Shown: positions 1-61,779 of the stretch, in pieces
Layout of the letters: each line of letters opens with the position of its first letter
How positions within the stretch are numbered: position 1 is the stretch's first letter
IMG/VR virus record: IMGVR_UViG_3300025030_000017
Span: 1 to 61,779 of that record
DNA from: a virus
Taxonomy: Duplodnaviria > Caudoviricetes
Direction: 5' to 3' (one strand)
DNA length: 61,779 bases
Notes under the pieces: generated by a model
What the model saw: the letters and a program-made list of their open reading frames with translations, nothing else
Database searches by the model: none
Told to the model about the DNA's origin: nothing
Position numbers and translations under genes: made by a program

Positions 1-124
1 TTCAAACACTGTGAGGAGGTGGCTGTGCAGGAAGAATATAGAGGACCGGAGCGGCGGGGAGCGGGGGATAGGAAGCTGACCGAAGCCGACATTGAGGCGA
101 TCAAGGCGGCATTTTCTGACCATC
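1..124. repeat. Terminal direct repeat, left copy (circular assembly overlap)
   Basis: 1-124 is identical to 61656-61779 and cuts through ORF 19..300. Confidence 0.97.
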
Positions 125-300
125 CGTGCCGCTTCCCCTCCCTGACCACAGAAGAGGTCGAAGACCTGCGAAGGGTGGCGCATGTGACGAACAAACTTGG
201 GAACAGGTTTATTGACGGCGTATCGTGGGCCATTGGGGTGTCAATCCTCGCGTTCATATATCTGATGGTGACGCATAGGCTATGGCCGGGAGGTAAATAA
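19..300 (+). CDS. Single-TM membrane protein, putative holin
   Basis: C-terminal hydrophobic helix (VSWAIGVSILAFIYLMV), GAGGAGG RBS, upstream of the endolysin. Confidence 0.45.
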   Translation: MAVQEEYRGPERRGAGDRKLTEADIEAIKAAFSDHPCRFPSLTTEEVEDLRRVAHVTNKLGNRFIDGVSWAIGVSILAFIYLMVTHRLWPGGK

Positions 301-379
301 TGCACTGTCTAAATCCTTGTGAGCATCAACGAAAATACGGTTGCTGCCTCCGTGACTGCCCCAACTGGACGCCGCCCAA

Positions 380-571
380 ATGAAAGCCGTCCCTCTCGCT
401 ATAGCCGAAGCTATCAATCTTTGCGGCATGGCGCGGGATTGGGCGTATGGGCCGGGAGAGCATCAGATTATTGACCGGTGCGAAGTGTTGTTGCAGATGG
501 CGGTTGACGAGTTATTGGAGATAAAACGTGGAAGCGATCGACAAGACAAAATTTCTATCTCTGTACCGTGA
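380..571 (+). CDS. Hypothetical protein
   Basis: 63-aa ORF packed in the lysis operon. Confidence 0.45.
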   Translation: MKAVPLAIAEAINLCGMARDWAYGPGEHQIIDRCEVLLQMAVDELLEIKRGSDRQDKISISVP

Positions 572-1082
572 CGAGTGGGGAGAGCCGAAGCAGCCGGCGA
601 AGGACGGCCTTCTCTTCCTTCTGCAATCCCTTGAACAGGACGAGACTATCACCGACATTCGCCACGCCGCTTACATGCTGGCCACGGTACGGCACGAATG
701 CCAGCGCACCTGGCGCCCTATCGAAGAATACGGCAAAGGGTCCGGCAGGAAGTACGGCCTCCCGGCGAAGAATGGCAAGGTTTACTATGGCCGGGGATAT
801 GTCCAACTGACATGGGCGGAAAACTATCAGGCTATGGGGCAGGCGCTGGGGGTGGATCTGTACGGCAAGCCGGAACTCGCCTGCAATCCTGACATTGCCT
901 ACAAGATCATGAGCCGGGGGATGCGGAAGGGGTCATTCACTGGCGTTAAACTCTCGACCTACATCAATGGTGAGGAATGCGATTATCCCCATGCGCGGAA
1001 AATTATCAACGGGATGGACTGCGCCGAGATGATAGCCGGGTATGCGGTGGAGTTTGAACGGATGCTGCGGCAATCTATATGA
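528..1082 (+). CDS. Endolysin, glycoside hydrolase family 19 (chitinase/lysozyme-like)
   Basis: AYMLATVRHE, YYGRGYVQLTWxxNY and ARKIING motifs typical of phage GH19 lysins. Confidence 0.9.
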   Translation: MEAIDKTKFLSLYRDEWGEPKQPAKDGLLFLLQSLEQDETITDIRHAAYMLATVRHECQRTWRPIEEYGKGSGRKYGLPAKNGKVYYGRGYVQLTWAENYQAMGQALGVDLYGKPELACNPDIAYKIMSRGMRKGSFTGVKLSTYINGEECDYPHARKIINGMDCAEMIAGYAVEFERMLRQSI

Positions 1083-1098
1083 GCCAAAGGAGAAAAAT

Positions 1099-1497
1099 AT
1101 GAGCAAGAAATTTATCAATCAGATGGTGGACCGTTTCCTGTGTTGGAAATTGCCGGCGGATTTCGCCCCTGACTGCGGCATCAGCTTCGATGGCAGAGAG
1201 GACGATGAATGGAACAAGGACAAGACATGGCCGGTCGGGACCAACCTTTTTACCGCAGAGCAGGCAAAGCAAATGTTTTCCGAAGTGGTAGCGGATGATG
1301 AAGAATTGACTAGCAGGGAAGAAACAGCATGGTTAATCGAACTGGAAGGGCCAAAATGGGCGGGATTTGTTGACGGTAAGCCGGAATGGACAACGGACCC
1401 GAATAGAGCGCTCCGCTTTGCCCGTAAAGAGGATGCCGACAATTTCAAAGCTTTCTGGTGTATGACGGCTGCCAGCACAGAGCATTCCTGGCTGTGA
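1099..1497 (+). CDS. Hypothetical phage protein
   Basis: AGGAG RBS, ATG at 1099; MVDRFLxWKLPxDFxPDCGI...WPVGTNL. Confidence 0.7.
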   Translation: MSKKFINQMVDRFLCWKLPADFAPDCGISFDGREDDEWNKDKTWPVGTNLFTAEQAKQMFSEVVADDEELTSREETAWLIELEGPKWAGFVDGKPEWTTDPNRALRFARKEDADNFKAFWCMTAASTEHSWL

Positions 1498-1576
1498 ACC
1501 CCTACTGCCCGTATCACAGGCGTAACGGAGTGCATGGTATAGAGCCGTGCTGTAAGTATTGCCAATGGAGGGACTT

Positions 1577-2335
1577 ATGAAGATAGCTTTCCGCAAGAAG
1601 TGCCACACCATTTACAGTCGCATCATCTGCTTCTGGACCTTTGGCAAGTACTCTCATTCGGAACTTGTTTTTTCCGATGGCAAGAGTTTTTCCGCTGATG
1701 AGTCCGACGGTGGGACGCGCTGGAAAGACTGGCAGATGAGCGACGACGAATGGGACTTCATCGACATCCCTTGCAACAAGACTCAGGAGAAAGAAATCCG
1801 CAAGTTTTGCGAAGGCGAGGACGGTTTGAAATACGACATGATCGGCATCGGCTTTTCCTTTCTCCCCATTCCTATCGGCTGGCAGTCTGCTGAGAAATGG
1901 TTCTGCTCTGAAATCTGCGCGGCGGCACTGCAACAGATTGGCTATCTTGTCGGCTACACGCCTTCGAGGATCAGCCCGAACAAATTGTACTCCCTGCTGA
2001 AGAATGAACGGCGGTTTCGTATCAAGTCGCTGCCGTTGACGCTGGTGGTGCTGTTGATGGCACTTCTATTCAACTCGTCGGCTTTTGCCAATGGTTGCGA
2101 ATGTCTCAAGGCTAAAGAACTTCGTGAGCAAGATTTACGGGCAAAACTGAAAATGGCCAGCATGGTTTCAAAACTGATGGCCGATGAAATTGTGACCACC
2201 TCTCCAAAAGCGTATTACGAAAGAGAAAAGGTTTTGGAACAATACCGATATTGGGCCGATGAAGTCGAAAAGCTTTTTGAGGAGTCAATAGATGAAGCGT
2301 CTACCGGGTGCATTTGCAACGATGGCATGTTTTAG
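1577..2335 (+). CDS. Permuted papain-like (YiiX/YaeF-type NlpC/P60) domain fused to a hydrophobic segment and helical domain
   Basis: His motif YSHSELVF precedes Cys motif WFCSEICA; ISPNKLY closes the domain; hydrophobic stretch follows. Confidence 0.7.
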   Translation: MKIAFRKKCHTIYSRIICFWTFGKYSHSELVFSDGKSFSADESDGGTRWKDWQMSDDEWDFIDIPCNKTQEKEIRKFCEGEDGLKYDMIGIGFSFLPIPIGWQSAEKWFCSEICAAALQQIGYLVGYTPSRISPNKLYSLLKNERRFRIKSLPLTLVVLLMALLFNSSAFANGCECLKAKELREQDLRAKLKMASMVSKLMADEIVTTSPKAYYEREKVLEQYRYWADEVEKLFEESIDEASTGCICNDGMF

Positions 2336-2507
2336 TTTCTGGCGAAAATCTATAATAGCGGTCGTTATTTTATCCGGCTGCGCCTCCGTAGCCTGCCCCA
2401 AGACAGTACAGGTTGAGGCAGGAACCGGCGTAAGACACGAGGTAGGGGAATCGCCAGTGAAAACAAACACGGCCATTGTACGGGCCACATGGGAGTTCAG
2501 GAAATGA
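2292..2507 (+). CDS. Small lipoprotein (possible spanin-like lysis accessory)
   Basis: Hydrophobic IIAVVIL followed by lipobox LSGC; in the lysis cluster; start uncertain. Confidence 0.45.
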   Translation: MKRLPGAFATMACFSFWRKSIIAVVILSGCASVACPKTVQVEAGTGVRHEVGESPVKTNTAIVRATWEFRK

Positions 2508-2857
2508 AATACATAATCGTTGCACTACTTCTCTTGGTGGCTTCCGGCGCGTATGCCGGATGGGAAGGTTTTTCTTTTGCCAACGAAGGTGGTTATACAT
2601 GCGAGTACGAAAAGGTGACGCGGCTTGTGAATGAGGGCGATGCCGCTTGCGATCATGAGTGGGTTTATGAACCGGAAAGCATAAGACCTAGTGCAGTGTA
2701 TGCCGTCTATTGCGCCTGTGGTTGTCCCAACGAAGGGCGCAACAAGATATGTCGCAAATGTCTCCGTAAGGTCAATGAAAAGACTGAAGGGAGAATGGTG
2801 TCACCAAAGGAGTCGGAATACGAAAAACTGAACCGGCAGATTGGAGGCGAGAAATGA
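2504..2857 (+). CDS. Secreted Cys-rich hypothetical protein
   Basis: Signal peptide MKYIIVALLLLVASGAYA; multiple Cys. Confidence 0.6.
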   Translation: MKYIIVALLLLVASGAYAGWEGFSFANEGGYTCEYEKVTRLVNEGDAACDHEWVYEPESIRPSAVYAVYCACGCPNEGRNKICRKCLRKVNEKTEGRMVSPKESEYEKLNRQIGGEK

Positions 2858-3012
2858 GATGGATCTTGATAGCAACACTCCTTGCCGGATGCGCCTACAA
2901 CTCACAGACTGTTAATGCTTATGGCAGTCTCGTCTATTGCCACGGCACTGTTGATAAACCGGTCGATGTGAGCACCGATTTAAAAGGCAACAAAGTAACC
3001 CCTCTACCGTAA
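2854..3012 (+). CDS. Small lipoprotein, 52 aa (below the ORF-track cutoff)
   Basis: MRWILIATLLAGCAYN... with LAGC lipobox, GGAGG RBS, ATGA coupling to the upstream gene. Confidence 0.7.
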   Translation: MRWILIATLLAGCAYNSQTVNAYGSLVYCHGTVDKPVDVSTDLKGNKVTPLP

Positions 3013-3022
3013 AGGACAGACC

Positions 3023-3970
3023 ATGAACGAATCATTCAGGTACGACAAGGGATTGGGAGATGCTGCGATTTACATGAGGCTCCTGAATAGTACAGGCGAG
3101 TTCTACGACTTCCTGGCTACGTCATTTGTCTCTGAGGAAACCGCCAACTGCCAACTCCTGATGACGGAGTTCCCCGACAGTTCAACGGAACAGTCCTGGT
3201 ACTATGTGACCTTTGATTCTCCTGCCGGGGGTCCGTTTGCTATCGAGATAGTCCTAGTCTCGACCAGTGAAGTCATAGGTTACGATACGGTCTTCTCTTC
3301 GACTGAAGCAAGCGAAGCCGGGGAAACGTCCATCGGTGATCTTCTGGACATCGTTATCGGAAGATTTGCGAAAATCAACAAGCCGCCGATGATCGATTTC
3401 CTGACTGCGGCTAACATGACGATGGACATCATCTACCGCAGACTCATGACGAAGAAATCGGAACTCATCCTTGGGTCTTTCTCTCAGGCTGTCTTAGCGA
3501 ATGCGTCAACCGTGACCCTCCCTACCGATTTCCAAGGGTTTTTCGAGCGTCCCTATATCTCAGGGTCAACCTGGCATCTCGACCCGTTACCGGGCGAATA
3601 TCGAGCTTCTTTAACGACTGCCGGCAGACCTCAGTTTTACGGATTGAGGGGAACGACGATGACTTTGTTCCCGACGACGAGTGCTGCAATAACCATCGTC
3701 GGTCAGTATTACAAAAAGCCGGTCAAGTTTACCGCGCTGACCAACGTCATTCCTTACAACGGGCTTATCGATAACGTCCTTCAGGAAGGCATCATTGCAG
3801 TTGGCATGACGGGGATGGGCGCGTTACTCGACGCTCAATTCCAGGCAATCATGAGCAAGATGATCGATGAGATCCTTGCCTTTAGATCTCCACGAACTGT
3901 CAGATTCCACTACACCTATGAAAACAGCCAACGTATGCGGGGCGCACACCCTGACTACTTCAACGTATGA
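3023..3970 (+). CDS. Virion protein, head-tail adaptor-like
   Basis: TVTLPTDF...GRPQFY...LFPT pattern typical of podovirus adaptor/tube proteins; position. Confidence 0.6.
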   Translation: MNESFRYDKGLGDAAIYMRLLNSTGEFYDFLATSFVSEETANCQLLMTEFPDSSTEQSWYYVTFDSPAGGPFAIEIVLVSTSEVIGYDTVFSSTEASEAGETSIGDLLDIVIGRFAKINKPPMIDFLTAANMTMDIIYRRLMTKKSELILGSFSQAVLANASTVTLPTDFQGFFERPYISGSTWHLDPLPGEYRASLTTAGRPQFYGLRGTTMTLFPTTSAAITIVGQYYKKPVKFTALTNVIPYNGLIDNVLQEGIIAVGMTGMGALLDAQFQAIMSKMIDEILAFRSPRTVRFHYTYENSQRMRGAHPDYFNV

Positions 3971-3978
3971 GGTAACTA

Positions 3979-4626
3979 ATGGCGACGATTACCGCAGAAT
4001 CAGTGATGAACAAGGCGCGAAAGATCCTCAACGATGCGGGGTCTGTGCGGTGGGATAATGCCGATTTGTTGGGTTGGTTAAATTCAGGTCAAAAGGAAAT
4101 CGTCCTCTATAAGCCGAACGCGAATACCGAGACTGCCGTCATGACTATGGTCGAGGGAAGCGTTCAGACTGTCACCGGGCTTCAGTTCATCAGGATCATC
4201 AGCAATGTCGCGTCGGACGGAACGACAGCAACCAGCGTCCCGAGTCCGGTTGAACAGTCGGTGTTGGATGGACTCTACCCGAACTGGATGGCAGCGACGG
4301 CTAGTGCGATCCCCAAGTATTACTGCTTTGACAGGAAACTTCTCAAGACGTTCTTTGTCTATCCGCCGCAACCTGCGTCTCCCGGCAAGGTGAGAATCCT
4401 TCAGTCGGCGGCTCCTGCGGTGATTCTCATCGGGAATATTTCTTCTGCAACGATTCTCGATGACATCTACGAGACGCCGTTGATCGATTACATCGTCTAC
4501 CGGGCCTTCTCCGAAGATACCGAAGTCATCGACGCTGCAAAGAGCGATGCGTTCTTCCAGAAGTTTGTCGCAGCAATGGGCGGTAAGGCTCAAGCCGAAA
4601 CCATTGGAGAGATGAATGCGAATTAG
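3979..4626 (+). CDS. Head-tail adaptor protein (DUF6682-like)
   Basis: ILNDxxxVRWxxxDLLGWLN, FFVYPP, LIDYIVYRAFSED motifs. Confidence 0.75.
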   Translation: MATITAESVMNKARKILNDAGSVRWDNADLLGWLNSGQKEIVLYKPNANTETAVMTMVEGSVQTVTGLQFIRIISNVASDGTTATSVPSPVEQSVLDGLYPNWMAATASAIPKYYCFDRKLLKTFFVYPPQPASPGKVRILQSAAPAVILIGNISSATILDDIYETPLIDYIVYRAFSEDTEVIDAAKSDAFFQKFVAAMGGKAQAETIGEMNAN

Positions 4627-6202
4627 TCTGAAGCCTTTTGGCGGGATCATTCCGAAAGCCGACCCTCACTATCTGCCTGACTCAGCGGCAGTGACGGCGC
4701 AGAACTGCAAATTCACGTCCGGTTCTCTGGAAGCGTGGAAGAATCCTTTGACAGTGAACACGCCTTCGAAAGTCGGGACGAAGACCAGCATCTATCTCTA
4801 CGAGAATCAATACTGGCTGCATTGGGTTGATCTGGATGTGAATGTCGCCAAAAGTCCTACGGCGACAGATGCGTATAAAAGGATCTACTGGACCGGCGAC
4901 GGCGCTCCAAAGATGTCTGTCTTGGATGCGATAGTCACCGGAGGAACGGCCTATCCGAACAACTCTTACCTCCTGGGTGTCCCTGCTCCGGCAATGGCTC
5001 CTACTGTCTCGGTGGTTGGGAGTATTACCGACCCCGACCCGACCCTTGTGGAATCTCGGACCTACGTATATCGGTACGTCTCGGCCTATGGTGAGGCAGG
5101 CCCTCCGTCTTCTGCTTCCGTAACCGTTGACGTTGCTCCCGGTCAAAGCGTTGATATTACGAACATGAGCGTTGCGCCAGTCGGGAACTACAACATAGCA
5201 ACGAAGGAAATCTTCCGTTCGAACACAGGAAGTTCCGATACGGCCTATCAGTTGGCTGGTTCAGTCGCAGTGGCGACAACGACCTTCTCTGACACCGTGG
5301 ACTCAGCCGATTTAGGTGAGGTTTTGGACAGTCTGTTGTGGGATGTCCCGCCGACTGGCTTGAAAGGGTTAATTGCTCTCCCAAATGGTTGTCTTGCCGG
5401 CTATTCCGGAAACGAACTCTGTTATTCAGTTGCCTATCAACCTCATGCGTGGCCGTTGAATCAGCGATGGCCTGTCTCTGACGAGATCATGGGTATCGGG
5501 GCATATGGCATGACGGTTCTCGTCACGACAGACGGTGCTCCCCGCATTGCCACCGGTCAAGACCCGACTGATGTGACGATTGAGAGACTTGAAAACGGCT
5601 ATGCCTGCACTCTGAAACTCGGTGTCGTGGATATGGGCTACGCTGTCGCTTATCCTTCGACCGGAGGCTTGATGTCTGCCGGCGTCAACGGGGTGGAACT
5701 GATTACCAGGGATATTCTTTCTAAAGACGACTGGCAAGCGTTGGGTCTGACGAAAGCCTACTTCTACGGAGGTCTGTATATCGGTTTCGGGACGACGACT
5801 TTCATCTTCAATCCCGCTACCAAAGACCTGGCTACTCTCTCCGGAATAACCGCGACGGCTGGTTATCATGACCCGGCGACTGGCGAACTCTATCTCATGG
5901 TGGGGAGCAACATCGTCAAGTGGGATGCCGGGGTTGGGTATCTGACGTATACCTGGAAGTCGAAGCCGTTTGTCTCTGAGAAACCGATCAACATGAGTTG
6001 CGCGAGAGTCTATGCCGACAGTTACCCGGTGACGCTGAAAGTCTACGTAGACGGGACTTTGAAGCATACACAGACCGTCGCCAATAACCTGGTCTTCCGC
6101 CTGCCTTCAGGCTTTCGTGGCACTGAAATCTCGGCGCAAGTGGAAGGCACTGTCAACGTCTATGCGGTGGACATTGCCGAAAGCGTGAGTGAGATGAAAT
6201 GA
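4616..6202 (+). CDS. Tail nozzle / stabilisation protein
   Basis: 528 aa beta-rich, FGGIIP N-terminus, PHAWP and WKSKPF motifs, follows the adaptor. Confidence 0.7.
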   Translation: MRISLKPFGGIIPKADPHYLPDSAAVTAQNCKFTSGSLEAWKNPLTVNTPSKVGTKTSIYLYENQYWLHWVDLDVNVAKSPTATDAYKRIYWTGDGAPKMSVLDAIVTGGTAYPNNSYLLGVPAPAMAPTVSVVGSITDPDPTLVESRTYVYRYVSAYGEAGPPSSASVTVDVAPGQSVDITNMSVAPVGNYNIATKEIFRSNTGSSDTAYQLAGSVAVATTTFSDTVDSADLGEVLDSLLWDVPPTGLKGLIALPNGCLAGYSGNELCYSVAYQPHAWPLNQRWPVSDEIMGIGAYGMTVLVTTDGAPRIATGQDPTDVTIERLENGYACTLKLGVVDMGYAVAYPSTGGLMSAGVNGVELITRDILSKDDWQALGLTKAYFYGGLYIGFGTTTFIFNPATKDLATLSGITATAGYHDPATGELYLMVGSNIVKWDAGVGYLTYTWKSKPFVSEKPINMSCARVYADSYPVTLKVYVDGTLKHTQTVANNLVFRLPSGFRGTEISAQVEGTVNVYAVDIAESVSEMK

Positions 6203-8487
6203 GTCTACCCGACCTCCCTACCATACCGTCGAGTCAGGAGCCGAATACCAAACGGGCAATCGACATGCTGCGCGTCCTCTTTAATTCTCTCAAGAAGAAG
6301 GGCGGTCTGGTAGCGGTCAACGACTTGGTGAATGCGGGTCTGGTTAATTCATCCCTTCAGGCGACCGGCTCTGAATATGACGGTGCGATTCCCCCTGCTA
6401 TTGTCGGTCTGACGGCGACAGGAGCCTTCCGAACGATCATCCTTGAGTGGGATGCGGTCAACTTTAGAAACTACTCCTACGTCGAGATTTGGCGCTCCAC
6501 GACTGACGACTTGGGTACAGCAGTGAAGATCGGCACGACGACAGCAACACTTTACTCCGACCTTCCGCCTAATGCGTCAATGGCCGTGACTTACTATTAT
6601 TGGGCGCGGGTCATCAGCCGATCCAACATGATCGGCCCGTTCAACGCGACTGCCGGGACTGGCGCGACGACTGCCAACGACCCTGCCTATGTCATCGAAA
6701 TTCTCGAAAACCAGTTGACTGAAAACGAATTGTACGGAGATTTGCAAAGCCGTATCAACCTCATCGACACGACCGGGACGGGTCTTATCGACCGAATGAT
6801 TTCCGTCGAAGCGGGGGTGGAGACTGCCCTTGCCAATGGGATTTCTACCGCGCCCTTTGACGAGAATGATACCTACATCGTCGGTGCGCTCGTTTCCTAT
6901 GACAATTCAATCTATAAGTGCATCCTTGAAATCAACTCGACCCCAGCTCCGATTCCGACGAACGAGACGTATTGGGTTCTGATTGGAAACTATGCGACTC
7001 TGGCAGACATGGTTTCGGCTAATGCGGCGAGTCTTGTGTCTCTGGACAGCGAAGTAGATGGTATTGGGAGCACCGTTGCCGCGCATTCAGGGTACATCAC
7101 GGCTCTGGAAACGACCGTCAATGATCCAGCTACCGGAGTCCTAGCGACTTCAGGAGCCTTGACTACGCTGACTTCAAGAGTGACGAATACCGAAAACACG
7201 AACATCTCTCAGGGTTCAGCTATTACGGCGCTTGAGTCCACAGTAAACAATGGTACGACTGGCGTGACGGCGACTGCCTCTGCTCTCTCGACTTTAACGA
7301 CGAGAGTGACGAATGTCGAAGGCGTGAACACTTCTCAGGCGTCAAGTATCTCGACACTGCAAACGACTGTCGGGGGGCATACGACTTCGATTCAGACCAA
7401 TGCTTCATCAATCGACGGTATCCAGGGAAAGTACACCGTCAAGATAGACAATAACGGGTACGTCACAGGGTACGGGCTTATCTCTTCCGCAAACAACGGA
7501 ACGCCTACTTCAGAGTTCATGGTTGTCGCGGATAAGTTCTCAATCGCTCCTGTAGCAACGAACGGAGACGCGGTTGACGGTTCCCCCTTCTTCCATCTGA
7601 CGACGACAACAACGGTTGACGGGGTAAGCCTGCCTGCCGGAACGTACATGAAGAAGGCGTTTATAACCGACCTGACAGCGACCAATATCAGGGCGGCGAG
7701 TGTCACTGCCGACAGACTTAACGTTACGCTGCTTTCTGCGATCTCAGCCAACCTTGGCACAGTGACGGCGGGGGATATTATCTCTGCGACCTACCGAACG
7801 TCATCAACCAATGTCAAGCGAATTGACATCAACTATACAACGCAAGGCGAGATGACTTTTTACGGAGACAGGGGCGACGGTACAGTTACGGTCCTGGCAA
7901 CTATAGGCATAGGGCAAGTGGAGTCAGATTATTACGTGGGTATTTTTGGTAACACCAATGCCGGCAATTCCCGCGTTGGTCTGTTTGCTGGAAGCAGTAG
8001 TAGTTATGGGCTTGTCGTAAAATCAGAAACAGGCAGCGCGTCATATTTCTTTACGAATGGCAGTGCTGCGACTGGCGTATATGTCACAGTCACTGGTGCA
8101 AATGCTTATGGAGCCAAATTCTATTCTAACGGTACGGGTGGAGTAGGGCTACAAGCTACGGGAGTCAGTACCGGAGTTGTCGGCAGCAGTTCAGGAAGTT
8201 ATGGCGTTTCTGGATTGGGAGTGACGGGGGTGCATGGCAGCGGGAGTAATTACGGTGGTGAATTTAACGGTGATGTTTATGGGGCAGTTTTTAATACAGG
8301 GTCGTATGGTTCTATCAAGATAGGTTCGAGGACCAGCGACCCGCCAGGTGCCGAAGGCGGGGCGATGTACTTCAATAGTTCCAGCAATAGATTGAAGGCG
8401 TATTCAGTGTATATATCCGGCTATAACGAGGGCAACCCGATTCTCGCCGGGCCTTCCTGGGTATTTGCCGATTTCACAACAACATAG
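6199..8487 (+). CDS. Tail fibre / tail-tip protein (FN3-like N-terminus, coiled coil, DUF1983-like segment, Gly-rich C-terminus)
   Basis: YVEIWRS...YYYWAR; heptad repeats; YTVKIDNNGYVTGYGL...FMVVADKF; LSAISANLG. Confidence 0.8.
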   Translation: MSLPDLPTIPSSQEPNTKRAIDMLRVLFNSLKKKGGLVAVNDLVNAGLVNSSLQATGSEYDGAIPPAIVGLTATGAFRTIILEWDAVNFRNYSYVEIWRSTTDDLGTAVKIGTTTATLYSDLPPNASMAVTYYYWARVISRSNMIGPFNATAGTGATTANDPAYVIEILENQLTENELYGDLQSRINLIDTTGTGLIDRMISVEAGVETALANGISTAPFDENDTYIVGALVSYDNSIYKCILEINSTPAPIPTNETYWVLIGNYATLADMVSANAASLVSLDSEVDGIGSTVAAHSGYITALETTVNDPATGVLATSGALTTLTSRVTNTENTNISQGSAITALESTVNNGTTGVTATASALSTLTTRVTNVEGVNTSQASSISTLQTTVGGHTTSIQTNASSIDGIQGKYTVKIDNNGYVTGYGLISSANNGTPTSEFMVVADKFSIAPVATNGDAVDGSPFFHLTTTTTVDGVSLPAGTYMKKAFITDLTATNIRAASVTADRLNVTLLSAISANLGTVTAGDIISATYRTSSTNVKRIDINYTTQGEMTFYGDRGDGTVTVLATIGIGQVESDYYVGIFGNTNAGNSRVGLFAGSSSSYGLVVKSETGSASYFFTNGSAATGVYVTVTGANAYGAKFYSNGTGGVGLQATGVSTGVVGSSSGSYGVSGLGVTGVHGSGSNYGGEFNGDVYGAVFNTGSYGSIKIGSRTSDPPGAEGGAMYFNSSSNRLKAYSVYISGYNEGNPILAGPSWVFADFTTT

Positions 8488-8495
8488 GAGCGCAA

Positions 8496-8765
8496 ATGGC
8501 ACTGCAAACTAACTACACAACACAGCACGGGCTTTCCATCCAGTCTGCTTACATAAGAGTTTCCTATGTTCACGGTGACAAAAACAATCTCTGTATCGAA
8601 TTCGCCGTGTATCCAAGCAAACTACTCAGGGACGCAGGCAAACCGTGCGTGGAAGCGTTTAATTTTACCGTGTCCCACGACTTGGAATTTAGGGGTAACA
8701 GTATCCAGCTTGCCTATTCTGAAATGAAGAAGCGCAATGAATTTACGGAGGCTACAGACGTATGA
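8496..8765 (+). CDS. Hypothetical protein, possible fibre accessory
   Basis: GGAG RBS, follows the fibre gene. Confidence 0.65.
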   Translation: MALQTNYTTQHGLSIQSAYIRVSYVHGDKNNLCIEFAVYPSKLLRDAGKPCVEAFNFTVSHDLEFRGNSIQLAYSEMKKRNEFTEATDV

Positions 8766-8935
8766 GTGAGATTACCTACAACGTGAATAAACTGGCAAGA
8801 CAGAATGCAATTTTGGCTGAACTCATGGAAGCGAACGAGATCATCGTTGGTCTGACGAACGAGAAAACAGCGTTGCTCGAAGAGAACGCGAACCTCAAAA
8901 GAACCATCGACAAGCTGGCGACCGTCAATGTTTGA
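8762..8935 (+). CDS. Small coiled-coil protein, 57 aa
   Basis: MSEITYNVNKLARQNAILAELMEANEII...; ATGA overlap with the upstream gene. Confidence 0.6.
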   Translation: MSEITYNVNKLARQNAILAELMEANEIIVGLTNEKTALLEENANLKRTIDKLATVNV

Positions 8936-9308
8936 GTTGTACATGGAAATTTTCAGTTTCCTCAAGTCTCACGAAGGGGTATACGTGGTGACGAACAAGA
9001 CCTGTTTCGAGTTGATTGATTCCTTAGTCAACAACAGGTTCTTCCTCGAAAGAGATGAGGACGGCAAGATAGCGACTTTCTGCAACTACTGGAAGATCGA
9101 TGACGTGGAAACAGCGAGAAACGGTGGCCGGCCTGAGAACGTGGAAAACGGTTCAGTCCTCTTTGTCGTTGATTGCGCCAGCACAAAGGGTCTGAGACTC
9201 AAAGACTTCAAAAGGTACTGCAAGGGAATGAAAGGGGCGGCGTGGTTCCACAAGACGATAGTGCCGTCTAACTTTAGGTTTTACCAGCTAAAAGGAGCCG
9301 CGCTATGA
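8928..9308 (+). CDS. Putative acyltransferase (GNAT-fold, resembling HlyC-type toxin-activating acyltransferases)
   Basis: DGKIATFCNYW...ENGSVLFVVDCAS pattern; occupies the slot just before the ejection proteins. Confidence 0.45.
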   Translation: MFELYMEIFSFLKSHEGVYVVTNKTCFELIDSLVNNRFFLERDEDGKIATFCNYWKIDDVETARNGGRPENVENGSVLFVVDCASTKGLRLKDFKRYCKGMKGAAWFHKTIVPSNFRFYQLKGAAL

Positions 9309-9949
9309 TGACGCACAATGTTTTCCTTGCCTTCACGTTTCACGAAAGGCTGATGTCGAGGGGCATCTGTTTCAAAGGCGGTTCCAACGAGATCCCCGAA
9401 ACTGCGGCACAGGTCGAAGCGTCGAAAGTCGCCATTGACCAGTACAACACGTACATGGAAGAGTACCGGCCTTTCGAGAGAAAGTTCATTGCTGACGTGA
9501 TGAAACCGACCGCCGTTAAAGAAGCGAAAGCGGCGGGTCAGGTCAACGCCGACATAGCACAGAAGGCCGCGATTCCGGCAGGGATGGACCCGAACCGACT
9601 GATAAAGAATCCGACCATCGCTTCCAACATGGCTGAAGTCTCCGGCAGGGCAAGAAACGAAGCAGTCCAGAACGTCCAAGACCAGCGAGTTCAGGGAATG
9701 CAGGCGATTTCCGACATTGGTATGGGGAAAGCAACTGATGCGAAGTTGGGCTTCGAAGGGTTGGCGACTGAATCCTTGAGAAAAGCCGTTGGTGAAAAAG
9801 CTGCTGACATCCAGGTGAGCAACGCGATAACCAGCGGCGTCATGGGTGTAGCGGGAGCGGGAGCGGCGGGATATTCGAACTGGAAGAAGCAACCGGAAAA
9901 CATCGAGGGGAACACGTACTTCCCGAACGTAGGTTATCAGAAGGGGTAA
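9305..9949 (+). CDS. Internal virion (ejection) protein
   Basis: ICFKGGS near the N-terminus, Ala/Gln-rich helical, Gly-Ala C-terminal segment. Confidence 0.6.
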   Translation: MMTHNVFLAFTFHERLMSRGICFKGGSNEIPETAAQVEASKVAIDQYNTYMEEYRPFERKFIADVMKPTAVKEAKAAGQVNADIAQKAAIPAGMDPNRLIKNPTIASNMAEVSGRARNEAVQNVQDQRVQGMQAISDIGMGKATDAKLGFEGLATESLRKAVGEKAADIQVSNAITSGVMGVAGAGAAGYSNWKKQPENIEGNTYFPNVGYQKG

Positions 9950-9952
9950 AAC

Positions 9953-10489
9953 ATGGCGCAACCTATTATAAATCTGTATTCTGGCGCTGCTGATTATTCT
10001 GCCACCGATTTCTACAACGGGAACCCTCAAGTTGCGAAACCGGGAGAGTTCGGCACCTTGCCTATTGGTGGGTCAGGGTATAACCCTTTAGTCTATGGTG
10101 GCAAAGCAGCAGACATGGCCGCGCAAGTTACCAGGGCAACCTATGAGGATTGGAAGAACACCTATCTTCCGGTCGCGCTGCAAATGATGAACGAAGAGAC
10201 CGCCTATAACAATCCCGGCCTAGTCTCGAAAGGCGTGACTCAGGCCGTGACCAACGTTAACAAGTCCTTCGATAACGCGGCGGCACAACAGCAGCGCATG
10301 GCTTCTCGCTACGGAGTAGGGATTTCCTCCGAACAGCAGGCGGTGAACGATCGGGTGAACAGCGTCAATCGGTCTACCTCAGTCGTGGACGCAGCGAATA
10401 GAATCAGACAGAGACTTGCCGACCGAGACAGGGCAATCGCGCTAGGCGGTGTACCTAATCTTTCAGGTAAGAACATGGGAGGCCAATAA
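9953..10489 (+). CDS. Internal virion (ejection) protein
   Basis: Ala/Gln/Asn-rich helical; gene order. Confidence 0.55.
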   Translation: MAQPIINLYSGAADYSATDFYNGNPQVAKPGEFGTLPIGGSGYNPLVYGGKAADMAAQVTRATYEDWKNTYLPVALQMMNEETAYNNPGLVSKGVTQAVTNVNKSFDNAAAQQQRMASRYGVGISSEQQAVNDRVNSVNRSTSVVDAANRIRQRLADRDRAIALGGVPNLSGKNMGGQ

Positions 10490-10857
10490 TGGGCGGGATA
10501 CTTGGCACTGGTCAACAGATGCAGGGGCAGGCGATTTCAGGCTTGAGACGGGCGTCTGAAGTCGAGTCGCAGCGAGACGCGGCGAATGACCAGATTGTAG
10601 CCGGCGAAAAAGCACAAAAAGTAGGAGCCATGTCTTCCGGTATAGGTACAGGTGCAATGATAGGCGGCGTAGCCGGTGCTAGTGGAGCGGCTGCCGGTAC
10701 AGGCGCGGGAGTAGCGGCAGGAACGGCGGTTGGTGCAGGGGGTGCGGCATCTGGTGCGGCATCCGGCGCGGCTGCAACTTCTTGGTCTGGTCCTGGAATG
10801 CTTATCGGGGCAGCGGTCGGTGCGATTGCTGGCTACTTACTCAGCGAGGTATTCTAA
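10489..10857 (+). CDS. Gly/Ala-rich internal virion protein
   Basis: Glycine-zipper-like GAAVGAIAG segment. Confidence 0.6.
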   Translation: MGGILGTGQQMQGQAISGLRRASEVESQRDAANDQIVAGEKAQKVGAMSSGIGTGAMIGGVAGASGAAAGTGAGVAAGTAVGAGGAASGAASGAAATSWSGPGMLIGAAVGAIAGYLLSEVF

Positions 10858-10858
10858 A

Positions 10859-12367
10859 ATGTTCGAGCGAGTCAATCCTGTAACCGAAAGCATCAACGCA
10901 TATAAAGCAGTCAATGACATCTTCCGTGGTGATAGGGAAGAACAGAGGGCGATTGCCGAAACCGAGTACAACCGTAACCGTCAGGCAAGACTTGACGAGA
11001 TGAGCGCGGAGAGTCACAAGGCGGTGTTGGAATCGAACGCTCTGGCACAGGAAACGTCACGGCTTCAGTTGAAAAAAGAGAAGGACGCGGCAGAAGCGAA
11101 CAAATGGCAAGCAATCAAGCTCATGGCCCTCAGAAACCCGCAAGGCTGGTATAACGACCTTGACCCTTCTGACTCGGAAAGAATCATCGCAGAGACGAAA
11201 TCTGACCCCAAGTTTGCGTTTCTCCACACGCCGGAAGCGAGACGGACGCAGCTTGCGAAGATTCAGCAGATTTACGCCGCGATGCCGAATCCTGACAAGC
11301 CTCAATTTGACATGCCGAGTCTTCTGGAAGGGATGAATCACGTCTTCGCGTCTCAGCTTGCGAAAGGGACTGACGACAAGGGTGAGCCGGCGAAAAAGGA
11401 GATTGTCAGTTTCACGATGGACCCGCGAGACAAGTCGTTTATTCCGGAACTCAAGATAACAAGGAAAGACGGCAGTTCATATACCGCGCCGATGACCGTT
11501 GACCCTTTGACGGGTGAGCGCAGTTCCTCTCCTGACAGCATCGTGAAGAAGATTACCATTCCGCAGATTGCCGATTACCTTGGCGTAGCGGAAGGGCTTA
11601 TCAATCTGGCTGATGCGAAACAGGTGAGCCTTGGTGATGATGAACCGTTGAAACAAGCTATTACCGATGCCAAGACAGCCAAATCGTTCAAAGCCGTTAA
11701 GGATGCTGCACAAGCATTGCCGGAAGGCCCGTTGCGTGATGCGCTGATAGCGATTGCTCCCGGCGTGGCTTCAGGAGAAATCCCCGGTGCGATTGCCGAT
11801 ACGATGCTCAAGGCAGCAACGAAAACAGAGGAAAAACTTGATTTTAAAGAGGCTGGACATGGGCAAATTATCTGGCTAACAGGCCCGAAGAAGGGCCAAA
11901 AGGAACGTGTCCCGGTCAAGCCTGACAAAGAAGGTTCCGGTGCCGGTTCTAAGATGGGTGAGGCTGAAAAAACCCTCTATAACCAGATGATAAAAGCGTG
12001 GCAGGACATGAAGAAGATCACCAGTTTGCCGGCTGGCTCCAAGACAACCGTCGAAGAGTACGACCCGATCATGCAGACGACGAGGACCAAAGAAGTCACG
12101 GTGCAGAAAGAGACGGTTGATGCTGCAAGGGCTATCTATTACGGTCTTGAGAGACGCGGCATGGAGACGTATGGCTGGAAGCCAGATGCGACGAGTCCGA
12201 ATGCAAAGCAGGGTGCTGTAAAGAAACCCGACGAGTCAAAGGGAACAAAGATTGAAGTGAAGCAGTCGTTTAACGGCGGTGACGTGATTCTTGCGACTGA
12301 CGGGACGTACTACAAGAAGACGAAGAACGGCTATGTCAAGGCTAACGTCAAACAGCGAGGTGCATAA
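10859..12367 (+). CDS. Internal virion (ejection) protein
   Basis: About 500-aa helical protein; ATG at 10859 after GAGG. Confidence 0.6.
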   Translation: MFERVNPVTESINAYKAVNDIFRGDREEQRAIAETEYNRNRQARLDEMSAESHKAVLESNALAQETSRLQLKKEKDAAEANKWQAIKLMALRNPQGWYNDLDPSDSERIIAETKSDPKFAFLHTPEARRTQLAKIQQIYAAMPNPDKPQFDMPSLLEGMNHVFASQLAKGTDDKGEPAKKEIVSFTMDPRDKSFIPELKITRKDGSSYTAPMTVDPLTGERSSSPDSIVKKITIPQIADYLGVAEGLINLADAKQVSLGDDEPLKQAITDAKTAKSFKAVKDAAQALPEGPLRDALIAIAPGVASGEIPGAIADTMLKAATKTEEKLDFKEAGHGQIIWLTGPKKGQKERVPVKPDKEGSGAGSKMGEAEKTLYNQMIKAWQDMKKITSLPAGSKTTVEEYDPIMQTTRTKEVTVQKETVDAARAIYYGLERRGMETYGWKPDATSPNAKQGAVKKPDESKGTKIEVKQSFNGGDVILATDGTYYKKTKNGYVKANVKQRGA

Positions 12368-15300
12368 TGGCTGAACCGGTCATCTATTTGGATGAACTGC
12401 AAGACGATACTCCTGTTATTGACGTGGGGAGTTTGAAGCCGGATACGTCTACAGCCAAGGTTGAAAAGCCGAAGCGTTCTCTTGTCGGGGAATTTGGTGC
12501 CGGCCTTGCCCAAGGCGCGCTGCAACTGCCGCAGATGGTGGGGGGAGCTACCAAGCTGGCTGGCGATGCGATAGGTAGTGAAACGGTCAGCGCCTTGGGG
12601 AAAGACGCCATCAACTATTGGGGCAACAAACTGAAGCCCTATGAAGCGGAAGTGCCGTCATTTACCGATGTTGAAGATGCGGGAGACGCGGCGAAATACG
12701 TTGCTCATGGCGTCGGTGCGCTCGTCCCGACTGTCGCTGCGTCGGTCGTTTCAGGTGGTATCGGTGCCGGCCTTGCCAAAGAAGGCGTCAAACGCGCCAT
12801 AGCCAAGGAGATTGTCAAGCGCGAACTCAAGCACGAAGCCGTTGATCTCATGGCGAAAGGTGCCGTCAAGGAAACGGTGAAGAAAGCCGTTACCAGGGGG
12901 GCGATTGCGGGGGCCGGCGCTGCGAGTTACGGGATGGAAGCAGGAAGTATCTACACCGATCAAACTGAACAGGGCATCGAGAAACCTTTTAAGGCGGCGT
13001 TGACGGCGGTTCCTGCGGCGGCACTCGATGTCATCCCTGAGTTAAGAATCCTGTCGAAGATTCCTGCGTTCAAGGTCTTACAGGAGATCCCCTTCTTCAA
13101 GACTGCCGAAGGGCGTAATGCCCTTGTCAGAGGGGGGAAGGAAGCTCTCAAGCAAGGCGGGGCGGAAGGCGTTACCGAATTTGCTCAGACGCTTATCGAA
13201 CGGTACGGTGCCGACAAGGAAGCGTTCTCGAAAGAAGGTCTGTTGGAAGCGGCGAACGCTGGCATCCTTGGGGGCATTGGTGGCGGCATGATGGGTGGCG
13301 TTGCTGGTTCAGTGCAGAAACCGGCGACTGATACGAATCTGCTCAAAGAGGACTCCAAAGAAACCAGCGACATCGCTCAAGAGATCCTGCGGGTCAGAAA
13401 TCAGCCTCTTCCAGAACAAGCGCCTCCTGTCGCACAGCCTGAAGCCTACGATGGTCCGGTAATGGATGCCGAAGCACCGACTCCCGAAGACCTGGAGCTT
13501 CAGTCGATGCAACGCGAGAACGAGAACTACCGTCAGCAGCAGTTGATGGACAAACAGGACATCCCGACTGTGGAAGAGAAGCCCGTCCCGCAAGTCCCTT
13601 CGTCATTCAAGACGGTAGACGGCAAAGTGACGGTGAAGACCAAAGCTGTCGGTGAAGGCGTTTTTCAGGTCGAGACAACGAACATTGACGAGTACGGTCA
13701 CAAGAAGACGTTTGTTCAAGAGATGAACGCGGAAGATGCGGTCAAGCATATCGACAATGTAACGCCTCCCGTAACAAGGGATCAATATCTTCAGGTCAAA
13801 GGAGCGAATAATGAAGCAATGTCCGAAATGCAAACATCAAATGCTGAAGGCGACCAAAGTCTGCCCACGTTGCAAAACGAAGGTAGCGTAAATGATAGTC
13901 CAGAAACCGGAGGGGTGGTACGTCCAGTCGGAGAAGGGGCGCAACCTGGGGGGGCCGTATCAGACACAGCAACAAGCGCACTCCCGACAGGCGAAGGTGG
14001 AGGAATGTTGCCTGAGGGATCGACCGTCGAAACCGCGTCCTCCAAAGAAAGTAAAGCAAGTGATGAAACGTCCAAAACGGCTCCCAAAGTAGTCATCAAG
14101 TCTTTGTCTGACCTTCCCACTGGGCAACATGAGATAAAGGGTGCAGGGACGTTCCTCGTTGACGACAAGGGAAAAGTGAAGATCCTTCGCGGGACGAAAC
14201 TTGAGTCAGTCGATCCGATGCGTCGAAAGCTGGCAATCGACAAGTACAACGGGATGGTTCTTGCGGAGAAGCAGAAGGCAAATCTTGAAGCCCTGAAAGT
14301 CGGTAAGACGAAACAGAAAGCGATGGCAGAGGAAGCGCGGGGCATTGCTGAAGACGACGCTCCTTTCCTTCGTGCCGCTCTTCAGAACGTCAAGGATGCC
14401 GACTTTGGCAAAATTAGCGTCGATGGCAACCAAGCTGAAGCCACCTGGTCAACCTTTGGCGCGTTGATTCCGTATATCAGAGGGACGGGTTTCAACAAGG
14501 CCGATGCAGTGAAGATCATGGCGGAAGCGGTCAATACGGGTAAACTGCCTCCTGAGAAGAATAAAGCAGAGAGAAGTTTGGTAGAGTCTGCCCTGAAGCA
14601 TGAAAAGGAACGCATCGAGGAAGCGGAGAATCGCGTTGAGACGGAGGACGAGAGGCTTGTTCAGCAAGAGTTAGCAGAAGAAAGAGACACGGTAGAGGGC
14701 GGGGATACGAGTTTTGAGTTTGGGGAAGAACCTGAGTCTTCAGTTCTGATGGAAGGCGACCAACCCAAACTCTTCCCCACTCCCCCGACCTTTGGCAAGA
14801 AGCCGCAAGGGACAGGAACCGTCTCTGAAACGCCGATGCTCACGGAAATGAAGGAGCGGGAAGCGGAGTCGAAGCAGACTTCAATGACGCTTGACATGCT
14901 TGGGATGCAGCAGATTTACGAGTCCTTGACCGATGGAGCGATAAAGGCACACGCTGCAACCGCTTTGGATAAAGTGCATCGGATGCTTGAGAACCCCGGT
15001 GGCCTTGGTTCAATGGAACGGGGCAAGGAATACCTGCAACTGAAATATCTCTTAAGTGGCACTTTTGACAGGTTACAGGAAGTTCAAAGAAATCTGTACC
15101 AAGACTTTCGCAAGGCATCTAAGGAAACGAAGGAAAAGATTTTTGAGTTCATGGAAGACGCGCAAGCCGACCCATTGACGATTCCCGTCGAATACCGGCA
15201 GAAAGCAATCAACGCGAAAACAATGATTATGGAGGTTGGGGCTAAACTGGTTGCTCGTAAAATGCTGCCGGCTGAAATCTACGAAGAGAACAAGGGCCGG

Positions 15301-17814
15301 TATCTCCCGCGTGTTTACTTAAAGCATATCCTTGGTGAAGACGGACGGGCGATGGTGATGAACGGTTCTGGCATCAAGGCGTATCTCGGTTATCTGAAAA
15401 AGCGCCTCGAAATGACTCCTGAACAGAGACTCGCCTTGGGTCAGATTAAAGACCCTGGCTATCTCATTTCCCGCGCCTTTGGTGTGCCGATGCGTGATAT
15501 GGAAATCTTTGACTTCTTCGATGAGATGATTACGAATGACGAGGGCGAGGCTGCCTGGGTTTTGCCTGAATCAGCGACTCCGTGGACTGTAGACGGAGGC
15601 AAGGCGATACAGCAGGTTGGCAACGTGACCTACACCAAAAACGATGACGGCACGTATAACCTGACTATCAAGAAAGTATCTCACGTCCAAACGAAGAACA
15701 AGGCTATTCCCGCCTCCGACCTGAATCTTCTGTTGGGAAGCGACAAACTTGCTGACTACATCAAAGCCGGGAAGGGTAAGCAAGTAATGCGGAAGGACGG
15801 CGACGTTTACAAACCTACTCCCTGGAAACGGGTCGGGCATATCCAGTACCGCCTTAATCCTGACGGGACGTATAACGTCAATCTTACCAATAAGGTTGCC
15901 AGCGAAACAAAAGTTGATAACGTCAAAAATCTTGAAGACCATATCAGTGAGTACAAAGCGGAACGAATCACGGAGGGCAAAGGGAAAGTAGTCAATGGCC
16001 GCATGGTGACTCCTTATTGGTTGTCTGCCGAAGCCGACCGTATTCTTACCAAACAAATTCCTAACATGGCTGAACCGGACAGGTCGAAGGCTATTGAGAT
16101 TGCCAAAAGGATGCAGGACACGGCAGCAAAGATGATGGAGGGGCTTAACAAGACCCCTGAAGAAGTAGCCAAACATTTCCAAGCAATGCCGGATTCCCCG
16201 AAATATGGAGCGTTGAGAGGGCTGTGGGTACGCAGGGAAATCTATAACGATCTTGTCGGTAACATGAAGATCACCGTTGGCGAAAGATCGTGGCCTGAAT
16301 TTCTCTTGGATTACATGATGAATAAGGGTACATCGCTATGGAAATGGGTACATGTCGCGGCGAACCCTCCGACGCAGGTGGTCAACTTTATCTCCAACGG
16401 GTTTCTTTTGCATATCTCTGGCGTGCCTATGGCGATGGTGCCGTACCGTATAACTCAAGCCATAAGCGAGATGCTGGTAGGCAGTCCGAATTGGCAAAAG
16501 CTCAAAACAAAGATAGGCCCGGTGGCTGCGGCACGAGTGGAAAAGTTTGCCAAGGGCGGGAAACATTGGAAGATTGCAAAAGAAGGTGGGGTCAAGTCGG
16601 CAGGTATGGCAAACGTAGAACTGTACCGCGTTGAACAGGACATGCTCGACCTTATCGCCCTTGATAAGCCGTGGTGGCATCCGAAAGTCATGCTGAAGAT
16701 TGGCGGCAAAATCATGAATGCGACGGGTGACGTTTATCAGATGTGGGAGTCTATCGGTAAAACGGCGAAGATCATTCATGAAAAAGAAACTCCCCGGTGG
16801 CGCGAAAAGGATGGCAGCGTCAAGCCGTATGCCTTTGCTAGGGACAAAGGTAGTTCGACCTATCGGAAAGCTACCGATAACGAAGCAATCGTGGCGGCTC
16901 ACGATGCACTCTTTGATTATTCGCTGGCTCCAGGATGGGTGAAGTTTATCAGAAAGTTTCCGTTAGGGACTCCGTTTGTAACCTTTACTTACAAGGTTCT
17001 TCCCGCGACTATCAAGGCAGCGGCTCTTACACCGTGGGTCTTTACTCCGTATCTCGCTATTCATTACGGTCTTCCCTACGCGATCATGGCGATGACGGGT
17101 ATAGATGACAAAGACGATTACGACAAGCTGATGCAGACCATCTTTAAATTTGTCCGAGAGAAATCTCACGTCTACCTCTGGCCGGTTAAGGATGCTAAGG
17201 GCAGATGGCAAGCATTCGACCTTGGCAGATATATTCCCTGGGCGCAATGGATGGCCTTTCAGGATCATGTCAGAAAAAGAGAAATCGTAACCGCCTTCGC
17301 CGATGATCTTGGAGTGGGTAGTGGCCCTGCGATGGATCTTGTAGACTTGGCAAAAAACCAAGACTCTTTTACCAAACAACCGATATACGATGTGAACGCA
17401 GACTTCAACGAACAAGCTGGACAAGTGATGATGTACCTAACTCAGATGGCCACTCCCCCCTGGCTGACGAATAGAGGGTGGGCCGGCAAACTTTATTCAG
17501 CGATGAATAACGAGATTGGCAAACCTGGTGAACAAAAGCCTACTGTGGCACAAGCTAATCTGAGGCTTATCGGGGCGAATTTCTATCAGTTCGACCCTGA
17601 AATGTCGAGAGCACAAAACATTAACCAGATGGACTATGCAATTGCAGAGGTCAGGCAACAGAAAAATAGCGCTTTAAAGGACAGGGATTTAACTGACGCA
17701 GATAGAAAAGAAGTGACCTTAAAATACGATACGATAATCCAGAAAATGAACCTCAAGAAGATGAAGTACGCCGCCAACTCGATGCCGAAAGATCAGTCAT
17801 TACTACAACGCTAA
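12367..17814 (+). CDS. Giant internal virion / DNA ejection protein (large polyvalent-protein-like)
   Basis: 1815 aa; Gly/Ala hydrophobic N-terminus with EGVTEFAQT motif, C-terminal LFDY...PFVTF motif; last large gene of the virion operon. Confidence 0.75.
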   Translation: MAEPVIYLDELQDDTPVIDVGSLKPDTSTAKVEKPKRSLVGEFGAGLAQGALQLPQMVGGATKLAGDAIGSETVSALGKDAINYWGNKLKPYEAEVPSFTDVEDAGDAAKYVAHGVGALVPTVAASVVSGGIGAGLAKEGVKRAIAKEIVKRELKHEAVDLMAKGAVKETVKKAVTRGAIAGAGAASYGMEAGSIYTDQTEQGIEKPFKAALTAVPAAALDVIPELRILSKIPAFKVLQEIPFFKTAEGRNALVRGGKEALKQGGAEGVTEFAQTLIERYGADKEAFSKEGLLEAANAGILGGIGGGMMGGVAGSVQKPATDTNLLKEDSKETSDIAQEILRVRNQPLPEQAPPVAQPEAYDGPVMDAEAPTPEDLELQSMQRENENYRQQQLMDKQDIPTVEEKPVPQVPSSFKTVDGKVTVKTKAVGEGVFQVETTNIDEYGHKKTFVQEMNAEDAVKHIDNVTPPVTRDQYLQVKGANNEAMSEMQTSNAEGDQSLPTLQNEGSVNDSPETGGVVRPVGEGAQPGGAVSDTATSALPTGEGGGMLPEGSTVETASSKESKASDETSKTAPKVVIKSLSDLPTGQHEIKGAGTFLVDDKGKVKILRGTKLESVDPMRRKLAIDKYNGMVLAEKQKANLEALKVGKTKQKAMAEEARGIAEDDAPFLRAALQNVKDADFGKISVDGNQAEATWSTFGALIPYIRGTGFNKADAVKIMAEAVNTGKLPPEKNKAERSLVESALKHEKERIEEAENRVETEDERLVQQELAEERDTVEGGDTSFEFGEEPESSVLMEGDQPKLFPTPPTFGKKPQGTGTVSETPMLTEMKEREAESKQTSMTLDMLGMQQIYESLTDGAIKAHAATALDKVHRMLENPGGLGSMERGKEYLQLKYLLSGTFDRLQEVQRNLYQDFRKASKETKEKIFEFMEDAQADPLTIPVEYRQKAINAKTMIMEVGAKLVARKMLPAEIYEENKGRYLPRVYLKHILGEDGRAMVMNGSGIKAYLGYLKKRLEMTPEQRLALGQIKDPGYLISRAFGVPMRDMEIFDFFDEMITNDEGEAAWVLPESATPWTVDGGKAIQQVGNVTYTKNDDGTYNLTIKKVSHVQTKNKAIPASDLNLLLGSDKLADYIKAGKGKQVMRKDGDVYKPTPWKRVGHIQYRLNPDGTYNVNLTNKVASETKVDNVKNLEDHISEYKAERITEGKGKVVNGRMVTPYWLSAEADRILTKQIPNMAEPDRSKAIEIAKRMQDTAAKMMEGLNKTPEEVAKHFQAMPDSPKYGALRGLWVRREIYNDLVGNMKITVGERSWPEFLLDYMMNKGTSLWKWVHVAANPPTQVVNFISNGFLLHISGVPMAMVPYRITQAISEMLVGSPNWQKLKTKIGPVAAARVEKFAKGGKHWKIAKEGGVKSAGMANVELYRVEQDMLDLIALDKPWWHPKVMLKIGGKIMNATGDVYQMWESIGKTAKIIHEKETPRWREKDGSVKPYAFARDKGSSTYRKATDNEAIVAAHDALFDYSLAPGWVKFIRKFPLGTPFVTFTYKVLPATIKAAALTPWVFTPYLAIHYGLPYAIMAMTGIDDKDDYDKLMQTIFKFVREKSHVYLWPVKDAKGRWQAFDLGRYIPWAQWMAFQDHVRKREIVTAFADDLGVGSGPAMDLVDLAKNQDSFTKQPIYDVNADFNEQAGQVMMYLTQMATPPWLTNRGWAGKLYSAMNNEIGKPGEQKPTVAQANLRLIGANFYQFDPEMSRAQNINQMDYAIAEVRQQKNSALKDRDLTDADRKEVTLKYDTIIQKMNLKKMKYAANSMPKDQSLLQR
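13811..13891 (+). CDS. Nested 26-aa zinc-ribbon peptide in the +1 frame of the giant gene
   Basis: GGAG at 13801, MKQCPKCKHQMLKATKVCPRCKTKVA* with two CxxC. Confidence 0.5.
   Translation: MKQCPKCKHQMLKATKVCPRCKTKVA
13892..14092 (+). CDS. Nested small basic protein in the +1 frame of the giant gene
   Basis: Starts immediately after the TAA of the previous nested ORF; MIVQKPEGWYVQSEKGRNLGGPY resembles a small stand-alone phage protein family (from recall). Confidence 0.5.
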   Translation: MIVQKPEGWYVQSEKGRNLGGPYQTQQQAHSRQAKVEECCLRDRPSKPRPPKKVKQVMKRPKRLPK

Positions 17815-17825
17815 AGGAGAGTCTT

Positions 17826-18224
17826 ATGAAGAAGCTGCTCATTGTATTCGCACTGTTGTTCGCTGTGGAGGCTTATGCAACCGGACTATCCAAGGTGAGT
17901 TTCCAACCGTATTCATCGGCTACGCAAGTGACCTGTGTGGTCTATGGGATGGAGAAGTTACTGTTCACCGATCAGAACGGTTCGCATCCGTCACAGTCGT
18001 TTGTGCTTGACCCTGATTTCAGAAGGTCGTTGAATTTGGGAACGAAGACGATGGCTAATTACTCGACAACGCTTGGCGGGAAGAAGGTCAGGTACATCAA
18101 ATATACCTGTACGCAGACGGGAACGAATACGACTGTATCGGTAAAGCTCGGAGTGAACGGGTCAACCGCAATTCCTCTGACGCTGGATCAGGCGACGTTT
18201 GCGCTGAAAGAATCGGCTAATTAA
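17826..18224 (+). CDS. Secreted hypothetical protein
   Basis: AGGAG RBS; signal peptide MKKLLIVFALLFAVEAYA. Confidence 0.7.
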   Translation: MKKLLIVFALLFAVEAYATGLSKVSFQPYSSATQVTCVVYGMEKLLFTDQNGSHPSQSFVLDPDFRRSLNLGTKTMANYSTTLGGKKVRYIKYTCTQTGTNTTVSVKLGVNGSTAIPLTLDQATFALKESAN

Positions 18225-18255
18225 AGTTACTGGCGTTCCCTCCTTCGCCGGGATT

Positions 18256-18286
18256 GGCCGCTCTGCAAAGGGCGGCTCTTTTTTTT
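18256..18286 (+). terminator. Intrinsic terminator ending the virion operon
   Basis: GGCCGCTCT-GCAA-AGGGCGGCT stem followed by T8. Confidence 0.85.
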
Positions 18287-18289
18287 GAG

Positions 18290-18640
18290 ACGACTATACC
18301 CCTTTTATCTCCTGATAACCCTAACGGGTGCTCCGTTTACATGCCAACAACACACTCGGGAGCAGAAGATTACTCGGTTAGCCCTTACCTCGGCGTACTT
18401 TAAACGCGTTTGCCGGTTATCTCCCAACCCTTGACCCGGTTGGCATCTTCACAGTGTTTTGTTGGGCGCGTTCTGTAAAGACTCTTCAGGTTCCGCTTTC
18501 GCGGCATTAGTTACCGGTCGTCAAGGGGTAGACGTTGCCGGATTTATTTACGCGGTCAGGGTCGCCACGCTCGACGGTATCTCCTTCTGAGGGAGTGTCC
18601 TGTCTATTTTTGCCGTGGCCCGTACAGGCGGGGCCGCATA
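18290..18640 (-). ncRNA. Candidate structured non-coding RNA
   Basis: 350 bp with no ORF of 60 aa or more; CCGC-GAAA-GCGG hairpin, CCCTTGAC/GTCAAGGG and other stems on the minus strand. Confidence 0.35.
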
Positions 18641-18643
18641 ATG

Positions 18644-18904
18644 TTAGATTTTCGCTTCTTGTTTGACGATATAAGTATTGTCACGAACAAAGCCATGTAC
18701 GGGTTTATTCCCTATTGCGGTAGTGGTTACCGGAGTTAGCGGTAGTAAATCTTTTACTATGAGGCAATAGGTCTCAAAATCTATACCGTACCGTTCACTC
18801 AATATGCTGTCTGTTTCGCTATTATTTATGATTTCTTCAGTTTCTTCTTCTGATTTCCCACAGGCCGCGCAAGCTAATTCCTCTATATCCCATTCGATGC
18901 TCAT
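18644..18904 (-). CDS. Hypothetical protein
   Basis: 86-aa acidic ORF downstream of a structured leader. Confidence 0.7.
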   Translation of the reverse strand: MSIEWDIEELACAACGKSEEETEEIINNSETDSILSERYGIDFETYCLIVKDLLPLTPVTTTAIGNKPVHGFVRDNTYIVKQEAKI

Positions 18905-18944
18905 AAATAGCCTTTCTGCACCTTATAGGTGCGCAATGCAAACG

Positions 18945-19109
18945 CAAAAACCCCGGCTTCCTTTTGATTTGCGAGATCGTTTGGGCCGGGGTTCTTGGTA
19001 CTGCACTGATTGTATGAAATGATACCGTTGTCGGTGGGTTAAGTCAAATTTCCTGCTACCAAACGATCTCGCGGAAACAGATATACCACCGATAATGAGA
19101 ACACTGCAA
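18945..19109 (-). promoter_or_regulatory. Sigma70-type promoter plus attenuator-like structured leader
   Basis: TTGCAG-18-TATATC with TG extension; 14-nt segment 19059-19072 complementary to the loop (18971-18984) of hairpin 18949-18993, which has a U-tail. Confidence 0.55.
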
Positions 19110-19118
19110 GCAAAAAGT

Positions 19119-19292
19119 TTACTTTGCCTTCAGCGCCGTCACTTCATTCCGCGCTTCCTGGGCAAGCGTCTTGACTTTCATCAGGGCGAGTCTCAGTCTG
19201 GTCCCTGCTGCGTTGTTCTTCTTGTCGTAAAACTTTACAGCGTCATCATCTGCGGCGGCGATTGCTTCCTTGAGTTCCTGGAACTTGTTCAT
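19119..19292 (-). CDS. Histone H1-like (Hc1/HctA N-terminal-type) small protein, 57 aa
   Basis: MNKFQELKEAIAAADDDAVKFYDKKNNAAGTRLRLALMKVKTLAQEARNEV; FYxKxNxAAGTRxR signature; GGAGG RBS. Confidence 0.75.
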   Translation of the reverse strand: MNKFQELKEAIAAADDDAVKFYDKKNNAAGTRLRLALMKVKTLAQEARNEVTALKAK

Positions 19293-19310
19293 GTGCTTCC
19301 TCCTTGGTTG

Positions 19311-19457
19311 TCAGATGTTTTTGTTGTTGCGTTGGACTGCGGAGACGTGGGCCAGATTTAATGCAGCTTGGGTAAATTTGAGCGCTTCATCTGGCTTCAC
19401 ATCGCTTTTGATCTTTTCTGCCAACAGTTTAATTGCGTCTTCGATTGCTTTTTCCAT
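19311..19457 (-). CDS. Small hypothetical protein, 48 aa
   Basis: GGAGGT RBS; MEKAIEDAIKLLAEKI...ALKFTQAALNLAH. Confidence 0.65.
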   Translation of the reverse strand: MEKAIEDAIKLLAEKIKSDVKPDEALKFTQAALNLAHVSAVQRNNKNI

Positions 19458-19495
19458 GGGTTTTACCTCCTTGGTTGGTGTGCTGCTTAAAAGTG

Positions 19496-19663
19496 TTATC
19501 CTGCGTGGTTGTGGTAGGCATCTATCCAGTCTGAATACCCTCGTTCAACCGCTGCATGATTCGCGTAAAAAATAATAGTGTCCTGGTTGCTGGCTCCATC
19601 ACAGGGCCAAGGGTCGCAGCACATCAGCAAGTCCAAAAAAGCCCTAAATTCCATTGCGTCCAT
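19496..19663 (-). CDS. Small hypothetical protein, 55 aa
   Basis: MDAMEFRAFLDLLMCCDPWP...YSDWIDAYH; TAATG coupling to ruvC. Confidence 0.6.
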   Translation of the reverse strand: MDAMEFRAFLDLLMCCDPWPCDGASNQDTIIFYANHAAVERGYSDWIDAYHNHAG

Positions 19664-20199
19664 TACTTCCTCCTTTTGGTTGTCTTCTCAAGAGACGCAA
19701 GACGTATTGCGTCGATGACTTCTCTTTGCGGCACGATCAGGTTGATATCGATCTCTTCGAGGGCAAGAGCGATTCTGCTGAGTCCGTAAGCGTCTGCCTG
19801 GTTATTGTCTACCGGTGTCCATTCCCAACGCTTGTAGACGTGCATCATCACTTCGTCCTTAATGCCAACGCCCTTCCCGGTGACGAACTTCTTTAACTGT
19901 GAAGGCGGTATCAGTTGGAAGCGAAAGTCATTGCGGAACAAAAGCAGCTTGATGACTCCCCCAAGCTCCCCAATGGAAGCAAGTTGACCGGCGCGACTCC
20001 CCATGCTGTAGCCTTCGATGCAGGTCAGGGACGGGTTGTGCTTGGAAACGATTGTCCCGATCATTGACCGGATGTAGGCGAGTCTTTCCATGTCGCGCAA
20101 CTTGGAAGAAACCGTAATGTGTTCCGCTACCGTCCCGTCATAGTTTAGGACGACGACTCCTGTGCCGGTCAAGGACAAGTCCAGTCCCATGACTTTCAC
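19663..20199 (-). CDS. ruvC: RuvC-like Holliday junction resolvase
   Basis: MGLDLSLTGTG, CIEGY, LKKFVTGKG, DNNQADAY catalytic motifs. Confidence 0.92.
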   Translation of the reverse strand: MKVMGLDLSLTGTGVVVLNYDGTVAEHITVSSKLRDMERLAYIRSMIGTIVSKHNPSLTCIEGYSMGSRAGQLASIGELGGVIKLLLFRNDFRFQLIPPSQLKKFVTGKGVGIKDEVMMHVYKRWEWTPVDNNQADAYGLSRIALALEEIDINLIVPQREVIDAIRLASLEKTTKRRK

Positions 20200-20840
20200 A
20201 GCGCATCCTCCTGCTCTGCGATTTCAGGCGGGTCAGGCCACTCTTTGTCATCATCCTCTTTGGGAGAAAAGAGATCCCTGACGTTACTGACCGACTGTTC
20301 AGCGGCAAAGTTAAAATCGGTCTGCAACTCTTCAGCGGTCAGGGTGACGGTTTCGACTTCCTCGTAAGTGTCACAACGGATGATCCTCTTGACACCGTGC
20401 GGTACGTCGAACTCAGCGTAGCACTGCACGTCGCGTTGTTCGCAGCCGGCCTGGACGATTTCAGCAATCTCGACGTATTTTTTTTCAGTGGTATCAATTA
20501 ACGATTTTGCTGCCTTGTCATACGCTTTCTTGTCGAGTTTCGCCTTTGTCCAGATGCTGATGAGGCGCGACATCTCTTCACCGTTCTCCGACAGTTCTTC
20601 CTGGGACAGCTTGACGGGAAGTTTACGGGTGAACGGTTTTGACGTGTTGCCGGCCGAGACGGCTTCTGTCGTTTCGGGGATTGAGTTGGAATGATCGGCA
20701 AGACCATTGACTTCGTTCGTCTCGTCTCCTGCGGTAAAGCTGGTAATGGGTCCGAAGCAGTCGAATTCTCTGCTCTCGCCGCCTTCCTGGGTGCAATCCG
20801 ACCCGGCTTCTTTGCACGTTTCCAGTCTTTCACATTGCAT
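20196..20840 (-). CDS. Hypothetical phage protein with coiled coil
   Basis: 214-aa ORF, GGAGGT RBS. Confidence 0.7.
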   Translation of the reverse strand: MQCERLETCKEAGSDCTQEGGESREFDCFGPITSFTAGDETNEVNGLADHSNSIPETTEAVSAGNTSKPFTRKLPVKLSQEELSENGEEMSRLISIWTKAKLDKKAYDKAAKSLIDTTEKKYVEIAEIVQAGCEQRDVQCYAEFDVPHGVKRIIRCDTYEEVETVTLTAEELQTDFNFAAEQSVSNVRDLFSPKEDDDKEWPDPPEIAEQEDAL

Positions 20841-20868
20841 TTGCTACCTCCTTTGATTGTGCTGCAAG

Positions 20869-21789
20869 TTATTCAAAAAGACCGCTGGCTTCCTTTTCTT
20901 CTTTCGTGCCAAACTCAGCTACTTCAGCTCTGCGGATCTCGGCTTCTTCTTCGGGGGAGATGGTGGTTTCGCCGGTATCGGTGAATTGTGCATCGTCTGC
21001 ATCTCTGAATCGATCCATGACTTTCTCAGCGCGGTTAGCGATAGAGGTTTTGGCGTCCATTAACCCTTCATGCTCGTTCAAGACTTGTACCGCCTCACTC
21101 ATACGGTCGGTTTGTGGAAGCAGTTTGTATGCGTGTTTGACCAGTGTTTTAAGACACATTTCGTCAGGATGAGTTCTCCACGGTGTTTTATCACCGCTGG
21201 TCATACTGGTGTCCATTGCTTTTTTGAGTTTCCACTTTGGCAACGGCTCGGTAATGATCTTGACTCCATTGTGGAGAGTGGCGACAACATACCCACAGAC
21301 AACGTAATCCCAAAACTTTGAAGGCCCAGCGCAAAAATCTGGTGGAGGGTTCATGTTCTTTTCGTAAGTGATGTTCATGTTGCCGTCAATCTCTACGCAG
21401 GAAAACTTATCAAAGGAATAGACAAGCCTTGGCGCAATGTGTGTGACGCTACCACTGTCCATTGCTATGCCGGCAAGTCCGATATAGGACATATCGAGAC
21501 AACACAGCATGACGCCATTGACTTTCCTTGGGACAAGGTAGGCTTTTTTAAGCGCCGGGTTAAGTGATGTCCCGCAAAGTGCGACGTTGGCGATGGCGTT
21601 TTTGATTGAGTCTGCACCGGCAGGCGTTTCACAGACCTTTTGCAGATAACTACTGCCGCGTAAAATCTGGAGGGCAAAGCCAATCTCTTTCATCCACGTT
21701 TCTTCCCCGGCAACTTTGGCAAAAAGATCATGAGCCGACAATGCCATCATTTCAAACTTAGGTTTTTGTGCTGGTACGTTTTCAGCCAT
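20869..21789 (-). CDS. recT: RecT-family single-strand annealing protein
   Basis: SLNPxxxxAYLVPR, SYIGL, PWxTHxDEMCLKTLVKHAYKLLP. Confidence 0.92.
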   Translation of the reverse strand: MAENVPAQKPKFEMMALSAHDLFAKVAGEETWMKEIGFALQILRGSSYLQKVCETPAGADSIKNAIANVALCGTSLNPALKKAYLVPRKVNGVMLCCLDMSYIGLAGIAMDSGSVTHIAPRLVYSFDKFSCVEIDGNMNITYEKNMNPPPDFCAGPSKFWDYVVCGYVVATLHNGVKIITEPLPKWKLKKAMDTSMTSGDKTPWRTHPDEMCLKTLVKHAYKLLPQTDRMSEAVQVLNEHEGLMDAKTSIANRAEKVMDRFRDADDAQFTDTGETTISPEEEAEIRRAEVAEFGTKEEKEASGLFE

Positions 21790-21833
21790 TGTATTTCTCC
21801 TTATGGTAATGCTCAGATTAATGCTTAGAATGC

Positions 21834-22115
21834 TCAGATTATGTTATCAGGTGTTTCAAATCCCCCTACCGTATCAACTGCCTCCTTAACATGCTGCTTC
21901 AAGGGAAGTTCAGGGATGCGTTTCGACCCGGTGGGTAGGACTTCGATTTCGAGTTCTTTTTCTTCATCGATGGACAAGACGGTTTTGCTATCCACCCAAT
22001 CTTCTTTTATGAAAGCAACGGTATCCAGTAATTTACACAAAATCCCGATCTCTTCCGCAGCAAGGTCTTTAGTCAAAAGTGTGACGTTATACGATGCCTT
22101 AATCAAAAGTCTCAT
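21834..22115 (-). CDS. Hypothetical protein
   Basis: 93-aa ORF in the operon. Confidence 0.55.
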   Translation of the reverse strand: MRLLIKASYNVTLLTKDLAAEEIGILCKLLDTVAFIKEDWVDSKTVLSIDEEKELEIEVLPTGSKRIPELPLKQHVKEAVDTVGGFETPDNII

Positions 22116-22249
22116 TCTGACCCCCTGTCTCGTAATTTAATATCCTTCTTGTCCATCCTGTCACTGCACTCGTCGCAAGCTATGAACCAGGTACAGCCGC
22201 AGTCTCGGTTGTAACCGAATAGTCTCTTGAGGAAGGCTAGCATAATGAG

Positions 22250-22468
22250 TCATCCTTTCCCGTTGCCATCGAACTTCTCGACTACTTCCCAAAGATGTTG
22301 TGGGTCAGGGACAAAGCACATGGCAACTCGTAAATCAAACCCGCTTTGCATTCCGTAACCCTCATGTATCTGGTTGTGTACTACGTCTTCATACGCCTTG
22401 ACAAGCCAGCCACCAAATATCTTGGCGCGTTGGTGATAATTGTCGATTTGTTCCCAAGTTAAAGCCAT
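22250..22468 (-). CDS. Hypothetical phage protein
   Basis: RAKIFGGWLV...MCFVPDPQHLW pattern. Confidence 0.7.
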   Translation of the reverse strand: MALTWEQIDNYHQRAKIFGGWLVKAYEDVVHNQIHEGYGMQSGFDLRVAMCFVPDPQHLWEVVEKFDGNGKG

Positions 22469-22469
22469 G

Positions 22470-22673
22470 TCAGTGTTTCTCCGCAAGGTGCAATCTACCG
22501 GCCTTAATCGTCTTGTCGAGTTGACGCACCGACCAGTTTTCGATGAACTTGGCGGGTACTACGTGGTAGCCCTTGAATCCACCGGGAATGCAAAAGTTAG
22601 CCTGCGCTAGAATGTAGGCTATCGCATCTATTAACTTGTCAATCTGCTGGCCCTTGCGGTACGTTCTCGACAT
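22470..22673 (-). CDS. Hypothetical protein
   Basis: GGAGG RBS, packed in the operon. Confidence 0.55.
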   Translation of the reverse strand: MSRTYRKGQQIDKLIDAIAYILAQANFCIPGGFKGYHVVPAKFIENWSVRQLDKTIKAGRLHLAEKH

Positions 22674-22986
22674 TTTCAGCCTCCTTGAGTGCATTGTGTA
22701 ATCTCAATAAAGCATTAAATGATACCTGTGCTAAGTGGTAGACCGTTACTCCGTACTTCTCAAGAAGTTCCTGGTCGATTGCAAGCGGATCGATCTGACT
22801 TGCTTTGGTATGTCTCATTTGCCCGTCATAGAAGCGTCTGGATGCATCCTCAAACGGCAAGAGACAGTTGAATATCTCGTACTTCAATTCGCCGGCTGCA
22901 AAGACATCTGCCAACGGTTCCAAGACTTCCAGCGGCATCGCAAACCAGGGCTGCTTTCCTTGGTCAAATTTCATCCCTCCACTCAT
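22639..22986 (-). CDS. dATP/dGTP diphosphohydrolase domain protein (DUF5664-like)
   Basis: GMKFDQGK, VFAAGELKY, QMRH, DQE...HLAQ motifs. Confidence 0.75.
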   Translation of the reverse strand: MSGGMKFDQGKQPWFAMPLEVLEPLADVFAAGELKYEIFNCLLPFEDASRRFYDGQMRHTKASQIDPLAIDQELLEKYGVTVYHLAQVSFNALLRLHNALKEAENVENVPQGPAD

Positions 22987-23207
22987 TCTGCCCGTTCCTC
23001 CCATATCTTTTCCTCGATCAGTTCAAGCGCCTTGTCACTCAGCATTTCGTAAATATCAGTGCCATTGACGATGACTTGTTCAATCAAGGCAAACTCTTCC
23101 TCGTCAGGCTCGATCTTGATGCCGTCTACAGTGCGACCTTTTGAGGCAGGGGTGTAGTCATAGTGGACTTCCATTTCGATGCCGTGAAGGGTGATGAGGA
23201 CTTCCAT
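22983..23207 (-). CDS. Acidic hypothetical protein
   Basis: AGGAG RBS, 74 aa. Confidence 0.7.
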   Translation of the reverse strand: MEVLITLHGIEMEVHYDYTPASKGRTVDGIKIEPDEEEFALIEQVIVNGTDIYEMLSDKALELIEEKIWEERAE

Positions 23208-23217
23208 GTTTGGCTCC

Positions 23218-23580
23218 TTACTCTGTACTATTTCTAATGATTTTAAGCACTACCTCGCAAATTGCTTCGTGGATGGTTTTACCTACTCCAAAGAAAGCAA
23301 GGCCGGATTCGTAATGTTTTGGGCTTACCTCAATGCGCTCCCATAATTCGAGATGCCACATATCGTCATATTTGCGTTCCAGCAGTGGGAAATAATCTTT
23401 TGTTACCAGAGCAGGTAAGAGTGCAATAGCGTGGGAATCTAGCAATGTGAAATCACCGTTTACCCTGTATCTGTTAGAGTCAGTAGACTCCATTTTTGCG
23501 TACATGCAATCATTTTGCTGGCTAATATGAACGTCTGTCCATCCGAGCCATTCCGCTATTTTTATGTTATCCGTGTCCAT
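23218..23580 (-). CDS. Hypothetical protein
   Basis: GGAGG RBS; NIKIAEWLGW N-terminus. Confidence 0.65.
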   Translation of the reverse strand: MDTDNIKIAEWLGWTDVHISQQNDCMYAKMESTDSNRYRVNGDFTLLDSHAIALLPALVTKDYFPLLERKYDDMWHLELWERIEVSPKHYESGLAFFGVGKTIHEAICEVVLKIIRNSTE

Positions 23581-23593
23581 TGTGCCTCCTTTT

Positions 23594-23640
23594 TTATAAC
23601 TCACGCTTCACCCGACGAGCGGGTGAGCTTGGTGTTATCC
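23594..23640 (+). mobile_element. attC-like site (47 bp)
   Basis: R'' TTATAAC, L'' GCTTCAC, CCG-ACGAG-CGG, L' GTGAGC, R' GTTATCC; L'' has one unpaired extra base. Confidence 0.7.
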
Positions 23641-24006
23641 CTGATGGTGCATCCACCGTTTAACCTTCTTGTGTTTTTTGCTCCGGCACAGTTCCAAGAT
23701 AAACCCGCTAATATCATGAGACTCCACCAGCAGTTGAATCCCGCAATAGACATGGCCAAGTTCTTTAGCCAGCAGAGCACGGTTACTGGTCTTTTCGGGG
23801 TCATCAGGATGATAGCTCTGATACCCGTGCCGCAGAATTTTACCGATGATCTGCTGCGCTTCAGCCATTTCTTCCATCACAAATGCAAGCCGTTCCGCCT
23901 CCGCAGGTGTCAGCCGATTAAAAGGGATAACCAGTGAATCGACCGGTGTTCCATCCTTGTCGCACTGGCAATTGAAAGTTGATGTATCTACCGTTGATTT
24001 ACACAT
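23635..24006 (-). CDS. MazG-like nucleotide pyrophosphohydrolase
   Basis: EEMAEAQQIIGKILRHG...ELGHV acidic helical motif. Confidence 0.7.
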   Translation of the reverse strand: MCKSTVDTSTFNCQCDKDGTPVDSLVIPFNRLTPAEAERLAFVMEEMAEAQQIIGKILRHGYQSYHPDDPEKTSNRALLAKELGHVYCGIQLLVESHDISGFILELCRSKKHKKVKRWMHHQG

Positions 24007-24042
24007 TTGTTTTCTCCCCGGTCATTCACAGACCCGTTATAC
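23925..24042 (+). mobile_element. attC-like site (118 bp) overlapping the start of the MazG-like gene
   Basis: R'' GGATAAC, CAGTG, AATCGACCGG ... CCGGTCATT, R' GTTATAC; R'' is the exact complement of R' GTTATCC at 23634. Confidence 0.6.
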
Positions 24043-24113
24043 TACCCAAGACGGAACATCAAACTCATGGTAAAAATCACAGTCGTTTTTGATTATCAAT
24101 GTGCCGTCGCAGG

Positions 24114-25016
24114 TCACGCAGCCCTCAAACTGTAAGGTGTCTGGGCGACCTCAATCATATCCTGTGGAGCTAATTGCTTAAAACTGCCGCAGGATTTCAG
24201 ACCAAGCATTTGCGCCATACTAATAGTATCCAGTGGCACCTTATACTTGGGGAAGTGATCGGCTTGCCGGCATTCATGAATCAGGAAGATGGTGGTTCGC
24301 GCCAAGCGCATTGACTTTTCCATGTATTCATCATCCATTGCTACAATCCGCACTTCAGGTGGGTCCCCAAAGTTAAAAGCCACAAAAGCGAAGCCAAGTA
24401 CGTCCATGCCGTTAATCAAGGCACCATTGGTATAATGTCCACCCTGAAGGAAGTATCTTAGTTTTTCTATCTGATTGTGAAAATTATCCAGTCTTGCACA
24501 CTTTTTTAGATCGAAGATCGTTTTGTAACTGGGGTCCGGATAATGGTCGAGTCGGCCTTTGCATGCCAAGCCAGTATCAGGGTCATTCCAGAATAAAGAA
24601 AGCTGCTGATCGCCCTGGCGAAAGATGATTTTAGTCATGGGATGTTCACGGTATAGAAAGTTGTCAACATCCGTGATTGCCTTCAGTGTAGGGATTTTCT
24701 TTGTGGTGACGGTTGCCGGCAAGATCGTCTTGCCTTTACCCTGCATTGACTCAATAAACTCGTCCCGCTCCTTGCGCCTGGCCGGACTTCTCATATCCCC
24801 GAAGTCAGGCATGATGATAAAGTTCTGGTGAAAATGTTCCGGCCCGTAAAGCGTAAAGGAATCCTGTGCGCTACCGAGTTCCATATCTTCGCTCACCTCC
24901 ACCGGGTCAAGAACGGATGCAGGGCAATCGTGGAACCGTTTCAAGGGGCTGGACCCAAGCGCATTGAGAGCGTGGTATTGTTTTTCAGGCATGCCAGAAA
25001 TGATTTCAGCGCCCAT
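24114..25016 (-). CDS. RecE/ExoVIII-like PD-(D/E)XK exonuclease (DUF3799-like)
   Basis: YHAxxALGSSxLK, CKGRLD, IFDLK, YFLQGGHY; in the same operon as RecT. Confidence 0.85.
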   Translation of the reverse strand: MGAEIISGMPEKQYHALNALGSSPLKRFHDCPASVLDPVEVSEDMELGSAQDSFTLYGPEHFHQNFIIMPDFGDMRSPARRKERDEFIESMQGKGKTILPATVTTKKIPTLKAITDVDNFLYREHPMTKIIFRQGDQQLSLFWNDPDTGLACKGRLDHYPDPSYKTIFDLKKCARLDNFHNQIEKLRYFLQGGHYTNGALINGMDVLGFAFVAFNFGDPPEVRIVAMDDEYMEKSMRLARTTIFLIHECRQADHFPKYKVPLDTISMAQMLGLKSCGSFKQLAPQDMIEVAQTPYSLRAA

Positions 25017-25689
25017 AACAACTCCTGTCTTTTTTGCGTTGGACTTTTTCTCCGTATTTCCACTTATACCCACTAGTTTGGAAAAGCTTCCCTTGGCAAA
25101 CTTGAGTTATAGATGATTGATGGCAACCGGAAACGAGTGCCGCCTCTTTAGTTGAATCGAATCGTTGCAATTCTTTTCCTTCGAGATCGCACATAATGAC
25201 TTGTGTTCTACGTGTTTTTATCAGTTCAGAACGACCTTTCAACTTATTGTCCGCCCAAGTCATTAATTGCAGATTGTCTAAAGTGTATGGTTTTGTACAA
25301 TCTTTCCTATCAAAGCTAGGTCTTAGATTGGTGTCGTATCCAGATGCAACCCAAGAATCGTACAGAGAATTAAACACCGGGCAATCCATAAACAGTTCAT
25401 GCAATATTGCTAAAGAATAATTAGGCATAGGGTGCCCACGTTTGACACTCATTTCTCGTTGGTGGTTATGGGCTACCGTTAAAACACCTTTCTTGGTCTT
25501 TTTGTACGTTCTTAACCCTCCTTTCCACATTGGATGGTTTACGCCTTTAGAGTTGTGCCCTAGTATGTAATTTATGTGTTGGCCTTTTATCCACCCTTTT
25601 ATTTTGTTATTTCTAGTTGCGATCCGTGTTGTCCCACCACACCCGCATTGGCAATAACCTTCTGCAATTTCCAACTTGAGCGATTTCAT
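25006..25689 (-). CDS. Free-standing HNH-type endonuclease with C-terminal NUMOD1-like DNA-binding domain
   Basis: N-terminal CQCGCG, PSFDRKDxxKPYTLDNLQLMTWADN, FDSTKEAA...SITQVC...GYKWKY. Confidence 0.8.
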   Translation of the reverse strand: MKSLKLEIAEGYCQCGCGGTTRIATRNNKIKGWIKGQHINYILGHNSKGVNHPMWKGGLRTYKKTKKGVLTVAHNHQREMSVKRGHPMPNYSLAILHELFMDCPVFNSLYDSWVASGYDTNLRPSFDRKDCTKPYTLDNLQLMTWADNKLKGRSELIKTRRTQVIMCDLEGKELQRFDSTKEAALVSGCHQSSITQVCQGKLFQTSGYKWKYGEKVQRKKDRSCYGR

Positions 25690-25868
25690 TGCAAGTCCTT
25701 TACCTGTACATGAAGTGCCTTGGCTATTGCTTTAGCATTGTTTAAGTGAACGCCCTTGCCGGACTCGATTCGGTTGATAGTCCGACCCGTCAGCCCCGTT
25801 TTTGCGGCCAACTGCTCTTGGGATAAATTGTTCTGCTTTCTTAATTCTGCGAGTTTGGTCAGTACCAT
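25686..25868 (-). CDS. Cro/XRE-type helix-turn-helix regulator
   Basis: LAELRKQNNLSQEQLAAKTGLTGRTINRIESG; AGGAGG RBS. Confidence 0.9.
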   Translation of the reverse strand: MVLTKLAELRKQNNLSQEQLAAKTGLTGRTINRIESGKGVHLNNAKAIAKALHVQVKDLQ

Positions 25869-25888
25869 TGTTTTCCTCCTGTGATGCG

Positions 25889-25917
25889 AAATTATCAACA
25901 TTGAGATTATATGTCAA
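25889..25917 (-). promoter_or_regulatory. Leftward sigma70 promoter with overlapping imperfect palindrome
   Basis: TTGACA-17-TAATTT; AATTATCAA-CAT-TGAGATT overlaps the spacer and -10. Confidence 0.6.
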
Positions 25918-25940
25918 GAAAAATTTATGTAAATATCCCC

Positions 25941-26080
25941 TTGCAATTTTATTTTTTCGGGTTTATGGTAGCGCCATGTTCAGCCAACAGGAAACATCAA
26001 TGGGAGGTGTCACATGCAACCAGGGGGGGGAAAGCCCTCCGCAACAGGGGAAGGGCGGATAACAACTATCGCCCTTTTTC
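25941..26080 (+). ncRNA. Candidate short sRNA or leader transcript
   Basis: TTGCAA-17-TATGGT promoter; terminator AAGGGCGGATA...TATCGCCCTTTTT about 100 nt downstream. Confidence 0.35.
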
Positions 26081-26093
26081 TGCAAAATCTTAC

Positions 26094-26240
26094 TTGACAT
26101 TAATTATTTTTCTGCTACCTTGCGGCAAAATTGAATATCAACCGCTGGTCGAGAGCGTGTTAAAACTTGGTGATGGCTCCTAGTTGAGCCAGATCCCGTA
26201 AGCCTGTCAGGATGCTCGACCCATCTTGGCAGGCTTTCGT
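26094..26240 (+). promoter_or_regulatory. Promoter and structured leader of the replication operon
   Basis: TTGACA-16-TACCTT (TG extended); hairpins with complementary loops GGTCGAG (26147-26153) and CTCGACC (26215-26221). Confidence 0.6.
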
Positions 26241-26270
26241 TATTTCAGCCGATGGCAAAAAGGGATGGGA

Positions 26271-27113
26271 ATGGGGCCACAATGCGAAGATGGCTATACC
26301 AAAATTGCTAATGAGCTGCTTGAAGCTTTGTGCCGTTTTAGAATATCTGGAGAATCAATGCAGGTTTTTTTGACAATTTTACGCAAGACTTATGGTTTTG
26401 GTAAGAAGTCCGACATGATCGCTTTGAGCCAATTTGCAGAAGCAACCGGCATTGGAAAGCCAAATGTAGTAAGGGCGCTCAGACAACTGTCTACTCTCAA
26501 CCTGATATTGGTTGAAAAGGGTTCGGTCATATCTTACGGGATTAACAAACACCATGAAACCTGGATCAGGGAAAAGCGAGAAAAAATACGTCCGTCTTTA
26601 CCTAAACCTGTTATCAAAATTGATAACGATATTGTCAAAAACGATAACGATAGCGTTATCAAAATTGACAACGCGTCGTTGTCAGAAACGATAATAAACG
26701 TTATCGAAATTGATAACAAACCGTTGTCAAAATTGACACCCACAAAAGAAAGGAAAGAAAAGAAAGAAACTACTACAAAAGAAAAAGTAAATCTTCTTGA
26801 AATATGTGAAGCATGGAAAGCGTTTGTGGAAATGCGTAAATCAATCAAGAAGCAGATGACTGAATATGCCATGCGTCTCAGAGTTAAAGAACTATTCCGT
26901 TTATACGAACAGGGATACGACCCCATAGAAGTTTTAAATCAATCTACCGCTAGTAATTATCAAGATTTATACCCAACAAAGGAGAAGACAAATGGACGCC
27001 GAGACGAAGGAACTGGAACTCCAAAAGAAAATCAAAGAAGGCCAGGATTTATTGAAGCAAACGGCCCTGACGCTGATTGGCTCGGAACTGGCCAACAACC
27101 CCCCCTCTTGTGA
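26271..27113 (+). CDS. Lambda O-like replication initiator
   Basis: EDGYTKIANELLEAL...ILRKTYGFGKKSDMIALSQFAEATG; internal iterons. Confidence 0.92.
   Translation: MGPQCEDGYTKIANELLEALCRFRISGESMQVFLTILRKTYGFGKKSDMIALSQFAEATGIGKPNVVRALRQLSTLNLILVEKGSVISYGINKHHETWIREKREKIRPSLPKPVIKIDNDIVKNDNDSVIKIDNASLSETIINVIEIDNKPLSKLTPTKERKEKKETTTKEKVNLLEICEAWKAFVEMRKSIKKQMTEYAMRLRVKELFRLYEQGYDPIEVLNQSTASNYQDLYPTKEKTNGRRDEGTGTPKENQRRPGFIEANGPDADWLGTGQQPPLL
26610..26790. repeat. Replication origin: six 18-bp palindromic iterons plus A-rich tract
   Basis: GTTRTCAAAATTGAYAAC-like copies at 26610, 26631, 26655, 26678, 26700, 26723, followed by a purine/A-rich strand-biased tract as in lambda ori. Confidence 0.88.
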
Positions 27114-27792
27114 CCGCTGTGGGGGGGAAATGTCGTGGAGCGGGAAACTGGATGGATGGTGCTGTGTAGCTTGCTATGAAAGACAGCAAGCTCACGAAGC
27201 GTCCCGCCTTGCAAAAGCCAGGAAGCGTATGCTGGAACAGTCTGGTATCGGGGAACGATTTATTGGCATGACTTTTAGCAATTACATTCCGGAGAATCTA
27301 GCTGCTGAAAAAATATTGGGAGCTTGTAAGGACTACGTTGACAAATTTAGTCCAGGGTCAGATTCGTATCTTATTTTTATAGGTTCGCCGGGTACTGGTA
27401 AAAATATGTTAGCCGCTATTATTGGGCAAGAAATTATCAAGAAAGATTTTCATGTGGTTCATACAACTGCAATCAAATGTGTGCGGCAAATAAAAGATTC
27501 TTGGCGTGGTAAGGAAAATTCTGAACAGGATGTTATAGATTCTTTTGTGAGGCCCGATTTGTTGATAATCGATGAGGTAGGTGTGCAGTTTGGTACGCCT
27601 ACAGAGCAGCTATTTCTTACTGAAATCATTAACGACAGATACGAGCGCAAAAAACCGATGATCCTTATTTCCAACTGTACGTTAAAGCAGTTGGAAGATT
27701 TAATGGGAGCGCGTGCTATAGACAGGTTCCATGAAAGCAATAGCCAGATATTTGTTTTTAACTGGAACAGCTACAGGCGCAAATCCAAATGA
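26992..27792 (+). CDS. dnaC: DnaC/IstB-like helicase loader ATPase
   Basis: Zn motif CDRC...CVAC, Walker A GSPGTGKN, LLIIDEVG, IINDRYE...ILISN. Confidence 0.9.
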   Translation: MDAETKELELQKKIKEGQDLLKQTALTLIGSELANNPPSCDRCGGEMSWSGKLDGWCCVACYERQQAHEASRLAKARKRMLEQSGIGERFIGMTFSNYIPENLAAEKILGACKDYVDKFSPGSDSYLIFIGSPGTGKNMLAAIIGQEIIKKDFHVVHTTAIKCVRQIKDSWRGKENSEQDVIDSFVRPDLLIIDEVGVQFGTPTEQLFLTEIINDRYERKKPMILISNCTLKQLEDLMGARAIDRFHESNSQIFVFNWNSYRRKSK

Positions 27793-29135
27793 ACGACCGC
27801 AAACTACCACCGCAAGCCATAGAGGGCGAAGTCTCGATCCTTGGGGCCATATTTCTTGACAACTCTTGCATCCGTAAAGTCTCCGGAATCATCGACGCAA
27901 TGGACTTTTACCGTGAATCGCATCGAAAAATATTCAGAGCGATGCTTCATCATCAGTCCAAAGGAATTCCTATCGATCTCGTAACACTCAGCAACACGTT
28001 GAAGGATCGTGATGAGCTGGAAGAAGTCGGCGGGGCATCCTATCTGGTCCAGCTTGTCGATTACGTCCCGACTTCAGCCAACGTCGAGTATTACTGTAAG
28101 ATGGTCAAAGAAGCATCGGTGCGCCGGCAGATGATCTTGTACGGCGAGAAGATAAGCGAGATGGCCTATGAAAGCGAGTCGGTAGGCGAGATCATCCCTG
28201 AAGCGAAGTCAGGTTTGTCTGAAATCACGGCAAACATGGATTCGTTTGGCGGTGTTTCCCTGCAAGACCTTTCCACCTTCGACTCTCGTATGGCGAATTA
28301 CGAACGGCGCGTCAAGACAATCGACCAAGACAGGTTCATCACTGAATACGCACTGCTGGACAGGAAAATCAGAGGGGTAGCGCCTGGGGAAGTGATGACC
28401 ATAGTTGCAGAGCCGGGAGGGTTCAAGACTGCGTTTCTGCAAAACCTTCTCAAGCGTGGGGCAAAACGGACGAGCAAACATGCGCTGTTTTTTTCAATGG
28501 AGATGCCTGACGACAAGATATTTGAACGGGAAATCCAGATTGATTGCGGTGTTTCAGGGTGGGATGTGGAGTGTCATTTCAAGGGTGGCGGTAGGTATGC
28601 GATAGACCAGAAAAACATCGCTGCCGGCCATAACGGGCTGATTGTCTGTTCGAAACCGCGTCTTTCGCTGGAACAAATGGAGCGGTATGTTGATCTGACA
28701 CGACAGAAATTTGGCGAAGTGGTGGCCCTTGGGATTGACTTTATCCAACTCATGCCGGGACCGCCTGGGACTAGCAAAATATTTGACAGGATCGAGCACA
28801 ACGCTTATGGAGCAAAAACTATGGCGAAGGCGCTCAACGTCCCGGTGATTCTTCTGTCGCAGATTAACGTATTAGGACGTAAGGAAAAGCAGGGTATCAA
28901 TTTCAGCGATGCGAAAGGCGGCGGGGCTATAGAAGAAGCTGCCGACATAGGACTTGGTTTCTACCATGATAAGAGCGGCGTCCTGGTTTGTGAAGGGCTG
29001 AAGAATCGCAATGGGCCGCGAGGTTGGAAACTTGAAGCAGAGATCAACCGGGTTACGTTTCAGTTTATCGACTTCACTCTTTACGAGGAACGGAAGGGCA
29101 AGGCTAAAGGGGAGGATGACGGATGTCCGTACTAA
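27789..29135 (+). CDS. dnaB: DnaB-like replicative helicase
   Basis: LPPQAIEGEVSILG, AEPGGFKT, FFSMEM, IDFIQL, LSQIN, IEEAAD, KNRNG. Confidence 0.93.
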   Translation: MNDRKLPPQAIEGEVSILGAIFLDNSCIRKVSGIIDAMDFYRESHRKIFRAMLHHQSKGIPIDLVTLSNTLKDRDELEEVGGASYLVQLVDYVPTSANVEYYCKMVKEASVRRQMILYGEKISEMAYESESVGEIIPEAKSGLSEITANMDSFGGVSLQDLSTFDSRMANYERRVKTIDQDRFITEYALLDRKIRGVAPGEVMTIVAEPGGFKTAFLQNLLKRGAKRTSKHALFFSMEMPDDKIFEREIQIDCGVSGWDVECHFKGGGRYAIDQKNIAAGHNGLIVCSKPRLSLEQMERYVDLTRQKFGEVVALGIDFIQLMPGPPGTSKIFDRIEHNAYGAKTMAKALNVPVILLSQINVLGRKEKQGINFSDAKGGGAIEEAADIGLGFYHDKSGVLVCEGLKNRNGPRGWKLEAEINRVTFQFIDFTLYEERKGKAKGEDDGCPY

Positions 29136-29154
29136 TGAAGGGGAGGGAGCAATT

Positions 29155-29340
29155 ATGGGATTGAAACAGCATATTGGCTTTCTGGTGATATTGGCCGTCA
29201 TGATGTTTATAGCTTGGCTGTTTGACATTAATAACGTCCAGAATAAGTATGATTGGACTGTCCCGTTCGTATCTGCGTTCATGGTTTGGTTGATAGCTGA
29301 AGTATTGTACTGGCTGTTCTATTATTTTTTTATCGTTTGA
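29155..29340 (+). CDS. Small two-TM membrane protein
   Basis: GGAG RBS; two hydrophobic helices. Confidence 0.6.
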   Translation: MGLKQHIGFLVILAVMMFIAWLFDINNVQNKYDWTVPFVSAFMVWLIAEVLYWLFYYFFIV

Positions 29341-29355
29341 CCTTCAAGGAGACGT

Positions 29356-29568
29356 ATGCAAACGCTCAACCTACTCAACGACACCATTCTCGTCTGTAAT
29401 TCCGGTGAAGTGCGTCAGGTCTGGACCGATCAGCCGAACGAGCACAAGTATCGCGTCTGGACGGAGCAGGAAGTGAGACTCGCGACCTTACTTGACGAAA
29501 AGGATCTCTTGGAAATCGTCAAACGGAAGAAATCGCCAAAAGGGTTTGTGTTTAAAGGTCAGGTATAG
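29356..29568 (+). CDS. Hypothetical protein
   Basis: AGGAG RBS, 70 aa. Confidence 0.65.
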   Translation: MQTLNLLNDTILVCNSGEVRQVWTDQPNEHKYRVWTEQEVRLATLLDEKDLLEIVKRKKSPKGFVFKGQV

Positions 29569-29695
29569 GGCAGGGACGAACGAGGCTAAGGCAGGAATTG
29601 ATTTTGAGACAGGGTGAATGGTTGTGGTAGGGTCGGCAAAGGCAAACGTGTTATAACGCAAATTTGGAAGAAATTGAAATCGAAAGGAGGGAGTG

Positions 29696-29854
29696 ATGGA
29701 TGATGCGGAGATTTGCCCTTATAAAGATGCGAAATATTGCACTAGACCGCACGTACACGCCAACGTGCGTCATTGCCGATGGGCGGCGAGGGTTCGGCAC
29801 AAGTCGCAGTGGGGTGGGTCGTTGGTGAGATGCTGGAAGGGGAAGAAATTATAA
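29696..29854 (+). CDS. Small hypothetical protein, 52 aa
   Basis: AGGAGG RBS; stop codon lies within an attC-like R box. Confidence 0.45.
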   Translation: MDDAEICPYKDAKYCTRPHVHANVRHCRWAARVRHKSQWGGSLVRCWKGKKL

Positions 29855-29910
29855 CGGTTTGAAATAACCGGCGAAGCGCAGCAAAGACCGAGTTGATTGT
29901 TTGGTTATAG
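29849..29910 (-). mobile_element. attC-like site (62 bp)
   Basis: Minus strand: R'' CTATAAC, CAAAC, L'' AATCAAC, extra T, CGG...CCG, L' GTTATT, R' GTTATAA; two extrahelical bases as in canonical attC. Confidence 0.8.
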
Positions 29911-29935
29911 CCCGTTTTCGCCACGGAGAGGCGGC

Positions 29936-30196
29936 ATGATTAAGGCACCGTGGACAACAGCGCAAATCGAAAATCTAAGGAAACGGCAAGCAGAACCAAC
30001 ATTGCACTCCTATACCTGCGACGACTGCGGGAATGATCTGTACCCGACAGAGCAAGGATGGGAGTGTTACACAGATGGATGCAACTACACTCAGGATTGG
30101 GCACACACTTCGGACGTGACCGGAGAGTTTCAATCACTAGTGGATTTCAGGAAGCACCTGGACAGCAAAATAGACGCATCACTGGAAGGGATATAA
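29936..30196 (+). CDS. Zn-binding hypothetical protein carried in a cassette-like unit
   Basis: IKAPWT...HSYTCDDCG...GWEC...CNYTQDWAH; bounded by GTTATAG (29904) and ATATAAC (30191). Confidence 0.75.
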   Translation: MIKAPWTTAQIENLRKRQAEPTLHSYTCDDCGNDLYPTEQGWECYTDGCNYTQDWAHTSDVTGEFQSLVDFRKHLDSKIDASLEGI

Positions 30197-30259
30197 CAAT
30201 GATTACCCTGCCATATCAGCCGTGATAACTGGATAATTAGCGACAAAGGCAGAAATACA

Positions 30260-30556
30260 ATGACCGTGCCAAACCTTTACAAACGCTGCGACAACCCCCC
30301 CTGCCACGAACTAGCCCCATACCCTGACCCGTACTGTTGCCCACGGTGCAAGAAGAACCACCAGAGCAGGATGTATCACTTGCGGCACTTTGGCCCAACG
30401 CGTCAGGAAAAGGTAACGTGGCAAAGCAAGCGCCAACGAGTGATGACGGACGCGGAACAGGAGCAGATTAACTTGACAGCAACACGGGCGATGGCGGCGA
30501 GGATGAAGCAGCCGCTTGATAAACTGGCAGCGCGGAGATGTGGCGCTCTTTGGTAA
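30260..30556 (+). CDS. Cys-rich hypothetical protein
   Basis: CDNPPC...YCCPRC. Confidence 0.6.
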   Translation: MTVPNLYKRCDNPPCHELAPYPDPYCCPRCKKNHQSRMYHLRHFGPTRQEKVTWQSKRQRVMTDAEQEQINLTATRAMAARMKQPLDKLAARRCGALW

Positions 30557-30583
30557 AACGTGACCGGCTAATTGGGGAGAGAT

Positions 30584-30773
30584 ATGAGCCAACAGGACTT
30601 GATTGAAATGTGCAACGACGCGATAACTGAAAGGCCGTCGCCTGGAATTACGGCTTAAACGAGATCCACCGGCTGATATGCCGAAAGGATTTTTGCTTGA
30701 AGAAGACAAAGGGAAGGGGAGGCTTTATGAGTTTAACCCCTGGAAGGTTAAGGCGTGGGCGGAGGGGAAGTAA
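30584..30773 (+). pseudogene. Small gene interrupted by a +1 frameshift near 30626
   Basis: MSQQDLIEMCNDAI continues as LKGRRLELRLKRDPP...WAEGK* in the next frame; span 190 nt = 63 codons + 1. Confidence 0.5.
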
Positions 30774-30805
30774 AAAAGAGGCCGGGAAATTAATCTCGGC
30801 CTCTG
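30772..30805. terminator. Terminator hairpin between convergent operons
   Basis: AGAGGCCGGGA...TCTCGGCCTCT stem with A-run on the left side. Confidence 0.7.
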
Positions 30806-31070
30806 TGCGTTAATCCTTGTGGCAAGCTGTAATGCAACTTTCTGGCTCTCCGTATTTACTGATGACTATCCCTTCATGCAACACCTTGGCTTCTTCTGGT
30901 GGCCTTACTAGCAGCGCGGCAAATATCGCCAGTGCTATCAAGCTTCCGATCAGCGTCCTCTTCTCCCGTCTCCTCATGTCTTACCCTCCTTGTGATGTAA
31001 TACACAGTCTCAGCTAAAATATAGGCCATTCCTATCAGTAGTAGATGAGACTGAATCCAGTTGATGATCT

Positions 31071-31412
31071 TCAAAATTCCCCCCTTAATCTCGCGGCACA
31101 TATCGCGGCGGTGATGTCTTCTTTCGTGTGACCGGCAGCTATTAAGGCTTTCTGTTGCCAGTTTTTGACCTTGATTTCGCATGAGTAGACGATTTTCTGA
31201 AGCTTCAGGTATTGCGTGTCAACGGCCATGAGATAAACGCGCCTGGTTGTGACTTTGTTTGTCCGCACCTGTATAAGCTGATAAATGTGACCGGCGAATC
31301 GTAACAGGGGGCGCTCCTTTGACCATAGAATCGGAATGGTCGTGACGCATTTCGGGTTGACTGCTCCGAGTTCCAGGCAAGCGTAGGGCTGTGTGCGTTT
31401 CTGTTTCTTCAT
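31071..31412 (-). CDS. Hypothetical protein with shared C-terminal WQxxA...TAAICAARL module
   Basis: GAGGA RBS; C-terminus similar to those of 32735..33073 and 48594..48878. Confidence 0.7.
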   Translation of the reverse strand: MKKQKRTQPYACLELGAVNPKCVTTIPILWSKERPLLRFAGHIYQLIQVRTNKVTTRRVYLMAVDTQYLKLQKIVYSCEIKVKNWQQKALIAAGHTKEDITAAICAARLRGEF

Positions 31413-31539
31413 TTCTCTTCCTCGTTCAAACTCTCGATGATGACTTGCTCTGCTTCTTCGAGGGTATAGTTACAGATGGGGCAATGATTTCTGAATGTCC
31501 AGACATGGCAGAGAGGACAACTATGCCCCTGCTTCCGCT

Positions 31540-31728
31540 TCACATATGGATTTTGCATACTTTGCATAGTGCTTCGCCCCCCCGCGTTTCAAATAATTCA
31601 GACGATGCGCGTTGCAGTCCAGGGTTACAGATCGCGGCAAATAAACCTTTGGCCTCGGTCTGTCTCCAATAGTGGTAAACCCTGGCGCTTTCCCTGACTT
31701 TGGCTTTGAATTTTGGCGGTAGTTTCAT
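31540..31728 (-). CDS. Hypothetical protein
   Basis: GGAGG RBS before MKLPPKFKAK. Confidence 0.5.
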   Translation of the reverse strand: MKLPPKFKAKVRESARVYHYWRQTEAKGLFAAICNPGLQRASSELFETRGGEALCKVCKIHM

Positions 31729-31750
31729 GGTTCCCTCCCCTTTTTTGAAA

Positions 31751-31847
31751 GTGTAGAATATTCTTGTCAAGCAAAATATTCACACGCATTTTTAAGTTAG
31801 AACTAGAACTGTGGCAGCTTCAGATGGTGTAGAATATTCTACACATC
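31751..31847. promoter_or_regulatory. Repeated palindromic site
   Basis: GTGTAGAATATTCT at 31751 and 31827; the second is the perfect 18-bp palindrome GTGTAGAATATTCTACAC. Confidence 0.6.
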
Positions 31848-32049
31848 ATTTTTATTGGAAACGTGTGCTATAGTCTTAATTGTAAGGCCGTCAGATAGCG
31901 TCAGTCTTCTGACGTGCTGCAATGTTTAGCGATGCCAGTTAATCAAGACCTTGGTGAGAGGATAAGCATTTCCTCTCCCCAATACCCCTCTACCCTTCCG
32001 AGTTCTCAAGGGTAAAACCAATCAACCAAAATCGTGACCGGCGATTTGC

Positions 32050-32694
32050 TCAAACCATGTCACCGTCTTCATCGAAAAGATAATCTGCCCCCTCGAAATA
32101 CTCCGTCAAATGCTCGTTGCTTGTCAAATAATCGTGCTCCTTCTCAAGCGTCCGGTAGATCCCGCACATCTCTCGTTTAAAAATATCCTCGGCCTCTTGT
32201 GCAAGCCTATGGATTTCATCGTCGGCATGGTCAAGCAAGTTGATTGCCTTGAAAGCGTGATACCTTAGATCATCCTGGTCGTAGTCGATGAGATAGCGCC
32301 AGTCCTCGTAATCGTACTCAAAGGAACAGCGGTCGTGACTGCGGCTGTCACATTTGAAGCTAAAATAGAAACCGTCAATGTTTAACAGCTTGCGGATCGT
32401 GGCGAAGTCTTCAGCCTTGTAATATGCCTCAAGGAATTTAGGCAAGTCTTCAATGTAGCCGTCGAAACTTGCGCCGTCTCCCTGGCAACAGAAACCACTG
32501 AACCACATATCATTAACGTGGATGCCCTTCTCTTCCATCTCGGCTTTGAAGTCTTCATCGGTAAGATCCCACCAGTCATTATTATCAACTTCAAAGTACC
32601 GTTGCTTGTCCAGAATCGCGGCTCTCACGTCTTCAGGCGCATCGGCAAAAGTCCAGGGCCCATAGTCTTCATCTTCGGCAAGGTTTGATTGCAT
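32050..32694 (-). CDS. Highly acidic early protein (leading-region family)
   Basis: FSGFCCQGDGASF and LEKEHDYLTS...YLFDEDG motifs; AGGAGG RBS. Confidence 0.75.
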   Translation of the reverse strand: MQSNLAEDEDYGPWTFADAPEDVRAAILDKQRYFEVDNNDWWDLTDEDFKAEMEEKGIHVNDMWFSGFCCQGDGASFDGYIEDLPKFLEAYYKAEDFATIRKLLNIDGFYFSFKCDSRSHDRCSFEYDYEDWRYLIDYDQDDLRYHAFKAINLLDHADDEIHRLAQEAEDIFKREMCGIYRTLEKEHDYLTSNEHLTEYFEGADYLFDEDGDMV

Positions 32695-32734
32695 AGTATT
32701 CCTCCTTAAAAATCGTGACCGGCTAATTGACAAA

Positions 32735-33073
32735 TCACGTTGCTAAAAGTCGCGCTGCACAAATCATTGCAGTGTATTCCTCTTCGGTAAAACCTGCGGC
32801 AATGATCGCCTTTTTTTGCCAGTTCCCGCGCCACGATTCAACTTTTAAAACCGTCTCGCCTTGCCTCCCGTCTGGATTCAGGAACACGACGCATCTATTT
32901 TCATAGGTGCGTTTTGGTCCGTGGGTCTTATGATATGACTTGCTGTAATAGTTCCAATCTTCGTTTGTGTCATAGCGTGCCCAAAGGATTCGCCCGTCGG
33001 GCAATAAAAGCTGAGTCGTTTCTTTCGTGGTTGCGTAATCTTTCCAGGCAAGCGGGTTTGTCGTTGTCCACAT
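32735..33073 (-). CDS. Hypothetical protein with shared C-terminal module
   Basis: SWRGNWQKKAIIAAGFTEEEYTAMICAARL; AGGAGG RBS. Confidence 0.75.
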   Translation of the reverse strand: MWTTTNPLAWKDYATTKETTQLLLPDGRILWARYDTNEDWNYYSKSYHKTHGPKRTYENRCVVFLNPDGRQGETVLKVESWRGNWQKKAIIAAGFTEEEYTAMICAARLLAT

Positions 33074-33133
33074 GGTTGTCCTCCTTTAATCGCTCTATCG
33101 CTTCCCTGTGGCATTCAGGGAAGCTAACAACGA

Positions 33134-33319
33134 TTAATGCGATTCGATCAGATTAATATTGAGGGCTTTTGCGGTCTGCCGCGCTTCTGTTTTCGTGTCA
33201 AACCATGGCTGTACTATGTCGTTTCCGTTTTCATCTACTATGCGCCATGCGTTAACGTACCATGCTTTGTATGTATTAAATCGCTCCTGTCTGTCTTTTT
33301 TCAAATAACCTGTTCTCAT
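33134..33319 (-). CDS. Hypothetical protein
   Basis: 61-aa ORF with AAGGA RBS. Confidence 0.7.
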   Translation of the reverse strand: MRTGYLKKDRQERFNTYKAWYVNAWRIVDENGNDIVQPWFDTKTEARQTAKALNINLIESH

Positions 33320-33341
33320 GGTCGGTCCTTTCTTTGTTGGT

Positions 33342-34562
33342 TTAATGACCGGGGCGGAGGCGCACTATTTCACCAAATGGCGGCGGGCTGGCTTGATACT
33401 TCCCGGTATTGACCCATAGACAGGGATACTCTGGCTCGTTGCCATAATCTGAACAGGCCAGATCAGTCAAATACACGACGGCGCATGGCGTCTCTTCCGC
33501 GTTCTCTTCTATCCATTTCCAAACCGGGTAAAATCGCGTCCCGCCTCCGCCTTTCGCGTCAAGCCTAATCGGCCTCGTCTCTGCGGTGAACTCTTCAACG
33601 TGTTGTACTTTGGTGTCACAGTAGATCACGGTGACGGTCGTCGGGTACTGGTTCAAAATGTCGTCAATCTCGCTGGCGAATTGCTGTAAATCGTCTTTGG
33701 TGATACTGCCGGAAGTGTCAACGGCTACGACAAGCGGCGGCATTTCCTGGTTGTAGAGTGAGGGAAGGATAAGACCTCTTGAGAAATATCGCGGGTTCGG
33801 GCGCTTCCAGGTGTAGTCGTTTCGGGCGGTGCGGTCGATGAACTGTCTAAGTGCTTCCCGCCAATCAACAACCGGTTCTAAAAGCTCGTCAACGTACCTT
33901 GCAAGACTTCCCGGCAACTTGCCCGCCATTTTCGCGGCTTGCGCTGCCTGCTGCGTGGCAATTTTCCAGTCTTGCGCGTTCTGTGCCTTGTCGCTGTCGC
34001 TGGCTGGCTGTCCGTCTTTTCCTGGCAAGTCCCTTACCTCGCCACATTTACCGGGATCGCCTAAATTTGGCTCCTGCGGTCCTTTGCCTTGCTTCCCTGC
34101 TCCGTTGCCTGCTCCGTTTCCCTTTCCCGGTCCTGGGCCTTGTGGTGGCTCTGGGATAAGGTTGTAAATCGCTTCCGCTTCCAGGTTTGCAAAGGCGGGT
34201 GACAAAAGTCTATCTTTCGGAAGTTGCATACCTGCGGCTTCGATCAGGGGGTTAATTGCATAATCGGCGGCAAGGTTCCAGCGTTGCGGGTCGCGTTCTC
34301 CCCTGCGGCATTGGTGCGCGTTGGCAAGGTGCATAACTTCATGGCATAAAACACCTTTAAGCTGGTCAATCGGGAGTGAGTCCACAAAGGCGGGGCAATA
34401 GCCGATATTTACTCCGTCGGTCCACATGGTGCGTTGTTCAGGGTTCTGGATGTACAGCATTTCATCCTCGATCAACTTGGTTTTGAGGGCAAGCGAGCCG
34501 AAAAAGGGCTGGTCAAGTATGAGAGCACTCCTTGCTTTTCTCATTTTCTGTTCTGCTGTCAT
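33342..34562 (-). CDS. HExxH metallopeptidase-like plus vWA domain protein (DUF2201-like)
   Basis: PFFGSL, TMWTDG, LCHEVMH, WNLAADYAIN, VAVDTSGS (MIDAS), GGGGT, YLTD. Confidence 0.9.
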   Translation of the reverse strand: MTAEQKMRKARSALILDQPFFGSLALKTKLIEDEMLYIQNPEQRTMWTDGVNIGYCPAFVDSLPIDQLKGVLCHEVMHLANAHQCRRGERDPQRWNLAADYAINPLIEAAGMQLPKDRLLSPAFANLEAEAIYNLIPEPPQGPGPGKGNGAGNGAGKQGKGPQEPNLGDPGKCGEVRDLPGKDGQPASDSDKAQNAQDWKIATQQAAQAAKMAGKLPGSLARYVDELLEPVVDWREALRQFIDRTARNDYTWKRPNPRYFSRGLILPSLYNQEMPPLVVAVDTSGSITKDDLQQFASEIDDILNQYPTTVTVIYCDTKVQHVEEFTAETRPIRLDAKGGGGTRFYPVWKWIEENAEETPCAVVYLTDLACSDYGNEPEYPCLWVNTGKYQASPPPFGEIVRLRPGH

Positions 34563-34772
34563 TTACATTCCCCTTTCTGTATAAATACGCTCAATGGCGT
34601 CTATCTGCTCTTGTGGTGCGTTCCGGATTTTTGCAGGATCGGCGTTTACCCCTCTGGATGAGTCGGATAAACGTGTTAGGCTAATCCTGCCGTAATAGTC
34701 AACTAACCCTTCCAATCGCCAATATCGGCCTTTGTAATACACGTATTTTGTAAACTGCGGTAAATTTGCCAT
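34563..34772 (-). CDS. Hypothetical protein
   Basis: GGAGG RBS before MANLPQF. Confidence 0.65.
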   Translation of the reverse strand: MANLPQFTKYVYYKGRYWRLEGLVDYYGRISLTRLSDSSRGVNADPAKIRNAPQEQIDAIERIYTERGM

Positions 34773-34838
34773 GGTTCCTATTCCCTCCTGTTGATTGCTT
34801 AATGATGCCCCTGAATAGATCAGGAGCACGATAAACAA

Positions 34839-35696
34839 TCAAGCTGCGTTCATGTAACCGCACATCTTAGACATGATTTCGGCACAGTCATTTGCAACGG
34901 CTTGCCGGGTCTTCTTATCGATTCTCAATGTCTCGGGTTCGTATGCTGTCAACCTGGCGGAAACTTCCTTTGTCAGTCGGTCAAGTTCGGCGTCTCCTGC
35001 GATATTCAAGCGGGGTAACAGGTCCACGAGTTCAACGATGTTGCCGACAAGGGAATCCCTGAAGATAGCATCAGGAGTGCTTAACCGTTCTGCCATTGCT
35101 GATACTGCGGTATGCAGGCGGCTCCATACGTCTCTCATGGCTGCGTCCTGGGCCTGCTGGCTTCTCGCGTCAAGCTCGGCTTTGATCCGGCTCACTTCGG
35201 CGTCTCCAAGGTCAACGCGAAAGTCTGACGCATCCGGAAGCGGGTCAACCTGCGTTTCGAAGGAATATTTACTGACGATGTTTTCGGCGCTGGGGTAGTC
35301 TGACTGCACAAACAACGAATTGAGGCGGATTTTAGCATCTTCGACTAATGCGGGGTACTCGATTAAAAACTCGCTGACTGCTGCCTGGAACGCTGCTTTA
35401 TGTTTTCGCATCCCTTCAGAATAGGCGAAGAAATTAGCGGCGGGTAGAATCCTCGCTCCGTCGTCGTTCCAAGGAAGGGTTTGTGCATAGTGAAAAGTTC
35501 GGGCGTCTCCTGCTGCGCTCTGTACCTTCTTCAAGGCGTTGGTGGCTATCAGGGATTTATTGTATCTCCCGGCGTCGTTCGAAGTCTGGAAGTCGTTTTT
35601 GATCTTCTCTGTCGCGGTTTTGTCCAAGCGTCTCGCGCTCCAAATACTTATAGAGAGACGGGCAAGCATGGCTTTTTTACTGATAACGTGTGTCAT
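34839..35696 (-). CDS. Helical MoxR-associated protein (DUF3150-like)
   Basis: SISIWSARRLDK, TLPWxDDGARILP, DYPS, FRDSLVGNI, LPRLNIAGD; lies between the ATPase and vWA genes. Confidence 0.65.
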   Translation of the reverse strand: MTHVISKKAMLARLSISIWSARRLDKTATEKIKNDFQTSNDAGRYNKSLIATNALKKVQSAAGDARTFHYAQTLPWNDDGARILPAANFFAYSEGMRKHKAAFQAAVSEFLIEYPALVEDAKIRLNSLFVQSDYPSAENIVSKYSFETQVDPLPDASDFRVDLGDAEVSRIKAELDARSQQAQDAAMRDVWSRLHTAVSAMAERLSTPDAIFRDSLVGNIVELVDLLPRLNIAGDAELDRLTKEVSARLTAYEPETLRIDKKTRQAVANDCAEIMSKMCGYMNAA

Positions 35697-35699
35697 GGT

Positions 35700-35909
35700 T
35701 TAATGCTCCTTTCGTTGTCTGCGGTCGTTTCCGCGTGATGTAAAGCACTGGTTCGGGCAAAGTTGACAGGGTTTCCGATCAACGGCAAAATACAGGTCAA
35801 TTAAAAAGTCTGCTCCGCGTGGCGTCTCCATCAGTTTGCATCCGTGTCTTACGAGGTCGGCTAAATCGGGCTGCGGCTTGTGCCTCCGTTCCTGCAGTCG
35901 TCTGGTCAT
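35700..35909 (-). CDS. Hypothetical protein
   Basis: AGGAG RBS, 69 aa. Confidence 0.55.
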   Translation of the reverse strand: MTRRLQERRHKPQPDLADLVRHGCKLMETPRGADFLIDLYFAVDRKPCQLCPNQCFTSRGNDRRQRKEH

Positions 35910-36003
35910 AGCTCCTTTCCTCCGTTTAGTGAATTACCGTGTGGTTGGCTGTAACTGCTTATCTGAACCGTTAAGGATCTTAACGGCTCAATAAACGGTC
36001 AAG

Positions 36004-37014
36004 CTAGATTAAGAGGCTGCTATGGCTGGCCGCCCACTTCACGAAACCCCTTGAACTGGTAACGGTCGGGGCGAGTTTTACCGCGTCTCTCATCAGCAAA
36101 ACAGAAAATTCAGCGGGTAGCCGGTCGCAATATTCCGCAAGCCGATCAATCGTATTATCTGAGGCTTTCCGGCTCAAAGCACCACAAAGTGCGTACAGGG
36201 TCGCCGGATCGGTCGGCACTTCTCCTGCCTGGGGGTTCATCAATATCGCGTCGGGGTTCGGGAGGTTGCGACAGATACGAAGGAATCCAAGGAATTCGGC
36301 TGCAAAGGCTTCTCCTGCTGCGCCAGCGATAACGGGATATTCAAGTTCCTGAGCTATGCCTAGATTTAAGATCCTGCCGACGTTGGCAACGGTGCGGGGA
36401 CAAGGGCTGTTAAATAGGTCGGGGGATGGTTTGAAATCGTGTAGTAGGTTCGGGCGGAAACGGACAAAACTGATTAACTCGGTCGGCATGTTGTTGGACA
36501 ATGCCCAATTGCACCAGGAATCAAGATCAGGCTGTAACTCAACGATGGTTGTAAAGCGGGATTTGACAGGCTCCAAGAGTCCAGAAACGCCGGCGCGGTC
36601 CTGCCTCCGGTTGGTGGCTCCGATAAAACAAATGTGGTCTGATACTTTATGACCGTTCACGCGGCGTGCTAGGATGAGTTGCATTGCTGCGGCTTGCGTG
36701 GCGGGTGGCGCTTGTCCAAGATCGTCTAAAAAGAAAAGGGTGGGGCGCGTTGCCTCGACTGCCTGACGGAGTTCCCCGAAAGGTAAAAACTCGGCGGCGT
36801 CGTTGACTATTCCAGGCAGCCCCTTAAAATCCACGGGGTCTGATACTACGGGATGAGTTATAATGAGGTCTGCGCCTGCGGCTTTCGCGGCCTGGGTGAC
36901 GATATCACTCTTGCCAACTCCCGGCGCTCCCTGGATCAATACCGGCTCTCTCGCGGGTATCATGGTAGCTAGAAGCGTCTCAAGCTGTTTCGGGTTCAAT
37001 GCGATTTCTGACAT
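36004..37014 (-). CDS. MoxR/CbbQ-type AAA+ ATPase
   Basis: Walker A GAPGVGKS, DFKGLP, Walker B FFLDD, GATNR, SRF, PCPRT. Confidence 0.92.
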   Translation of the reverse strand: MSEIALNPKQLETLLATMIPAREPVLIQGAPGVGKSDIVTQAAKAAGADLIITHPVVSDPVDFKGLPGIVNDAAEFLPFGELRQAVEATRPTLFFLDDLGQAPPATQAAAMQLILARRVNGHKVSDHICFIGATNRRQDRAGVSGLLEPVKSRFTTIVELQPDLDSWCNWALSNNMPTELISFVRFRPNLLHDFKPSPDLFNSPCPRTVANVGRILNLGIAQELEYPVIAGAAGEAFAAEFLGFLRICRNLPNPDAILMNPQAGEVPTDPATLYALCGALSRKASDNTIDRLAEYCDRLPAEFSVLLMRDAVKLAPTVTSSRGFVKWAASHSSLLI

Positions 37015-37017
37015 GGT

Positions 37018-37317
37018 TTAGTTTCCTCCTTTGGCTTTGACAATGGCGTCAATAGCCATATAGTAAGCGGCTGCGGCGTCTTCGTCGTCTTCGTGGAGCT
37101 CCATAAAAAGTCGGATTTCTTCGGCGACTCTCTCTAATGCCGTTAAAAGTTCCGGCGCGGCTGCTATCAACTGCGCATTTGCAAGGGCTTCCTCGTCGCC
37201 AATGTCGCGTGATACAAAATTAACTCCTGCAACAGATGACGATTTCGCATCCGAATAAATGAAGTGATTACCTGATGACGATGCTTTGATAGTCCATGGT
37301 CCTTTTGTGTGTTTCAT
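37018..37317 (-). CDS. Conserved phage hypothetical protein
   Basis: MKHTKGPW...ANAQLIAAAPELL motif common in phage early genes. Confidence 0.8.
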   Translation of the reverse strand: MKHTKGPWTIKASSSGNHFIYSDAKSSSVAGVNFVSRDIGDEEALANAQLIAAAPELLTALERVAEEIRLFMELHEDDEDAAAAYYMAIDAIVKAKGGN

Positions 37318-37640
37318 GTCAATTTCCTCCTTTAATCTGTAGTAATGCCCAAAAAAGCACGATAATTCCGCCAATGGTGATACATTCCATGTGGGTTAAT
37401 CCTCCAAAATGACGGTTTCAACCTTTAGAGGCTGCTTTGTGTAAATGACGATGGTCAAGCGGTCGCTGTCCTGGGTTGCGGTCAATAGTGCGTCACCTAA
37501 TTTGACTGTGGTAATCAAGGGCTGTGTCATTGGTCGTTGCTCCTAAAATCTGACTTCAAGAATAAGATGCCTTACGCGTGGCAGTTCTGAGCGTTTGATA
37601 TAATCCCATTTGCCGGTTATCCATTTCACGCGGATCATGT

Positions 37641-37829
37641 CTAAAGTCCTTTCTGGTTGGTGCTTAGATGTTTCTGGATTCTACGACGGCAATTCTTGCA
37701 GGTGGCTTGATTGCGGAAAATAGTATTGTCTAGCTTTGTTATTGATCCAGGGCCGTCATCGAGTTTAACGCCGCAGTACGCTTCTTGATCAGTGTAGAAT
37801 CGTTTGTAATGGATAGGTCTGTTTTTCAT
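37641..37829 (-). CDS. Small Zn-binding hypothetical protein, first gene of the early operon
   Basis: H...YCG...TCKNC; GGAGG RBS. Confidence 0.65.
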   Translation of the reverse strand: MKNRPIHYKRFYTDQEAYCGVKLDDGPGSITKLDNTIFRNQATCKNCRRRIQKHLSTNQKGL

Positions 37830-37864
37830 GGGGTTCCTCCGTGGTTGGTATATACCTTAAATGT

Positions 37865-37882
37865 AAGCATATCTTGTGCCAA
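37865..37882 (-). promoter_or_regulatory. Sigma54 (-24/-12) promoter
   Basis: TTGGCACAAGATATGCTT = GG-N10-GC, about 36 nt upstream of the first ATG of the operon. Confidence 0.7.
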
Positions 37883-37908
37883 CAAATTGAGGGATAATAT
37901 AGCAGTGT

Positions 37909-38065
37909 AATCAATGGGTTATAAATGGGGTGAATGTGAGTGTAAAGAAATCCAACACAAGTGGAAAGTATTCCACAACTTATCAAGGAGTTATCCCCAG
38001 ATAAATTGGCGTAACATGCGGATATTTAAGGAAGTCGGGAAATATTACAGAAAATCTGTGGATAA
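37909..38065. promoter_or_regulatory. Upstream control region: two IHF consensus sites, a palindrome and DnaA boxes
   Basis: AATCAATGGGTTA (37909) and TATCAAGGAGTTA (37981) match WATCAANNNNTTR; GTGGAA-AGTA-TTCCAC (37961); TGTGGATAA (38057) is a perfect DnaA box, TTATCCCCA (37991) has one mismatch. Confidence 0.55.
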
Positions 38066-38077
38066 GTGGCTATTGTG

Positions 38078-38536
38078 TCAGTCTTTTTTACACTTTCGGG
38101 CATAGTCGGCTATGATCTTGTCAAGAAATGCTTGGTCAAGGGGGGGGAGGGTTCCAGGGCGGATATAGTTTTGTAGCATGTCGCGTATTGTGGCGCTTGG
38201 CGTTTTCCCTAATAATCCAGCAATGAGGCGCAATTCCCACATGATACCAGGTGTGAGCCTTACTGATACCATTACCTCTGCTTTATCCTGGCGTTTCCTT
38301 GGGGCGATCTGCGGCCAAAATATTTCATGTGTATAAAGATACTTCCGTTCAAGCTCCCGCCTCGCCAGTATAAGGCGGGGTTGGGGGTCGATGTTCTCCA
38401 GGTCGTTCCCGTCCTGGTCGATCCAGGTAAAGCCAAGGGTGGACTCCAACAAACGTATCTCCTGCGGCTCCTGCGTTTCGCGGTCGATCAGGCTAACGGT
38501 GTATTCCATCTGTCGTGCGGAGTCGCGTTTCCCCAT
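38078..38536 (-). CDS. Protein with C-terminal ribbon-helix-helix-like segment
   Basis: VSVRLTPGIMWELRLIAGLLGKTPSATIRDMLQNYI; GGAGG RBS. Confidence 0.6.
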   Translation of the reverse strand: MGKRDSARQMEYTVSLIDRETQEPQEIRLLESTLGFTWIDQDGNDLENIDPQPRLILARRELERKYLYTHEIFWPQIAPRKRQDKAEVMVSVRLTPGIMWELRLIAGLLGKTPSATIRDMLQNYIRPGTLPPLDQAFLDKIIADYARKCKKD

Positions 38537-38552
38537 GTGCTTTATTCCTCCA

Positions 38553-38738
38553 TTAAATATCCATAGGTGTGTTCAGGTCGATCCAGGTCATTCTTCTGGC
38601 TGCTTCCAGGTCCTTTATCGTTTGTGCCGTTGTGGTGGCTGCTTCCTGCATGGCTGCTTTGCCTTCCGGAGTCTCAAGCCATGCGGCGGCTGCTGCTGCC
38701 ATTGCTTCAAGTTCATCAAGGGTGAATTCGTTTGTCAT
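38553..38738 (-). CDS. Small Ala-rich hypothetical protein
   Basis: GGAGG RBS before MTNEFTL. Confidence 0.6.
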   Translation of the reverse strand: MTNEFTLDELEAMAAAAAAWLETPEGKAAMQEAATTTAQTIKDLEAARRMTWIDLNTPMDI

Positions 38739-39456
38739 GGGTCCTCCGTCTTGGGGCTGTGTCGTCAAAAGTCGCGTTTCCCCTGTTGCCTCTTTCCCAT
38801 ACCTCAATATAGATACTCCTGAACTTTAGCCTCTGCCGTTCCCCTTGGGGGCTGTGCCATAAAAGCCTAAATCAAGGCATACTATCCCCTGTCCTACCTA
38901 CTTAAAAGCCTTCTCAGGGCAAATTTGGAGTTCAGACACATCCCGAAAACAGCCAAAAGAGCCAAAAACAGCCTTTTTATGGGAATAACAGAATACAAAC
39001 GGGAAAACAAGTGGGAAGTCGGCTGCATACAAAAGGCGCTAGAAACGAGAATGAAGAAAGGGGCGGCTCATCGTCGCGGGGTATTATGTCAAGTTCATGC
39101 GCGCGCGTCCGCTATGGTGGCCGATCTAGCTATATTCCAGAGGTGCAAATGAGGTACATCAGGAGGGGGGAAGCGTGTGGCAAGGTAGCATGGACCATCG
39201 ACAGATGTGCCAAGTGCTTAATTATCGCGTGGTTACTCCATTAACTACTTCCATTAGTTGCTCAATGTGGCCCGATCTCCCCCGTCCTGGCGGCTCCTGC
39301 TGGCCTGCTCTCTGCCCCTGCCGGCCCCACCCCCACCCCCCTAGTTGTCCCGACACATCATTTAATATGTCACCCCCTCTCTCAAGCTTGCCCCATTTTT
39401 GGAGTTTAAAACGACTCCCCCCCCCTAAAAAATTTTTCTCCCCGTTTTTTATTCTA

Positions 39457-39503
39457 TTGACTTGCTCAATCCAATTATGATAATAGTGGTAATCATTGGA
39501 TTG
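39457..39503 (+). promoter_or_regulatory. Rightward promoter with inverted repeat
   Basis: TTGACT-16-GATAAT; CAATCCAAT (39467) ... ATTGGATTG (39495). Confidence 0.55.
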
Positions 39504-39512
39504 GAGGTGGCT

Positions 39513-39635
39513 ATGAGTGAGTATGTTTGTAAGCGGTGCGGGTATGATTGGGTGAGCAGAATTAAAAAGCCTAAGTGTTGCCCCCGATGCAAAAGTTACC
39601 TGTGGGAAAAGGAGGTAGCAAATGAGTCGGTCTAG
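39513..39635 (+). CDS. 40-aa zinc-ribbon protein
   Basis: MSEYVCKRCGYDWVSRIKKPKCCPRCKSYLW; GGAGGT RBS. Confidence 0.75.
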   Translation: MSEYVCKRCGYDWVSRIKKPKCCPRCKSYLWEKEVANESV

Positions 39636-39921
39636 GCGAGTTTGGAACGAAGTGGCGTACAAGCCTGGGGTCGAAGTGACTGTTGAGCCGATAGAGGGGG
39701 CCGCGCCTTCTATAAAGTCTGCGGCTAAGACGGTGCGCGAGAATTGGCAGCGTTGTGCTGAATGTGGCAAGGAGATTTGGTCTGAGTTCGGGAAGGAATA
39801 TTATCATCTTCTTGCGTGTTCCAAGAGCAATGGGATTGGGTATTACGATGGTGAACGGACTCAGTGTTGTGGTAGGCCGATTAAGGAGCAGGAAGCGATT
39901 ATGTCGAAGGTGAAGAAATGA
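39622..39921 (+). CDS. Cys-rich hypothetical protein
   Basis: AGGAGGT RBS, CAECG. Confidence 0.65.
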   Translation: MSRSRRVWNEVAYKPGVEVTVEPIEGAAPSIKSAAKTVRENWQRCAECGKEIWSEFGKEYYHLLACSKSNGIGYYDGERTQCCGRPIKEQEAIMSKVKK

Positions 39922-40502
39922 CACGTCAAATGGCTCAAGCGCAGAATCATCCGAAAAAGGACAGCATCATAGCATCGAAGCCGATTACGGATATGGCGAG
40001 GATAGCGAAGATCAAAGCTGACTTGTCTTCTAGGCCGCGTGACTTTGCTCTGTTCACCGTGGGGGTCAACACTGCGTTTCGTGCCTCGGACCTTTTGAGC
40101 CTCAAGGTTGGCGATGTGAGGGGTGACGTTATCGAGAAGCGCGAGAAGAAGACTTCAAAGGTCAGGAAGTTTTATCTCAACAACACGATCAAGAAAGCGG
40201 TCGCGCCTTTGATCGCAGGGAGGGATGACGATGACTGGTTGTTCGTCTCTGAGCGCGGTGGTGGGCCTCTGACTGTGCCTGCGTTTTCTCAGATGGTGAA
40301 GACGTGGTGTTTCAGGGCTGGTCTTAGGGGAGGGTATTCGGCTCATTCGTTGAGAAAGACCTGGGCAAGATACCAGTACGAGGCTGGTGAATCATTGACG
40401 ATGATTTCTGATGCGTTGGGTCATGTGTCGGAGAAGGTGACGCGGGTTTATCTCGGCCTTCAGGTGGAAGATATGAAATCGATGTATATGAGGGAGATAT
40501 GA
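39918..40502 (+). CDS. Short tyrosine recombinase (catalytic domain only)
   Basis: NTAFRASDLL (R), EKKT (K), HSLRKT (HxxR), LGH, TRVY (Y); 194 aa. Confidence 0.93.
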   Translation: MTRQMAQAQNHPKKDSIIASKPITDMARIAKIKADLSSRPRDFALFTVGVNTAFRASDLLSLKVGDVRGDVIEKREKKTSKVRKFYLNNTIKKAVAPLIAGRDDDDWLFVSERGGGPLTVPAFSQMVKTWCFRAGLRGGYSAHSLRKTWARYQYEAGESLTMISDALGHVSEKVTRVYLGLQVEDMKSMYMREI

Positions 40503-40763
40503 AACTCTGCATCAAATGCGGCGGCGAGGTCAAGAGCAAGAAGGGTGTCTATTGCCCTGCGTGTCTCAAGAAGATTTGCCAGCCACGTTTCAATGGACGG
40601 CGCGGGGTTATCATGCCTGATTATAAAAGGAGGTCACTGTGAGTGTTTTTGACGTTCCTATCACCGACGAGAACAGCGAGTTCCTAGAGCGCGTTGCTAT
40701 CATCATGGAAGGTGAGAAGTGCGATGAGGCGAGGGCTGTGGAGATTGCGAAGGAGACGACAAA

Positions 40764-41090
40764 GTGACCGACTCTCCCGACCTCTACGCGATTATCGAAC
40801 TGATGGGCCGGCAGACAATAGCCGGGAAGGTGAGCGAGTACAGCCTTGGTGGGACATTTGTGCGCGTTGACGTGCCTGCTGTTGGTGGCAATGTCGGATT
40901 TACCAAACTATTCGGGGCGCAAGCGATTTACGGCACGTTTGTGGATCGGGATGTTTGTTTGGCTGCTGCTGAAAAGTTGGGTCGGGTGCCGGTGACTGTC
41001 TACGATTTAGGAGCAGTGACGGCAGAGGCGGTGAAGCAGAGGCTTTTGGAGTCAACACGTGTGGATGGCTATGACGACCCACCGTTTTAG
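40764..41090 (+). CDS. Conserved phage hypothetical protein
   Basis: AIIELMGRQTIAGKVSE...FVRVDVP. Confidence 0.75.
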   Translation: MTDSPDLYAIIELMGRQTIAGKVSEYSLGGTFVRVDVPAVGGNVGFTKLFGAQAIYGTFVDRDVCLAAAEKLGRVPVTVYDLGAVTAEAVKQRLLESTRVDGYDDPPF

Positions 41091-41115
41091 ATAACACCCG
41101 CGCTGCGGGGGAGGA

Positions 41116-41165
41116 GTCTAACGGTTTGAATTAACCCGCCTGTCGGGTTCGATGTCTGGTTATGG
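41116..41165 (-). mobile_element. attC-like site (50 bp)
   Basis: Minus strand: R'' CCATAAC, CAGAC, ATCGAACCCG-ACAGG-CGGGTTAAT, TCAAACC, R' GTTAGAC (perfect GTTRRRY). Confidence 0.75.
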
Positions 41166-41187
41166 CGCGCGGTGATCGGAGACTAAA

Positions 41188-41364
41188 ATGGATTTTACTT
41201 ATGACCAAGCAAGAGATTTATTTGAAGCATTCGGCGGGGATGAAGAAACGGTGATAACTGTAACTCTCGTAACAAATGGGCATAGTGGACCTGGCCTGTA
41301 TGCCAGCTTTACAGACTATCCCGAAGAGGGAGGCATCTTTCTTGGCGACGAAGAAGCACCATAA
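41188..41364 (+). CDS. 58-aa acidic protein forming a complete gene cassette
   Basis: MDFTYDQARDLFEAFGGDEE...YPEEGGIFLG; GGAG RBS; flanked by two attC-like sites. Confidence 0.75.
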   Translation: MDFTYDQARDLFEAFGGDEETVITVTLVTNGHSGPGLYASFTDYPEEGGIFLGDEEAP

Positions 41365-41406
41365 CCAACAAGCTCACCGGCTCGTCCGGTGCAGCGGGAG
41401 TTCCGC
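41359..41406 (-). mobile_element. attC-like site (48 bp)
   Basis: Minus strand: R'' GCGGAAC, GCTGCACCGG-ACGAG-CCGGTGAGC, TTGTTG, R' GTTATGG. Confidence 0.72.
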
Positions 41407-41448
41407 CGCCATCTGCGCGGCCATAACGAGGATGATTGGCGAGGAGGA

Positions 41449-41628
41449 ATGATGACTATAACGATACCAATCCTGGGGATGCTGTCTTGTATCACCGGGC
41501 TAGCTTATCTTAAATGGCAGAGGACAATAGACCCAAAGTGGCGCGATGTGTGGTTTAGAGTGGCGCTTATAACAGCTTACTTCATAAACTTTTTCGTGCT
41601 GATACTAATGCTAAAGGAGACACCATGA
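41449..41628 (+). CDS. Small two-TM membrane protein
   Basis: GAGGAGG RBS; two hydrophobic helices. Confidence 0.6.
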   Translation: MMTITIPILGMLSCITGLAYLKWQRTIDPKWRDVWFRVALITAYFINFFVLILMLKETP

Positions 41629-41894
41629 AAAAGCTACTGGTAGCGGTAATGATGCTATGGTCGGGGGTGGCGTGGGGGTACGACCTGCCAAAAGAGATGA
41701 ATAAAACATTTGAGCTTACACGGACTTCATTCTTTGAGCTGGGTTTCTATAACGGGGCGCTTTGTGCCGTCAAGGCCACGAACAAGTACAAAGAATTGGT
41801 GGATAAGGGGCAAATCTCCGGGGCCAATGATTGGCTAGAACAACAGTTGAACCTATGCCTGAAAAAAGCCAAGAAAAAACACGACATTAAATAG
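41625..41894 (+). CDS. Secreted hypothetical protein
   Basis: Signal peptide MKKLLVAVMMLWSGVAWG. Confidence 0.7.
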   Translation: MKKLLVAVMMLWSGVAWGYDLPKEMNKTFELTRTSFFELGFYNGALCAVKATNKYKELVDKGQISGANDWLEQQLNLCLKKAKKKHDIK

Positions 41895-41902
41895 GAGGCC
41901 CC

Positions 41903-42166
41903 ATGAGCGAAAATAGCGACCTGCGGGAGAGGGCGAGGGAGGTACTAACCCGGCTCGATACTTGGTCCTACGTTGACGGTATAAACGTAGCCACTCAAGT
42001 AGTATACGACGCTGAAGATATAATTCAAAATCTTCTAAAAGCCCTTGACGCCACCGAGCGGGAGGAAAGGGAGCGGTGCGCGTATCTATCTGAGAAGCAT
42101 GGATGTTGGACCTTTGACTGCGGGGATAAGATTGCTGCCGCCATCCGGCGCGAAGGGGGGAAGTGA
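41903..42166 (+). CDS. Hypothetical phage protein
   Basis: EERERCA...IAAAIR motif; AGGAGG RBS. Confidence 0.7.
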   Translation: MSENSDLRERAREVLTRLDTWSYVDGINVATQVVYDAEDIIQNLLKALDATEREERERCAYLSEKHGCWTFDCGDKIAAAIRREGGK

Positions 42167-42603
42167 TGAGTACCAGCTTAAAAATGGATCACACGCAATT
42201 GAGGATTGATTTACTGATGCACGAACTCGCCACCCTCCGCGCCAGATTGGATAAACCTATTACTTTCTGCCCCGAGTGCGGCTGCTCTGACATTGTAGAA
42301 CTGCACTTCGCACAAAGGACGGAAAAGGGACATAGCTACTGCATCCGTTGCAAACAGGAACTTTTCAAAGGCGTTGACTACTCAGAGGTTATTGCTGCGA
42401 ATATTGAATCCCTTCGCGCCGCCCTTGCCGAGATGACGGAGAGGGCGAGGAAGTTGGGGGAGGCGGTGCTTGAGGATCACTCGAAAGATTGTAAGCACTG
42501 CTCACTGGCAACCGATAATGAAGCCAACTGCAACGAGCTTCGAAAACGGCCAACGTGCTGCGACTGCCCCGCCTGCACAAGAGCGCGGGAGGTCGTTAAG
42601 TGA
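42163..42603 (+). CDS. Cys-rich hypothetical protein
   Basis: CPECG, CIRC, CKHC, CDCPAC. Confidence 0.65.
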   Translation: MMSTSLKMDHTQLRIDLLMHELATLRARLDKPITFCPECGCSDIVELHFAQRTEKGHSYCIRCKQELFKGVDYSEVIAANIESLRAALAEMTERARKLGEAVLEDHSKDCKHCSLATDNEANCNELRKRPTCCDCPACTRAREVVK

Positions 42604-42861
42604 GCGACATTGTCTACTCGCGTTCGTACTGATGACGGCGGCGAACTGGAAAGTAAAAACTCCGCGTGACAAGAACTTTCTCCTGTGGCTCTTAACTCAG
42701 GAATGCGAGTTGCGAGGCCGTGGGCCGTGCATGGGGCAGAAGATTTATCATCATACCTCGACAGGTGGCACGTCGTTGACTGTATGATTTTTTACTTGAT
42801 TTGTAATACTGTCACAGTATATTCTGCGCACAGATTGCATTTTGCTATATAGGAGAATCTC

Positions 42862-42996
42862 TTGAACAGAACAATCAGCATCCCAAAGCAGTGTGATGAT
42901 AAATTGGTGAAAGAGAAAAAAGAAACTGGCCTTACGATTTCCGAAATTATCCGTCGGGCGCTCGACAACTATTTTCACGAACGGAGCAAAGCATGA
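42862..42996 (+). CDS. 44-aa ribbon-helix-helix (CopG/Arc-like) regulator, copy 1
   Basis: TTG start after AGGAG; MNRTISIPKQCDDKLVKEKKETGLTISEIIRRALDNYF; promoter TTGATT-16-TATATT at 42796. Confidence 0.8.
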   Translation: MNRTISIPKQCDDKLVKEKKETGLTISEIIRRALDNYFHERSKA

Positions 42997-43586
42997 TCGG
43001 GCGGAGATTCCATCGTCTTGTAGTGGTGTCTAAAGCTGAACCAGAAAAGCAGAGAACAAGATGGAATTGCGTTTGTGATTGCGGGAAAGACCATATAGTT
43101 AAAAGTAAGTACTTGTTAAACGGTGAGGTCAAGTCATGTGGATGTTTAAAGTACGACGCCACAGCAAACCAGACGCATGGAATGAGCAATTCTCCAATTT
43201 ACCATGTGTGGTTTCAGATGAAACAACGATGCAATAATGTCAATAATACTGATTATTTTCTTTACGGTGGCAGAGGAATTACGGTTTGTGATAGGTGGAG
43301 TAAGTCGTTTGAAAATTTCTTCGAGGATATGGCTCCAGGCTACAGTAAGGGGTTATCACTAGATAGAATAAACAATGACAAGGATTATTCTCCAGAAAAC
43401 TGCCAGTGGGCAACACTCGAAACTCAAGCGAACAATCGCAGAAATAATGCCGTTATTGTGATGGACGGTGTGTCCAAGACTATGGCCCAATGGTCACGGC
43501 ACCTTGGCATTAATTATTCCACCATAAGAAACAGGTGGAGAGTTGGCTTAACTCCAGAAAAAATCTTATGCAAAAAGGTGAGATAA
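42993..43586 (+). CDS. Free-standing HNH-type endonuclease
   Basis: WNCVCDCG, KSCGC, MKQRC, YGGRGITVC, SLDRINNDKDYSPENCQWA...QANN. Confidence 0.88.
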   Translation: MIGRRFHRLVVVSKAEPEKQRTRWNCVCDCGKDHIVKSKYLLNGEVKSCGCLKYDATANQTHGMSNSPIYHVWFQMKQRCNNVNNTDYFLYGGRGITVCDRWSKSFENFFEDMAPGYSKGLSLDRINNDKDYSPENCQWATLETQANNRRNNAVIVMDGVSKTMAQWSRHLGINYSTIRNRWRVGLTPEKILCKKVR

Positions 43587-43912
43587 TGAGCCAACCGAAA
43601 TATTTAGCTGACCTCCGAAAACCCCACACACCTCGGGACAAGAAGTATCTTTCATGGATACGAAAACAACCATGTATCAGAGGACATCAAGCACCTTCAA
43701 TACCTCACCATGAAGGGGATAGAGGCATGGGTATTAAAGCCAGCGACTACAGCACGTTGCCAATGTGCCACCGCTGCCATATGGAAAGGCATCGGGTCGG
43801 GAAAAATATCTACAATTTATGGAACATTGACTTTGAAGCAATTATTGCCCGAAACAAAATACAGTACGAAACGCAAACTGGCAGAAAAATTCTTGACAAT
43901 TCCAAAAAATGA
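43586..43912 (+). CDS. DUF968/HNHc-like putative nuclease
   Basis: KYLSWIRKQPC, PHH, GMGIKASD, LPMCHRCH. Confidence 0.75.
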   Translation: MSQPKYLADLRKPHTPRDKKYLSWIRKQPCIRGHQAPSIPHHEGDRGMGIKASDYSTLPMCHRCHMERHRVGKNIYNLWNIDFEAIIARNKIQYETQTGRKILDNSKK

Positions 43913-43928
43913 GGGGGAGAGTATCGTT

Positions 43929-44138
43929 ATGGCAAAGTTACCACATCAACTTAGAGTCATTGAAGAACGCCAAGAACTTGACGAGAAGCGACAGAAGTTG
44001 ACCGCGTTTATTGGTGGCGAACTGTACCGGAAACTTGACAACATGGAGCAGTCGCGGCTAAACCGGCAGTTGGAAGCAATGACGCTGTACTCGAACATTC
44101 TTGTCGAACGTATCGCTGCATTCGGGGAGGACGAATGA
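43929..44138 (+). CDS. Small coiled-coil phage protein (crAss001_48-like)
   Basis: HQLRVIEERQELDEK..KLTAFI...Q..AM..YSNILVERI. Confidence 0.75.
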   Translation: MAKLPHQLRVIEERQELDEKRQKLTAFIGGELYRKLDNMEQSRLNRQLEAMTLYSNILVERIAAFGEDE

Positions 44139-44488
44139 GCACACACAACTGTACCAAGCAAACTAACACTGTCTGCGGTAACTGCGGCGATTGTAAACCG
44201 AAAAAGTTTGACATCCCGGCAGAAGAAGTCGAAACCCTATCCGGCTTTGAAGCACTAAAAGCCCTACCGATGGAACAGCGACTCGTCTTCCTCCTTCAGA
44301 CCTTGGACAGACTGATGAAGTCGAATCTCTCGAAGCAGAAGCATCCGGCGCTGACGAGAAGCCAGATGGACGAGAATCACGAGAGACATGGGGCGGCGAA
44401 AGCGTATCAGGACACGTCGAAATTCGTCACCGGGCTGTTCGGGGAAGAACTGAGGGCGCTGTTGATACCGAAGGAGGAACTGCATTGA
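44135..44488 (+). CDS. Hypothetical protein
   Basis: 117-aa ORF, translationally coupled. Confidence 0.65.
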   Translation: MSTHNCTKQTNTVCGNCGDCKPKKFDIPAEEVETLSGFEALKALPMEQRLVFLLQTLDRLMKSNLSKQKHPALTRSQMDENHERHGAAKAYQDTSKFVTGLFGEELRALLIPKEELH

Positions 44489-44745
44489 CTTTCCGACCGA
44501 ATGAACTTGCTGAAAAACGCGCTAATGAATCAGATGATTGCCGCAAATGGACCCCAAGAGACGCGCTACTCGCCTGTCTCAGAGACTTGGAAAACGGCGA
44601 GATTAACCCTGAACGGCTGGTGATAAGTTATACCGTCCGTGTAGACGAAACCTCTGTTGATTACAACTTCTACGCCGCGAACGTGACGACGATGGAACAC
44701 GCGGGACTTCTTGCAATGCAATTACATAGAGTAACTGGGAGGTAA
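44485..44745 (+). CDS. Hypothetical protein
   Basis: WTPRDAL motif; GGAGG RBS. Confidence 0.65.
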   Translation: MTFRPNELAEKRANESDDCRKWTPRDALLACLRDLENGEINPERLVISYTVRVDETSVDYNFYAANVTTMEHAGLLAMQLHRVTGR

Positions 44746-44747
44746 CA

Positions 44748-45056
44748 GTGGCAACTCAAGCCGGCGAGATCGAGCACGATTCTTCATGGGTGAATTTCTA
44801 CCGTCTCTACAAACTTCACAAACCCGATGGCACGGTCAACGAGTTCAAACAGTGGATGGCGTCTTTAGGAGAGTTGCAGAAAACGATCAAGGAATGCCCC
44901 TGGTGCAAAGGATTACCGGCTCTGAGGGTGCATCCGAGTGACGAGCAGCTAGTCTATGGGGTCGGTTGCGAAAACGATTTCTGCGCGGTAAATCCTGAAC
45001 TTAACGAGGTCTTTGACAATCCTGAAGAAGCTATCTTGGAGTGGAACAATGTCTGA
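44748..45056 (+). CDS. Lar-like (restriction alleviation family) Zn-finger protein
   Basis: IKECPWC...VGCENDFC...EEAILEWN. Confidence 0.5.
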   Translation: MATQAGEIEHDSSWVNFYRLYKLHKPDGTVNEFKQWMASLGELQKTIKECPWCKGLPALRVHPSDEQLVYGVGCENDFCAVNPELNEVFDNPEEAILEWNNV

Positions 45057-45681
45057 CGAAATCATCGAGATTTTTCCATCGACCATCGAGACTCCGACCA
45101 TCAAGCGTAAGAAGCTCAGCAAGAAATCCCTTGCCAAGCGTCAGAAGCAGAAGGAAGAACAGGGCTTTACGGGGCAAGAGATCAACATTGTGAAAGCGCA
45201 TCTCTTCAATCCTGACGCGACACGGCTGGAAAAAGCCAAAGCAGCGGGTCTTATAGGCAAAGATGCGACGATAGCGAATAAGGTGACAACGACTCTTGAA
45301 AAGGTAAAGGAAAAGACTAGCAACAACCTCCGTCTACAGGAACTCCTTGCTCTTAAAAACGCGGGGGTCGAGAAGATTGCTACGGTTGTAGCCGACGCGA
45401 TGAATGCTGAACAGGCGTTCAGAGGGCGGGAAACGACGATTGAAGACGGCAAACTGGTGACGAAGGAAGTCATCAAGATGTATCCCGACCATCGAGCGAG
45501 AATGGACGCGGCAAAGTTTGCTGCGGAGGCGCAACAGGCGATGCCGGAGAAGAAGGTTGTCATCGAAGAGTTCAAGTACGAGCAGAAAGTCCAGCTTATC
45601 GCAGAGGTCAAGGCGAATCCGAGCATGTTGGCGGATCTTCAGAAGATGCTTGAGATGAAACAACAGGGGGCTGGAGAATGA
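45049..45681 (+). CDS. Putative terminase small subunit
   Basis: Basic helical protein upstream of TerL; AKAAG and PDHRARMDAA motifs. Confidence 0.6.
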   Translation: MSDEIIEIFPSTIETPTIKRKKLSKKSLAKRQKQKEEQGFTGQEINIVKAHLFNPDATRLEKAKAAGLIGKDATIANKVTTTLEKVKEKTSNNLRLQELLALKNAGVEKIATVVADAMNAEQAFRGRETTIEDGKLVTKEVIKMYPDHRARMDAAKFAAEAQQAMPEKKVVIEEFKYEQKVQLIAEVKANPSMLADLQKMLEMKQQGAGE

Positions 45682-45851
45682 ATTATATCTTTCTAGTCGG
45701 TTTGATATTGTTGCAAGCAGGTTTGATTGTGTTGCAAGTTGTTTTAATAAGAAGAGAACCAACTGATTTTATAGTTGGATTTGGCGTATTCAATATAATT
45801 ATCAACGTGGTGTTTGGTATCATGAATATCATAAATCTTTTCAGGTTGTAA
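45678..45851 (+). CDS. 57-aa two-TM membrane protein between TerS and TerL
   Basis: MNYIFLVGLILLQAGLIVLQVVLIRREPTDFIVGFGVFNIIINVVFGIMNII; GGAG RBS; AT-rich. Confidence 0.6.
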   Translation: MNYIFLVGLILLQAGLIVLQVVLIRREPTDFIVGFGVFNIIINVVFGIMNIINLFRL

Positions 45852-45852
45852 C

Positions 45853-47598
45853 ATGACTAACGCCCTTCAACAATTCGAAGACCTCAGTGCCGATCAGATA
45901 GCGGAGTTGATCGCTGACTTGAAGATGTCCGTGGATTTTGAGGAATACGCCAGGACGAAGCTCAAGGTGCAGCCAAGGGAGGGAGGCGGCTTTGAGCGTT
46001 TCATACTTAACGGTCCACAACGACTTTATGAAAAGATTGAAAGAAAAATCATAGCCAAAGGCCGTTTGGTCAGAGTGGTTATTTTGAAAGGCAGGCGGCA
46101 GGGCATAACAACGCTTTTTTCTGGGAAAAATTACCAGCATGTTACGAGCAATCCAAGCACATATTGCATGCAAATTACACACGAACCTGCTGCGAGTGAG
46201 TTCATTTTCAAGATGGTCAAACGCTTCCACAACAATATCCCGGCAAAAGAAAGGCCAGATGTCCTCGCCAACAATGCCCGTCTTTTAGAGTTCAACAACG
46301 CACAAGGAACGGGCCTTGATTCTGCTTTTCGTGTTGCGACTGGCGGTAAAGATGATGTTGGTTCAGGGCAAGCAGTGCATCGACTGCATATATCTGATGC
46401 CTTTAAACTGCCCCGCGAAAATGCAGAAGGTCTGATTAAGGCTGTACTGCCATGCGTACCTCCCGAACCAGGTACAGAAGTAGTGATTGAAGGCACAGCA
46501 GACGGCGTTGGGGGGGAAGTATACCGAAGATTTTGGGGGTGCCGCTTTAGGTATTTTGTGAAAAGGCTGGACGATAACGGTGAACCAATGGTCGAAGAGG
46601 AAATCAACGAATCTGCCAATAAGTCAAATAACTACACGGCAGTCTTCTTTCCCTGGTTTATTTTTGAACTCAATAGGATGCTTGTACCTTCTGATTTTGT
46701 TTTAACAGAAGAAGAGATCGAAATAAAAACTCAGTTCAATTTAGATGACGAACAGATGTATTGGCGCAGATACACGATTGATAATGATGCCGATGGCATT
46801 ATTGAGAAATTTAACGAAATGCACCCTTCTACACCAGAAGAGGCGTTTCTTTCAACTGGAGTTCCAGTTTTTGACAACAAAAAGATTGCGGCTTTTAGAG
46901 ATGCAGCAAAACCGCCCAAAGTACGTTATTCGTGTATGCCGTCAACGGGCGTATGGTACGCAAAAGAAGACGGAGAACTCCGTGTGTGGCAAGAACCTAA
47001 AGTCGGAGCATCGTATATCATCAGTGCTGACGTGGCCGAAGGTCTTGAAAGCGGAGATTTCGATTCGGCTGATGTTATAGACCACCGGACAGGCGAACAA
47101 GTGGCCCATCTCCATGGCAAATGGCCTCCCAAGATATATGGTCAAATACTGGTGTCTCTTGGTAGAAGATATAACGTGGCGTATTTAGCCCCTGAGCGCA
47201 ACAACCATGGCCTTACGACTGTCACCGAAATAGTTGACTCCGGATACCCTAGAATCCACATGGAGATGGTCCCTGAACCGCCAGGCAAACCACGTAAACG
47301 GTGGGGATGGGTAACGAGTTCCAAGACAAGAACCGAGATCCTTGACACTCTCAAACTTGAGTGTATCGAAGGGACTCACGGCATAAATTGCGCCGAAACA
47401 TTCAGCGAAATGCTTGGCTTCAAAAAGTGTGGATCGAAAGAAGAAGCTGAACAAGGTTGGCACGATGATAGAGTTATTTCCATAGCCATTGGCAAGTATT
47501 TACGCCTAAAGGTCCCAATCCCTCAACGTCCGAAACCATCTCATATTAAAGAAGGTAGAAGTTCAGGTGGTAATAGGGGGGGGTGGGGGGGTGTATGA
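45853..47598 (+). CDS. terL: Terminase large subunit
   Basis: ILKGRRQGITT Walker A, IEGTADG, ISADVAEG..GDFD, PERNNHG, HDDRVIS nuclease motifs. Confidence 0.95.
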   Translation: MTNALQQFEDLSADQIAELIADLKMSVDFEEYARTKLKVQPREGGGFERFILNGPQRLYEKIERKIIAKGRLVRVVILKGRRQGITTLFSGKNYQHVTSNPSTYCMQITHEPAASEFIFKMVKRFHNNIPAKERPDVLANNARLLEFNNAQGTGLDSAFRVATGGKDDVGSGQAVHRLHISDAFKLPRENAEGLIKAVLPCVPPEPGTEVVIEGTADGVGGEVYRRFWGCRFRYFVKRLDDNGEPMVEEEINESANKSNNYTAVFFPWFIFELNRMLVPSDFVLTEEEIEIKTQFNLDDEQMYWRRYTIDNDADGIIEKFNEMHPSTPEEAFLSTGVPVFDNKKIAAFRDAAKPPKVRYSCMPSTGVWYAKEDGELRVWQEPKVGASYIISADVAEGLESGDFDSADVIDHRTGEQVAHLHGKWPPKIYGQILVSLGRRYNVAYLAPERNNHGLTTVTEIVDSGYPRIHMEMVPEPPGKPRKRWGWVTSSKTRTEILDTLKLECIEGTHGINCAETFSEMLGFKKCGSKEEAEQGWHDDRVISIAIGKYLRLKVPIPQRPKPSHIKEGRSSGGNRGGWGGV

Positions 47599-47604
47599 AA
47601 TTAG

Positions 47605-47633
47605 CTTGACTTTTGATTAGTCGTTACGTATAG
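47605..47633 (+). promoter_or_regulatory. Sigma70 promoter
   Basis: TTGACT-17-TATAGT upstream of RHH copy 2. Confidence 0.75.
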
Positions 47634-47673
47634 TGCGCTTGTGAATTACATCTGCCCACAAAGGAGCAAGCGC

Positions 47674-47808
47674 ATGAACCAAACAATTAGCCTGCCAAAG
47701 AACTACACCGACAAGCTAAAACAAGAAAAAGCATCTACCGGACAAACCATGTCAGAAATTATCAGACGCGCCCTGGATCTCTATTTCGAGAAAAGGGAGC
47801 GCGGCTAA
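47674..47808 (+). CDS. 44-aa ribbon-helix-helix regulator, copy 2
   Basis: AAGGAG RBS; MNQTISLPKNYTDKLKQEKASTGQTMSEIIRRALDLYF. Confidence 0.82.
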   Translation: MNQTISLPKNYTDKLKQEKASTGQTMSEIIRRALDLYFEKRERG

Positions 47809-48349
47809 TGTCTGACATCCCTTATGGTTATTGTCATTGCGGCTGCGGTATGAAAACGACTGTAGCCGGGCCAGAAATGGGCAGGTTAAGGGAGAGCCTA
47901 TGAGGTATATCCATAGCCATCATCCCAAAGTGCCACTAGAAGTAAGGTTTTGGAGCAAAGTCAATAAAACCGATACGTGTTGGGAATGGACTGGATATAA
48001 AGATCGTTATGGCATTTTTGGGATTGAAGGCAAAAATCTAAAAGCTCATAGAGTGTCTTGGGAAATTACTTTTGGGCCAGTACCGGAAGGCTTACACGTA
48101 CTGCACAAGTGCGACAATCCCGGCTGTGTGAAACCAGACCATCTTTTCCTTGGCACTCATACCGATAACATGAGGGATATGGTTGTGAAAGGTCGCGGAG
48201 GTCGCGCTAAATTGACGTTGGATGAAGTTCGAGAGATACGCAGGATAGGGCGCTCTGTAAAATCAAAGGTGATTGGAGCACAATACGGACTGTCTGAGTC
48301 TCAAGTATGCGCCATTCTCAGAAATGACCAGTGGGCTGCGTTGCAATGA
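47808..48349 (+). CDS. HNH endonuclease, split into 47808..47903 and 47900..48349
   Basis: GYCHCGCG in the first frame; RFWSKV..CWEWTG, AHRVSW, VLHKCDNPGCVKPDHLFLGT..DN in the second. Confidence 0.8.
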
Positions 48350-48612
48350 ACATCTATGGATACCAAACAGTCAAGCCGATGACAAAAGAAGAACTTAAAC
48401 GCAAATGGCCCACGTCTCAAAACACGCTGCACATCCCGCTCCACGACTTCATGAAACTCCCCTGCGAGACACCGGAAGCGTTAATCACGACGCTGAAGAT
48501 GCAGATGAGGTTGCATGGGGTGGACTTAGAGCATCATGACGGGCTAAGAATCGACATCGACTTCAGTGGAAACGTGGTGCGGGTCAAGCCAGAATGGGAT
48601 TTGCCGTTTTGA
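48346..48612 (+). CDS. Hypothetical protein, paralogous domain to 49314..49889
   Basis: LHIPLHDFMKL...MQMRLHGVD...VRVKP. Confidence 0.7.
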   Translation: MNIYGYQTVKPMTKEELKRKWPTSQNTLHIPLHDFMKLPCETPEALITTLKMQMRLHGVDLEHHDGLRIDIDFSGNVVRVKPEWDLPF

Positions 48613-48878
48613 CGCGCAATCCCTTGAAATGGCATCCGAAGATAGAGCCGGTGCTTGAGTTCAAAGGAGTAGTGTACGTGATTCCTCAAAACTCTAATAG
48701 GTTTGGTCATGCGAGGTATTTTGTGACCGAGGTAGAAGAAGACGTGATGGTAAAGGTTGGCGACATCCCTACCTGGTCAGGCGACTGGCAACGTGCCGCA
48801 TTACGACAGATTGGCGCAACCGACGAAGATATAACCGCAGCGATAGTCTATGCGAGACTTACGGGGGAGACGGTATGA
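48594..48878 (+). CDS. Hypothetical protein with shared C-terminal module
   Basis: TWSGDWQRAALRQIGATDEDITAAIVYARL. Confidence 0.7.
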   Translation: MGFAVLTRNPLKWHPKIEPVLEFKGVVYVIPQNSNRFGHARYFVTEVEEDVMVKVGDIPTWSGDWQRAALRQIGATDEDITAAIVYARLTGETV

Positions 48879-49017
48879 CTGATGATCCTTTCAAAGAAGC
48901 GAACAAAGTTGCAAAAGAATCTTTCTATGAGATATTTGCCGCGCCACTTTCCCCAACAGTTTTCAAGACAGCTTTTGATGATTCGTATTTTGACGATGCA
49001 CAGGAGGAACGTTTGCC

Positions 49018-49317
49018 ATGACTGACTCAAAAACACACGAACGCTGCATCTGTCGCGTCTACATCAGCGCCTCAGACCTTGCGAAAGAAGGAATGCCGTT
49101 GCCTCATGGAGCAGAGATATTGAGGATCATGCCTGTCTCTGATATATGGAATGACGACAGAGGTTTCTTTGACCACGTGATGATCCTGCGTCACGAAGAC
49201 TTGCCGGAAGTACCGATAGGCCAACCTGTCCCGTTGCGAAGGATTGTAGTCGAGGTCAGTGAACGCGAACTCGGCGCTTATACGAAGATGGTTCACAAGA
49301 AAGCGAGGTTTGAATGA
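49018..49317 (+). CDS. Hypothetical protein
   Basis: AGGAGG upstream, 99 aa. Confidence 0.65.
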   Translation: MTDSKTHERCICRVYISASDLAKEGMPLPHGAEILRIMPVSDIWNDDRGFFDHVMILRHEDLPEVPIGQPVPLRRIVVEVSERELGAYTKMVHKKARFE

Positions 49318-49889
49318 CCTACGACAACCGTGATGGCAGGAAGACATTGAAACAAGCGCATGATGAACAGAATGATTCGCCTCTAGGACCATGGCACTCA
49401 ATGCGCGATAAAATACTTGGCATTGGCGCGAAGCCGGAAGATTATATGATTACTGCAACAGAGCATGCGAAGCAACAGGCGCTTGCTGAAGCTACACGCA
49501 AGCAATATGAAGCCTACATGAACCAGTATTCACCGCCGAACTTTGACAGACCTCCCCCGAAACCGACCTCCATCACCATCTCTTTCGAAACCTTCCAGAA
49601 GATGCAGATCGAGTCAGGTAAGGAATTACTCTCTGCGTTGTCTGTGATGATGCGTATGGAGGGGATTGACGTAGCAGAGGCGGATAAGATCACGATTGAG
49701 ATTGGGGATGAGGTTAAGGTTAGTGTGAAGCCGAATATACCGTATGATTGGAAGTATAAGAGTATACACAAGCCGAATAACTACGCTCAATCAATGCTGG
49801 ACTCCTACTATGGGCAAGCAGCACAGCAAATTGCGAATGACATCGACAGACAAATCCTCGACAGCATCAGGAATGAAAATAAAAGTTGA
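49314..49889 (+). CDS. Hypothetical protein
   Basis: 191 aa, coupled; central domain paralogous to 48346..48612. Confidence 0.7.
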   Translation: MTYDNRDGRKTLKQAHDEQNDSPLGPWHSMRDKILGIGAKPEDYMITATEHAKQQALAEATRKQYEAYMNQYSPPNFDRPPPKPTSITISFETFQKMQIESGKELLSALSVMMRMEGIDVAEADKITIEIGDEVKVSVKPNIPYDWKYKSIHKPNNYAQSMLDSYYGQAAQQIANDIDRQILDSIRNENKS

Positions 49890-50330
49890 CAACGAATAAT
49901 CTTTGGGGGTATTTAATCGGCAGACCAAGAGTAAGTGAGTAACAACCTAAAACTAAATAGCTGCACCGGCATTTGCCGTTTAACCCCCTTGGGCGTTACT
50001 TACTTTCTTGGTCGATTGTAAAAGTCTCCCCAAGGGGGTTTCCTTATCCTTACTGTATGCCGTATCAGTGGGGGTTATGGTGCGACGGTGAATAAGCGGG
50101 GATTGGCTAGCACCGACCTAGACGAATCACAGAGGGCGTCAAGGCCACCAAAGTATCGGTGCCGTACCAACGGGTCTGTGAGCGGATAAGCGAGAGGATA
50201 ACTTCGCAGGACACAATGCGCGGTTCTCGTTGATGCCGTAGTTGCCGAACCTACTTTCTAAGCACTTCTATGCTTGGGGGGAAGGGGGGGCTTGACTACG
50301 GCATCACTCAAGGGATTCATCGAGGACATC
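49886..50330 (+). ncRNA. Promoter plus about 400-nt structured leader or ncRNA
   Basis: TTGACA at 49886; 49923-49943 pairs with 49995-50013 inside stem 49982-49993/50029-50040; TGATGCCGTAGT/ACTACGGCATCA long stem. Confidence 0.45.
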
Positions 50331-50332
50331 AA

Positions 50333-50527
50333 ATGACTAAAGAAGGTTTTAAAAGAGTCTTACGTGCAATTCTATATTGGCTTTATCCACAGCAAGGAGC
50401 GATTGACGCTTTACAGAAGAAGGTAAAAGCGCAAGAGGCGCTAATCCAGACGATCAGAGCTAACCGGCAAAGCATTTTGAATGAGAATGCAAAATTGTGG
50501 GCAGAGATAGATAAGCTGAGGGGGTAG
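50333..50527 (+). CDS. Small coiled-coil protein
   Basis: GAGGA RBS. Confidence 0.6.
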   Translation: MTKEGFKRVLRAILYWLYPQQGAIDALQKKVKAQEALIQTIRANRQSILNENAKLWAEIDKLRG

Positions 50528-50533
50528 TTAATT

Positions 50534-50749
50534 ATGAAGGTGGGAGATCGGGTCACTTGGGTACACTGCACTCGTCGCGGGAAAAGCAGAATCCAATTTT
50601 CGTCGCGAGAGGGGAAGATTGAGCGTTTGACCGAAACCAATATTACCGTGAAGTATCGTGGTGAGTTGGTGCATCTCCGTCCTGACAAGGTGCGGCTGAA
50701 AGGGCAGCGGCTCGAACTCACAGAAATGATAATGGGAAAGTGGTCATAA
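50534..50749 (+). CDS. Small basic SH3/KOW-like protein
   Basis: MKVGDRVTW...REGKI. Confidence 0.65.
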   Translation: MKVGDRVTWVHCTRRGKSRIQFSSREGKIERLTETNITVKYRGELVHLRPDKVRLKGQRLELTEMIMGKWS

Positions 50750-50772
50750 CAACTATTCCATCGGAGGCGGAC

Positions 50773-50982
50773 ATGAATTGGAAATGCGAATTTTGCGGCA
50801 AAGATAACGACCCCTTTAAATGTCAGTTTGGGGAAGAATCCGACCTCCTAGAAAGAGCGGCTAAAGCCATTGACAACCTCAAGGGCATGTCTGGGTCTAT
50901 GGCGCGTGTCCAGTATGATAACGGCAAAGGACACGCACGGCTGATAGAAGAGCTTGTTGCTGCAAGTCGAAATAAAACTTGA
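50773..50982 (+). CDS. Hypothetical protein
   Basis: GGAGG RBS; WKCEFCG. Confidence 0.55.
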   Translation: MNWKCEFCGKDNDPFKCQFGEESDLLERAAKAIDNLKGMSGSMARVQYDNGKGHARLIEELVAASRNKT

Positions 50983-51015
50983 CAAATGTCTTCTTTGTGT
51001 GTTTTGGTAATTTTC

Positions 51016-51171
51016 ATGAACAAGCCCTTGTGGTTAATTAATTTGCTAAAGGACTTGAAAAGAGAAGGTGAGATGCCTGTGACGCATACAGGCGAGATTA
51101 TGATTCTTGTCAACGTGTCACAAGGAGGTATTCAGGATGCGAAGGTATCGGTTTCCAAGACTATAAGGTGA
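51016..51171 (+). CDS. Small hypothetical protein preceding the virion operon leader
   Basis: TGEIMILVNVSQGGI; TTGACA promoter-like sequence at 50979. Confidence 0.5.
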   Translation: MNKPLWLINLLKDLKREGEMPVTHTGEIMILVNVSQGGIQDAKVSVSKTIR

Positions 51172-51425
51172 GGGCGCAAGCCCTTTATGTGCGAGGGTTC
51201 CGGTTGGGCGCCCCATAGCGGCAGCACTGACGAGCCGCGTGACCCTTCGGGGTTGAGCCTGTGACCGAAAGGCATAGGAAACCGGTGACTTTGGGGGTAG
51301 AAAGAACCCCCGACAAATAATTTTCGGAATCTTAAAGTCGCCTCCTCGATGGTGGAGGATGATTGAACGAGAGGGCCGGATGGTAATCAAGGGAACTTGA
51401 CGCTATCCGGCCCTTTCTTTTTTGG
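51171..51425 (+). ncRNA. Highly structured RNA leader upstream of the portal gene
   Basis: GCAA, UUCG and GAAA tetraloop hairpins, multiway junction closed by CCGGTT/AACCGG, then a terminator-like stem with U-tail. Confidence 0.55.
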
Positions 51426-51434
51426 AGTAACAAC

Positions 51435-53537
51435 ATGGCACAAGCAATCGACGGCGTATCAAGCATCGGATTTCATAAAATCAGACCTCCAAGCGCCGTC
51501 TTTGCCGAACAAGCCTCCAAGACCCCTGCCCCGCAAGACAACCCTATCATCTCTCCCCTTTCTGGATACATCGCCAAATGTTGGGACGCTGCGAAAATGG
51601 CGAAGCAGCCGATTGAACAGCAGATGCTTAGAAATCTTCGAATGGATAACGGCATCTACGAAGCTGATGTTCTGGCGGCAATCAGGGAAATGGGCGGGTC
51701 TGAAGTCTACGTCCTTTTGACCGCGAAACTCTGTAGAGCGGCGGAAACGTGGATCAACGACATCCTCCGACCGATAGACGACAAGCCGTGGACGATTCAA
51801 CCGACTCCGTTAGCGCAACTCTCTCCTGACCTCGAAGCCGAAATCATGAACGAGACTGAGATGGTTTATCAGGAAGTCTTAGCTCAAATCATGCAGGCTG
51901 GGGAGATGTTCAACCTCTCCGACATCAAGGACGAGATCAGGGAATACGCAACCACGAAACGCGACAAGGCTCTGAGGGAAGTGCAGGAAGAAGCCGTCCG
52001 ACGTTGCGCGAGAATGTCGCAGAAGATAGACGACCAGATGACCGAAGGGGGCTTTCATGATGCACAGTGGGCCTTTGTCTCGGACTTCGTAAGACTCAAG
52101 GCCGGCATCATCAAGGGTCCGGTAATACGCTACACCAAAAAACCTGAATGGGTGCGTAACGGTGCGGATTGGTCAATAAGCGCAGAAGCAAGTTTGCGCC
52201 CTACTTACGAACGAGTCTCCCCGTTTGACCTCTACCCTGCTCCTGATTCGAGAAATCCCGACGACGGTTATTTGATCGAGAGAATCCCCCTGACTCGCAA
52301 AGGTCTGTGGGAGATGATCGGCGTCCCTGGCTACTCGGAAGAGAACATCAGGACCGTCATTCGTGAGTACGGCGTTGGAGGAAAGAGAGAACAGCTTTCA
52401 ATCGACTCTCAACGAGCCATGTTCGATTTTGGTTCCACCGATTCCCTTTACAAGTCGGACAAGATGGACGGTCTGGAGTTTTGGGGATCGGTTCCCGGCT
52501 CGATGCTTCTTGATTGGGGCATGAAAGACCTTGACCCTGAAGAAGAGTACGAAATCAATGCCATCATGGTTGGGTCTTACGTCATCAGGGCAATTCTCAA
52601 CCCTGACAAATTAGGCAGGAAACCGTATTCAGTAGACTCCTATCACCGCGTTCCCGGTTCCTTTTGGGGCAAGGGCGTTCCTGAGTTGATGGCAGACGCG
52701 CAGCATCAGGCGAATGTCGCGGGTAGGGCGATTGCCAACAATGCAATGCTTGCTTCAGGACCGATCATCGAAGTCAATACCGATAGGTGTGGTGAGAACG
52801 AGAAGTTACACCCCTGGAAAATCTTTCAGTCAACCAACGCTCAAATGTTGGAAGCCCCCGCCGTCAGAGTCTACAACATTCCTATCGTCGTGCAACAGCT
52901 TCAGGCCGTTTTGGAAGTCTGGTCAACCATCGCAGAAGATCAGACCGGCATTCCCCGGTGGGCCTACGGCAATACCAGCATTGGCGGTGCAGGGTCTACG
53001 TCTTCCGGCCTGTCCATGCTCATGACTTCCGCTTCCCGAAACATCAAGGAAGCAATCGCCCACATTGATCGCGTCTTCTCCGGCTGTGTCTCTCGGACCT
53101 ATGACTTCAACATGCTCTACGACGCCGACGAAAGCATCAAGGGAGATGCGAAAGTCGTGGCAAGGGGTTCCGCAGGGTTCATGGCGAAGGAACAGAAGAC
53201 CGTTCGCACGAACGAGATCCTTGCCGCTACCAACAACCCGATAGACTCGCAAATCATGGGTATACCCGGCAGAGCAAAATTGCTCAAGGTGGCGCTGCAA
53301 GGACTCGATATTCCGGTTGACGACATCATCCCCGATGAAAACGGACTCAAAGAGATCATGGCGAAAATCGAGGAACAGCAGAAGCAGCAACTCCTTCAAT
53401 TGCAGCAGAAAGGTTCCTCCCCGATGGGTGGTTCTCCGACAGGTATGAATGGGCCGTCTCCCGGTCCCGCGCCTCAAACCCTCGACCCTGCGGGGAATCC
53501 TGCGGGTGGGGCTGATATGCAGGGGTTAGCGGCATGA
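51435..53537 (+). CDS. Portal protein
   Basis: 700 aa; GIIKGP, VSPFDLYPAP, FWGKGVPELM, T.SGLSMLM; first gene of the head operon. Confidence 0.88.
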   Translation: MAQAIDGVSSIGFHKIRPPSAVFAEQASKTPAPQDNPIISPLSGYIAKCWDAAKMAKQPIEQQMLRNLRMDNGIYEADVLAAIREMGGSEVYVLLTAKLCRAAETWINDILRPIDDKPWTIQPTPLAQLSPDLEAEIMNETEMVYQEVLAQIMQAGEMFNLSDIKDEIREYATTKRDKALREVQEEAVRRCARMSQKIDDQMTEGGFHDAQWAFVSDFVRLKAGIIKGPVIRYTKKPEWVRNGADWSISAEASLRPTYERVSPFDLYPAPDSRNPDDGYLIERIPLTRKGLWEMIGVPGYSEENIRTVIREYGVGGKREQLSIDSQRAMFDFGSTDSLYKSDKMDGLEFWGSVPGSMLLDWGMKDLDPEEEYEINAIMVGSYVIRAILNPDKLGRKPYSVDSYHRVPGSFWGKGVPELMADAQHQANVAGRAIANNAMLASGPIIEVNTDRCGENEKLHPWKIFQSTNAQMLEAPAVRVYNIPIVVQQLQAVLEVWSTIAEDQTGIPRWAYGNTSIGGAGSTSSGLSMLMTSASRNIKEAIAHIDRVFSGCVSRTYDFNMLYDADESIKGDAKVVARGSAGFMAKEQKTVRTNEILAATNNPIDSQIMGIPGRAKLLKVALQGLDIPVDDIIPDENGLKEIMAKIEEQQKQQLLQLQQKGSSPMGGSPTGMNGPSPGPAPQTLDPAGNPAGGADMQGLAA

Positions 53538-54109
53538 TAATGACCGGCGATAACGAAAACGGGATTCCTGAAGTCGTCAAGGTCGATGCCTTAACAAATG
53601 ACCTGGTGGTTATCACTCAGGACCATCACGGCATCCATCAGAAAATCGCTTTCACGGTGACGCACAAGTTTGTCAACATCGCCTCGGAAGGGACGGCGTT
53701 TCTCTACTTCGTGACTCCGGCAATCGCCAGTGGGCTGGTGCATTTCAAGCCTTCGCTGTTGACCAGTGACGGCCCGAATGTCGATGTCGAGATGTATGAA
53801 GGCGGGACGGTCGCGGCGAATGGTACGGGACTGACTCCGGTCAACAGGCATCGGTACAACCCGGTAGCAAGTGCGATGGTGAGTACCTTTTTTCACACCC
53901 CGACGACGCCGAATCCGACCTTGAAGATCGACTCCGACTTTCTCGGTGGTGGAACGGGAGTCGGCATCAGTAAGACAGGGGCGGGGGCTATTGTCGAAAA
54001 CGAAATTGTTCTCAACCCTGGAACCAAATATTTCATCAAGGTCACTAACAACGGTGCCGCGACAGTCAACGTACATCTCAAGCTGTTCTGGTACGAGGAA
54101 TCATATTGA
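53534..54109 (+). CDS. Beta-rich virion-associated protein
   Basis: HHGIH...EIVLNPGTKY...LFWYE. Confidence 0.6.
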   Translation: MIMTGDNENGIPEVVKVDALTNDLVVITQDHHGIHQKIAFTVTHKFVNIASEGTAFLYFVTPAIASGLVHFKPSLLTSDGPNVDVEMYEGGTVAANGTGLTPVNRHRYNPVASAMVSTFFHTPTTPNPTLKIDSDFLGGGTGVGISKTGAGAIVENEIVLNPGTKYFIKVTNNGAATVNVHLKLFWYEESY

Positions 54110-54366
54110 TAACCGATACACGACTTCTAGGTGAGTTGAACGAACTCAAGGATTCGCGCTTCTATGAGCATCTTCTGAAGTTGAAGGAAGACGCCAGCGA
54201 AGAAATCGACAACTCCGCATCTGACAGAGTGGCGAACGTCGCAATCGGCAAACGAAGAATCCTGAAAGAGCTTCTTGAAGAAATCGACAACGCCTTGAAC
54301 AACTTTCAAAGTCTCAAGGCGAAGGAAGCAACCAGCAAAGCAGTGAACATGAGCAAGACATTCTGA
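54106..54366 (+). CDS. Small helical protein following portal
   Basis: 86 aa; conserved slot between portal and scaffold. Confidence 0.6.
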   Translation: MITDTRLLGELNELKDSRFYEHLLKLKEDASEEIDNSASDRVANVAIGKRRILKELLEEIDNALNNFQSLKAKEATSKAVNMSKTF

Positions 54367-54437
54367 CCGGGATTCCGGCCCTCCGGCCCCGGCATTTAAC
54401 ATTGGGATTCGCTTTAAGCGCCCCTTGGAGGCAGTAA

Positions 54438-55394
54438 ATGGAAGATGGAGCAACGAAAGCCAGAAAAGAAAAGGAAAGGTTGATCAAGTTGGAACAGGAG
54501 CGCATCGCAGCGTTGACCGGCGAGACTGACCAGACACCAGAAGTCGAAACCGAAGGGACTCCCGAAGTGGCCCCTGAAGTCGAAACTCCCGTTGTCGAGG
54601 TTCCTCCCGACCAGAAGTACGAAACGCTGTTGGCGAAGTACAACTCTGAAGTCCCCCGTCTCCATTCGTGGAACCGGGAAAAGGACGAGAAGATTGCGAC
54701 CCTGACCAACGAGATCACCACCCTTCAGCGCCAGATCATCGAACTGCAAACGGCATCGGTTCCTGAGACTGATGACGAAGGCAAACCCCTGTACCGCTCT
54801 CCGCACGTCACTGATGAGATCCGGAAATCGGATACCTATCAGTATTACCTCGCGGAGTTTGGTCAGACCTACGCCGAACGTCAAGCCGAAATGTCGATCC
54901 TGGCCGCGCAAAATACGGTCAAGCCCGTCGAGGATAGAATGAACTCGAACGAGGCCGAGACTGCCGAAGAACGATTCCACCGGGAACTCCACGAAATCTG
55001 CCCCGACTGGATCGATGTCAAGCGAGGCATCAACGTAGATCCCGCTTTTGTCGGCTGGCTCACTGAGACGTTTGCGTTGAAGGCGTTTCAGGAAGCGGCC
55101 TACGAAGGCGACATTCACAGCATGGCGAACATCATCAACCGCTTCAAATCAACCATCAAACTACCGGACCCCCCTCCGAAGCGAGAAATACCCGCTCATC
55201 TGGCCGCGCCTGCAAAGATAGGTGGTGGCGCTCAGACAATCATCGAGAACAACAAGGGGAACGTCATGAAAATGACCGACCTTGAAGCCTTGTACCAGGA
55301 CTTTTCACGCGGTCTGTATCGTGGGAAAGAACAGGAGTACGAGGCAAAGAAGCGGGAATTTCTGCAAGCTAAGGCAGAGGGCAGACTGGTTTAA
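54438..55394 (+). CDS. Capsid scaffolding protein
   Basis: Acidic Pro/Glu N-terminus, KYNSEVPRLH coiled coil, PDW..IN.DP.F.GWL, AEGRLV C-terminus; precedes the capsid gene. Confidence 0.8.
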   Translation: MEDGATKARKEKERLIKLEQERIAALTGETDQTPEVETEGTPEVAPEVETPVVEVPPDQKYETLLAKYNSEVPRLHSWNREKDEKIATLTNEITTLQRQIIELQTASVPETDDEGKPLYRSPHVTDEIRKSDTYQYYLAEFGQTYAERQAEMSILAAQNTVKPVEDRMNSNEAETAEERFHRELHEICPDWIDVKRGINVDPAFVGWLTETFALKAFQEAAYEGDIHSMANIINRFKSTIKLPDPPPKREIPAHLAAPAKIGGGAQTIIENNKGNVMKMTDLEALYQDFSRGLYRGKEQEYEAKKREFLQAKAEGRLV

Positions 55395-55405
55395 GGAGAG
55401 TCACA

Positions 55406-56347
55406 ATGTCTGTCAATCGAGTAGCAGGTTATCCCGATCTTTCCAGTTCGGGAGCAAGCGTTTACACCCCTCAGATTTATGCGATGGAGCTTTTGGAGAA
55501 GTTCTACCTCTCCACCGTTTTTGCCCAAATCTCCAATTCCAAGTACGAGGGAAGCATCTCGAAACAGGGCGATAAGGTCATCATCCGGACCCGTCCCGAC
55601 GTGACCATCTTCGATTACGTCAAAGGGATGTCGCTGCGTGAGCATCGGCAGACTCCGGAATCCTCGACAGTCGAACTGTTGATCGACAAGGCAAAAGCCT
55701 ATGCCCTCAACATTGACGACATCGACAAGATCCAGAACGACATCGATGCAATGGCTGCCTGGGCTGAAGACGGCGGGAAGCAGCTTGCCATTTCCATCGA
55801 CCGTTCGATTCTTAATGCAATTGATGCCGACGCTCCCGCTGCCAATACCGGCGCGACTGCCGGCGCAATCTCCGCGTCTTACAACATGGGCGTTACCGGC
55901 ACTCCTGTTGTCATCACCAAAGCCAACGCTCTGGACGTGATTCAGGATATGTGCTCCGTCATCTCCGAACAGAACTGCCCCGACACCGACCGCTGGCTTG
56001 TCCTTCCGGAGTGGTGGTTCAACCTGCTCAACAAAGGCGACCTCAGAAGGGCTGACGTAACCGGCGACCAGACCAACAAGGTCATCCGTAACGGCTACAA
56101 AGGTCAGATTTCCAACTTCGACCTCTACGCCTCCAACAACTACGCCGGGGTTACTGACGGTGCCATGACCTGCTGGAACGTGGTCTTTGGTCACAAGTCT
56201 GCGTTGACCTTCGCTTCCCAACTCATCAAGAACCGCACCTTCCCTGACCCCGATTCCTTCGCCACCATCATGGACGGCCTCCAGGTCTACGGCTATGAAG
56301 TCGTCAAGCCGACCTCCCTGGGCGTCTGCTACGCCGTTAAAGGTTAA
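55406..56347 (+). CDS. Major capsid protein
   Basis: YTPQIY...KFY, YEGSI...GDKVII, L.IDKAK, GLQVYGYEVVKP; strong codon bias. Confidence 0.92.
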   Translation: MSVNRVAGYPDLSSSGASVYTPQIYAMELLEKFYLSTVFAQISNSKYEGSISKQGDKVIIRTRPDVTIFDYVKGMSLREHRQTPESSTVELLIDKAKAYALNIDDIDKIQNDIDAMAAWAEDGGKQLAISIDRSILNAIDADAPAANTGATAGAISASYNMGVTGTPVVITKANALDVIQDMCSVISEQNCPDTDRWLVLPEWWFNLLNKGDLRRADVTGDQTNKVIRNGYKGQISNFDLYASNNYAGVTDGAMTCWNVVFGHKSALTFASQLIKNRTFPDPDSFATIMDGLQVYGYEVVKPTSLGVCYAVKG

Positions 56348-56354
56348 TCTCTTT

Positions 56355-56388
56355 CCCCCCTCGCTTTCATAGGAGGGGGCAACTTTTA
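56355..56388 (+). terminator. Hairpin after the capsid gene
   Basis: CCCCCTC...GAGGGGG followed by a short T-run. Confidence 0.45.
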
Positions 56389-56402
56389 CAGGAGACATAG
56401 TT

Positions 56403-56849
56403 ATGGCAGCTTATCCTTCGACTACGACCGCCGTGAGCACTGAGGCGATTGTTGCCCGTTCTCAGGCGAATCAGCCGTTCATGATCGAGAAGACGTTTGA
56501 TCTTGACACCCTTCTTTCCGCGAAAATCGCCAATGCAGACATCATCAACCTTTTCACCCTGCCGGCAAATCACGTCATTCTTGCAACCAGAATCAAAATC
56601 ACCGTTGCCAACGTAGGGGCTGGCGGGACTTCGACTTTGAAGCTCCGTTTCGGGACTACCGATGTTTCCGCGACTGCCGACATGCTGACCGTTAATACCG
56701 TGGCAACTGGCGGTTCGGCCACGACTGCACTGCCGCTCAACGTCGGGACTTCCGATGTTCTGGTGAATCTCGTCGCCGCTGTCGGTTCCGGCACGACCAC
56801 CACGAATCCCACCGTCTTGGTGAAAATGCTCGTTTGCGACATGAGCTAA
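56403..56849 (+). CDS. Capsid decoration/cement-like protein
   Basis: Beta-rich; directly after the capsid gene; DIINLFTLPA. Confidence 0.65.
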   Translation: MAAYPSTTTAVSTEAIVARSQANQPFMIEKTFDLDTLLSAKIANADIINLFTLPANHVILATRIKITVANVGAGGTSTLKLRFGTTDVSATADMLTVNTVATGGSATTALPLNVGTSDVLVNLVAAVGSGTTTTNPTVLVKMLVCDMS

Positions 56850-56859
56850 GGGGGAGAGC

Positions 56860-57501
56860 ATGGGGGAAATACTCAGAGACATAACATTGGCCGGTGACGG
56901 GGGAACCGTCAACACGCTGGCCTACGATGAGAGAGGCAACAAGCTGATTGCAACCGGCGCTACTGTTCCTGCTGACGCCGGTTCAGGTTACGCAAAAGGC
57001 TGCCTCTTCATCGAAACCGATACCGCAACCGCCAATCACGCACTTCATCAGAACACCGGCACTTCTACTTCCTGCGTCTTTACCGCTCTTGGTGACAATA
57101 CCAAAGCGGTGCAGGTTTCCCCGGCGTCGATAGCAACGACCGGCAACACCGACTGCTACGTTATTGCGCCAACTGCCGGGCTTCTGTCGGAAGTGTTCTT
57201 TTCGTCGATTGACGCACTTGCGGCTCACGACACCAACTACATCACCTTTACCATCACCAACCTCGGACAAGCCGGGGCAGGCAGTACGGTGATGCTGGCG
57301 GCTACTGCTGCTAACACGACAAAAGCCACTGGTGGTTCGGCTCTCGTCGCCAATGGCAAACGGACGCTGACCCTTGCGGCTGCGGCAAATCTGGTGGTTG
57401 CAGCTGGCGACAGGTTGCTGATTCGTTCAGCGGCATCCGGGACTCTGGCAGGTGCAGTGACCGGTGGCACATTCTGCGCGAAGTTTGCTTCAAATGTTTG
57501 A
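56860..57501 (+). CDS. Virion decoration protein, two-domain
   Basis: N-terminal ATGATVP...GYAKGCLFI domain plus Ala/Thr-rich beta domain. Confidence 0.6.
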   Translation: MGEILRDITLAGDGGTVNTLAYDERGNKLIATGATVPADAGSGYAKGCLFIETDTATANHALHQNTGTSTSCVFTALGDNTKAVQVSPASIATTGNTDCYVIAPTAGLLSEVFFSSIDALAAHDTNYITFTITNLGQAGAGSTVMLAATAANTTKATGGSALVANGKRTLTLAAAANLVVAAGDRLLIRSAASGTLAGAVTGGTFCAKFASNV

Positions 57502-57568
57502 TTGTTGAAAGACGGGGAGAAAGCAATTTCTCCCCTGATTTGAGCAACCAAACAAAAGGAGATTCCCG

Positions 57569-57826
57569 ATGAGCGAAATATTTGACGCAATCCAGTTAGG
57601 CGGCGTTCCCGATCTCAAGGGTGGGCAACGCATCAAGACGCTAATCTATGACGACCTGGGGGACATCCTGCTGGCCACCGGCACGACCGTCCCAACCAAC
57701 GCGGGAGTCGGCTTTGCCAAAGGCTGTCTATTCATCGACACGAACGTTACAACCGGGACGACCGGCCTTTACTGCAACAAGGGAACTCGTCTGTCCTGCG
57801 AGTTTACCGCTATCACTCAAGGGTAA
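57569..57826 (+). CDS. Single-domain paralogue of 56860..57501
   Basis: ATGTTVP...GFAKGCLFI...N.GT..SC.FTA. Confidence 0.7.
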   Translation: MSEIFDAIQLGGVPDLKGGQRIKTLIYDDLGDILLATGTTVPTNAGVGFAKGCLFIDTNVTTGTTGLYCNKGTRLSCEFTAITQG

Positions 57827-57828
57827 CA

Positions 57829-58308
57829 ATGGCAACCATCGTAACTAATGGCGAAACAACTGGAATGTCTGACGTTCCGCCTGAATACGGCGTGAAATAC
57901 AAGGCACCTATGAAATCCAAGGAGGCAGCAATGAAAATCGATCTTCAAAACCCACCGAAGTATCTGAAACAGACCACGACCGGACGTATCTATCCCTTTT
58001 CTCCGTTCAAGGCGAATCGTGACGACATGGAACCGTATGAGATGCCTGCCCCTCTCAGCGAAGAAAAGACCGCCGCGCTGGACACCATGATTGATGCAGC
58101 AATTGCACTCAACGAATTGGAAGATGATGCCGCGGAGATAGTTTTTGATCGTCTGGAAATAATCAAGGCTGCAATCGCACAGATTCCCGTTGAGGCTTAC
58201 GGCAAGTCTATCGGCAACAAGCCTGCTCTGCCGAAAGTCAAGGACGTTTCCGACCTGGCCGGCTTCAAAGTATCTGCTGCTGAAATACTGGACATCATCA
58301 AGGGGTAA
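57829..58308 (+). CDS. Hypothetical virion-operon protein
   Basis: YLKQTTTGRIYP...LPKVKDVSDLAGFKVSA; true start may be 57931. Confidence 0.6.
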   Translation: MATIVTNGETTGMSDVPPEYGVKYKAPMKSKEAAMKIDLQNPPKYLKQTTTGRIYPFSPFKANRDDMEPYEMPAPLSEEKTAALDTMIDAAIALNELEDDAAEIVFDRLEIIKAAIAQIPVEAYGKSIGNKPALPKVKDVSDLAGFKVSAAEILDIIKG

Positions 58309-58311
58309 CGC

Positions 58312-61300
58312 ATGAAACGCGGCACTTTACCGATCATCGCAGCTTTTGGGATTATCGCTTGTGTTGAAATCCTCCCTCACGTTTGGGCGGGAGTCGCACA
58401 GCCGGCGAAGACTGATGCCAACAAGATCCAGGGGAAGCGGGTTGAAGCTCCGACTGCTGGCGATGACGGAAGTGCTTTGGTCTACATCAATGCGTCGAGT
58501 GCCTATAAACATCGGCCTAATGCAGCGGCAAGTGTTGCGGGGAAACTCGATGAAGCGACCTTTGCCGCGTATACCTCGCAAGACAGGCTCTTGACATCGA
58601 TATTTGCCGCATATACTTCGATTGAACGCGCAGGTGGTGGTGGGACGTGGGGAAGCATTACCGGCACGCTGAGTGACCAGACTGACTTGAATGAGGCGCT
58701 TGGCGACAAGGTCGATACCTCAGTCTTTGCTGCGTACACCTCTATCGACAGGTCCGGTGTCTCTGCTGAAACCTTTACGAATTACACAAGCCAGGACCGG
58801 GTGACGGTAACAACTTTCTCCCGGTATACCGCCGCAAATAGGTCATGGGGTACGATCACCGGGACGTTAAGCGACCAGACCGATCTTCAGAACGCGCTCA
58901 ATGCAAAACAGGCGACCGTAACCGGGGGAGCAACGACTATAACGGGGAGCGACCTTACCGCAAGTCGGGCGCTTGTCTCTAATACATCAGGGAAAGTCGC
59001 AGCGTCTTCCGTGACCTCGACTGAATTGAGTTATCTGAGCGGCGTAACGTCCTCAGTCCAGACGCAGTTCACCGGGAAGATAGGCACTTCAGCTTCTTTT
59101 GGTGGCGATGTCTCAGGAACGTATGGGGCCATTGTAGTAGGCGACGATACACACAACCACACGTCTTCGACCATCCCTTCCAACTCGTTTACGGCGGCAG
59201 GCCTGGTAACTTCAGGGGCGGGGAATGCCTCGAAGGTCTGGAAGACTGATGGTTCAGGTAATCCGGCTTGGCGAGATGATTTGACTGGTTCAAGTCCGAC
59301 CTTTGACACGGTGGGCGGGGGAACGAATACCTCGTCAACGATGACTTTGGGTTCTGGCGGAACGCTGACTTACTCAGGAACGGGTGTCGTCAATGCTAGC
59401 AAGTACAAGGGCGAAACGGGGCCGAGTGCGGTTGAGTTTGCCTACCTCTCCGACCTCGAAAGCGCGATACTGGAAGTTAATGATGTGGTCAACAACCTGA
59501 CGGCAGGGGGTACGGCTGTACCGTTGAGCGCGGAACAGGGGAGGACGCTGAACACGGCGTTTGTGAACTACACTTCTACCGACCGTCTTGCAAAAGCATC
59601 ATTCACTTCCTACACTTCCGCCCACAAAACCGCCGACGATCACCCCCAGTACCACAACGACACGCGGGGGGATGCGCGGTATAAAGCTCCCTTTGATGCT
59701 TACACCTCGGTGGATAGAGTAACTAGAACAACCAATGAAACAATCACTGGCAGGAAAACTTTTCAACCCTCCGCAACAACAACCACATCATCTGTGTATA
59801 TAAACAGAGACGCTAACTATACAGGCGGGGATGCTGGGTACGTCAACTCTGGTTTATATGTATTTGATGCGGTTAGAGCAGGAACTACAGCCTATGAATG
59901 GGCCATAACTGGTGTAGTTGATAATTATGGGTCTGGTGAAAACGTAGGCGTATATGCTCAAGGCAGAAAAAGTGCCGCCAGCACAACCACCTGGGGCGGA
60001 GTATCTGAAGCTAAAGATTTTACGGCAGATAATACCGGGACTCTCATAGCCCATGAATTTGATATAGAAGCTGATGGGGATGATGTAACTGGAACTGATA
60101 ATTCAGGGAACCGTGTAGGCCTAGATGTTTTTGCAAAGCGTCACGGGGAATCCGGAACTGCTGAGATTGGTAGTGGACTAAGGCTAAATGCAGTAAACAA
60201 TTCAAAATTTAGAAATGGAATAAAGACACGCGGCGAAATAACTAACGGGATAGTTTTAAGTAATACCGGCACAATAGGCATAGATATTTCGGGGGCAACA
60301 TTATCTGGTAATGCTATCAAATTATCATCTACGCAAACCATAGGAGATGGAACTAATAGTTATACCATTGCTCAATTGGCTTCAGGAGGTGCAGCGTCTC
60401 CGCTTAGTTTGGTTGCAGATGGGGCTAGTAGTCTTATTTTTGAAGATGCCTATGGCACTGCCTCTGTTGCTGCTGTGAACGGTAGAAAATCAAACGGTTC
60501 GTTGGCTAGTCCAACAGCAGGCACTTCAGGACAAACAGCATTTAGACTATCAGGCTTTTCCACCTATGACACATCAGGAACGTTTCGAGAGGGAGGAAGA
60601 GTAAAATATTATCTTTTGGAAAATTGGAGTGCCAGCGCTGGTGGCATGGCAATCGAATTTGATTATACGCCAATAGGGGCAACATCTATAGTTCCGGGGC
60701 TGACCATTGGTGATAGTGAGGCGGTTATAACATCTAAGGGTAGAACAAGCGGAAGTACAGACTACACGCTAAAACTTAAAGATTCTTCAGCCGCTACAAT
60801 ATTTTCCGTAAGGGATGATGGGGCTGTTACATCTTCTGCACAGATTGAATCAACCTCCGGAGGTTTTAAACTCCCAGACGGGACAATAATTGATGCTGCC
60901 GCCGATTTAGGTGGTGCCGGAGCAATGCAATACAGCGCTATCGTATCGTACGGAGACGGCCAAAACCCCTCTGTAGATGATTTTGGGAAGGTGGTTATTT
61001 TTACAGCAGGCACATCGCACACTGTCCCGCAACTAATAAGTACTGGTACAACTTATACGGCCACGCCAAAACGAACATTACTGGTAAACGATACAACCTC
61101 AAGCATGACTATCGACAGTGCCTCTGCCGGAGACTATTTTAACATTGACGGTACACGCAGTAATTCAGCGTGGACTTTAGGTGCTAGAAAGAGCGCAGTA
61201 TTAGTCCCGCTAGATTCGACAACAGGTAGTTATCAAGTAGAAGGTTACACAACTACAGCAACTGTCACGGCATCAGGCACATACACTCCAACAGCAGTTT

Positions 61301-61617
61301 CAGTAAGTAACTTAGACTCCACTCCAACCCCGACAGTGGCGAGATATATTAGAGTGGGGAATACCGTTACCGTGGCGGGTCGGGTAAGTATTGATCCAAC
61401 AGCAGGCGCGCCAACATCTACAACGTTTAACCTGTCAACTCCTATAACAACATCATTTACACAGGTATACAACGCAACCGGCCCAGCAACTTCTCTATCT
61501 AGTGGAAGCGGTTTTGTCAGGGCAGCAACATCGAGCAGCAACGTACTATTTAATATCAACGCTTCAAACACATCAGCTTTTGATGTGTACTACCAGTATT
61601 CATACGATATTGAATAA
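58312..61617 (+). CDS. Second tail fibre / mosaic receptor-binding protein
   Basis: 1101 aa Thr/Ser/Gly-rich; WGxITGTLSDQTDL twice, LSAEQG, DDHPQYHNDTRGDARY, C-terminal GTYTP...ARYIRVGNTVTV. Confidence 0.8.
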   Translation: MKRGTLPIIAAFGIIACVEILPHVWAGVAQPAKTDANKIQGKRVEAPTAGDDGSALVYINASSAYKHRPNAAASVAGKLDEATFAAYTSQDRLLTSIFAAYTSIERAGGGGTWGSITGTLSDQTDLNEALGDKVDTSVFAAYTSIDRSGVSAETFTNYTSQDRVTVTTFSRYTAANRSWGTITGTLSDQTDLQNALNAKQATVTGGATTITGSDLTASRALVSNTSGKVAASSVTSTELSYLSGVTSSVQTQFTGKIGTSASFGGDVSGTYGAIVVGDDTHNHTSSTIPSNSFTAAGLVTSGAGNASKVWKTDGSGNPAWRDDLTGSSPTFDTVGGGTNTSSTMTLGSGGTLTYSGTGVVNASKYKGETGPSAVEFAYLSDLESAILEVNDVVNNLTAGGTAVPLSAEQGRTLNTAFVNYTSTDRLAKASFTSYTSAHKTADDHPQYHNDTRGDARYKAPFDAYTSVDRVTRTTNETITGRKTFQPSATTTTSSVYINRDANYTGGDAGYVNSGLYVFDAVRAGTTAYEWAITGVVDNYGSGENVGVYAQGRKSAASTTTWGGVSEAKDFTADNTGTLIAHEFDIEADGDDVTGTDNSGNRVGLDVFAKRHGESGTAEIGSGLRLNAVNNSKFRNGIKTRGEITNGIVLSNTGTIGIDISGATLSGNAIKLSSTQTIGDGTNSYTIAQLASGGAASPLSLVADGASSLIFEDAYGTASVAAVNGRKSNGSLASPTAGTSGQTAFRLSGFSTYDTSGTFREGGRVKYYLLENWSASAGGMAIEFDYTPIGATSIVPGLTIGDSEAVITSKGRTSGSTDYTLKLKDSSAATIFSVRDDGAVTSSAQIESTSGGFKLPDGTIIDAAADLGGAGAMQYSAIVSYGDGQNPSVDDFGKVVIFTAGTSHTVPQLISTGTTYTATPKRTLLVNDTTSSMTIDSASAGDYFNIDGTRSNSAWTLGARKSAVLVPLDSTTGSYQVEGYTTTATVTASGTYTPTAVSVSNLDSTPTPTVARYIRVGNTVTVAGRVSIDPTAGAPTSTTFNLSTPITTSFTQVYNATGPATSLSSGSGFVRAATSSSNVLFNINASNTSAFDVYYQYSYDIE

Positions 61618-61655
61618 TGTACCAACCCCACGAACGAGCATCCTGGCAAACGAAC

Positions 61656-61779
61656 TTCAAACACTGTGAGGAGGTGGCTGTGCAGGAAGAATATAGAGGA
61701 CCGGAGCGGCGGGGAGCGGGGGATAGGAAGCTGACCGAAGCCGACATTGAGGCGATCAAGGCGGCATTTTCTGACCATC
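61656..61779. repeat. Terminal direct repeat, right copy
   Basis: Identical to 1-124. Confidence 0.97.

What the first reader, a model, noticed from the sequence alone, without database searches (positions are those of the whole stretch)
13801..14092. Two small genes overprinted in the +1 frame inside the giant ejection protein
Within a low-complexity linker of the 1815-aa ORF, a GGAG RBS precedes MKQCPKCKHQMLKATKVCPRCKTKVA*, a double-CxxC zinc ribbon. It is followed immediately (TAA-ATG) by MIVQKPEGWYVQSEKGRNLGGPYQT..., which resembles a small free-standing phage protein family (from recall). The main frame here looks disordered, as expected if selection acts on the nested frame. This suggests giant virion proteins absorb or shelter mini-operons in their linkers.
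Basis: partly seen in the sequence, partly recalled or inferred. Interest (0 to 1): 0.7.

Follow-up and report, generated by a model that had tools for sequence, protein, structure and literature searches.

The report
Two real genes hidden inside a giant phage gene
A stretch of a giant phage protein gene also encodes, in a shifted reading frame, two small conserved proteins, and the same small-protein family is hidden this way inside giant genes of many unrelated phages.

Summary
A 26-aa double-CPxC ORF (13811..13891) and a 66-aa ORF (13892..14092) lie in the +1 frame of the 1815-aa ORF 12367..17814. In five distinct versions of this phage clade the variable sites switch codon phase exactly over the nested ORFs: frame-0 positions 1/2/3 are 28/13/11 inside and 27/14/117 in the flanks (chi-square p 1e-10). 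All four Cys are kept while the host-frame residues change. Frame 0 stays open although only 0.085% of synonymous recodings would allow it.

ORF2 belongs to a real, unnamed tiny-protein family. A search of 1.8 billion proteins gave 26 hits, the best at E 3.6e-8, and the family has no Pfam, NCBIfam or PDB entry. The family occurs free-standing, as an in-frame domain, or nested. Nesting is always in the +1 frame of giant polyvalent-type ORFs: 13 further distinct viral contigs and 2 MAG contigs. Each nested copy has its own ATG or GTG, and 13 of 14 tested have a Shine-Dalgarno core (background 0.14).

The small genes are therefore the older reading, and the giant protein's linker is their out-of-frame shadow. 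Expression is not shown and function is unknown; my guess is nucleic-acid binding. This is a new variant of nested phage genes.

The parts
12367..17814 (+). Host gene: giant 1815-aa ORF (P0001), a mosaic polyvalent-type protein at the end of the structural gene block
   Evidence: Searches give the ORF. It matches no Pfam or PHROG family. Relatives L001, L002, L004 and L007 have the same gene with modules inserted or swapped. L007's copy has ART-PolyVal at E 5e-22, and L004's has a LAGLIDADG hit. The C-terminal ~900 aa are 25-30% identical to a 2166-aa protein of podovirus MW202615.
13798..13804 (+). Shine-Dalgarno-like AAAGGAG, 6 nt before the ORF1 start
   Evidence: One search shows it. It is kept in all five versions. 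A GGAG/GAGG core in this position occurs at 7.5% of positions in the giant gene.
13811..13891 (+). Nested gene 1 (+1 frame): 26-aa zinc-ribbon mini-protein with two CPxC knuckles 12 residues apart
   Evidence: Searches give the ORF. It has weak zinc-ribbon matches: Pfam DZR E 2e-4, 21.9 bits against a cut-off of 27.3, and phrog_10049 E 8.8e-4. All 4 Cys and both Pro are kept in the 5 versions, the x of the second knuckle varies R/K/N, and the host frame changes over the same bases. Variable sites in 4 sequences: 6 silent only in the nested frame, 2 silent only in the host frame.
13889..13894 (+). TAA-ATG junction: the stop of nested gene 1 abuts the start of nested gene 2 (probable translational coupling)
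   Evidence: One search shows the junction. ORF2 has no GGAG/GAGG of its own in the window. In L002 a 114-nt insertion separates the two genes, and there AAGGAG lies 7 nt before the ORF2 ATG.
13892..14092 (+). Nested gene 2 (+1 frame): 66-aa member of an unnamed tiny-protein family (GKNLGGPY motif), with a predicted three-strand-plus-helix core (residues 1-42) and a basic disordered tail
   Evidence: phmmer against 1.84e9 proteins gave 26 hits at E <= 1e-3; the best was E 3.6e-8, 62% identical over residues 1-40. AlphaFold2 gave pLDDT 87-94 over residues 1-40. Variable sites in 5 sequences: 19 silent only in the nested frame, 5 silent only in the host frame, against 134 and 156 possible (binomial p 0.001).
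13810..14094 (+). Dual-coded part of the host frame (codons 482-576 of P0001): a linker that is the -1 'shadow' of the two small genes
   Evidence: The codon phase of the variable sites flips here: 28/13/11 inside against 27/14/117 in the flanks (chi-square 46.1, p 1e-10). Frame 0 has 0 stops and the third frame has 9. Only 85 of 100,000 synonymous recodings of both small genes keep frame 0 open.

Best explanation
Shown: window 13811..14092 is dual-coding DNA. Two small genes are read in the +1 frame of a giant, mosaic, polyvalent-type phage protein gene. The first is a 26-aa zinc ribbon. The second is a 66-aa member of a widespread unnamed tiny-protein family.

Inferred: both are translated from the same late mRNA by internal initiation. 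ORF1 would start from its own AAAGGAG-N6-ATG, and ORF2 by termination-reinitiation at TAAATG.

Shown: selection on amino-acid sequence acts on the +1 frame. The host frame is kept free of stop codons and otherwise drifts, so it most likely serves as a disordered linker joining the N- and C-terminal parts of the giant protein (the linker role is inferred).

Inferred: because the ORF2 family exists free-standing and as an in-frame domain in many phages and bacteria, the small genes are the older reading. The giant gene took them up, by insertion into a linker or by fusion across them, and its linker is their out-of-frame shadow.

Shown: the same arrangement, always nested = host +1, recurs in other polyvalent-protein genes.

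Guess (about 30%): the small proteins bind nucleic acid and act together with the giant protein inside the head or on the injected DNA.
For: (1) Five distinct versions of the locus (window, L001, L002, L004, L007) keep both +1 ORFs, including starts, stops, 4 Cys and 2 Pro. The host-frame residues differ: for example, L004 has 2 changes in ORF2 and 8 in the host frame over the same bases.

(2) Variable sites by host codon position are 28/13/11 in 13831-14076, 8/5/52 upstream and 19/9/65 downstream. Chi-square is 46.1, p 1e-10.

(3) Site classes in ORF2: 19 changes silent only in the nested frame, 5 silent only in the host frame, 6 silent in neither, 1 silent in both. The possible changes are 134/156/312/1, giving p 0.001.

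(4) ORF2 has 26 relatives at E <= 1e-3 among 1.84e9 proteins, the best at 3.6e-8. A pattern scan of viral contigs gave 132 confirmed places out of 138. The AF2 core is confident.

(5) Frame 0 remains open in 8.3% of recodings of ORF1, 0.96% of ORF2 and 0.085% of both. At the 24 sites where a T at nested position 3 would make a host stop, there is no T, against 9 of 69 elsewhere.

(6) Control across the family: the 42-codon core is open in the host-like frame in 13 of 13 nested copies, 3 of 31 free-standing copies and 0 of 18 in-frame copies.

(7) Outside this clade the family is nested in ORFs of 1123 to more than 2000 aa in 13 distinct viral loci, and all 13 are nested = host +1. The same holds for 2 MAG loci. 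The 14 distinct nested starts tested, which include the window-clade locus L011, are ATG (10) or GTG (4). Of these 14, 13 have GGAG/GAGG at -17..-4 against a background of 0.138, p 8e-11.

(8) In L078 and L086 a stop in the nested frame lies 1 codon before the start.

(9) In the independent pair L033/L034 there is 1 difference in the 147-nt nested gene, against 224 in the +-600-nt flanks.

(10) Other hosts carry polyvalent-protein domains: InPase with LPD1, InPase with GGDEF, and 2'-5' RNA ligase. L007 carries ART-PolyVal.
Against: There is no expression evidence of any kind. No RNA run holds the locus, and the phage is uncultured.

The five versions are close relatives, probably from related groundwater samples. 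The counts therefore rest on only 31 (ORF2) and 13 (ORF1) variable sites.

ORF1 has no significant homologue: all tblastn hits are at E >= 0.6. It also stays below every Pfam cut-off, and its site-class excess (6 against 2) is not significant on its own.

ORF2 departs from the family consensus in the helix, where the family's RL..VEYFK is only partly kept. It has an odd amino-acid make-up and sits on a long branch of 0.78. This could mean decay or a changed function before the five versions diverged.

ORF2 has no Shine-Dalgarno core of its own in the window.

The function is not established. No fold match is clear: best Foldseek E 0.93, best VIA Z 4.5.

Whether nesting arose once or several times is unresolved.
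Confidence: 0.85

Rival explanations
1. The nested ORFs are silent relics. Small genes were swallowed by the giant gene and are no longer translated. Their conservation reflects constraint on the host protein or on the DNA or RNA, not on the small proteins.
For: There are no expression data. The ORF2 helix deviates from the family consensus and its branch is long. ORF2 lacks its own Shine-Dalgarno core.
Against: The codon phase of variation follows the nested frame, not the host frame. Changes silent in the nested frame outnumber those silent in the host frame 19 to 5. Start codons and Shine-Dalgarno cores are kept in 13 of 14 nested lineages. In L002 the insertion falls exactly between the two small genes and keeps AAGGAG before ORF2.
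Confidence: 0.05
2. The mechanism is programmed +1 ribosomal frameshifting rather than internal initiation. Some ribosomes translating the giant gene slip into the +1 frame and make a truncated N-terminal product that ends in the zinc ribbon. This would resemble proteins elsewhere that carry the family module at their C-terminus.
For: The module is the C-terminal domain of in-frame proteins in several loci: L063, L070, L071 and L083. In the window, 12 sense codons separate the nearest upstream +1-frame stop from the ORF1 ATG, so there is room for a shift.
Against: I saw no slippery site in those 12 codons; I checked by eye only. The nested copies have ATG or GTG exactly at the family's first residue, while in-frame internal copies have non-start codons there. 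Shine-Dalgarno cores are present in 13 of 14. In L078 and L086 the nested-frame stop lies 1 codon before the start, and in L044 and L057 5 codons before, which leaves almost no room for a shift. A shift into ORF1 would also not deliver ORF2, which lies behind a stop.
Confidence: 0.04
3. The 1815-aa ORF is not one protein. It is two genes with two small genes between them, and the open host frame across 13811..14092 is accidental.
For: About 10% of free-standing family genes are open in that frame by chance over the 42-codon core: 3 of 31, against 12.2% in the simulation.
Against: Over both genes only 0.085% of recodings stay open. The frame is open in 5 of 5 versions here, including a 114-nt in-frame insertion in L002 that is closed in the +1 frame. 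It is open in 13 of 13 nested copies elsewhere. Host-frame codon periodicity runs up to about 13830 and resumes at about 14077 with no stop. By eye I saw no start with a Shine-Dalgarno motif just downstream of 14092.
Confidence: 0.04

Closest known systems
Embedded spanin genes Rz/Rz1 of phage lambda, and other nested phage genes such as phiX174 E within D (recalled, not from any call)
   Same: A small gene lies wholly inside a larger gene on the same strand in a shifted frame. It has its own ribosome-binding site and start, and both products are made from one mRNA.
   Different: In those cases the inner gene is taken to have been born inside the outer one. Here the inner ORF2 belongs to a widespread independent family, and the outer reading is the derived one. 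Here two coupled inner genes sit in a linker of a 1815-aa mosaic protein, and the arrangement recurs in many unrelated giant genes.
Polyvalent proteins of phages and conjugative elements (Iyer et al. 2017, PMC5512222; I saw the start of the abstract and two passages)
   Same: The host genes are giant mosaic multi-domain proteins carrying polyvalent-protein domains: ART-PolyVal, InPase and LPD1. The family module and zinc ribbons also occur as ordinary in-frame domains of such proteins.
   Different: In that paper the term counts were: frameshift 0, overlapping 0, zinc ribbon 0, linker 0, reading frame 1 and embedded 1, and neither of the last two concerns nested genes. An out-of-frame, separately initiated module inside the polyprotein gene is not described there. 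The window's own protein has no polyvalent-specific Pfam domain.
Out-of-frame remodelling / overprinting (PMC8788219 and PMC8227390; search listing and start of abstracts only)
   Same: An existing coding sequence is read in a second frame and gives a new stretch of protein.
   Different: Here the new reading is a linker inside a giant protein, while the old reading stays functional in the same genome copy. The two are kept together over many lineages.
Programmed frameshift pairs such as the tail chaperones G/GT or T7 10A/10B (recalled)
   Same: Two frames of one stretch of a late phage gene are used.
   Different: Those need a slippery site and give fusion products. Here start codons, Shine-Dalgarno cores and stops placed directly upstream point to separate initiation.

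Membership tests
Nested (embedded) same-strand overlapping genes of phages | The inner ORF lies entirely within the outer ORF, on the same strand, in a different frame | tested here: met
   13811..13891 and 13892..14092 lie in frame +1 of 12367..17814.
Nested (embedded) same-strand overlapping genes of phages | The inner frame is under purifying selection at the protein level | tested here: met
   The codon phase flips: 28/13/11 against 27/14/117, p 1e-10. In ORF2, 19 changes are silent only in the nested frame and 5 only in the host frame. ORF1 alone (6 against 2) is only suggestive.
Nested (embedded) same-strand overlapping genes of phages | The outer frame is maintained (kept open) against expectation | tested here: met
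   0.085% of recodings stay open. The frame is open in 5 of 5 versions here and in 13 of 13 nested copies elsewhere, against 3 of 31 free-standing copies.
Nested (embedded) same-strand overlapping genes of phages | The inner gene has its own translation start signals | tested here: met
   ORF1 has AAAGGAG-N6-ATG, and ORF2 starts at a TAAATG junction. 13 of 14 nested relatives have a Shine-Dalgarno core.
Nested (embedded) same-strand overlapping genes of phages | Both products are detected | not testable with these tools
   No RNA run holds the locus, the phage is uncultured, and there is no proteomics.
Unnamed tiny-protein family with the GKNLGGPY motif (alignment A2) | Significant sequence similarity to free-standing members over the core | tested here: met
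   phmmer E 3.6e-8, 62% identity over residues 1-40. 26 hits at E <= 1e-3 among 1.84e9 proteins.
Unnamed tiny-protein family with the GKNLGGPY motif (alignment A2) | Invariant columns of the alignment (I2, G8, G16, L19, G20, G21, A29, R32, E37) | tested here: met
   These columns are invariant in A2, which includes the window's ORF2 as its first row.
Unnamed tiny-protein family with the GKNLGGPY motif (alignment A2) | Consensus C-terminal helix motif RLxQVEYFK | tested here: inconclusive
   R and VE are kept; L, Q and YFK are replaced in the window clade. The helix is still predicted at pLDDT about 87-94.
Zinc ribbon (Pfam DZR / Zn_ribbon families) | Two CxxC knuckles separated by a short beta-hairpin-sized spacer | tested here: met
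   CPKC-x12-CPRC. The Cys and Pro are kept in 5 versions.
Zinc ribbon (Pfam DZR / Zn_ribbon families) | Score above the family's gathering cut-off | tested here: not met
   The best match is DZR at 21.9 bits against a cut-off of 27.3, E 2e-4. At 26 aa the peptide is hardly able to reach it.
Polyvalent proteins (host gene) | Carries a polyvalent-protein-specific domain | tested here: inconclusive
   The window's P0001 has none. The close relative L007 has ART-PolyVal at E 5e-22. Hosts of other nested copies have InPase and LPD1.
Programmed ribosomal frameshift | A slippery site upstream of the second frame and no separate start | tested here: not met
   A start codon and a Shine-Dalgarno motif are present. 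Nested-frame stops lie 1-5 codons before the start in L078, L086, L044 and L057. The search for a slippery site was by eye only.

The most novel reading that the evidence does not exclude
The tiny three-strand-plus-helix protein gene is a recurrent dual-coding cassette of phage polyvalent proteins. An old, independently functional gene is carried in the +1 frame, and its out-of-frame shadow literally supplies a linker of the giant protein. This is overprinting in reverse. On this reading the arrangement is kept because the small protein, here together with a zinc-ribbon partner, must be made alongside the giant protein and works with it, for example by binding the packaged or injected DNA or by loading the giant protein into the head. 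Gene callers would then be systematically missing a conserved partner gene inside polyvalent-protein genes.
Probability: 0.45. Interest if true: 0.8.

Novelty: new variant of a known kind. Interest (0 to 1): 0.72.

Why it matters
Nested genes are discarded by standard gene callers. The word-index search of 5.8 billion predicted proteins found nothing for ORF2, although the family is abundant. This finding supplies a clean comparative signature of dual coding in a dsDNA phage, and it shows the arrangement is recurrent in giant polyvalent-protein genes: 13 further distinct viral contigs and 2 MAG contigs.

It also reverses the usual direction of overprinting. A piece of a giant protein is the alternative-frame reading of older small genes. 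That is one way mosaic giant proteins can grow linkers and keep accessory genes co-expressed.

Finally, it flags an uncharacterised tiny-protein family of about 44 aa that is widespread. It occurs in phages, at the N-terminus of the DUF2213 prohead core protein of Klebsiella, Salmonella and Escherichia phages, fused to a DNA ligase, and on chromosomal contigs of Acidobacteriota MAGs. It has no Pfam, NCBIfam or PDB entry.

Tried and rejected
- Megablast of the giant gene against GenBank phages found no match.
- The word-index protein search with ORF2 found no candidate.
- PHROGs, Pfam and NCBIfam gave nothing usable for ORF2. There were only weak matches to PHROGs of unknown function at E 0.03-0.04. 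The protein Atlas returned only 'hypothetical protein' clusters scoring 0.81-0.83, below its 0.9 lead level.
- A PDB sequence profile search with A2 found nothing below E 0.68.
- Fold searches of the ORF2 model were not decisive. Foldseek's best was E 0.93. VIA-align's best was Z 4.5, with the lambda Int DNA-binding domain at Z 3.6 and the AP2 GCC-box domain at Z 3.2 among many unrelated rows. I keep these only as a weak lead for DNA binding.
- tblastn of ORF1 against phages gave only hits at E >= 0.6.
- I tested whether the 688-aa protein upstream of the free-standing copy in Aeromonas phage 1233 is related to the giant protein. It is not: best BLASTP E 0.19.
- I tested whether the hosts of the other nested copies are homologues of P0001. 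There is no BLASTP similarity, and the hosts share only mosaic modules and the shadow segment among themselves.
- A tree of 62 module cores was too short (42 columns) to say whether nesting arose once. The nested label needs 12 changes against a shuffled mean of 13.5, and 86 of 500 shuffles were as low.
- The antisense 184-aa ORF 13791..14345 is not conserved: it is 73 and 82 aa in L001 and L004. I take it as a by-product of the T-poor sense strand, 13.8% T.
- There is no sigma-70-like promoter in 13300..14400.
- Sequencing runs: no RNA holder is listed, only DNA runs of groundwater or sediment metagenomes. Laying four of them showed strain variants at the same places as in the loci. These are contigs, only 40 of 144 differences are listed, and they are probably not independent of the loci, so I did not use them as evidence.
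- The search for related loci on genome contigs with A2 failed for lack of a conserved stretch.
- I sent no complex prediction, because I make no specific binding claim that it could test.
Full report
**What is there**

The window is a complete 61,779-bp virus record with direct terminal repeats. It carries a terminase, a portal-like protein, a DnaB-type helicase, an internal virion protein and a tail-fibre gene. ORF 12367..17814 (+) encodes 1815 aa (P0001). It matches no Pfam or PHROG family.

In its +1 frame lie ORF1 and ORF2. ORF1 is 13811..13891: 26 aa with two CPxC knuckles 12 residues apart. ORF2 is 13892..14092: 66 aa. GGAG at 13801-13804 lies 6 nt before the ORF1 ATG, and the ORF1 stop abuts the ORF2 start as TAAATG. 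The host frame over these bases (codons 482-576) reads as a Ser/Thr/Glu/Gly/Pro-rich stretch.

**Relatives**

GenBank phages hold no close relative. One podovirus genome, MW202615, has a 2166-aa protein that is 25-30% identical to the C-terminal ~900 aa.

Scans of IMG/VR and JGI metagenome contigs gave seven loci. In the region of interest they reduce to four distinct versions besides the window: L001 (=L003), L002 (=L005, L006), L004 and L007.

The giant gene is mosaic:
- L002 has an extra ~176-aa module.
- L004 is 2254 aa with a LAGLIDADG hit.
- L007 has a different N-terminus and an ART-PolyVal domain at E 5e-22.

I therefore call the host a polyvalent-type giant protein. That it is ejected is not shown.

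**The +1 frame is the selected one**

All five versions keep both nested ORFs with their starts and stops.

In ORF1 the four Cys and both Pro are invariant. The variable position of the second knuckle is R, K or N, and the host-frame residues over the same bases differ. In ORF2, L004 has 2 amino-acid changes and the host frame has 8 over the same bases.

Variable sites by host codon position:

| Region | pos 1 | pos 2 | pos 3 |
|---|---|---|---|
| 13831-14076 (nested) | 28 | 13 | 11 |
| 13471-13830 (upstream) | 8 | 5 | 52 |
| 14077-14616 (downstream) | 19 | 9 | 65 |

Host position 1 is nested position 3, so the phase of variation flips to the nested frame exactly over the nested genes. Chi-square is 46.1, p 1e-10.

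Each variable site was classed by its single-base effect:

| | silent only in nested frame | silent only in host frame | silent in neither | silent in both |
|---|---|---|---|---|
| ORF2, observed (5 sequences) | 19 | 5 | 6 | 1 |
| ORF2, possible | 134 | 156 | 312 | 1 |
| ORF1, observed (4 sequences; L002 left out, one codon shorter) | 6 | 2 | 4 | 1 |

For ORF2 the binomial p is 0.001. Changes silent only in the host frame are about as rare as changes silent in neither frame. The host-frame residues therefore seem almost free to vary.

**The host frame is nevertheless kept open**

I recoded both small proteins with the phage's codon usage (an earlier run of 20,000 is). Of 100,000 recodings, frame 0 stayed open in:
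- 8.3% for ORF1;
- 0.96% for ORF2;
- 0.085% for both together.

At the 24 nested codons where a third-position T would create a host stop, no T is present, against 9 of 69 elsewhere. The third frame has 9 stops.

L002 carries a 114-nt insertion exactly between the two nested genes. It is open in the host frame, closed in the +1 frame, and places AAGGAG 7 nt before the ORF2 ATG. Both frames are thus under selection: the nested one for sequence, the host one for continuity.

**ORF2 belongs to a real family**

- The word-index search found nothing, as expected if nested genes are not called.
- A full phmmer scan of 1.84e9 representatives found 26 proteins at E <= 1e-3. The best was E 3.6e-8, 62% identity over residues 1-40. 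Hits include free-standing proteins of 52-105 aa and modules in larger proteins.
- tblastn found an unannotated free-standing copy in Aeromonas phage 1233. It also found the N-terminus of the ~467-aa DUF2213-type 'prohead core' protein of many Klebsiella, Salmonella and Escherichia phages.
- The family has no Pfam, NCBIfam or PDB entry, and only weak PHROG matches of unknown function.
- AlphaFold2 with alignment A2 predicts three strands and a helix for residues 1-42 (pLDDT about 87-94) and a disordered basic tail. No fold match is clear.
- The window clade deviates from the family consensus in the helix and sits on a long branch.

**The arrangement recurs**

A pattern scan of viral contigs with A2 gave 138 stretches. 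Of these 132 were confirmed and 80 were kept as loci. Of the 80 loci:

| Arrangement | Loci | Distinct |
|---|---|---|
| Free-standing small ORF | 37 | 31 |
| In-frame module of a protein of 290-1161 aa | 23 | 18 |
| Small ORF nested in a much larger ORF | 20 | 14 (one is the window clade) |

The 13 distinct nested loci outside the clade are L024, L028, L033, L034, L040, L041, L044, L049, L057, L061, L078, L081 and L086. They lie in open frames from 1123 aa up to the whole 6.1-kb locus, and in all 13 the nested frame is host +1.

The 14 distinct nested loci counted are these 13 plus the window-clade locus L011. Their first codon is ATG (10) or GTG (4), whereas in-frame internal copies have non-start codons at that position. 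Of the 14, 13 have GGAG/GAGG at -17..-4 against a background of 0.138 in the host genes, p 8e-11. In L078 and L086 a nested-frame stop lies one codon before the start, which argues against frameshifting.

Further controls:
- The 42-codon core is open in the host-like frame in 13 of 13 nested copies, 3 of 31 free-standing copies and 0 of 18 in-frame copies.
- In the pair L033/L034 the nested gene has 1 difference in 147 nt, against 224 in the 1200 nt of flanks.
- The hosts are not BLAST-similar to P0001 and are mosaic among themselves. They carry polyvalent-protein domains: InPase with LPD1, InPase with GGDEF, and 2'-5' RNA ligase.

It gave 76 free-standing copies, mostly on large contigs of Acidobacteriota MAGs beside ordinary cellular genes. 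It also gave 2 in-frame copies and 2 nested copies, again host +1: L118 (host 1534 aa) and L133 (host 1194 aa).

**ORF1**

ORF1 is confined to the window clade. Its support is as follows:
- the zinc-ribbon pattern, CPxC..CPxC, occurs 2 times in the window against 0.00 in shuffles;
- it has weak matches to many zinc-ribbon models, all below cut-off;
- the Cys and Pro are conserved across five versions;
- it has its own Shine-Dalgarno motif;
- it is coupled to ORF2 through the TAAATG junction.

It has no significant homologue. Zinc-ribbon motifs precede the family module within one polypeptide in L053, L065 (three), L067 and L073. So the pairing of a zinc ribbon with this module is not unique to the window.

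**How it most likely works**

- Shown: dual coding with selection on the nested frame, and an open host frame.
- Inferred: both small proteins are translated from the giant gene's mRNA by internal initiation and coupling. No promoter-like site lies in 13300..14400.
- Inferred: the family is far wider than the nested state, and about 10-12% of free-standing copies happen to be open in the -1 frame. The small genes therefore came first and were taken into the giant gene. Layouts that may be intermediate are L045, L055 and L077. One origin or several is unresolved.
- Guess: the small proteins bind nucleic acid and act with the giant protein. The grounds are the basic tail, the fusions to a LigD-type DNA ligase, to the prohead core protein and to polyvalent proteins, and weak fold likeness to Int/AP2-type DNA-binding domains.

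**Comparison and novelty**

Nested same-strand genes with their own starts are known in phages; Rz/Rz1 and phiX174 are recalled examples, not from any call. Three things differ here: the direction (an old gene inside, a derived linker outside), the host (polyvalent-type giant proteins), and the recurrence.

Two literature searches found no paper that combines 'polyvalent protein' with terms for nested, embedded or overprinted genes. The polyvalent-protein paper holds no relevant mention; its supplements were not open. I rate the finding a new variant of a known kind, interest 0.72.

The main weakness is that no expression data exist.

Noticed in passing
L092-L171 (genome-contig loci), e.g. L101, L106, L147: The ORF2 family is very common as a highly conserved free-standing gene of about 44 aa on large contigs (up to 2.9 Mb) of Acidobacteriota and other MAGs. 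It sits beside ordinary cellular genes: isocitrate/isopropylmalate dehydrogenase, a sigma-54 activator and a Dabb-domain protein. It is therefore not only a phage family. A protein with an N-terminal zinc ribbon is the commonest neighbour (20 of 80 loci).
   Followed up: partly
L046:2950-5031: The family module forms the N-terminus of a 694-aa protein that also has a LigD 3'-phosphoesterase domain, an ATP-dependent DNA ligase domain and an OB domain. This is a hint that the module binds DNA.
   Followed up: no
L004:5581-12342 (residues ~1680-1725 of the giant protein): There are LAGLIDADG_3 / Hom_end hits inside the giant protein of a close relative. This may be an intein or a homing-endonuclease insertion. 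A weak GNAT hit lies at residues 801-854.
   Followed up: no
L007:2306-6475: The giant protein of this relative has a different N-terminus before residue ~322 of P0001. It also has an ART-PolyVal domain (E 5e-22), so modules are swapped between very close relatives.
   Followed up: partly
L045:399-4817: Three consecutive ORFs (699, 340 and 362 aa) lie in one frame; the first two are separated by a single stop. The family gene is nested in the +1 frame of the middle one. This could be a split or stop-interrupted giant gene, or an intermediate towards fusion.
   Followed up: no
window 13791..14345 (- strand): A 184-aa antisense ORF spans the nested genes. It shrinks to 73 and 82 aa in L001 and L004, so it is a by-product of the T-poor sense strand (13.8% T).
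   Followed up: yes
window 39528, 40508, 42268, 42490 (+ strand): Several further CxxC..CxxC zinc-ribbon-like patterns lie in small ORFs of the early or middle region. The phage seems rich in zinc-ribbon mini-proteins.
   Followed up: no
L002:2377-2493: A 114-nt (38-codon) insertion lies exactly between the two nested genes, and a further ~176-aa module is inserted in a later linker of the giant protein. Linkers of this gene are hot spots for insertion.
   Followed up: partly
L008:2480-2632 (Aeromonas phage 1233, OR359403): A free-standing family member is not annotated in the GenBank record, which lists only 28 features for 67 kb.
   Followed up: partly

Follow-up and report, generated by a model that had tools for sequence, protein, structure and literature searches.

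The window analyzed here (61,779 nucleotides) represents the complete genome, ~61.7 kb in length, of a phage whose modules are of the lambdoid type. The genome carries four short sites (47–62 nt) that are attC-like in sequence and in structure and lie in the gaps between small accessory genes (Table 1). The plan of such a mini-attC comprises paired R boxes (ending in AAC and beginning with GTT, respectively), a central spacer that stays unpaired, an L stem in which one base bulges out after the third pair from the bottom, and a very short terminal loop, and the same family of sites is found in other uncultivated phage contigs, often in clusters of two or three. The observations consist of the attC-like sites themselves, their conservation with compensating changes, the lack of an IntI gene in the genome, and differing neighbor genes in relatives and co-occurring strains. 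Comparison of these sequences suggests that small accessory genes may be swapped by the phage in the manner of integrons. Probably, a host IntI supplied in trans would act on the mini-attCs of this phage and would have exchanged, or would still be exchanging, the small genes beside them, and such integron-type exchange would add to the usual gene-boundary mosaicism of phages. We infer this role of a host integron integrase by analogy with phage attCs that were recombined by IntI1 (Qi et al. 2023). That attC sites occur in phages is already known from the same study; the sites described here are a short variant that is inverted relative to the genes.

Table 1. Positions of the attC-like sites and of the neighboring features in the window
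Feature	Position	Strand	Remarks
120-aa ORF downstream of site 1	23218..23580	-	absent in L013
attC-like site 1	23594..23640	+	47 nt; between two minus-strand genes
123-aa ORF	23635..24006	-	stop in R' of site 1; no Pfam family
claimed site 2	23925..24042	+	unsupported as attC
attC-like site 3	29849..29910	-	62 nt; R'' CTATAAC, R' GTTATAA
site 3 unit	29854..30277	+	424 bases: site 3, ORF 29936–30196, 81-nt tail
tyrosine recombinase, Xer-like	39918..40502	+	194 aa, catalytic domain only
attC-like site 4	41116..41166	-	51 nt; R'' CCATAAC, R' GTTAGAC
58-aa ORF between sites 4 and 5	41188..41364	+	no Pfam family
attC-like site 5	41359..41407	-	~48 nt; stem and bulge as in estX attC

Site 1 is laid out as R'' TTATAAC, a 4-nt spacer, a 9-bp stem whose third pair is followed by a single bulged base, a 5-nt loop, a 5-nt spacer, and R' GTTATCC. 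Its stem is built like that of site 5 (3 bp, bulge, 6 bp), and in both the left spacer measures 4 nt compared with 5 nt in those real attCs whose spacers were read by eye. The attC of the estX cassette has an L''/L' stem identical over 19 nt to that of site 5, bulge included (9 + 10 nt). The core that the preliminary description had noticed in sites 1 and 5 is indeed shared, with two matches in the window and none in 100 shuffles, and a compensating C-G/G-C change separates the two copies. Site 3 has an L box of the aadA kind and site 4 a 6-bp hairpin closed by a 5-nt loop; 18 nt are common to these two sites, and in the model alignments the L'' side shows two extra bases in site 3 and an asymmetric mismatch in site 4. 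AAC and GTT are present in all four sites, and the R boxes pair at 5–7 of 7 positions (by rule scan for sites 1, 3, and 5, in the model alignment for site 4), with the outer four positions matching RYYY/RRRY only partly. Folded as single-stranded DNA, sites 1, 5, and 4 gave z values of −4.3/−4.6, −3.0, and −2.3/−2.0, respectively, and three real attCs gave −2.5 to −5.2; the result for site 4 is marginal, and the value for site 3 is only −0.8/−0.9, no better than shuffled sequences. At all four sites the top strand runs opposite to the local genes, bearing out the inverted orientation first described. In integrons it is the bottom strand of an attC that folds and recombines; in this phage the flanking genes have that strand as their coding strand, so that the sites point against them.

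Five complete sites had originally been proposed, of which sites 1, 3, 4, and 5 are supported by covariance models and by the estX stem, site 4 being one base longer than first delimited. Site 2 is not supported as an attC: its fold is unremarkable (z −0.4), the phage-site model described below gives it 12.1 bits (E 4), and coding sequence takes up about 80 of its 118 bases, since 23925–24006 are the first 27 codons of the gene at 23635–24006. Contigs of run X3 have loose ends at 23928 and 24040, within the claimed site 2. The half-sites reported at 30191, 41089, and 41421 are single ATAAC motifs, and such matches are mere occurrences because ATAAC/GTTAT is frequent in this genome (131 compared with 86 ± 10 expected). 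A stop codon within the R' box, claimed for every site, is found in sites 1, 3, and 5, where R' contains the TAA of the genes at 23635–24006 (site 1) and 41188–41364 (site 5), and is lacking in site 2 and in site 4, where the upstream gene stops at 41088–41090.

The attC covariance models used to examine these sites were home-made, and their E-values are rough owing to a shortened calibration. The first, R2, was built from four class 1 attCs only (aadA2, aadA1, psp, and qacH) and was run over the whole window with filters off. Among its 11 matches site 3 ranks first (16.5 bits, E 0.041), site 4 third (13.4 bits, E 0.4), and site 1 fourth (13.0 bits, E 0.51), each on the claimed strand. These E-values (0.04–0.5) are individually marginal, and the match ranked second (59175–59223, 14.2 bits), which lies inside an ORF and has no AAC/GTT, looks like noise of similar score. 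In other phage contigs R2 reaches 25.8 bits (L015, E 8e-5), 24.7 bits (L008), and 20.5 bits (L017); it misses almost all Vibrio and Shewanella attCs. A second model, R3, was built from nine phage sites picked by R2. It gives its training members 1, 4, and 3 scores of 49.6, 49.0, and 43.1 bits and, outside the training set, finds site 5 (31.8 bits, E 2.2e-5, at 41363–41407) and a homologue of site 1 in the relative L013 (42.2 bits); over 61.8 kb nothing significant appears beyond the four sites. Covariance models had been suggested as a check of the preliminary description, and they recover sites 1, 3, and 4 with R2 and site 5 with R3, leaving site 2 without support.

The comparison also holds in the reverse direction. 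In 51 kb of DNA comprising three real integron arrays, R3 gave 32 matches at E ≤ 5, of which 30 lie inside an array on the strand of that array and include 24 of the 27 attCs delineated by rule; at E ≤ 0.05 all 17 matches are inside arrays. High R3 scores on aadA-type attCs are partly circular, because R2 chose the training set. The phage hairpin model R1 has as its best match in the same arrays the estX attC (17.2 bits, E 0.019). With only nine matches in 585 kb of other phage DNA, R3 is specific. In the alignment of nine phage sites (A7), which was fitted to the structure, 87% of cells are paired and 10 pairs change on both sides, with a covariation of 0.365 compared with 0.121 ± 0.026 after shuffling (reached in 0 of 500 shuffles) and 0.03–0.07 when the alignment is slid. 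The three AAC/GTT pairs are invariant in all nine sites, and the near absence of G-U pairs means that the alignment fits DNA better than RNA.

It is very improbable that the resemblance to attC arose by chance from ordinary hairpins and stop-codon contexts. A loose hand rule written from the described geometry fires at chance frequency (367 observed compared with 371 ± 25 in 20 shuffles), so this geometry alone proves nothing; ATAAC is common, TAAC ends 13 of 100 ORFs, and the R2 scores of the sites lie near that of a noise match. The reciprocal model results, the 19-nt identity with the estX stem, the covariation, and the specificity of R3 all argue against chance. The integron-integrase type of architecture first proposed for the sites is supported for four of them, through the reciprocal covariance models and the estX stem, and not for site 2.

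Relatives and co-occurring strains differ from the window by gene-sized units. The site 3 unit (424–430 bases) is missing from L013 and from one X3 contig and is kept in another X3 contig. The X3 joint, from 29847 to 30278, has a depth of 27.6 and a shorter side of 72 nt, and the contig that keeps the unit has a depth of 15.1. The left edge of this unit falls within one base of TATAA|C, and its right edge lies 81 bases beyond the predicted end. L013 carries a different gene where the window has 23635–24006. Directly upstream of the hairpins of sites 1 and 5 the adjoining gene varies, and the sequences diverge at TAA|C; in one X3 contig position 41360 is linked to 24034, the two lying on opposite strands. 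In several of the variable units one boundary coincides with TAA|C of an R box, and the other does not fit a G|TT exchange; most remaining mosaic breakpoints have no AAC/GTT and fall on start codons or ribosome-binding sites. The gene at 23218–23580, a homologue of whose product (34% identical) is encoded in the other accessory region of the relative L005, does not behave as a cassette, because its indel is bounded by ribosome-binding-site repeats rather than R boxes and the hairpin stays. The complementary ends reported previously (GTTATGG/CCATAAC and others) are present in the sequence, R'' of site 4 being exactly complementary to R' of site 5. In an integron gene cassette the gene runs with its attC, both ends lie at G|TT, and the first bases complement the unit's own R''; here the orientation is reversed at all four sites, and matching cassette-like ends are present in only one unit, at ~41122–41364 (site 4 and the ORF 41188–41364, which is itself flanked by a 9-nt inverted repeat). 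The earlier proposal that genes are shuffled as cassettes therefore stands in part: the presence or absence of the site 3 unit and the TAA|C joints agree with it, and in several units one breakpoint is within a base or two of AA|C, but the far edges do not fit and the 23218–23580 indel leaves its hairpin behind.

A different view of the same hairpins is that they descend from, or converged on, the attC fold and no longer recombine, being either decaying relics or intergenic hairpins that act on the transcript in processing, stabilization, or weak termination between small genes. This we regard as unlikely, although several features would suit it. A coding-strand ORF stops 9–10 nt before the site 1/5 hairpin in six of nine copies (15 nt in a seventh), and in six of nine an ORF with a ribosome-binding site begins 24–57 nt past it. 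One R box is absent from the copies in L004, L016, and L019, site 3 folds poorly, and each indel fits AA|C at one edge only; attCs themselves are thought to hold weak terminators, according to the text of PMC9892861. The orientation relative to transcription is constant in most lineages, but it is not fixed, since the sites of L016 and L019 are co-oriented with the genes. Further against a role in the transcript, no hairpin in the window is followed by a T-run, no Rfam family matches the hairpins even at E ≤ 5, and the covarying pairs are nearly all Watson–Crick with very few G-U. AAC and GTT are also retained in L011, L017, and L019, where the stop codon lies elsewhere.

The lack of an IntI noted in the preliminary description was confirmed, with best TIGR02249 matches of 17–20 bits compared with a cut-off of 265. 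Searched in all six frames with TIGR02249, the genome as a whole gave at best 17.4 bits, and the same search found IntI at 394–508 bits in three phage records with real integrons; IntI was likewise not found in the records L004, L005, and L008. The genome thus contains no complete integron, which would have an intI gene with attI and a promoter beside the array. It does encode the tyrosine recombinase at 39918–40502 (PF00589 at 5.8e-21; XerA model, 80 bits), which is not IntI-like: in place of a full-length match to the IntI model with its additional domain, it scores 19.8 bits over residues 123–179 only. Its length of 194 aa compares with 320 aa for IntI4, and the closest solved structure is XerA (5hxy), with IntI4 (2a3v) aligned over 64 residues only. 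The R, K, H, R, H, and Y positions that we take to be catalytic are invariant in 17 homologues.

This Xer-like recombinase could itself act on the mini-attCs, giving a self-contained, phage-borne cassette system independent of IntI, but we consider this improbable. In its fullest form, which appears equally doubtful, an uncultivated phage lineage would run its own cassette system from ~47–62-nt mini-attCs, placed so that the coding strand is the one that folds, and a 195-aa Xer-like recombinase, consisting of the catalytic domain only, that replaces the bacterial IntI, and small accessory genes would move between the two accessory regions and between phages. The recombinase gene is the first of the operon in which sites 4 and 5 follow 0.6–0.9 kb downstream, and its product belongs to a family of ~195-aa proteins (95 homologues and 126 viral contigs). 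In L008 a homologue precedes an attC-like site by 54 nt, in L074 one stands just before three sites, and the site follows the homologue at a distance of 1.6 kb in L029–L032 and of 0.5–1.5 kb in L017; in each case the site is inverted relative to the recombinase gene. L008, L074, and L029 are not independent samples, because they were retrieved through proteins of the window, and among seven hairpin contigs found independently of the recombinase only L017 has one in the available part. Moreover, 70 of the 78 recombinase loci searched have no R3 match within 4 kb (default filters), the gene is 10–16 kb from sites 1 and 3, and the protein has no N-terminal DNA-binding domain and resembles IntI over only 64 residues.

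A host IntI acting in trans, the explanation that we favor, would place this phage beside those in which 17 CALINs were reported among 10,705 phage genomes and five of six tested phage attCs recombined with IntI1 (Qi et al. 2023, PMC9892861). As in the phages described in the text of that study, the attC-type sites have no neighboring IntI and lie between small ORFs of unknown function, and sites 4 and 5, 200 nt apart, fall within its clustering rule of two sites within 3 kb. In contrast to the phages described there, the sites here are shorter (47–62 nt), spread over 18 kb, all gene-inverted, and part of a family common to several uncultivated phages. In the main text of Qi et al. 2023 the cassettes of TJE1 and PH101 are given as having the same direction and the sites of P12002L as divergent (PMC9892861); no statement on attC orientation relative to the ORFs was found there, and the supplementary tables may list similar sites. 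The four sites amount to one pair, sites 4 and 5, which make a CALIN (cluster of attC sites lacking an integrase) in the sense of at least two attC sites close together (~200 nt), and two singletons, sites 1 and 3, with 6 and 11 kb to the nearest neighboring site. The clustering distance of IntegronFinder is 4 kb.

The class 1 attCs used for comparison (estX, cmlA1, and aadA1/aadA2) were taken from MH445380, and they share with the phage sites the AAC/GTT of the R boxes, a spacer left unpaired, and an L stem that bulges after its third pair; the aadA-type core CCGAC..GCGG aligns with sites 1 and 4. The class 1 attCs measure 60–86 nt, their terminal stem is longer, and they have a second extra base, at the place of which the phage sites end in a 5-nt loop; the real attCs compared overall span 59–136 nt, as against 47–62 nt. 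Where two extra bases are seen in aadA-type attCs, sites 1, 4, and 5 show one bulge or an asymmetric mismatch, and the AACAA and GCGTT contexts found in 16–18 of 18 real attCs are absent from the phage sites. The orientation of the phage sites is the reverse of that of all 30 real in-array attCs, whose top strand follows the cassette gene. Mobile promoter-plus-stem-loop cassettes (PeSL) at the module boundaries of T4-type phages were reportedly described by Arbiol et al. in 2010. The present sites would resemble these as conserved stem-loops between genes, located beside small variable genes and at mosaic joints; PeSL are said to bear promoters and not to be attC-like, whereas the model evidence ties the sites here to integron attCs.

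Integron sites have been known in phages since 2023, but only from rare clusters that standard tools had detected in cultured or deposited genomes. The compact form described here is common to several uncultivated phages from groundwater and sediment metagenomes, where it sits between small accessory genes and faces opposite to every attC in the three real arrays examined. Integron cassettes are known to carry anti-phage defense genes, and if the sites recombine, phages and integrons would draw their small genes from a common pool. In phage operons, the reversed orientation would then make the non-template strand the folding one, which bears on how the sites become single-stranded. That the sites recur shortly downstream of a very short tyrosine recombinase raises the question of whether attC-type hairpins can also be substrates of an enzyme other than IntI.

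Judged with home-made models, four candidate sites in the window (sites 1, 3, 4, and 5; see table) appear to be of the attC type by the tests applied here. The first 124 bases of the window are identical to its last 124, and the record is listed as a 100% complete virus having direct terminal repeats. The window therefore holds an entire phage genome of about 61.7 kb, with lambdoid-style modules and genes arranged in strand blocks (minus at 18.6-25.9 kb, plus at 25.9-30.6 kb, minus at 30.6-39.8 kb, and plus from 39.9 kb). Neither tRNAs nor matches to Rfam families were found in the window, and megablast with 20 kb of it returned no near relatives among deposited phages. The exonuclease has a single weak viral match (30% identity, 68 residues, E 2e-4) in L007, a locus left out of the comparisons, and no confirmed match among metagenome contigs. 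The sole match to the window DnaB among species genomes is 33% identical, in a Flavobacteriaceae MAG, and is uninformative on the host. The iterons within the initiator gene look like a lambda-style origin, and the two free-standing HNH-type nucleases could contribute to mosaic joints.

Positions of the candidate sites and other features in the window
Feature	Position	Strand	Remarks
Site 1	23594-23640	+	R2 rank 4, 13.0 bits
Claimed site 2	23925-24042	+
Site 3	29849-29910	-	R2 rank 1, 16.5 bits
Site 4	41116-41166	-	R2 rank 3, 13.4 bits
Site 5	41359-41407	-
Other R2 match	59175-59223	+	R2 rank 2, 14.2 bits; inside an ORF, without AAC/GTT
RecT-like and exonuclease VIII-like genes		-	Lambdoid-style module
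Replication-initiator gene	26226-27113		Five iterons inside
Iterons	26610-26741		5 copies, 19-nt palindromes (GTTATC..GATAAC type), start-to-start spacing 21-45 nt
DnaC-like and DnaB-like genes		+	Lambdoid-style module
Large terminase gene	Right of replication genes
HNH-type endonuclease genes	25006-25689; 33342-34562		PHROG matches; one of 406 aa
20-nt motif with CGTGACCGGC	30555-30574; 31282-31301; 32029-32048; 32710-32729		4 copies ~700 nt apart, in minus-strand gene block
Small hairpin	41098-41110		5-bp GC stem, 3-nt loop

A loose hand rule modelled on the preliminary description gave 367 matches in the window, compared with 371 ± 25 over 20 shuffles; it asks for AAC...GTT with five or more of the 7 R pairs formed, a 7-bp L stem carrying a single bulge, and spacers 4-6 nt long. 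Whole intergenic gaps folded as RNA were mostly no better than shuffles, 13 of 100 ORFs end in TAAC, and ATAAC/GTTAT is over-represented in the whole window (131 versus 86 ± 10 in shuffles). Geometry alone is therefore worthless as evidence, and the half-sites proposed at 30191, 41089, and 41421 are mere occurrences of this abundant motif. Local clusters of ATAAC/GTTAT lie at 23.5-24.1, 29.8-30.3, and 41.1-41.8 kb, and the iterons give false attC-like matches under the loose rule. The chance-level result of the rule, the RNA folds, and the lack of Rfam matches had at first been read as ordinary hairpins and TAA stop contexts, a reading that was dropped after comparison with real attCs.

For this comparison, three phage records with integrons named in Qi et al. 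2023 (PMC9892861), 51 kb in total, were used; an IntI model scores their integrases at 394-508 bits, and 27 attCs were delineated in them by rule and by eye. The class 1 attC model R2 was seeded with the aadA2, aadA1, psp, and qacH attCs only. Apart from the four seeds, it detects only cmlA1 (35.8 bits) and a single Shewanella site (21.8 bits) among the attCs of the real arrays, and is thus too narrow for a general attC detector. In the whole window, with filters off, R2 gave 11 matches at E ≤ 10, and three of the top four are sites 3, 4, and 1 on the strand and at the coordinates first proposed, site 4 being one base longer. The remaining match, at 59175-59223, shows the noise level. Matches in loci from other phage contigs are clearer, namely L015 (25.8 bits, E 8e-5, with a second match at 16.5 bits), L008 (24.7 bits), and L017 (20.5 bits, at the hairpin copy there). 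A generic attC model from the MAFFT alignments A2 and A3 was abandoned before building, the right half of the sites being misplaced.

A further model, R3, was trained on nine R2 matches at E ≤ 0.8 in phage loci, including window sites 1, 3, and 4. In the training alignment 87% of cells pair, G-U pairs are nearly absent, and in 10 pairs both partners change. Covariation scores 0.365 (0.121 ± 0.026 when shuffled, 0.03-0.07 when slid); all these figures are inflated by the fitting of the alignment to the structure. In the three real arrays R3 gave 32 matches at E ≤ 5, of which 30 fall within an array and on its strand, one is reversed inside an attC, and one falls outside the array; 24 of the 27 delineated attCs are recovered. 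Because R2 chose the training set, there is some circularity in the R3 scores for aadA-type sites, but none in those for the Vibrio and Shewanella attCs missed by R2. A scan of other phage DNA (585 kb) with default filters gave only 9 matches, indicating that R3 is specific. Site 5, which was outside the training set, scores 31.8 bits (E 2e-5) at 41363-41407 on the minus strand. Of the five complete sites originally proposed, sites 1, 3, 4, and 5 are upheld by R2 or R3, and site 2 is not supported, with an R3 score of only 12.1 bits (E 4) and a single-stranded DNA fold z of -0.4. Beyond the four sites, R3 gave no significant match in the window.

The single-stranded DNA folds of site 1 (z -4.3/-4.6), site 5 (-3.0), and site 4 (-2.3/-2.0) can be set beside those of the real attCs estX (-2.6), aadA2 (-2.5), and cmlA1 (-5.2); that of site 3 is weak (-0.8/-0.9). 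The phage sites are shorter than the real attCs used here (47-62 versus 59-136 nt), have a 5-nt terminal loop at the position of the second extra base of aadA-type sites, and lack the AACAA and GCGTT contexts present in real attCs. In addition, the left spacer of sites 1 and 5 is 4 nt, which differs from the real attCs. Orientation also separates the two groups: every one of the 30 R3 matches inside the real arrays lies on the gene strand, whereas in the window all four sites lie opposite to it, as the preliminary description had it. The predicted bottom strand of the window sites is thus the coding strand of the phage genes. The inversion recurs in L013, a close relative of the window, and in L011, L017, L008, L029-L032, L015 (three sites in 2 kb), and L074 (three sites), and L004 (three sites in 550 nt) is probably likewise inverted. 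Two unrelated phage-like contigs, L016 (4035-4660, 37% G+C) and L019 (2839-7256, 43% G+C), have three attC-like sites each, co-oriented with the genes. This orientation is the canonical integron one, opposite to that of the window.

The 24-nt core common to sites 1 and 5 is real, with 2 matches compared with 0 in 100 shuffles. It contains one compensating C-G/G-C change, and its bulge is present in both with variable base identity. Exact-pattern scans returned 7 more folding copies, in L004, L011, L013, L015, L016, L017, and L019, one of which has A-T as its variable pair; the contexts in L016, L017, and L019 are phage-like. Pattern matches in L003, L012, L014, and L018 were rejected as chance, with two central pairs unpaired and a coding-like context as judged from the flanks only. 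AAC lies 6-8 nt 5' of the hairpin in 7 of the 9 copies and GTT 4-5 nt 3' of it in 8 of 9, a placement also kept in copies whose stop codon is located elsewhere. The best match of R1, a covariance model of this hairpin, in the 51 kb of real arrays is the bottom strand of the estX attC (17.2 bits, E 0.019), whose stem and bulge are those of site 5, with the strand reversed with respect to the estX gene. BLAST of a 64-nt stretch around site 5 against plasmids and phages gave only short matches (E 0.03-6), and the Pantoea match sits between ordinary chromosomal-type genes.

Behaviour as cassettes was followed in L013, which spans window positions 35216 down to 21912, in L005, a relative spanning the region right of the recombinase, and in contigs from X3, a run on another sample of the same study. 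L013 lacks the unit 29854-30277 (site 3 and ORF 29936-30196), and the ORFs on either side overlap there by GTGA. The left edge of the unit lies at TATAA|C within one base, and its right edge 81 nt beyond ATATAAC, the expected cassette end. X3 contigs carry both forms, one with 29847 joined to 30278 (depth 27.6, shorter side 72 nt) and one that keeps the unit (depth 15.1). Upstream of the site 1 hairpin the genes of L013 and the window differ, and homology begins at TAAC; an X3 contig differs up to ..ATAA before 41366, and L005 diverges directly after TAGATAAC at 41095. In one X3 contig, 24034 and 41360 are joined in opposite strand orientations, with a shorter side of only 37 nt; this junction would put the end of ORF 41188-41364 beside the leader of gene 23635-24006. 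The six X3 loose ends listed (23928, 24040, 29862, 29928, 41366, and 41435) all lie at or beside the motifs of the preliminary description; a further 108, from all runs together, fall outside that listing. Run X5 is thin over this stretch (depth 0-6) and no inference was drawn from it. Gene 23218-23580 is an indel between ribosome-binding-site repeats while the hairpin stays put, which counts against cassette behaviour. So does the position of most other breakpoints, which coincide with start codons or ribosome-binding sites and lack AAC/GTT. Matching ends, as expected of a cassette, are present only in the unit at about 41122-41364. No Pfam families were found for the ORFs checked beside the sites (for 41452-41628 the scan used the longer 41389-41628), and among the fetched loci, with ORF 29936-30196 left out, the 23218-23580 protein alone has a relative at a non-syntenic position.

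Further features lie elsewhere in the window. A 208-base unit, 34581-34788 (ORF 34563-34838), is missing from L013 and from X3 and X5 contigs; its edges are similar ribosome-binding-site sequences, as in the indel of gene 23218-23580. The replication module at 26138-29370 (initiator, DnaC-like, DnaB-like) is swapped for unrelated sequence in L013 (5347-8237), which is otherwise 80-93% identical to the window, and the exonuclease region is likewise replaced. Two of the four copies of the CGTGACCGGC motif lie exactly at L013 homology breakpoints, and the motif may represent a promoter or operator, or else another type of module linker. The small hairpin recurs at L005 2118-2140, in both cases after stop codons and with different neighbour genes; R3 gave neither copy an attC-like score.

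ORF 39918-40502 contains a Phage_integrase catalytic domain and scores 80 bits with the XerA model, compared with 19.8 bits with the IntI model (cut-off 265). The nearest solved structure is XerA (5hxy); IntI4 (2a3v) matches only 64 residues. The family, of ~195 aa, has 95 homologues, and a relative is encoded in 126 viral contigs; the residues that we take to be catalytic are invariant in 17 homologues. In L008, L074, L029-L032, and L017, homologues are found a short distance upstream of attC-like sites that are inverted. The association is only a lead, since R3 with default filters finds nothing within 4 kb at 70 of the 78 recombinase loci and several positive loci were obtained through window proteins. 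No IntI was found in the records of L004, L005, and L008.

Among titles and abstract openings, no paper on mini-attCs inverted relative to phage genes was found; the supplementary tables of Qi et al. 2023 may list similar sites. Phage attCs as a kind have been known since 2023. The present case is a variant set apart by its compact form, its reversed orientation, a family common to uncultivated phages, and a short recombinase that recurs. The most likely mechanism would be exchange through a host IntI acting in trans, favoured because IntI1 recombined phage attCs in Qi et al. 2023 (PMC9892861).
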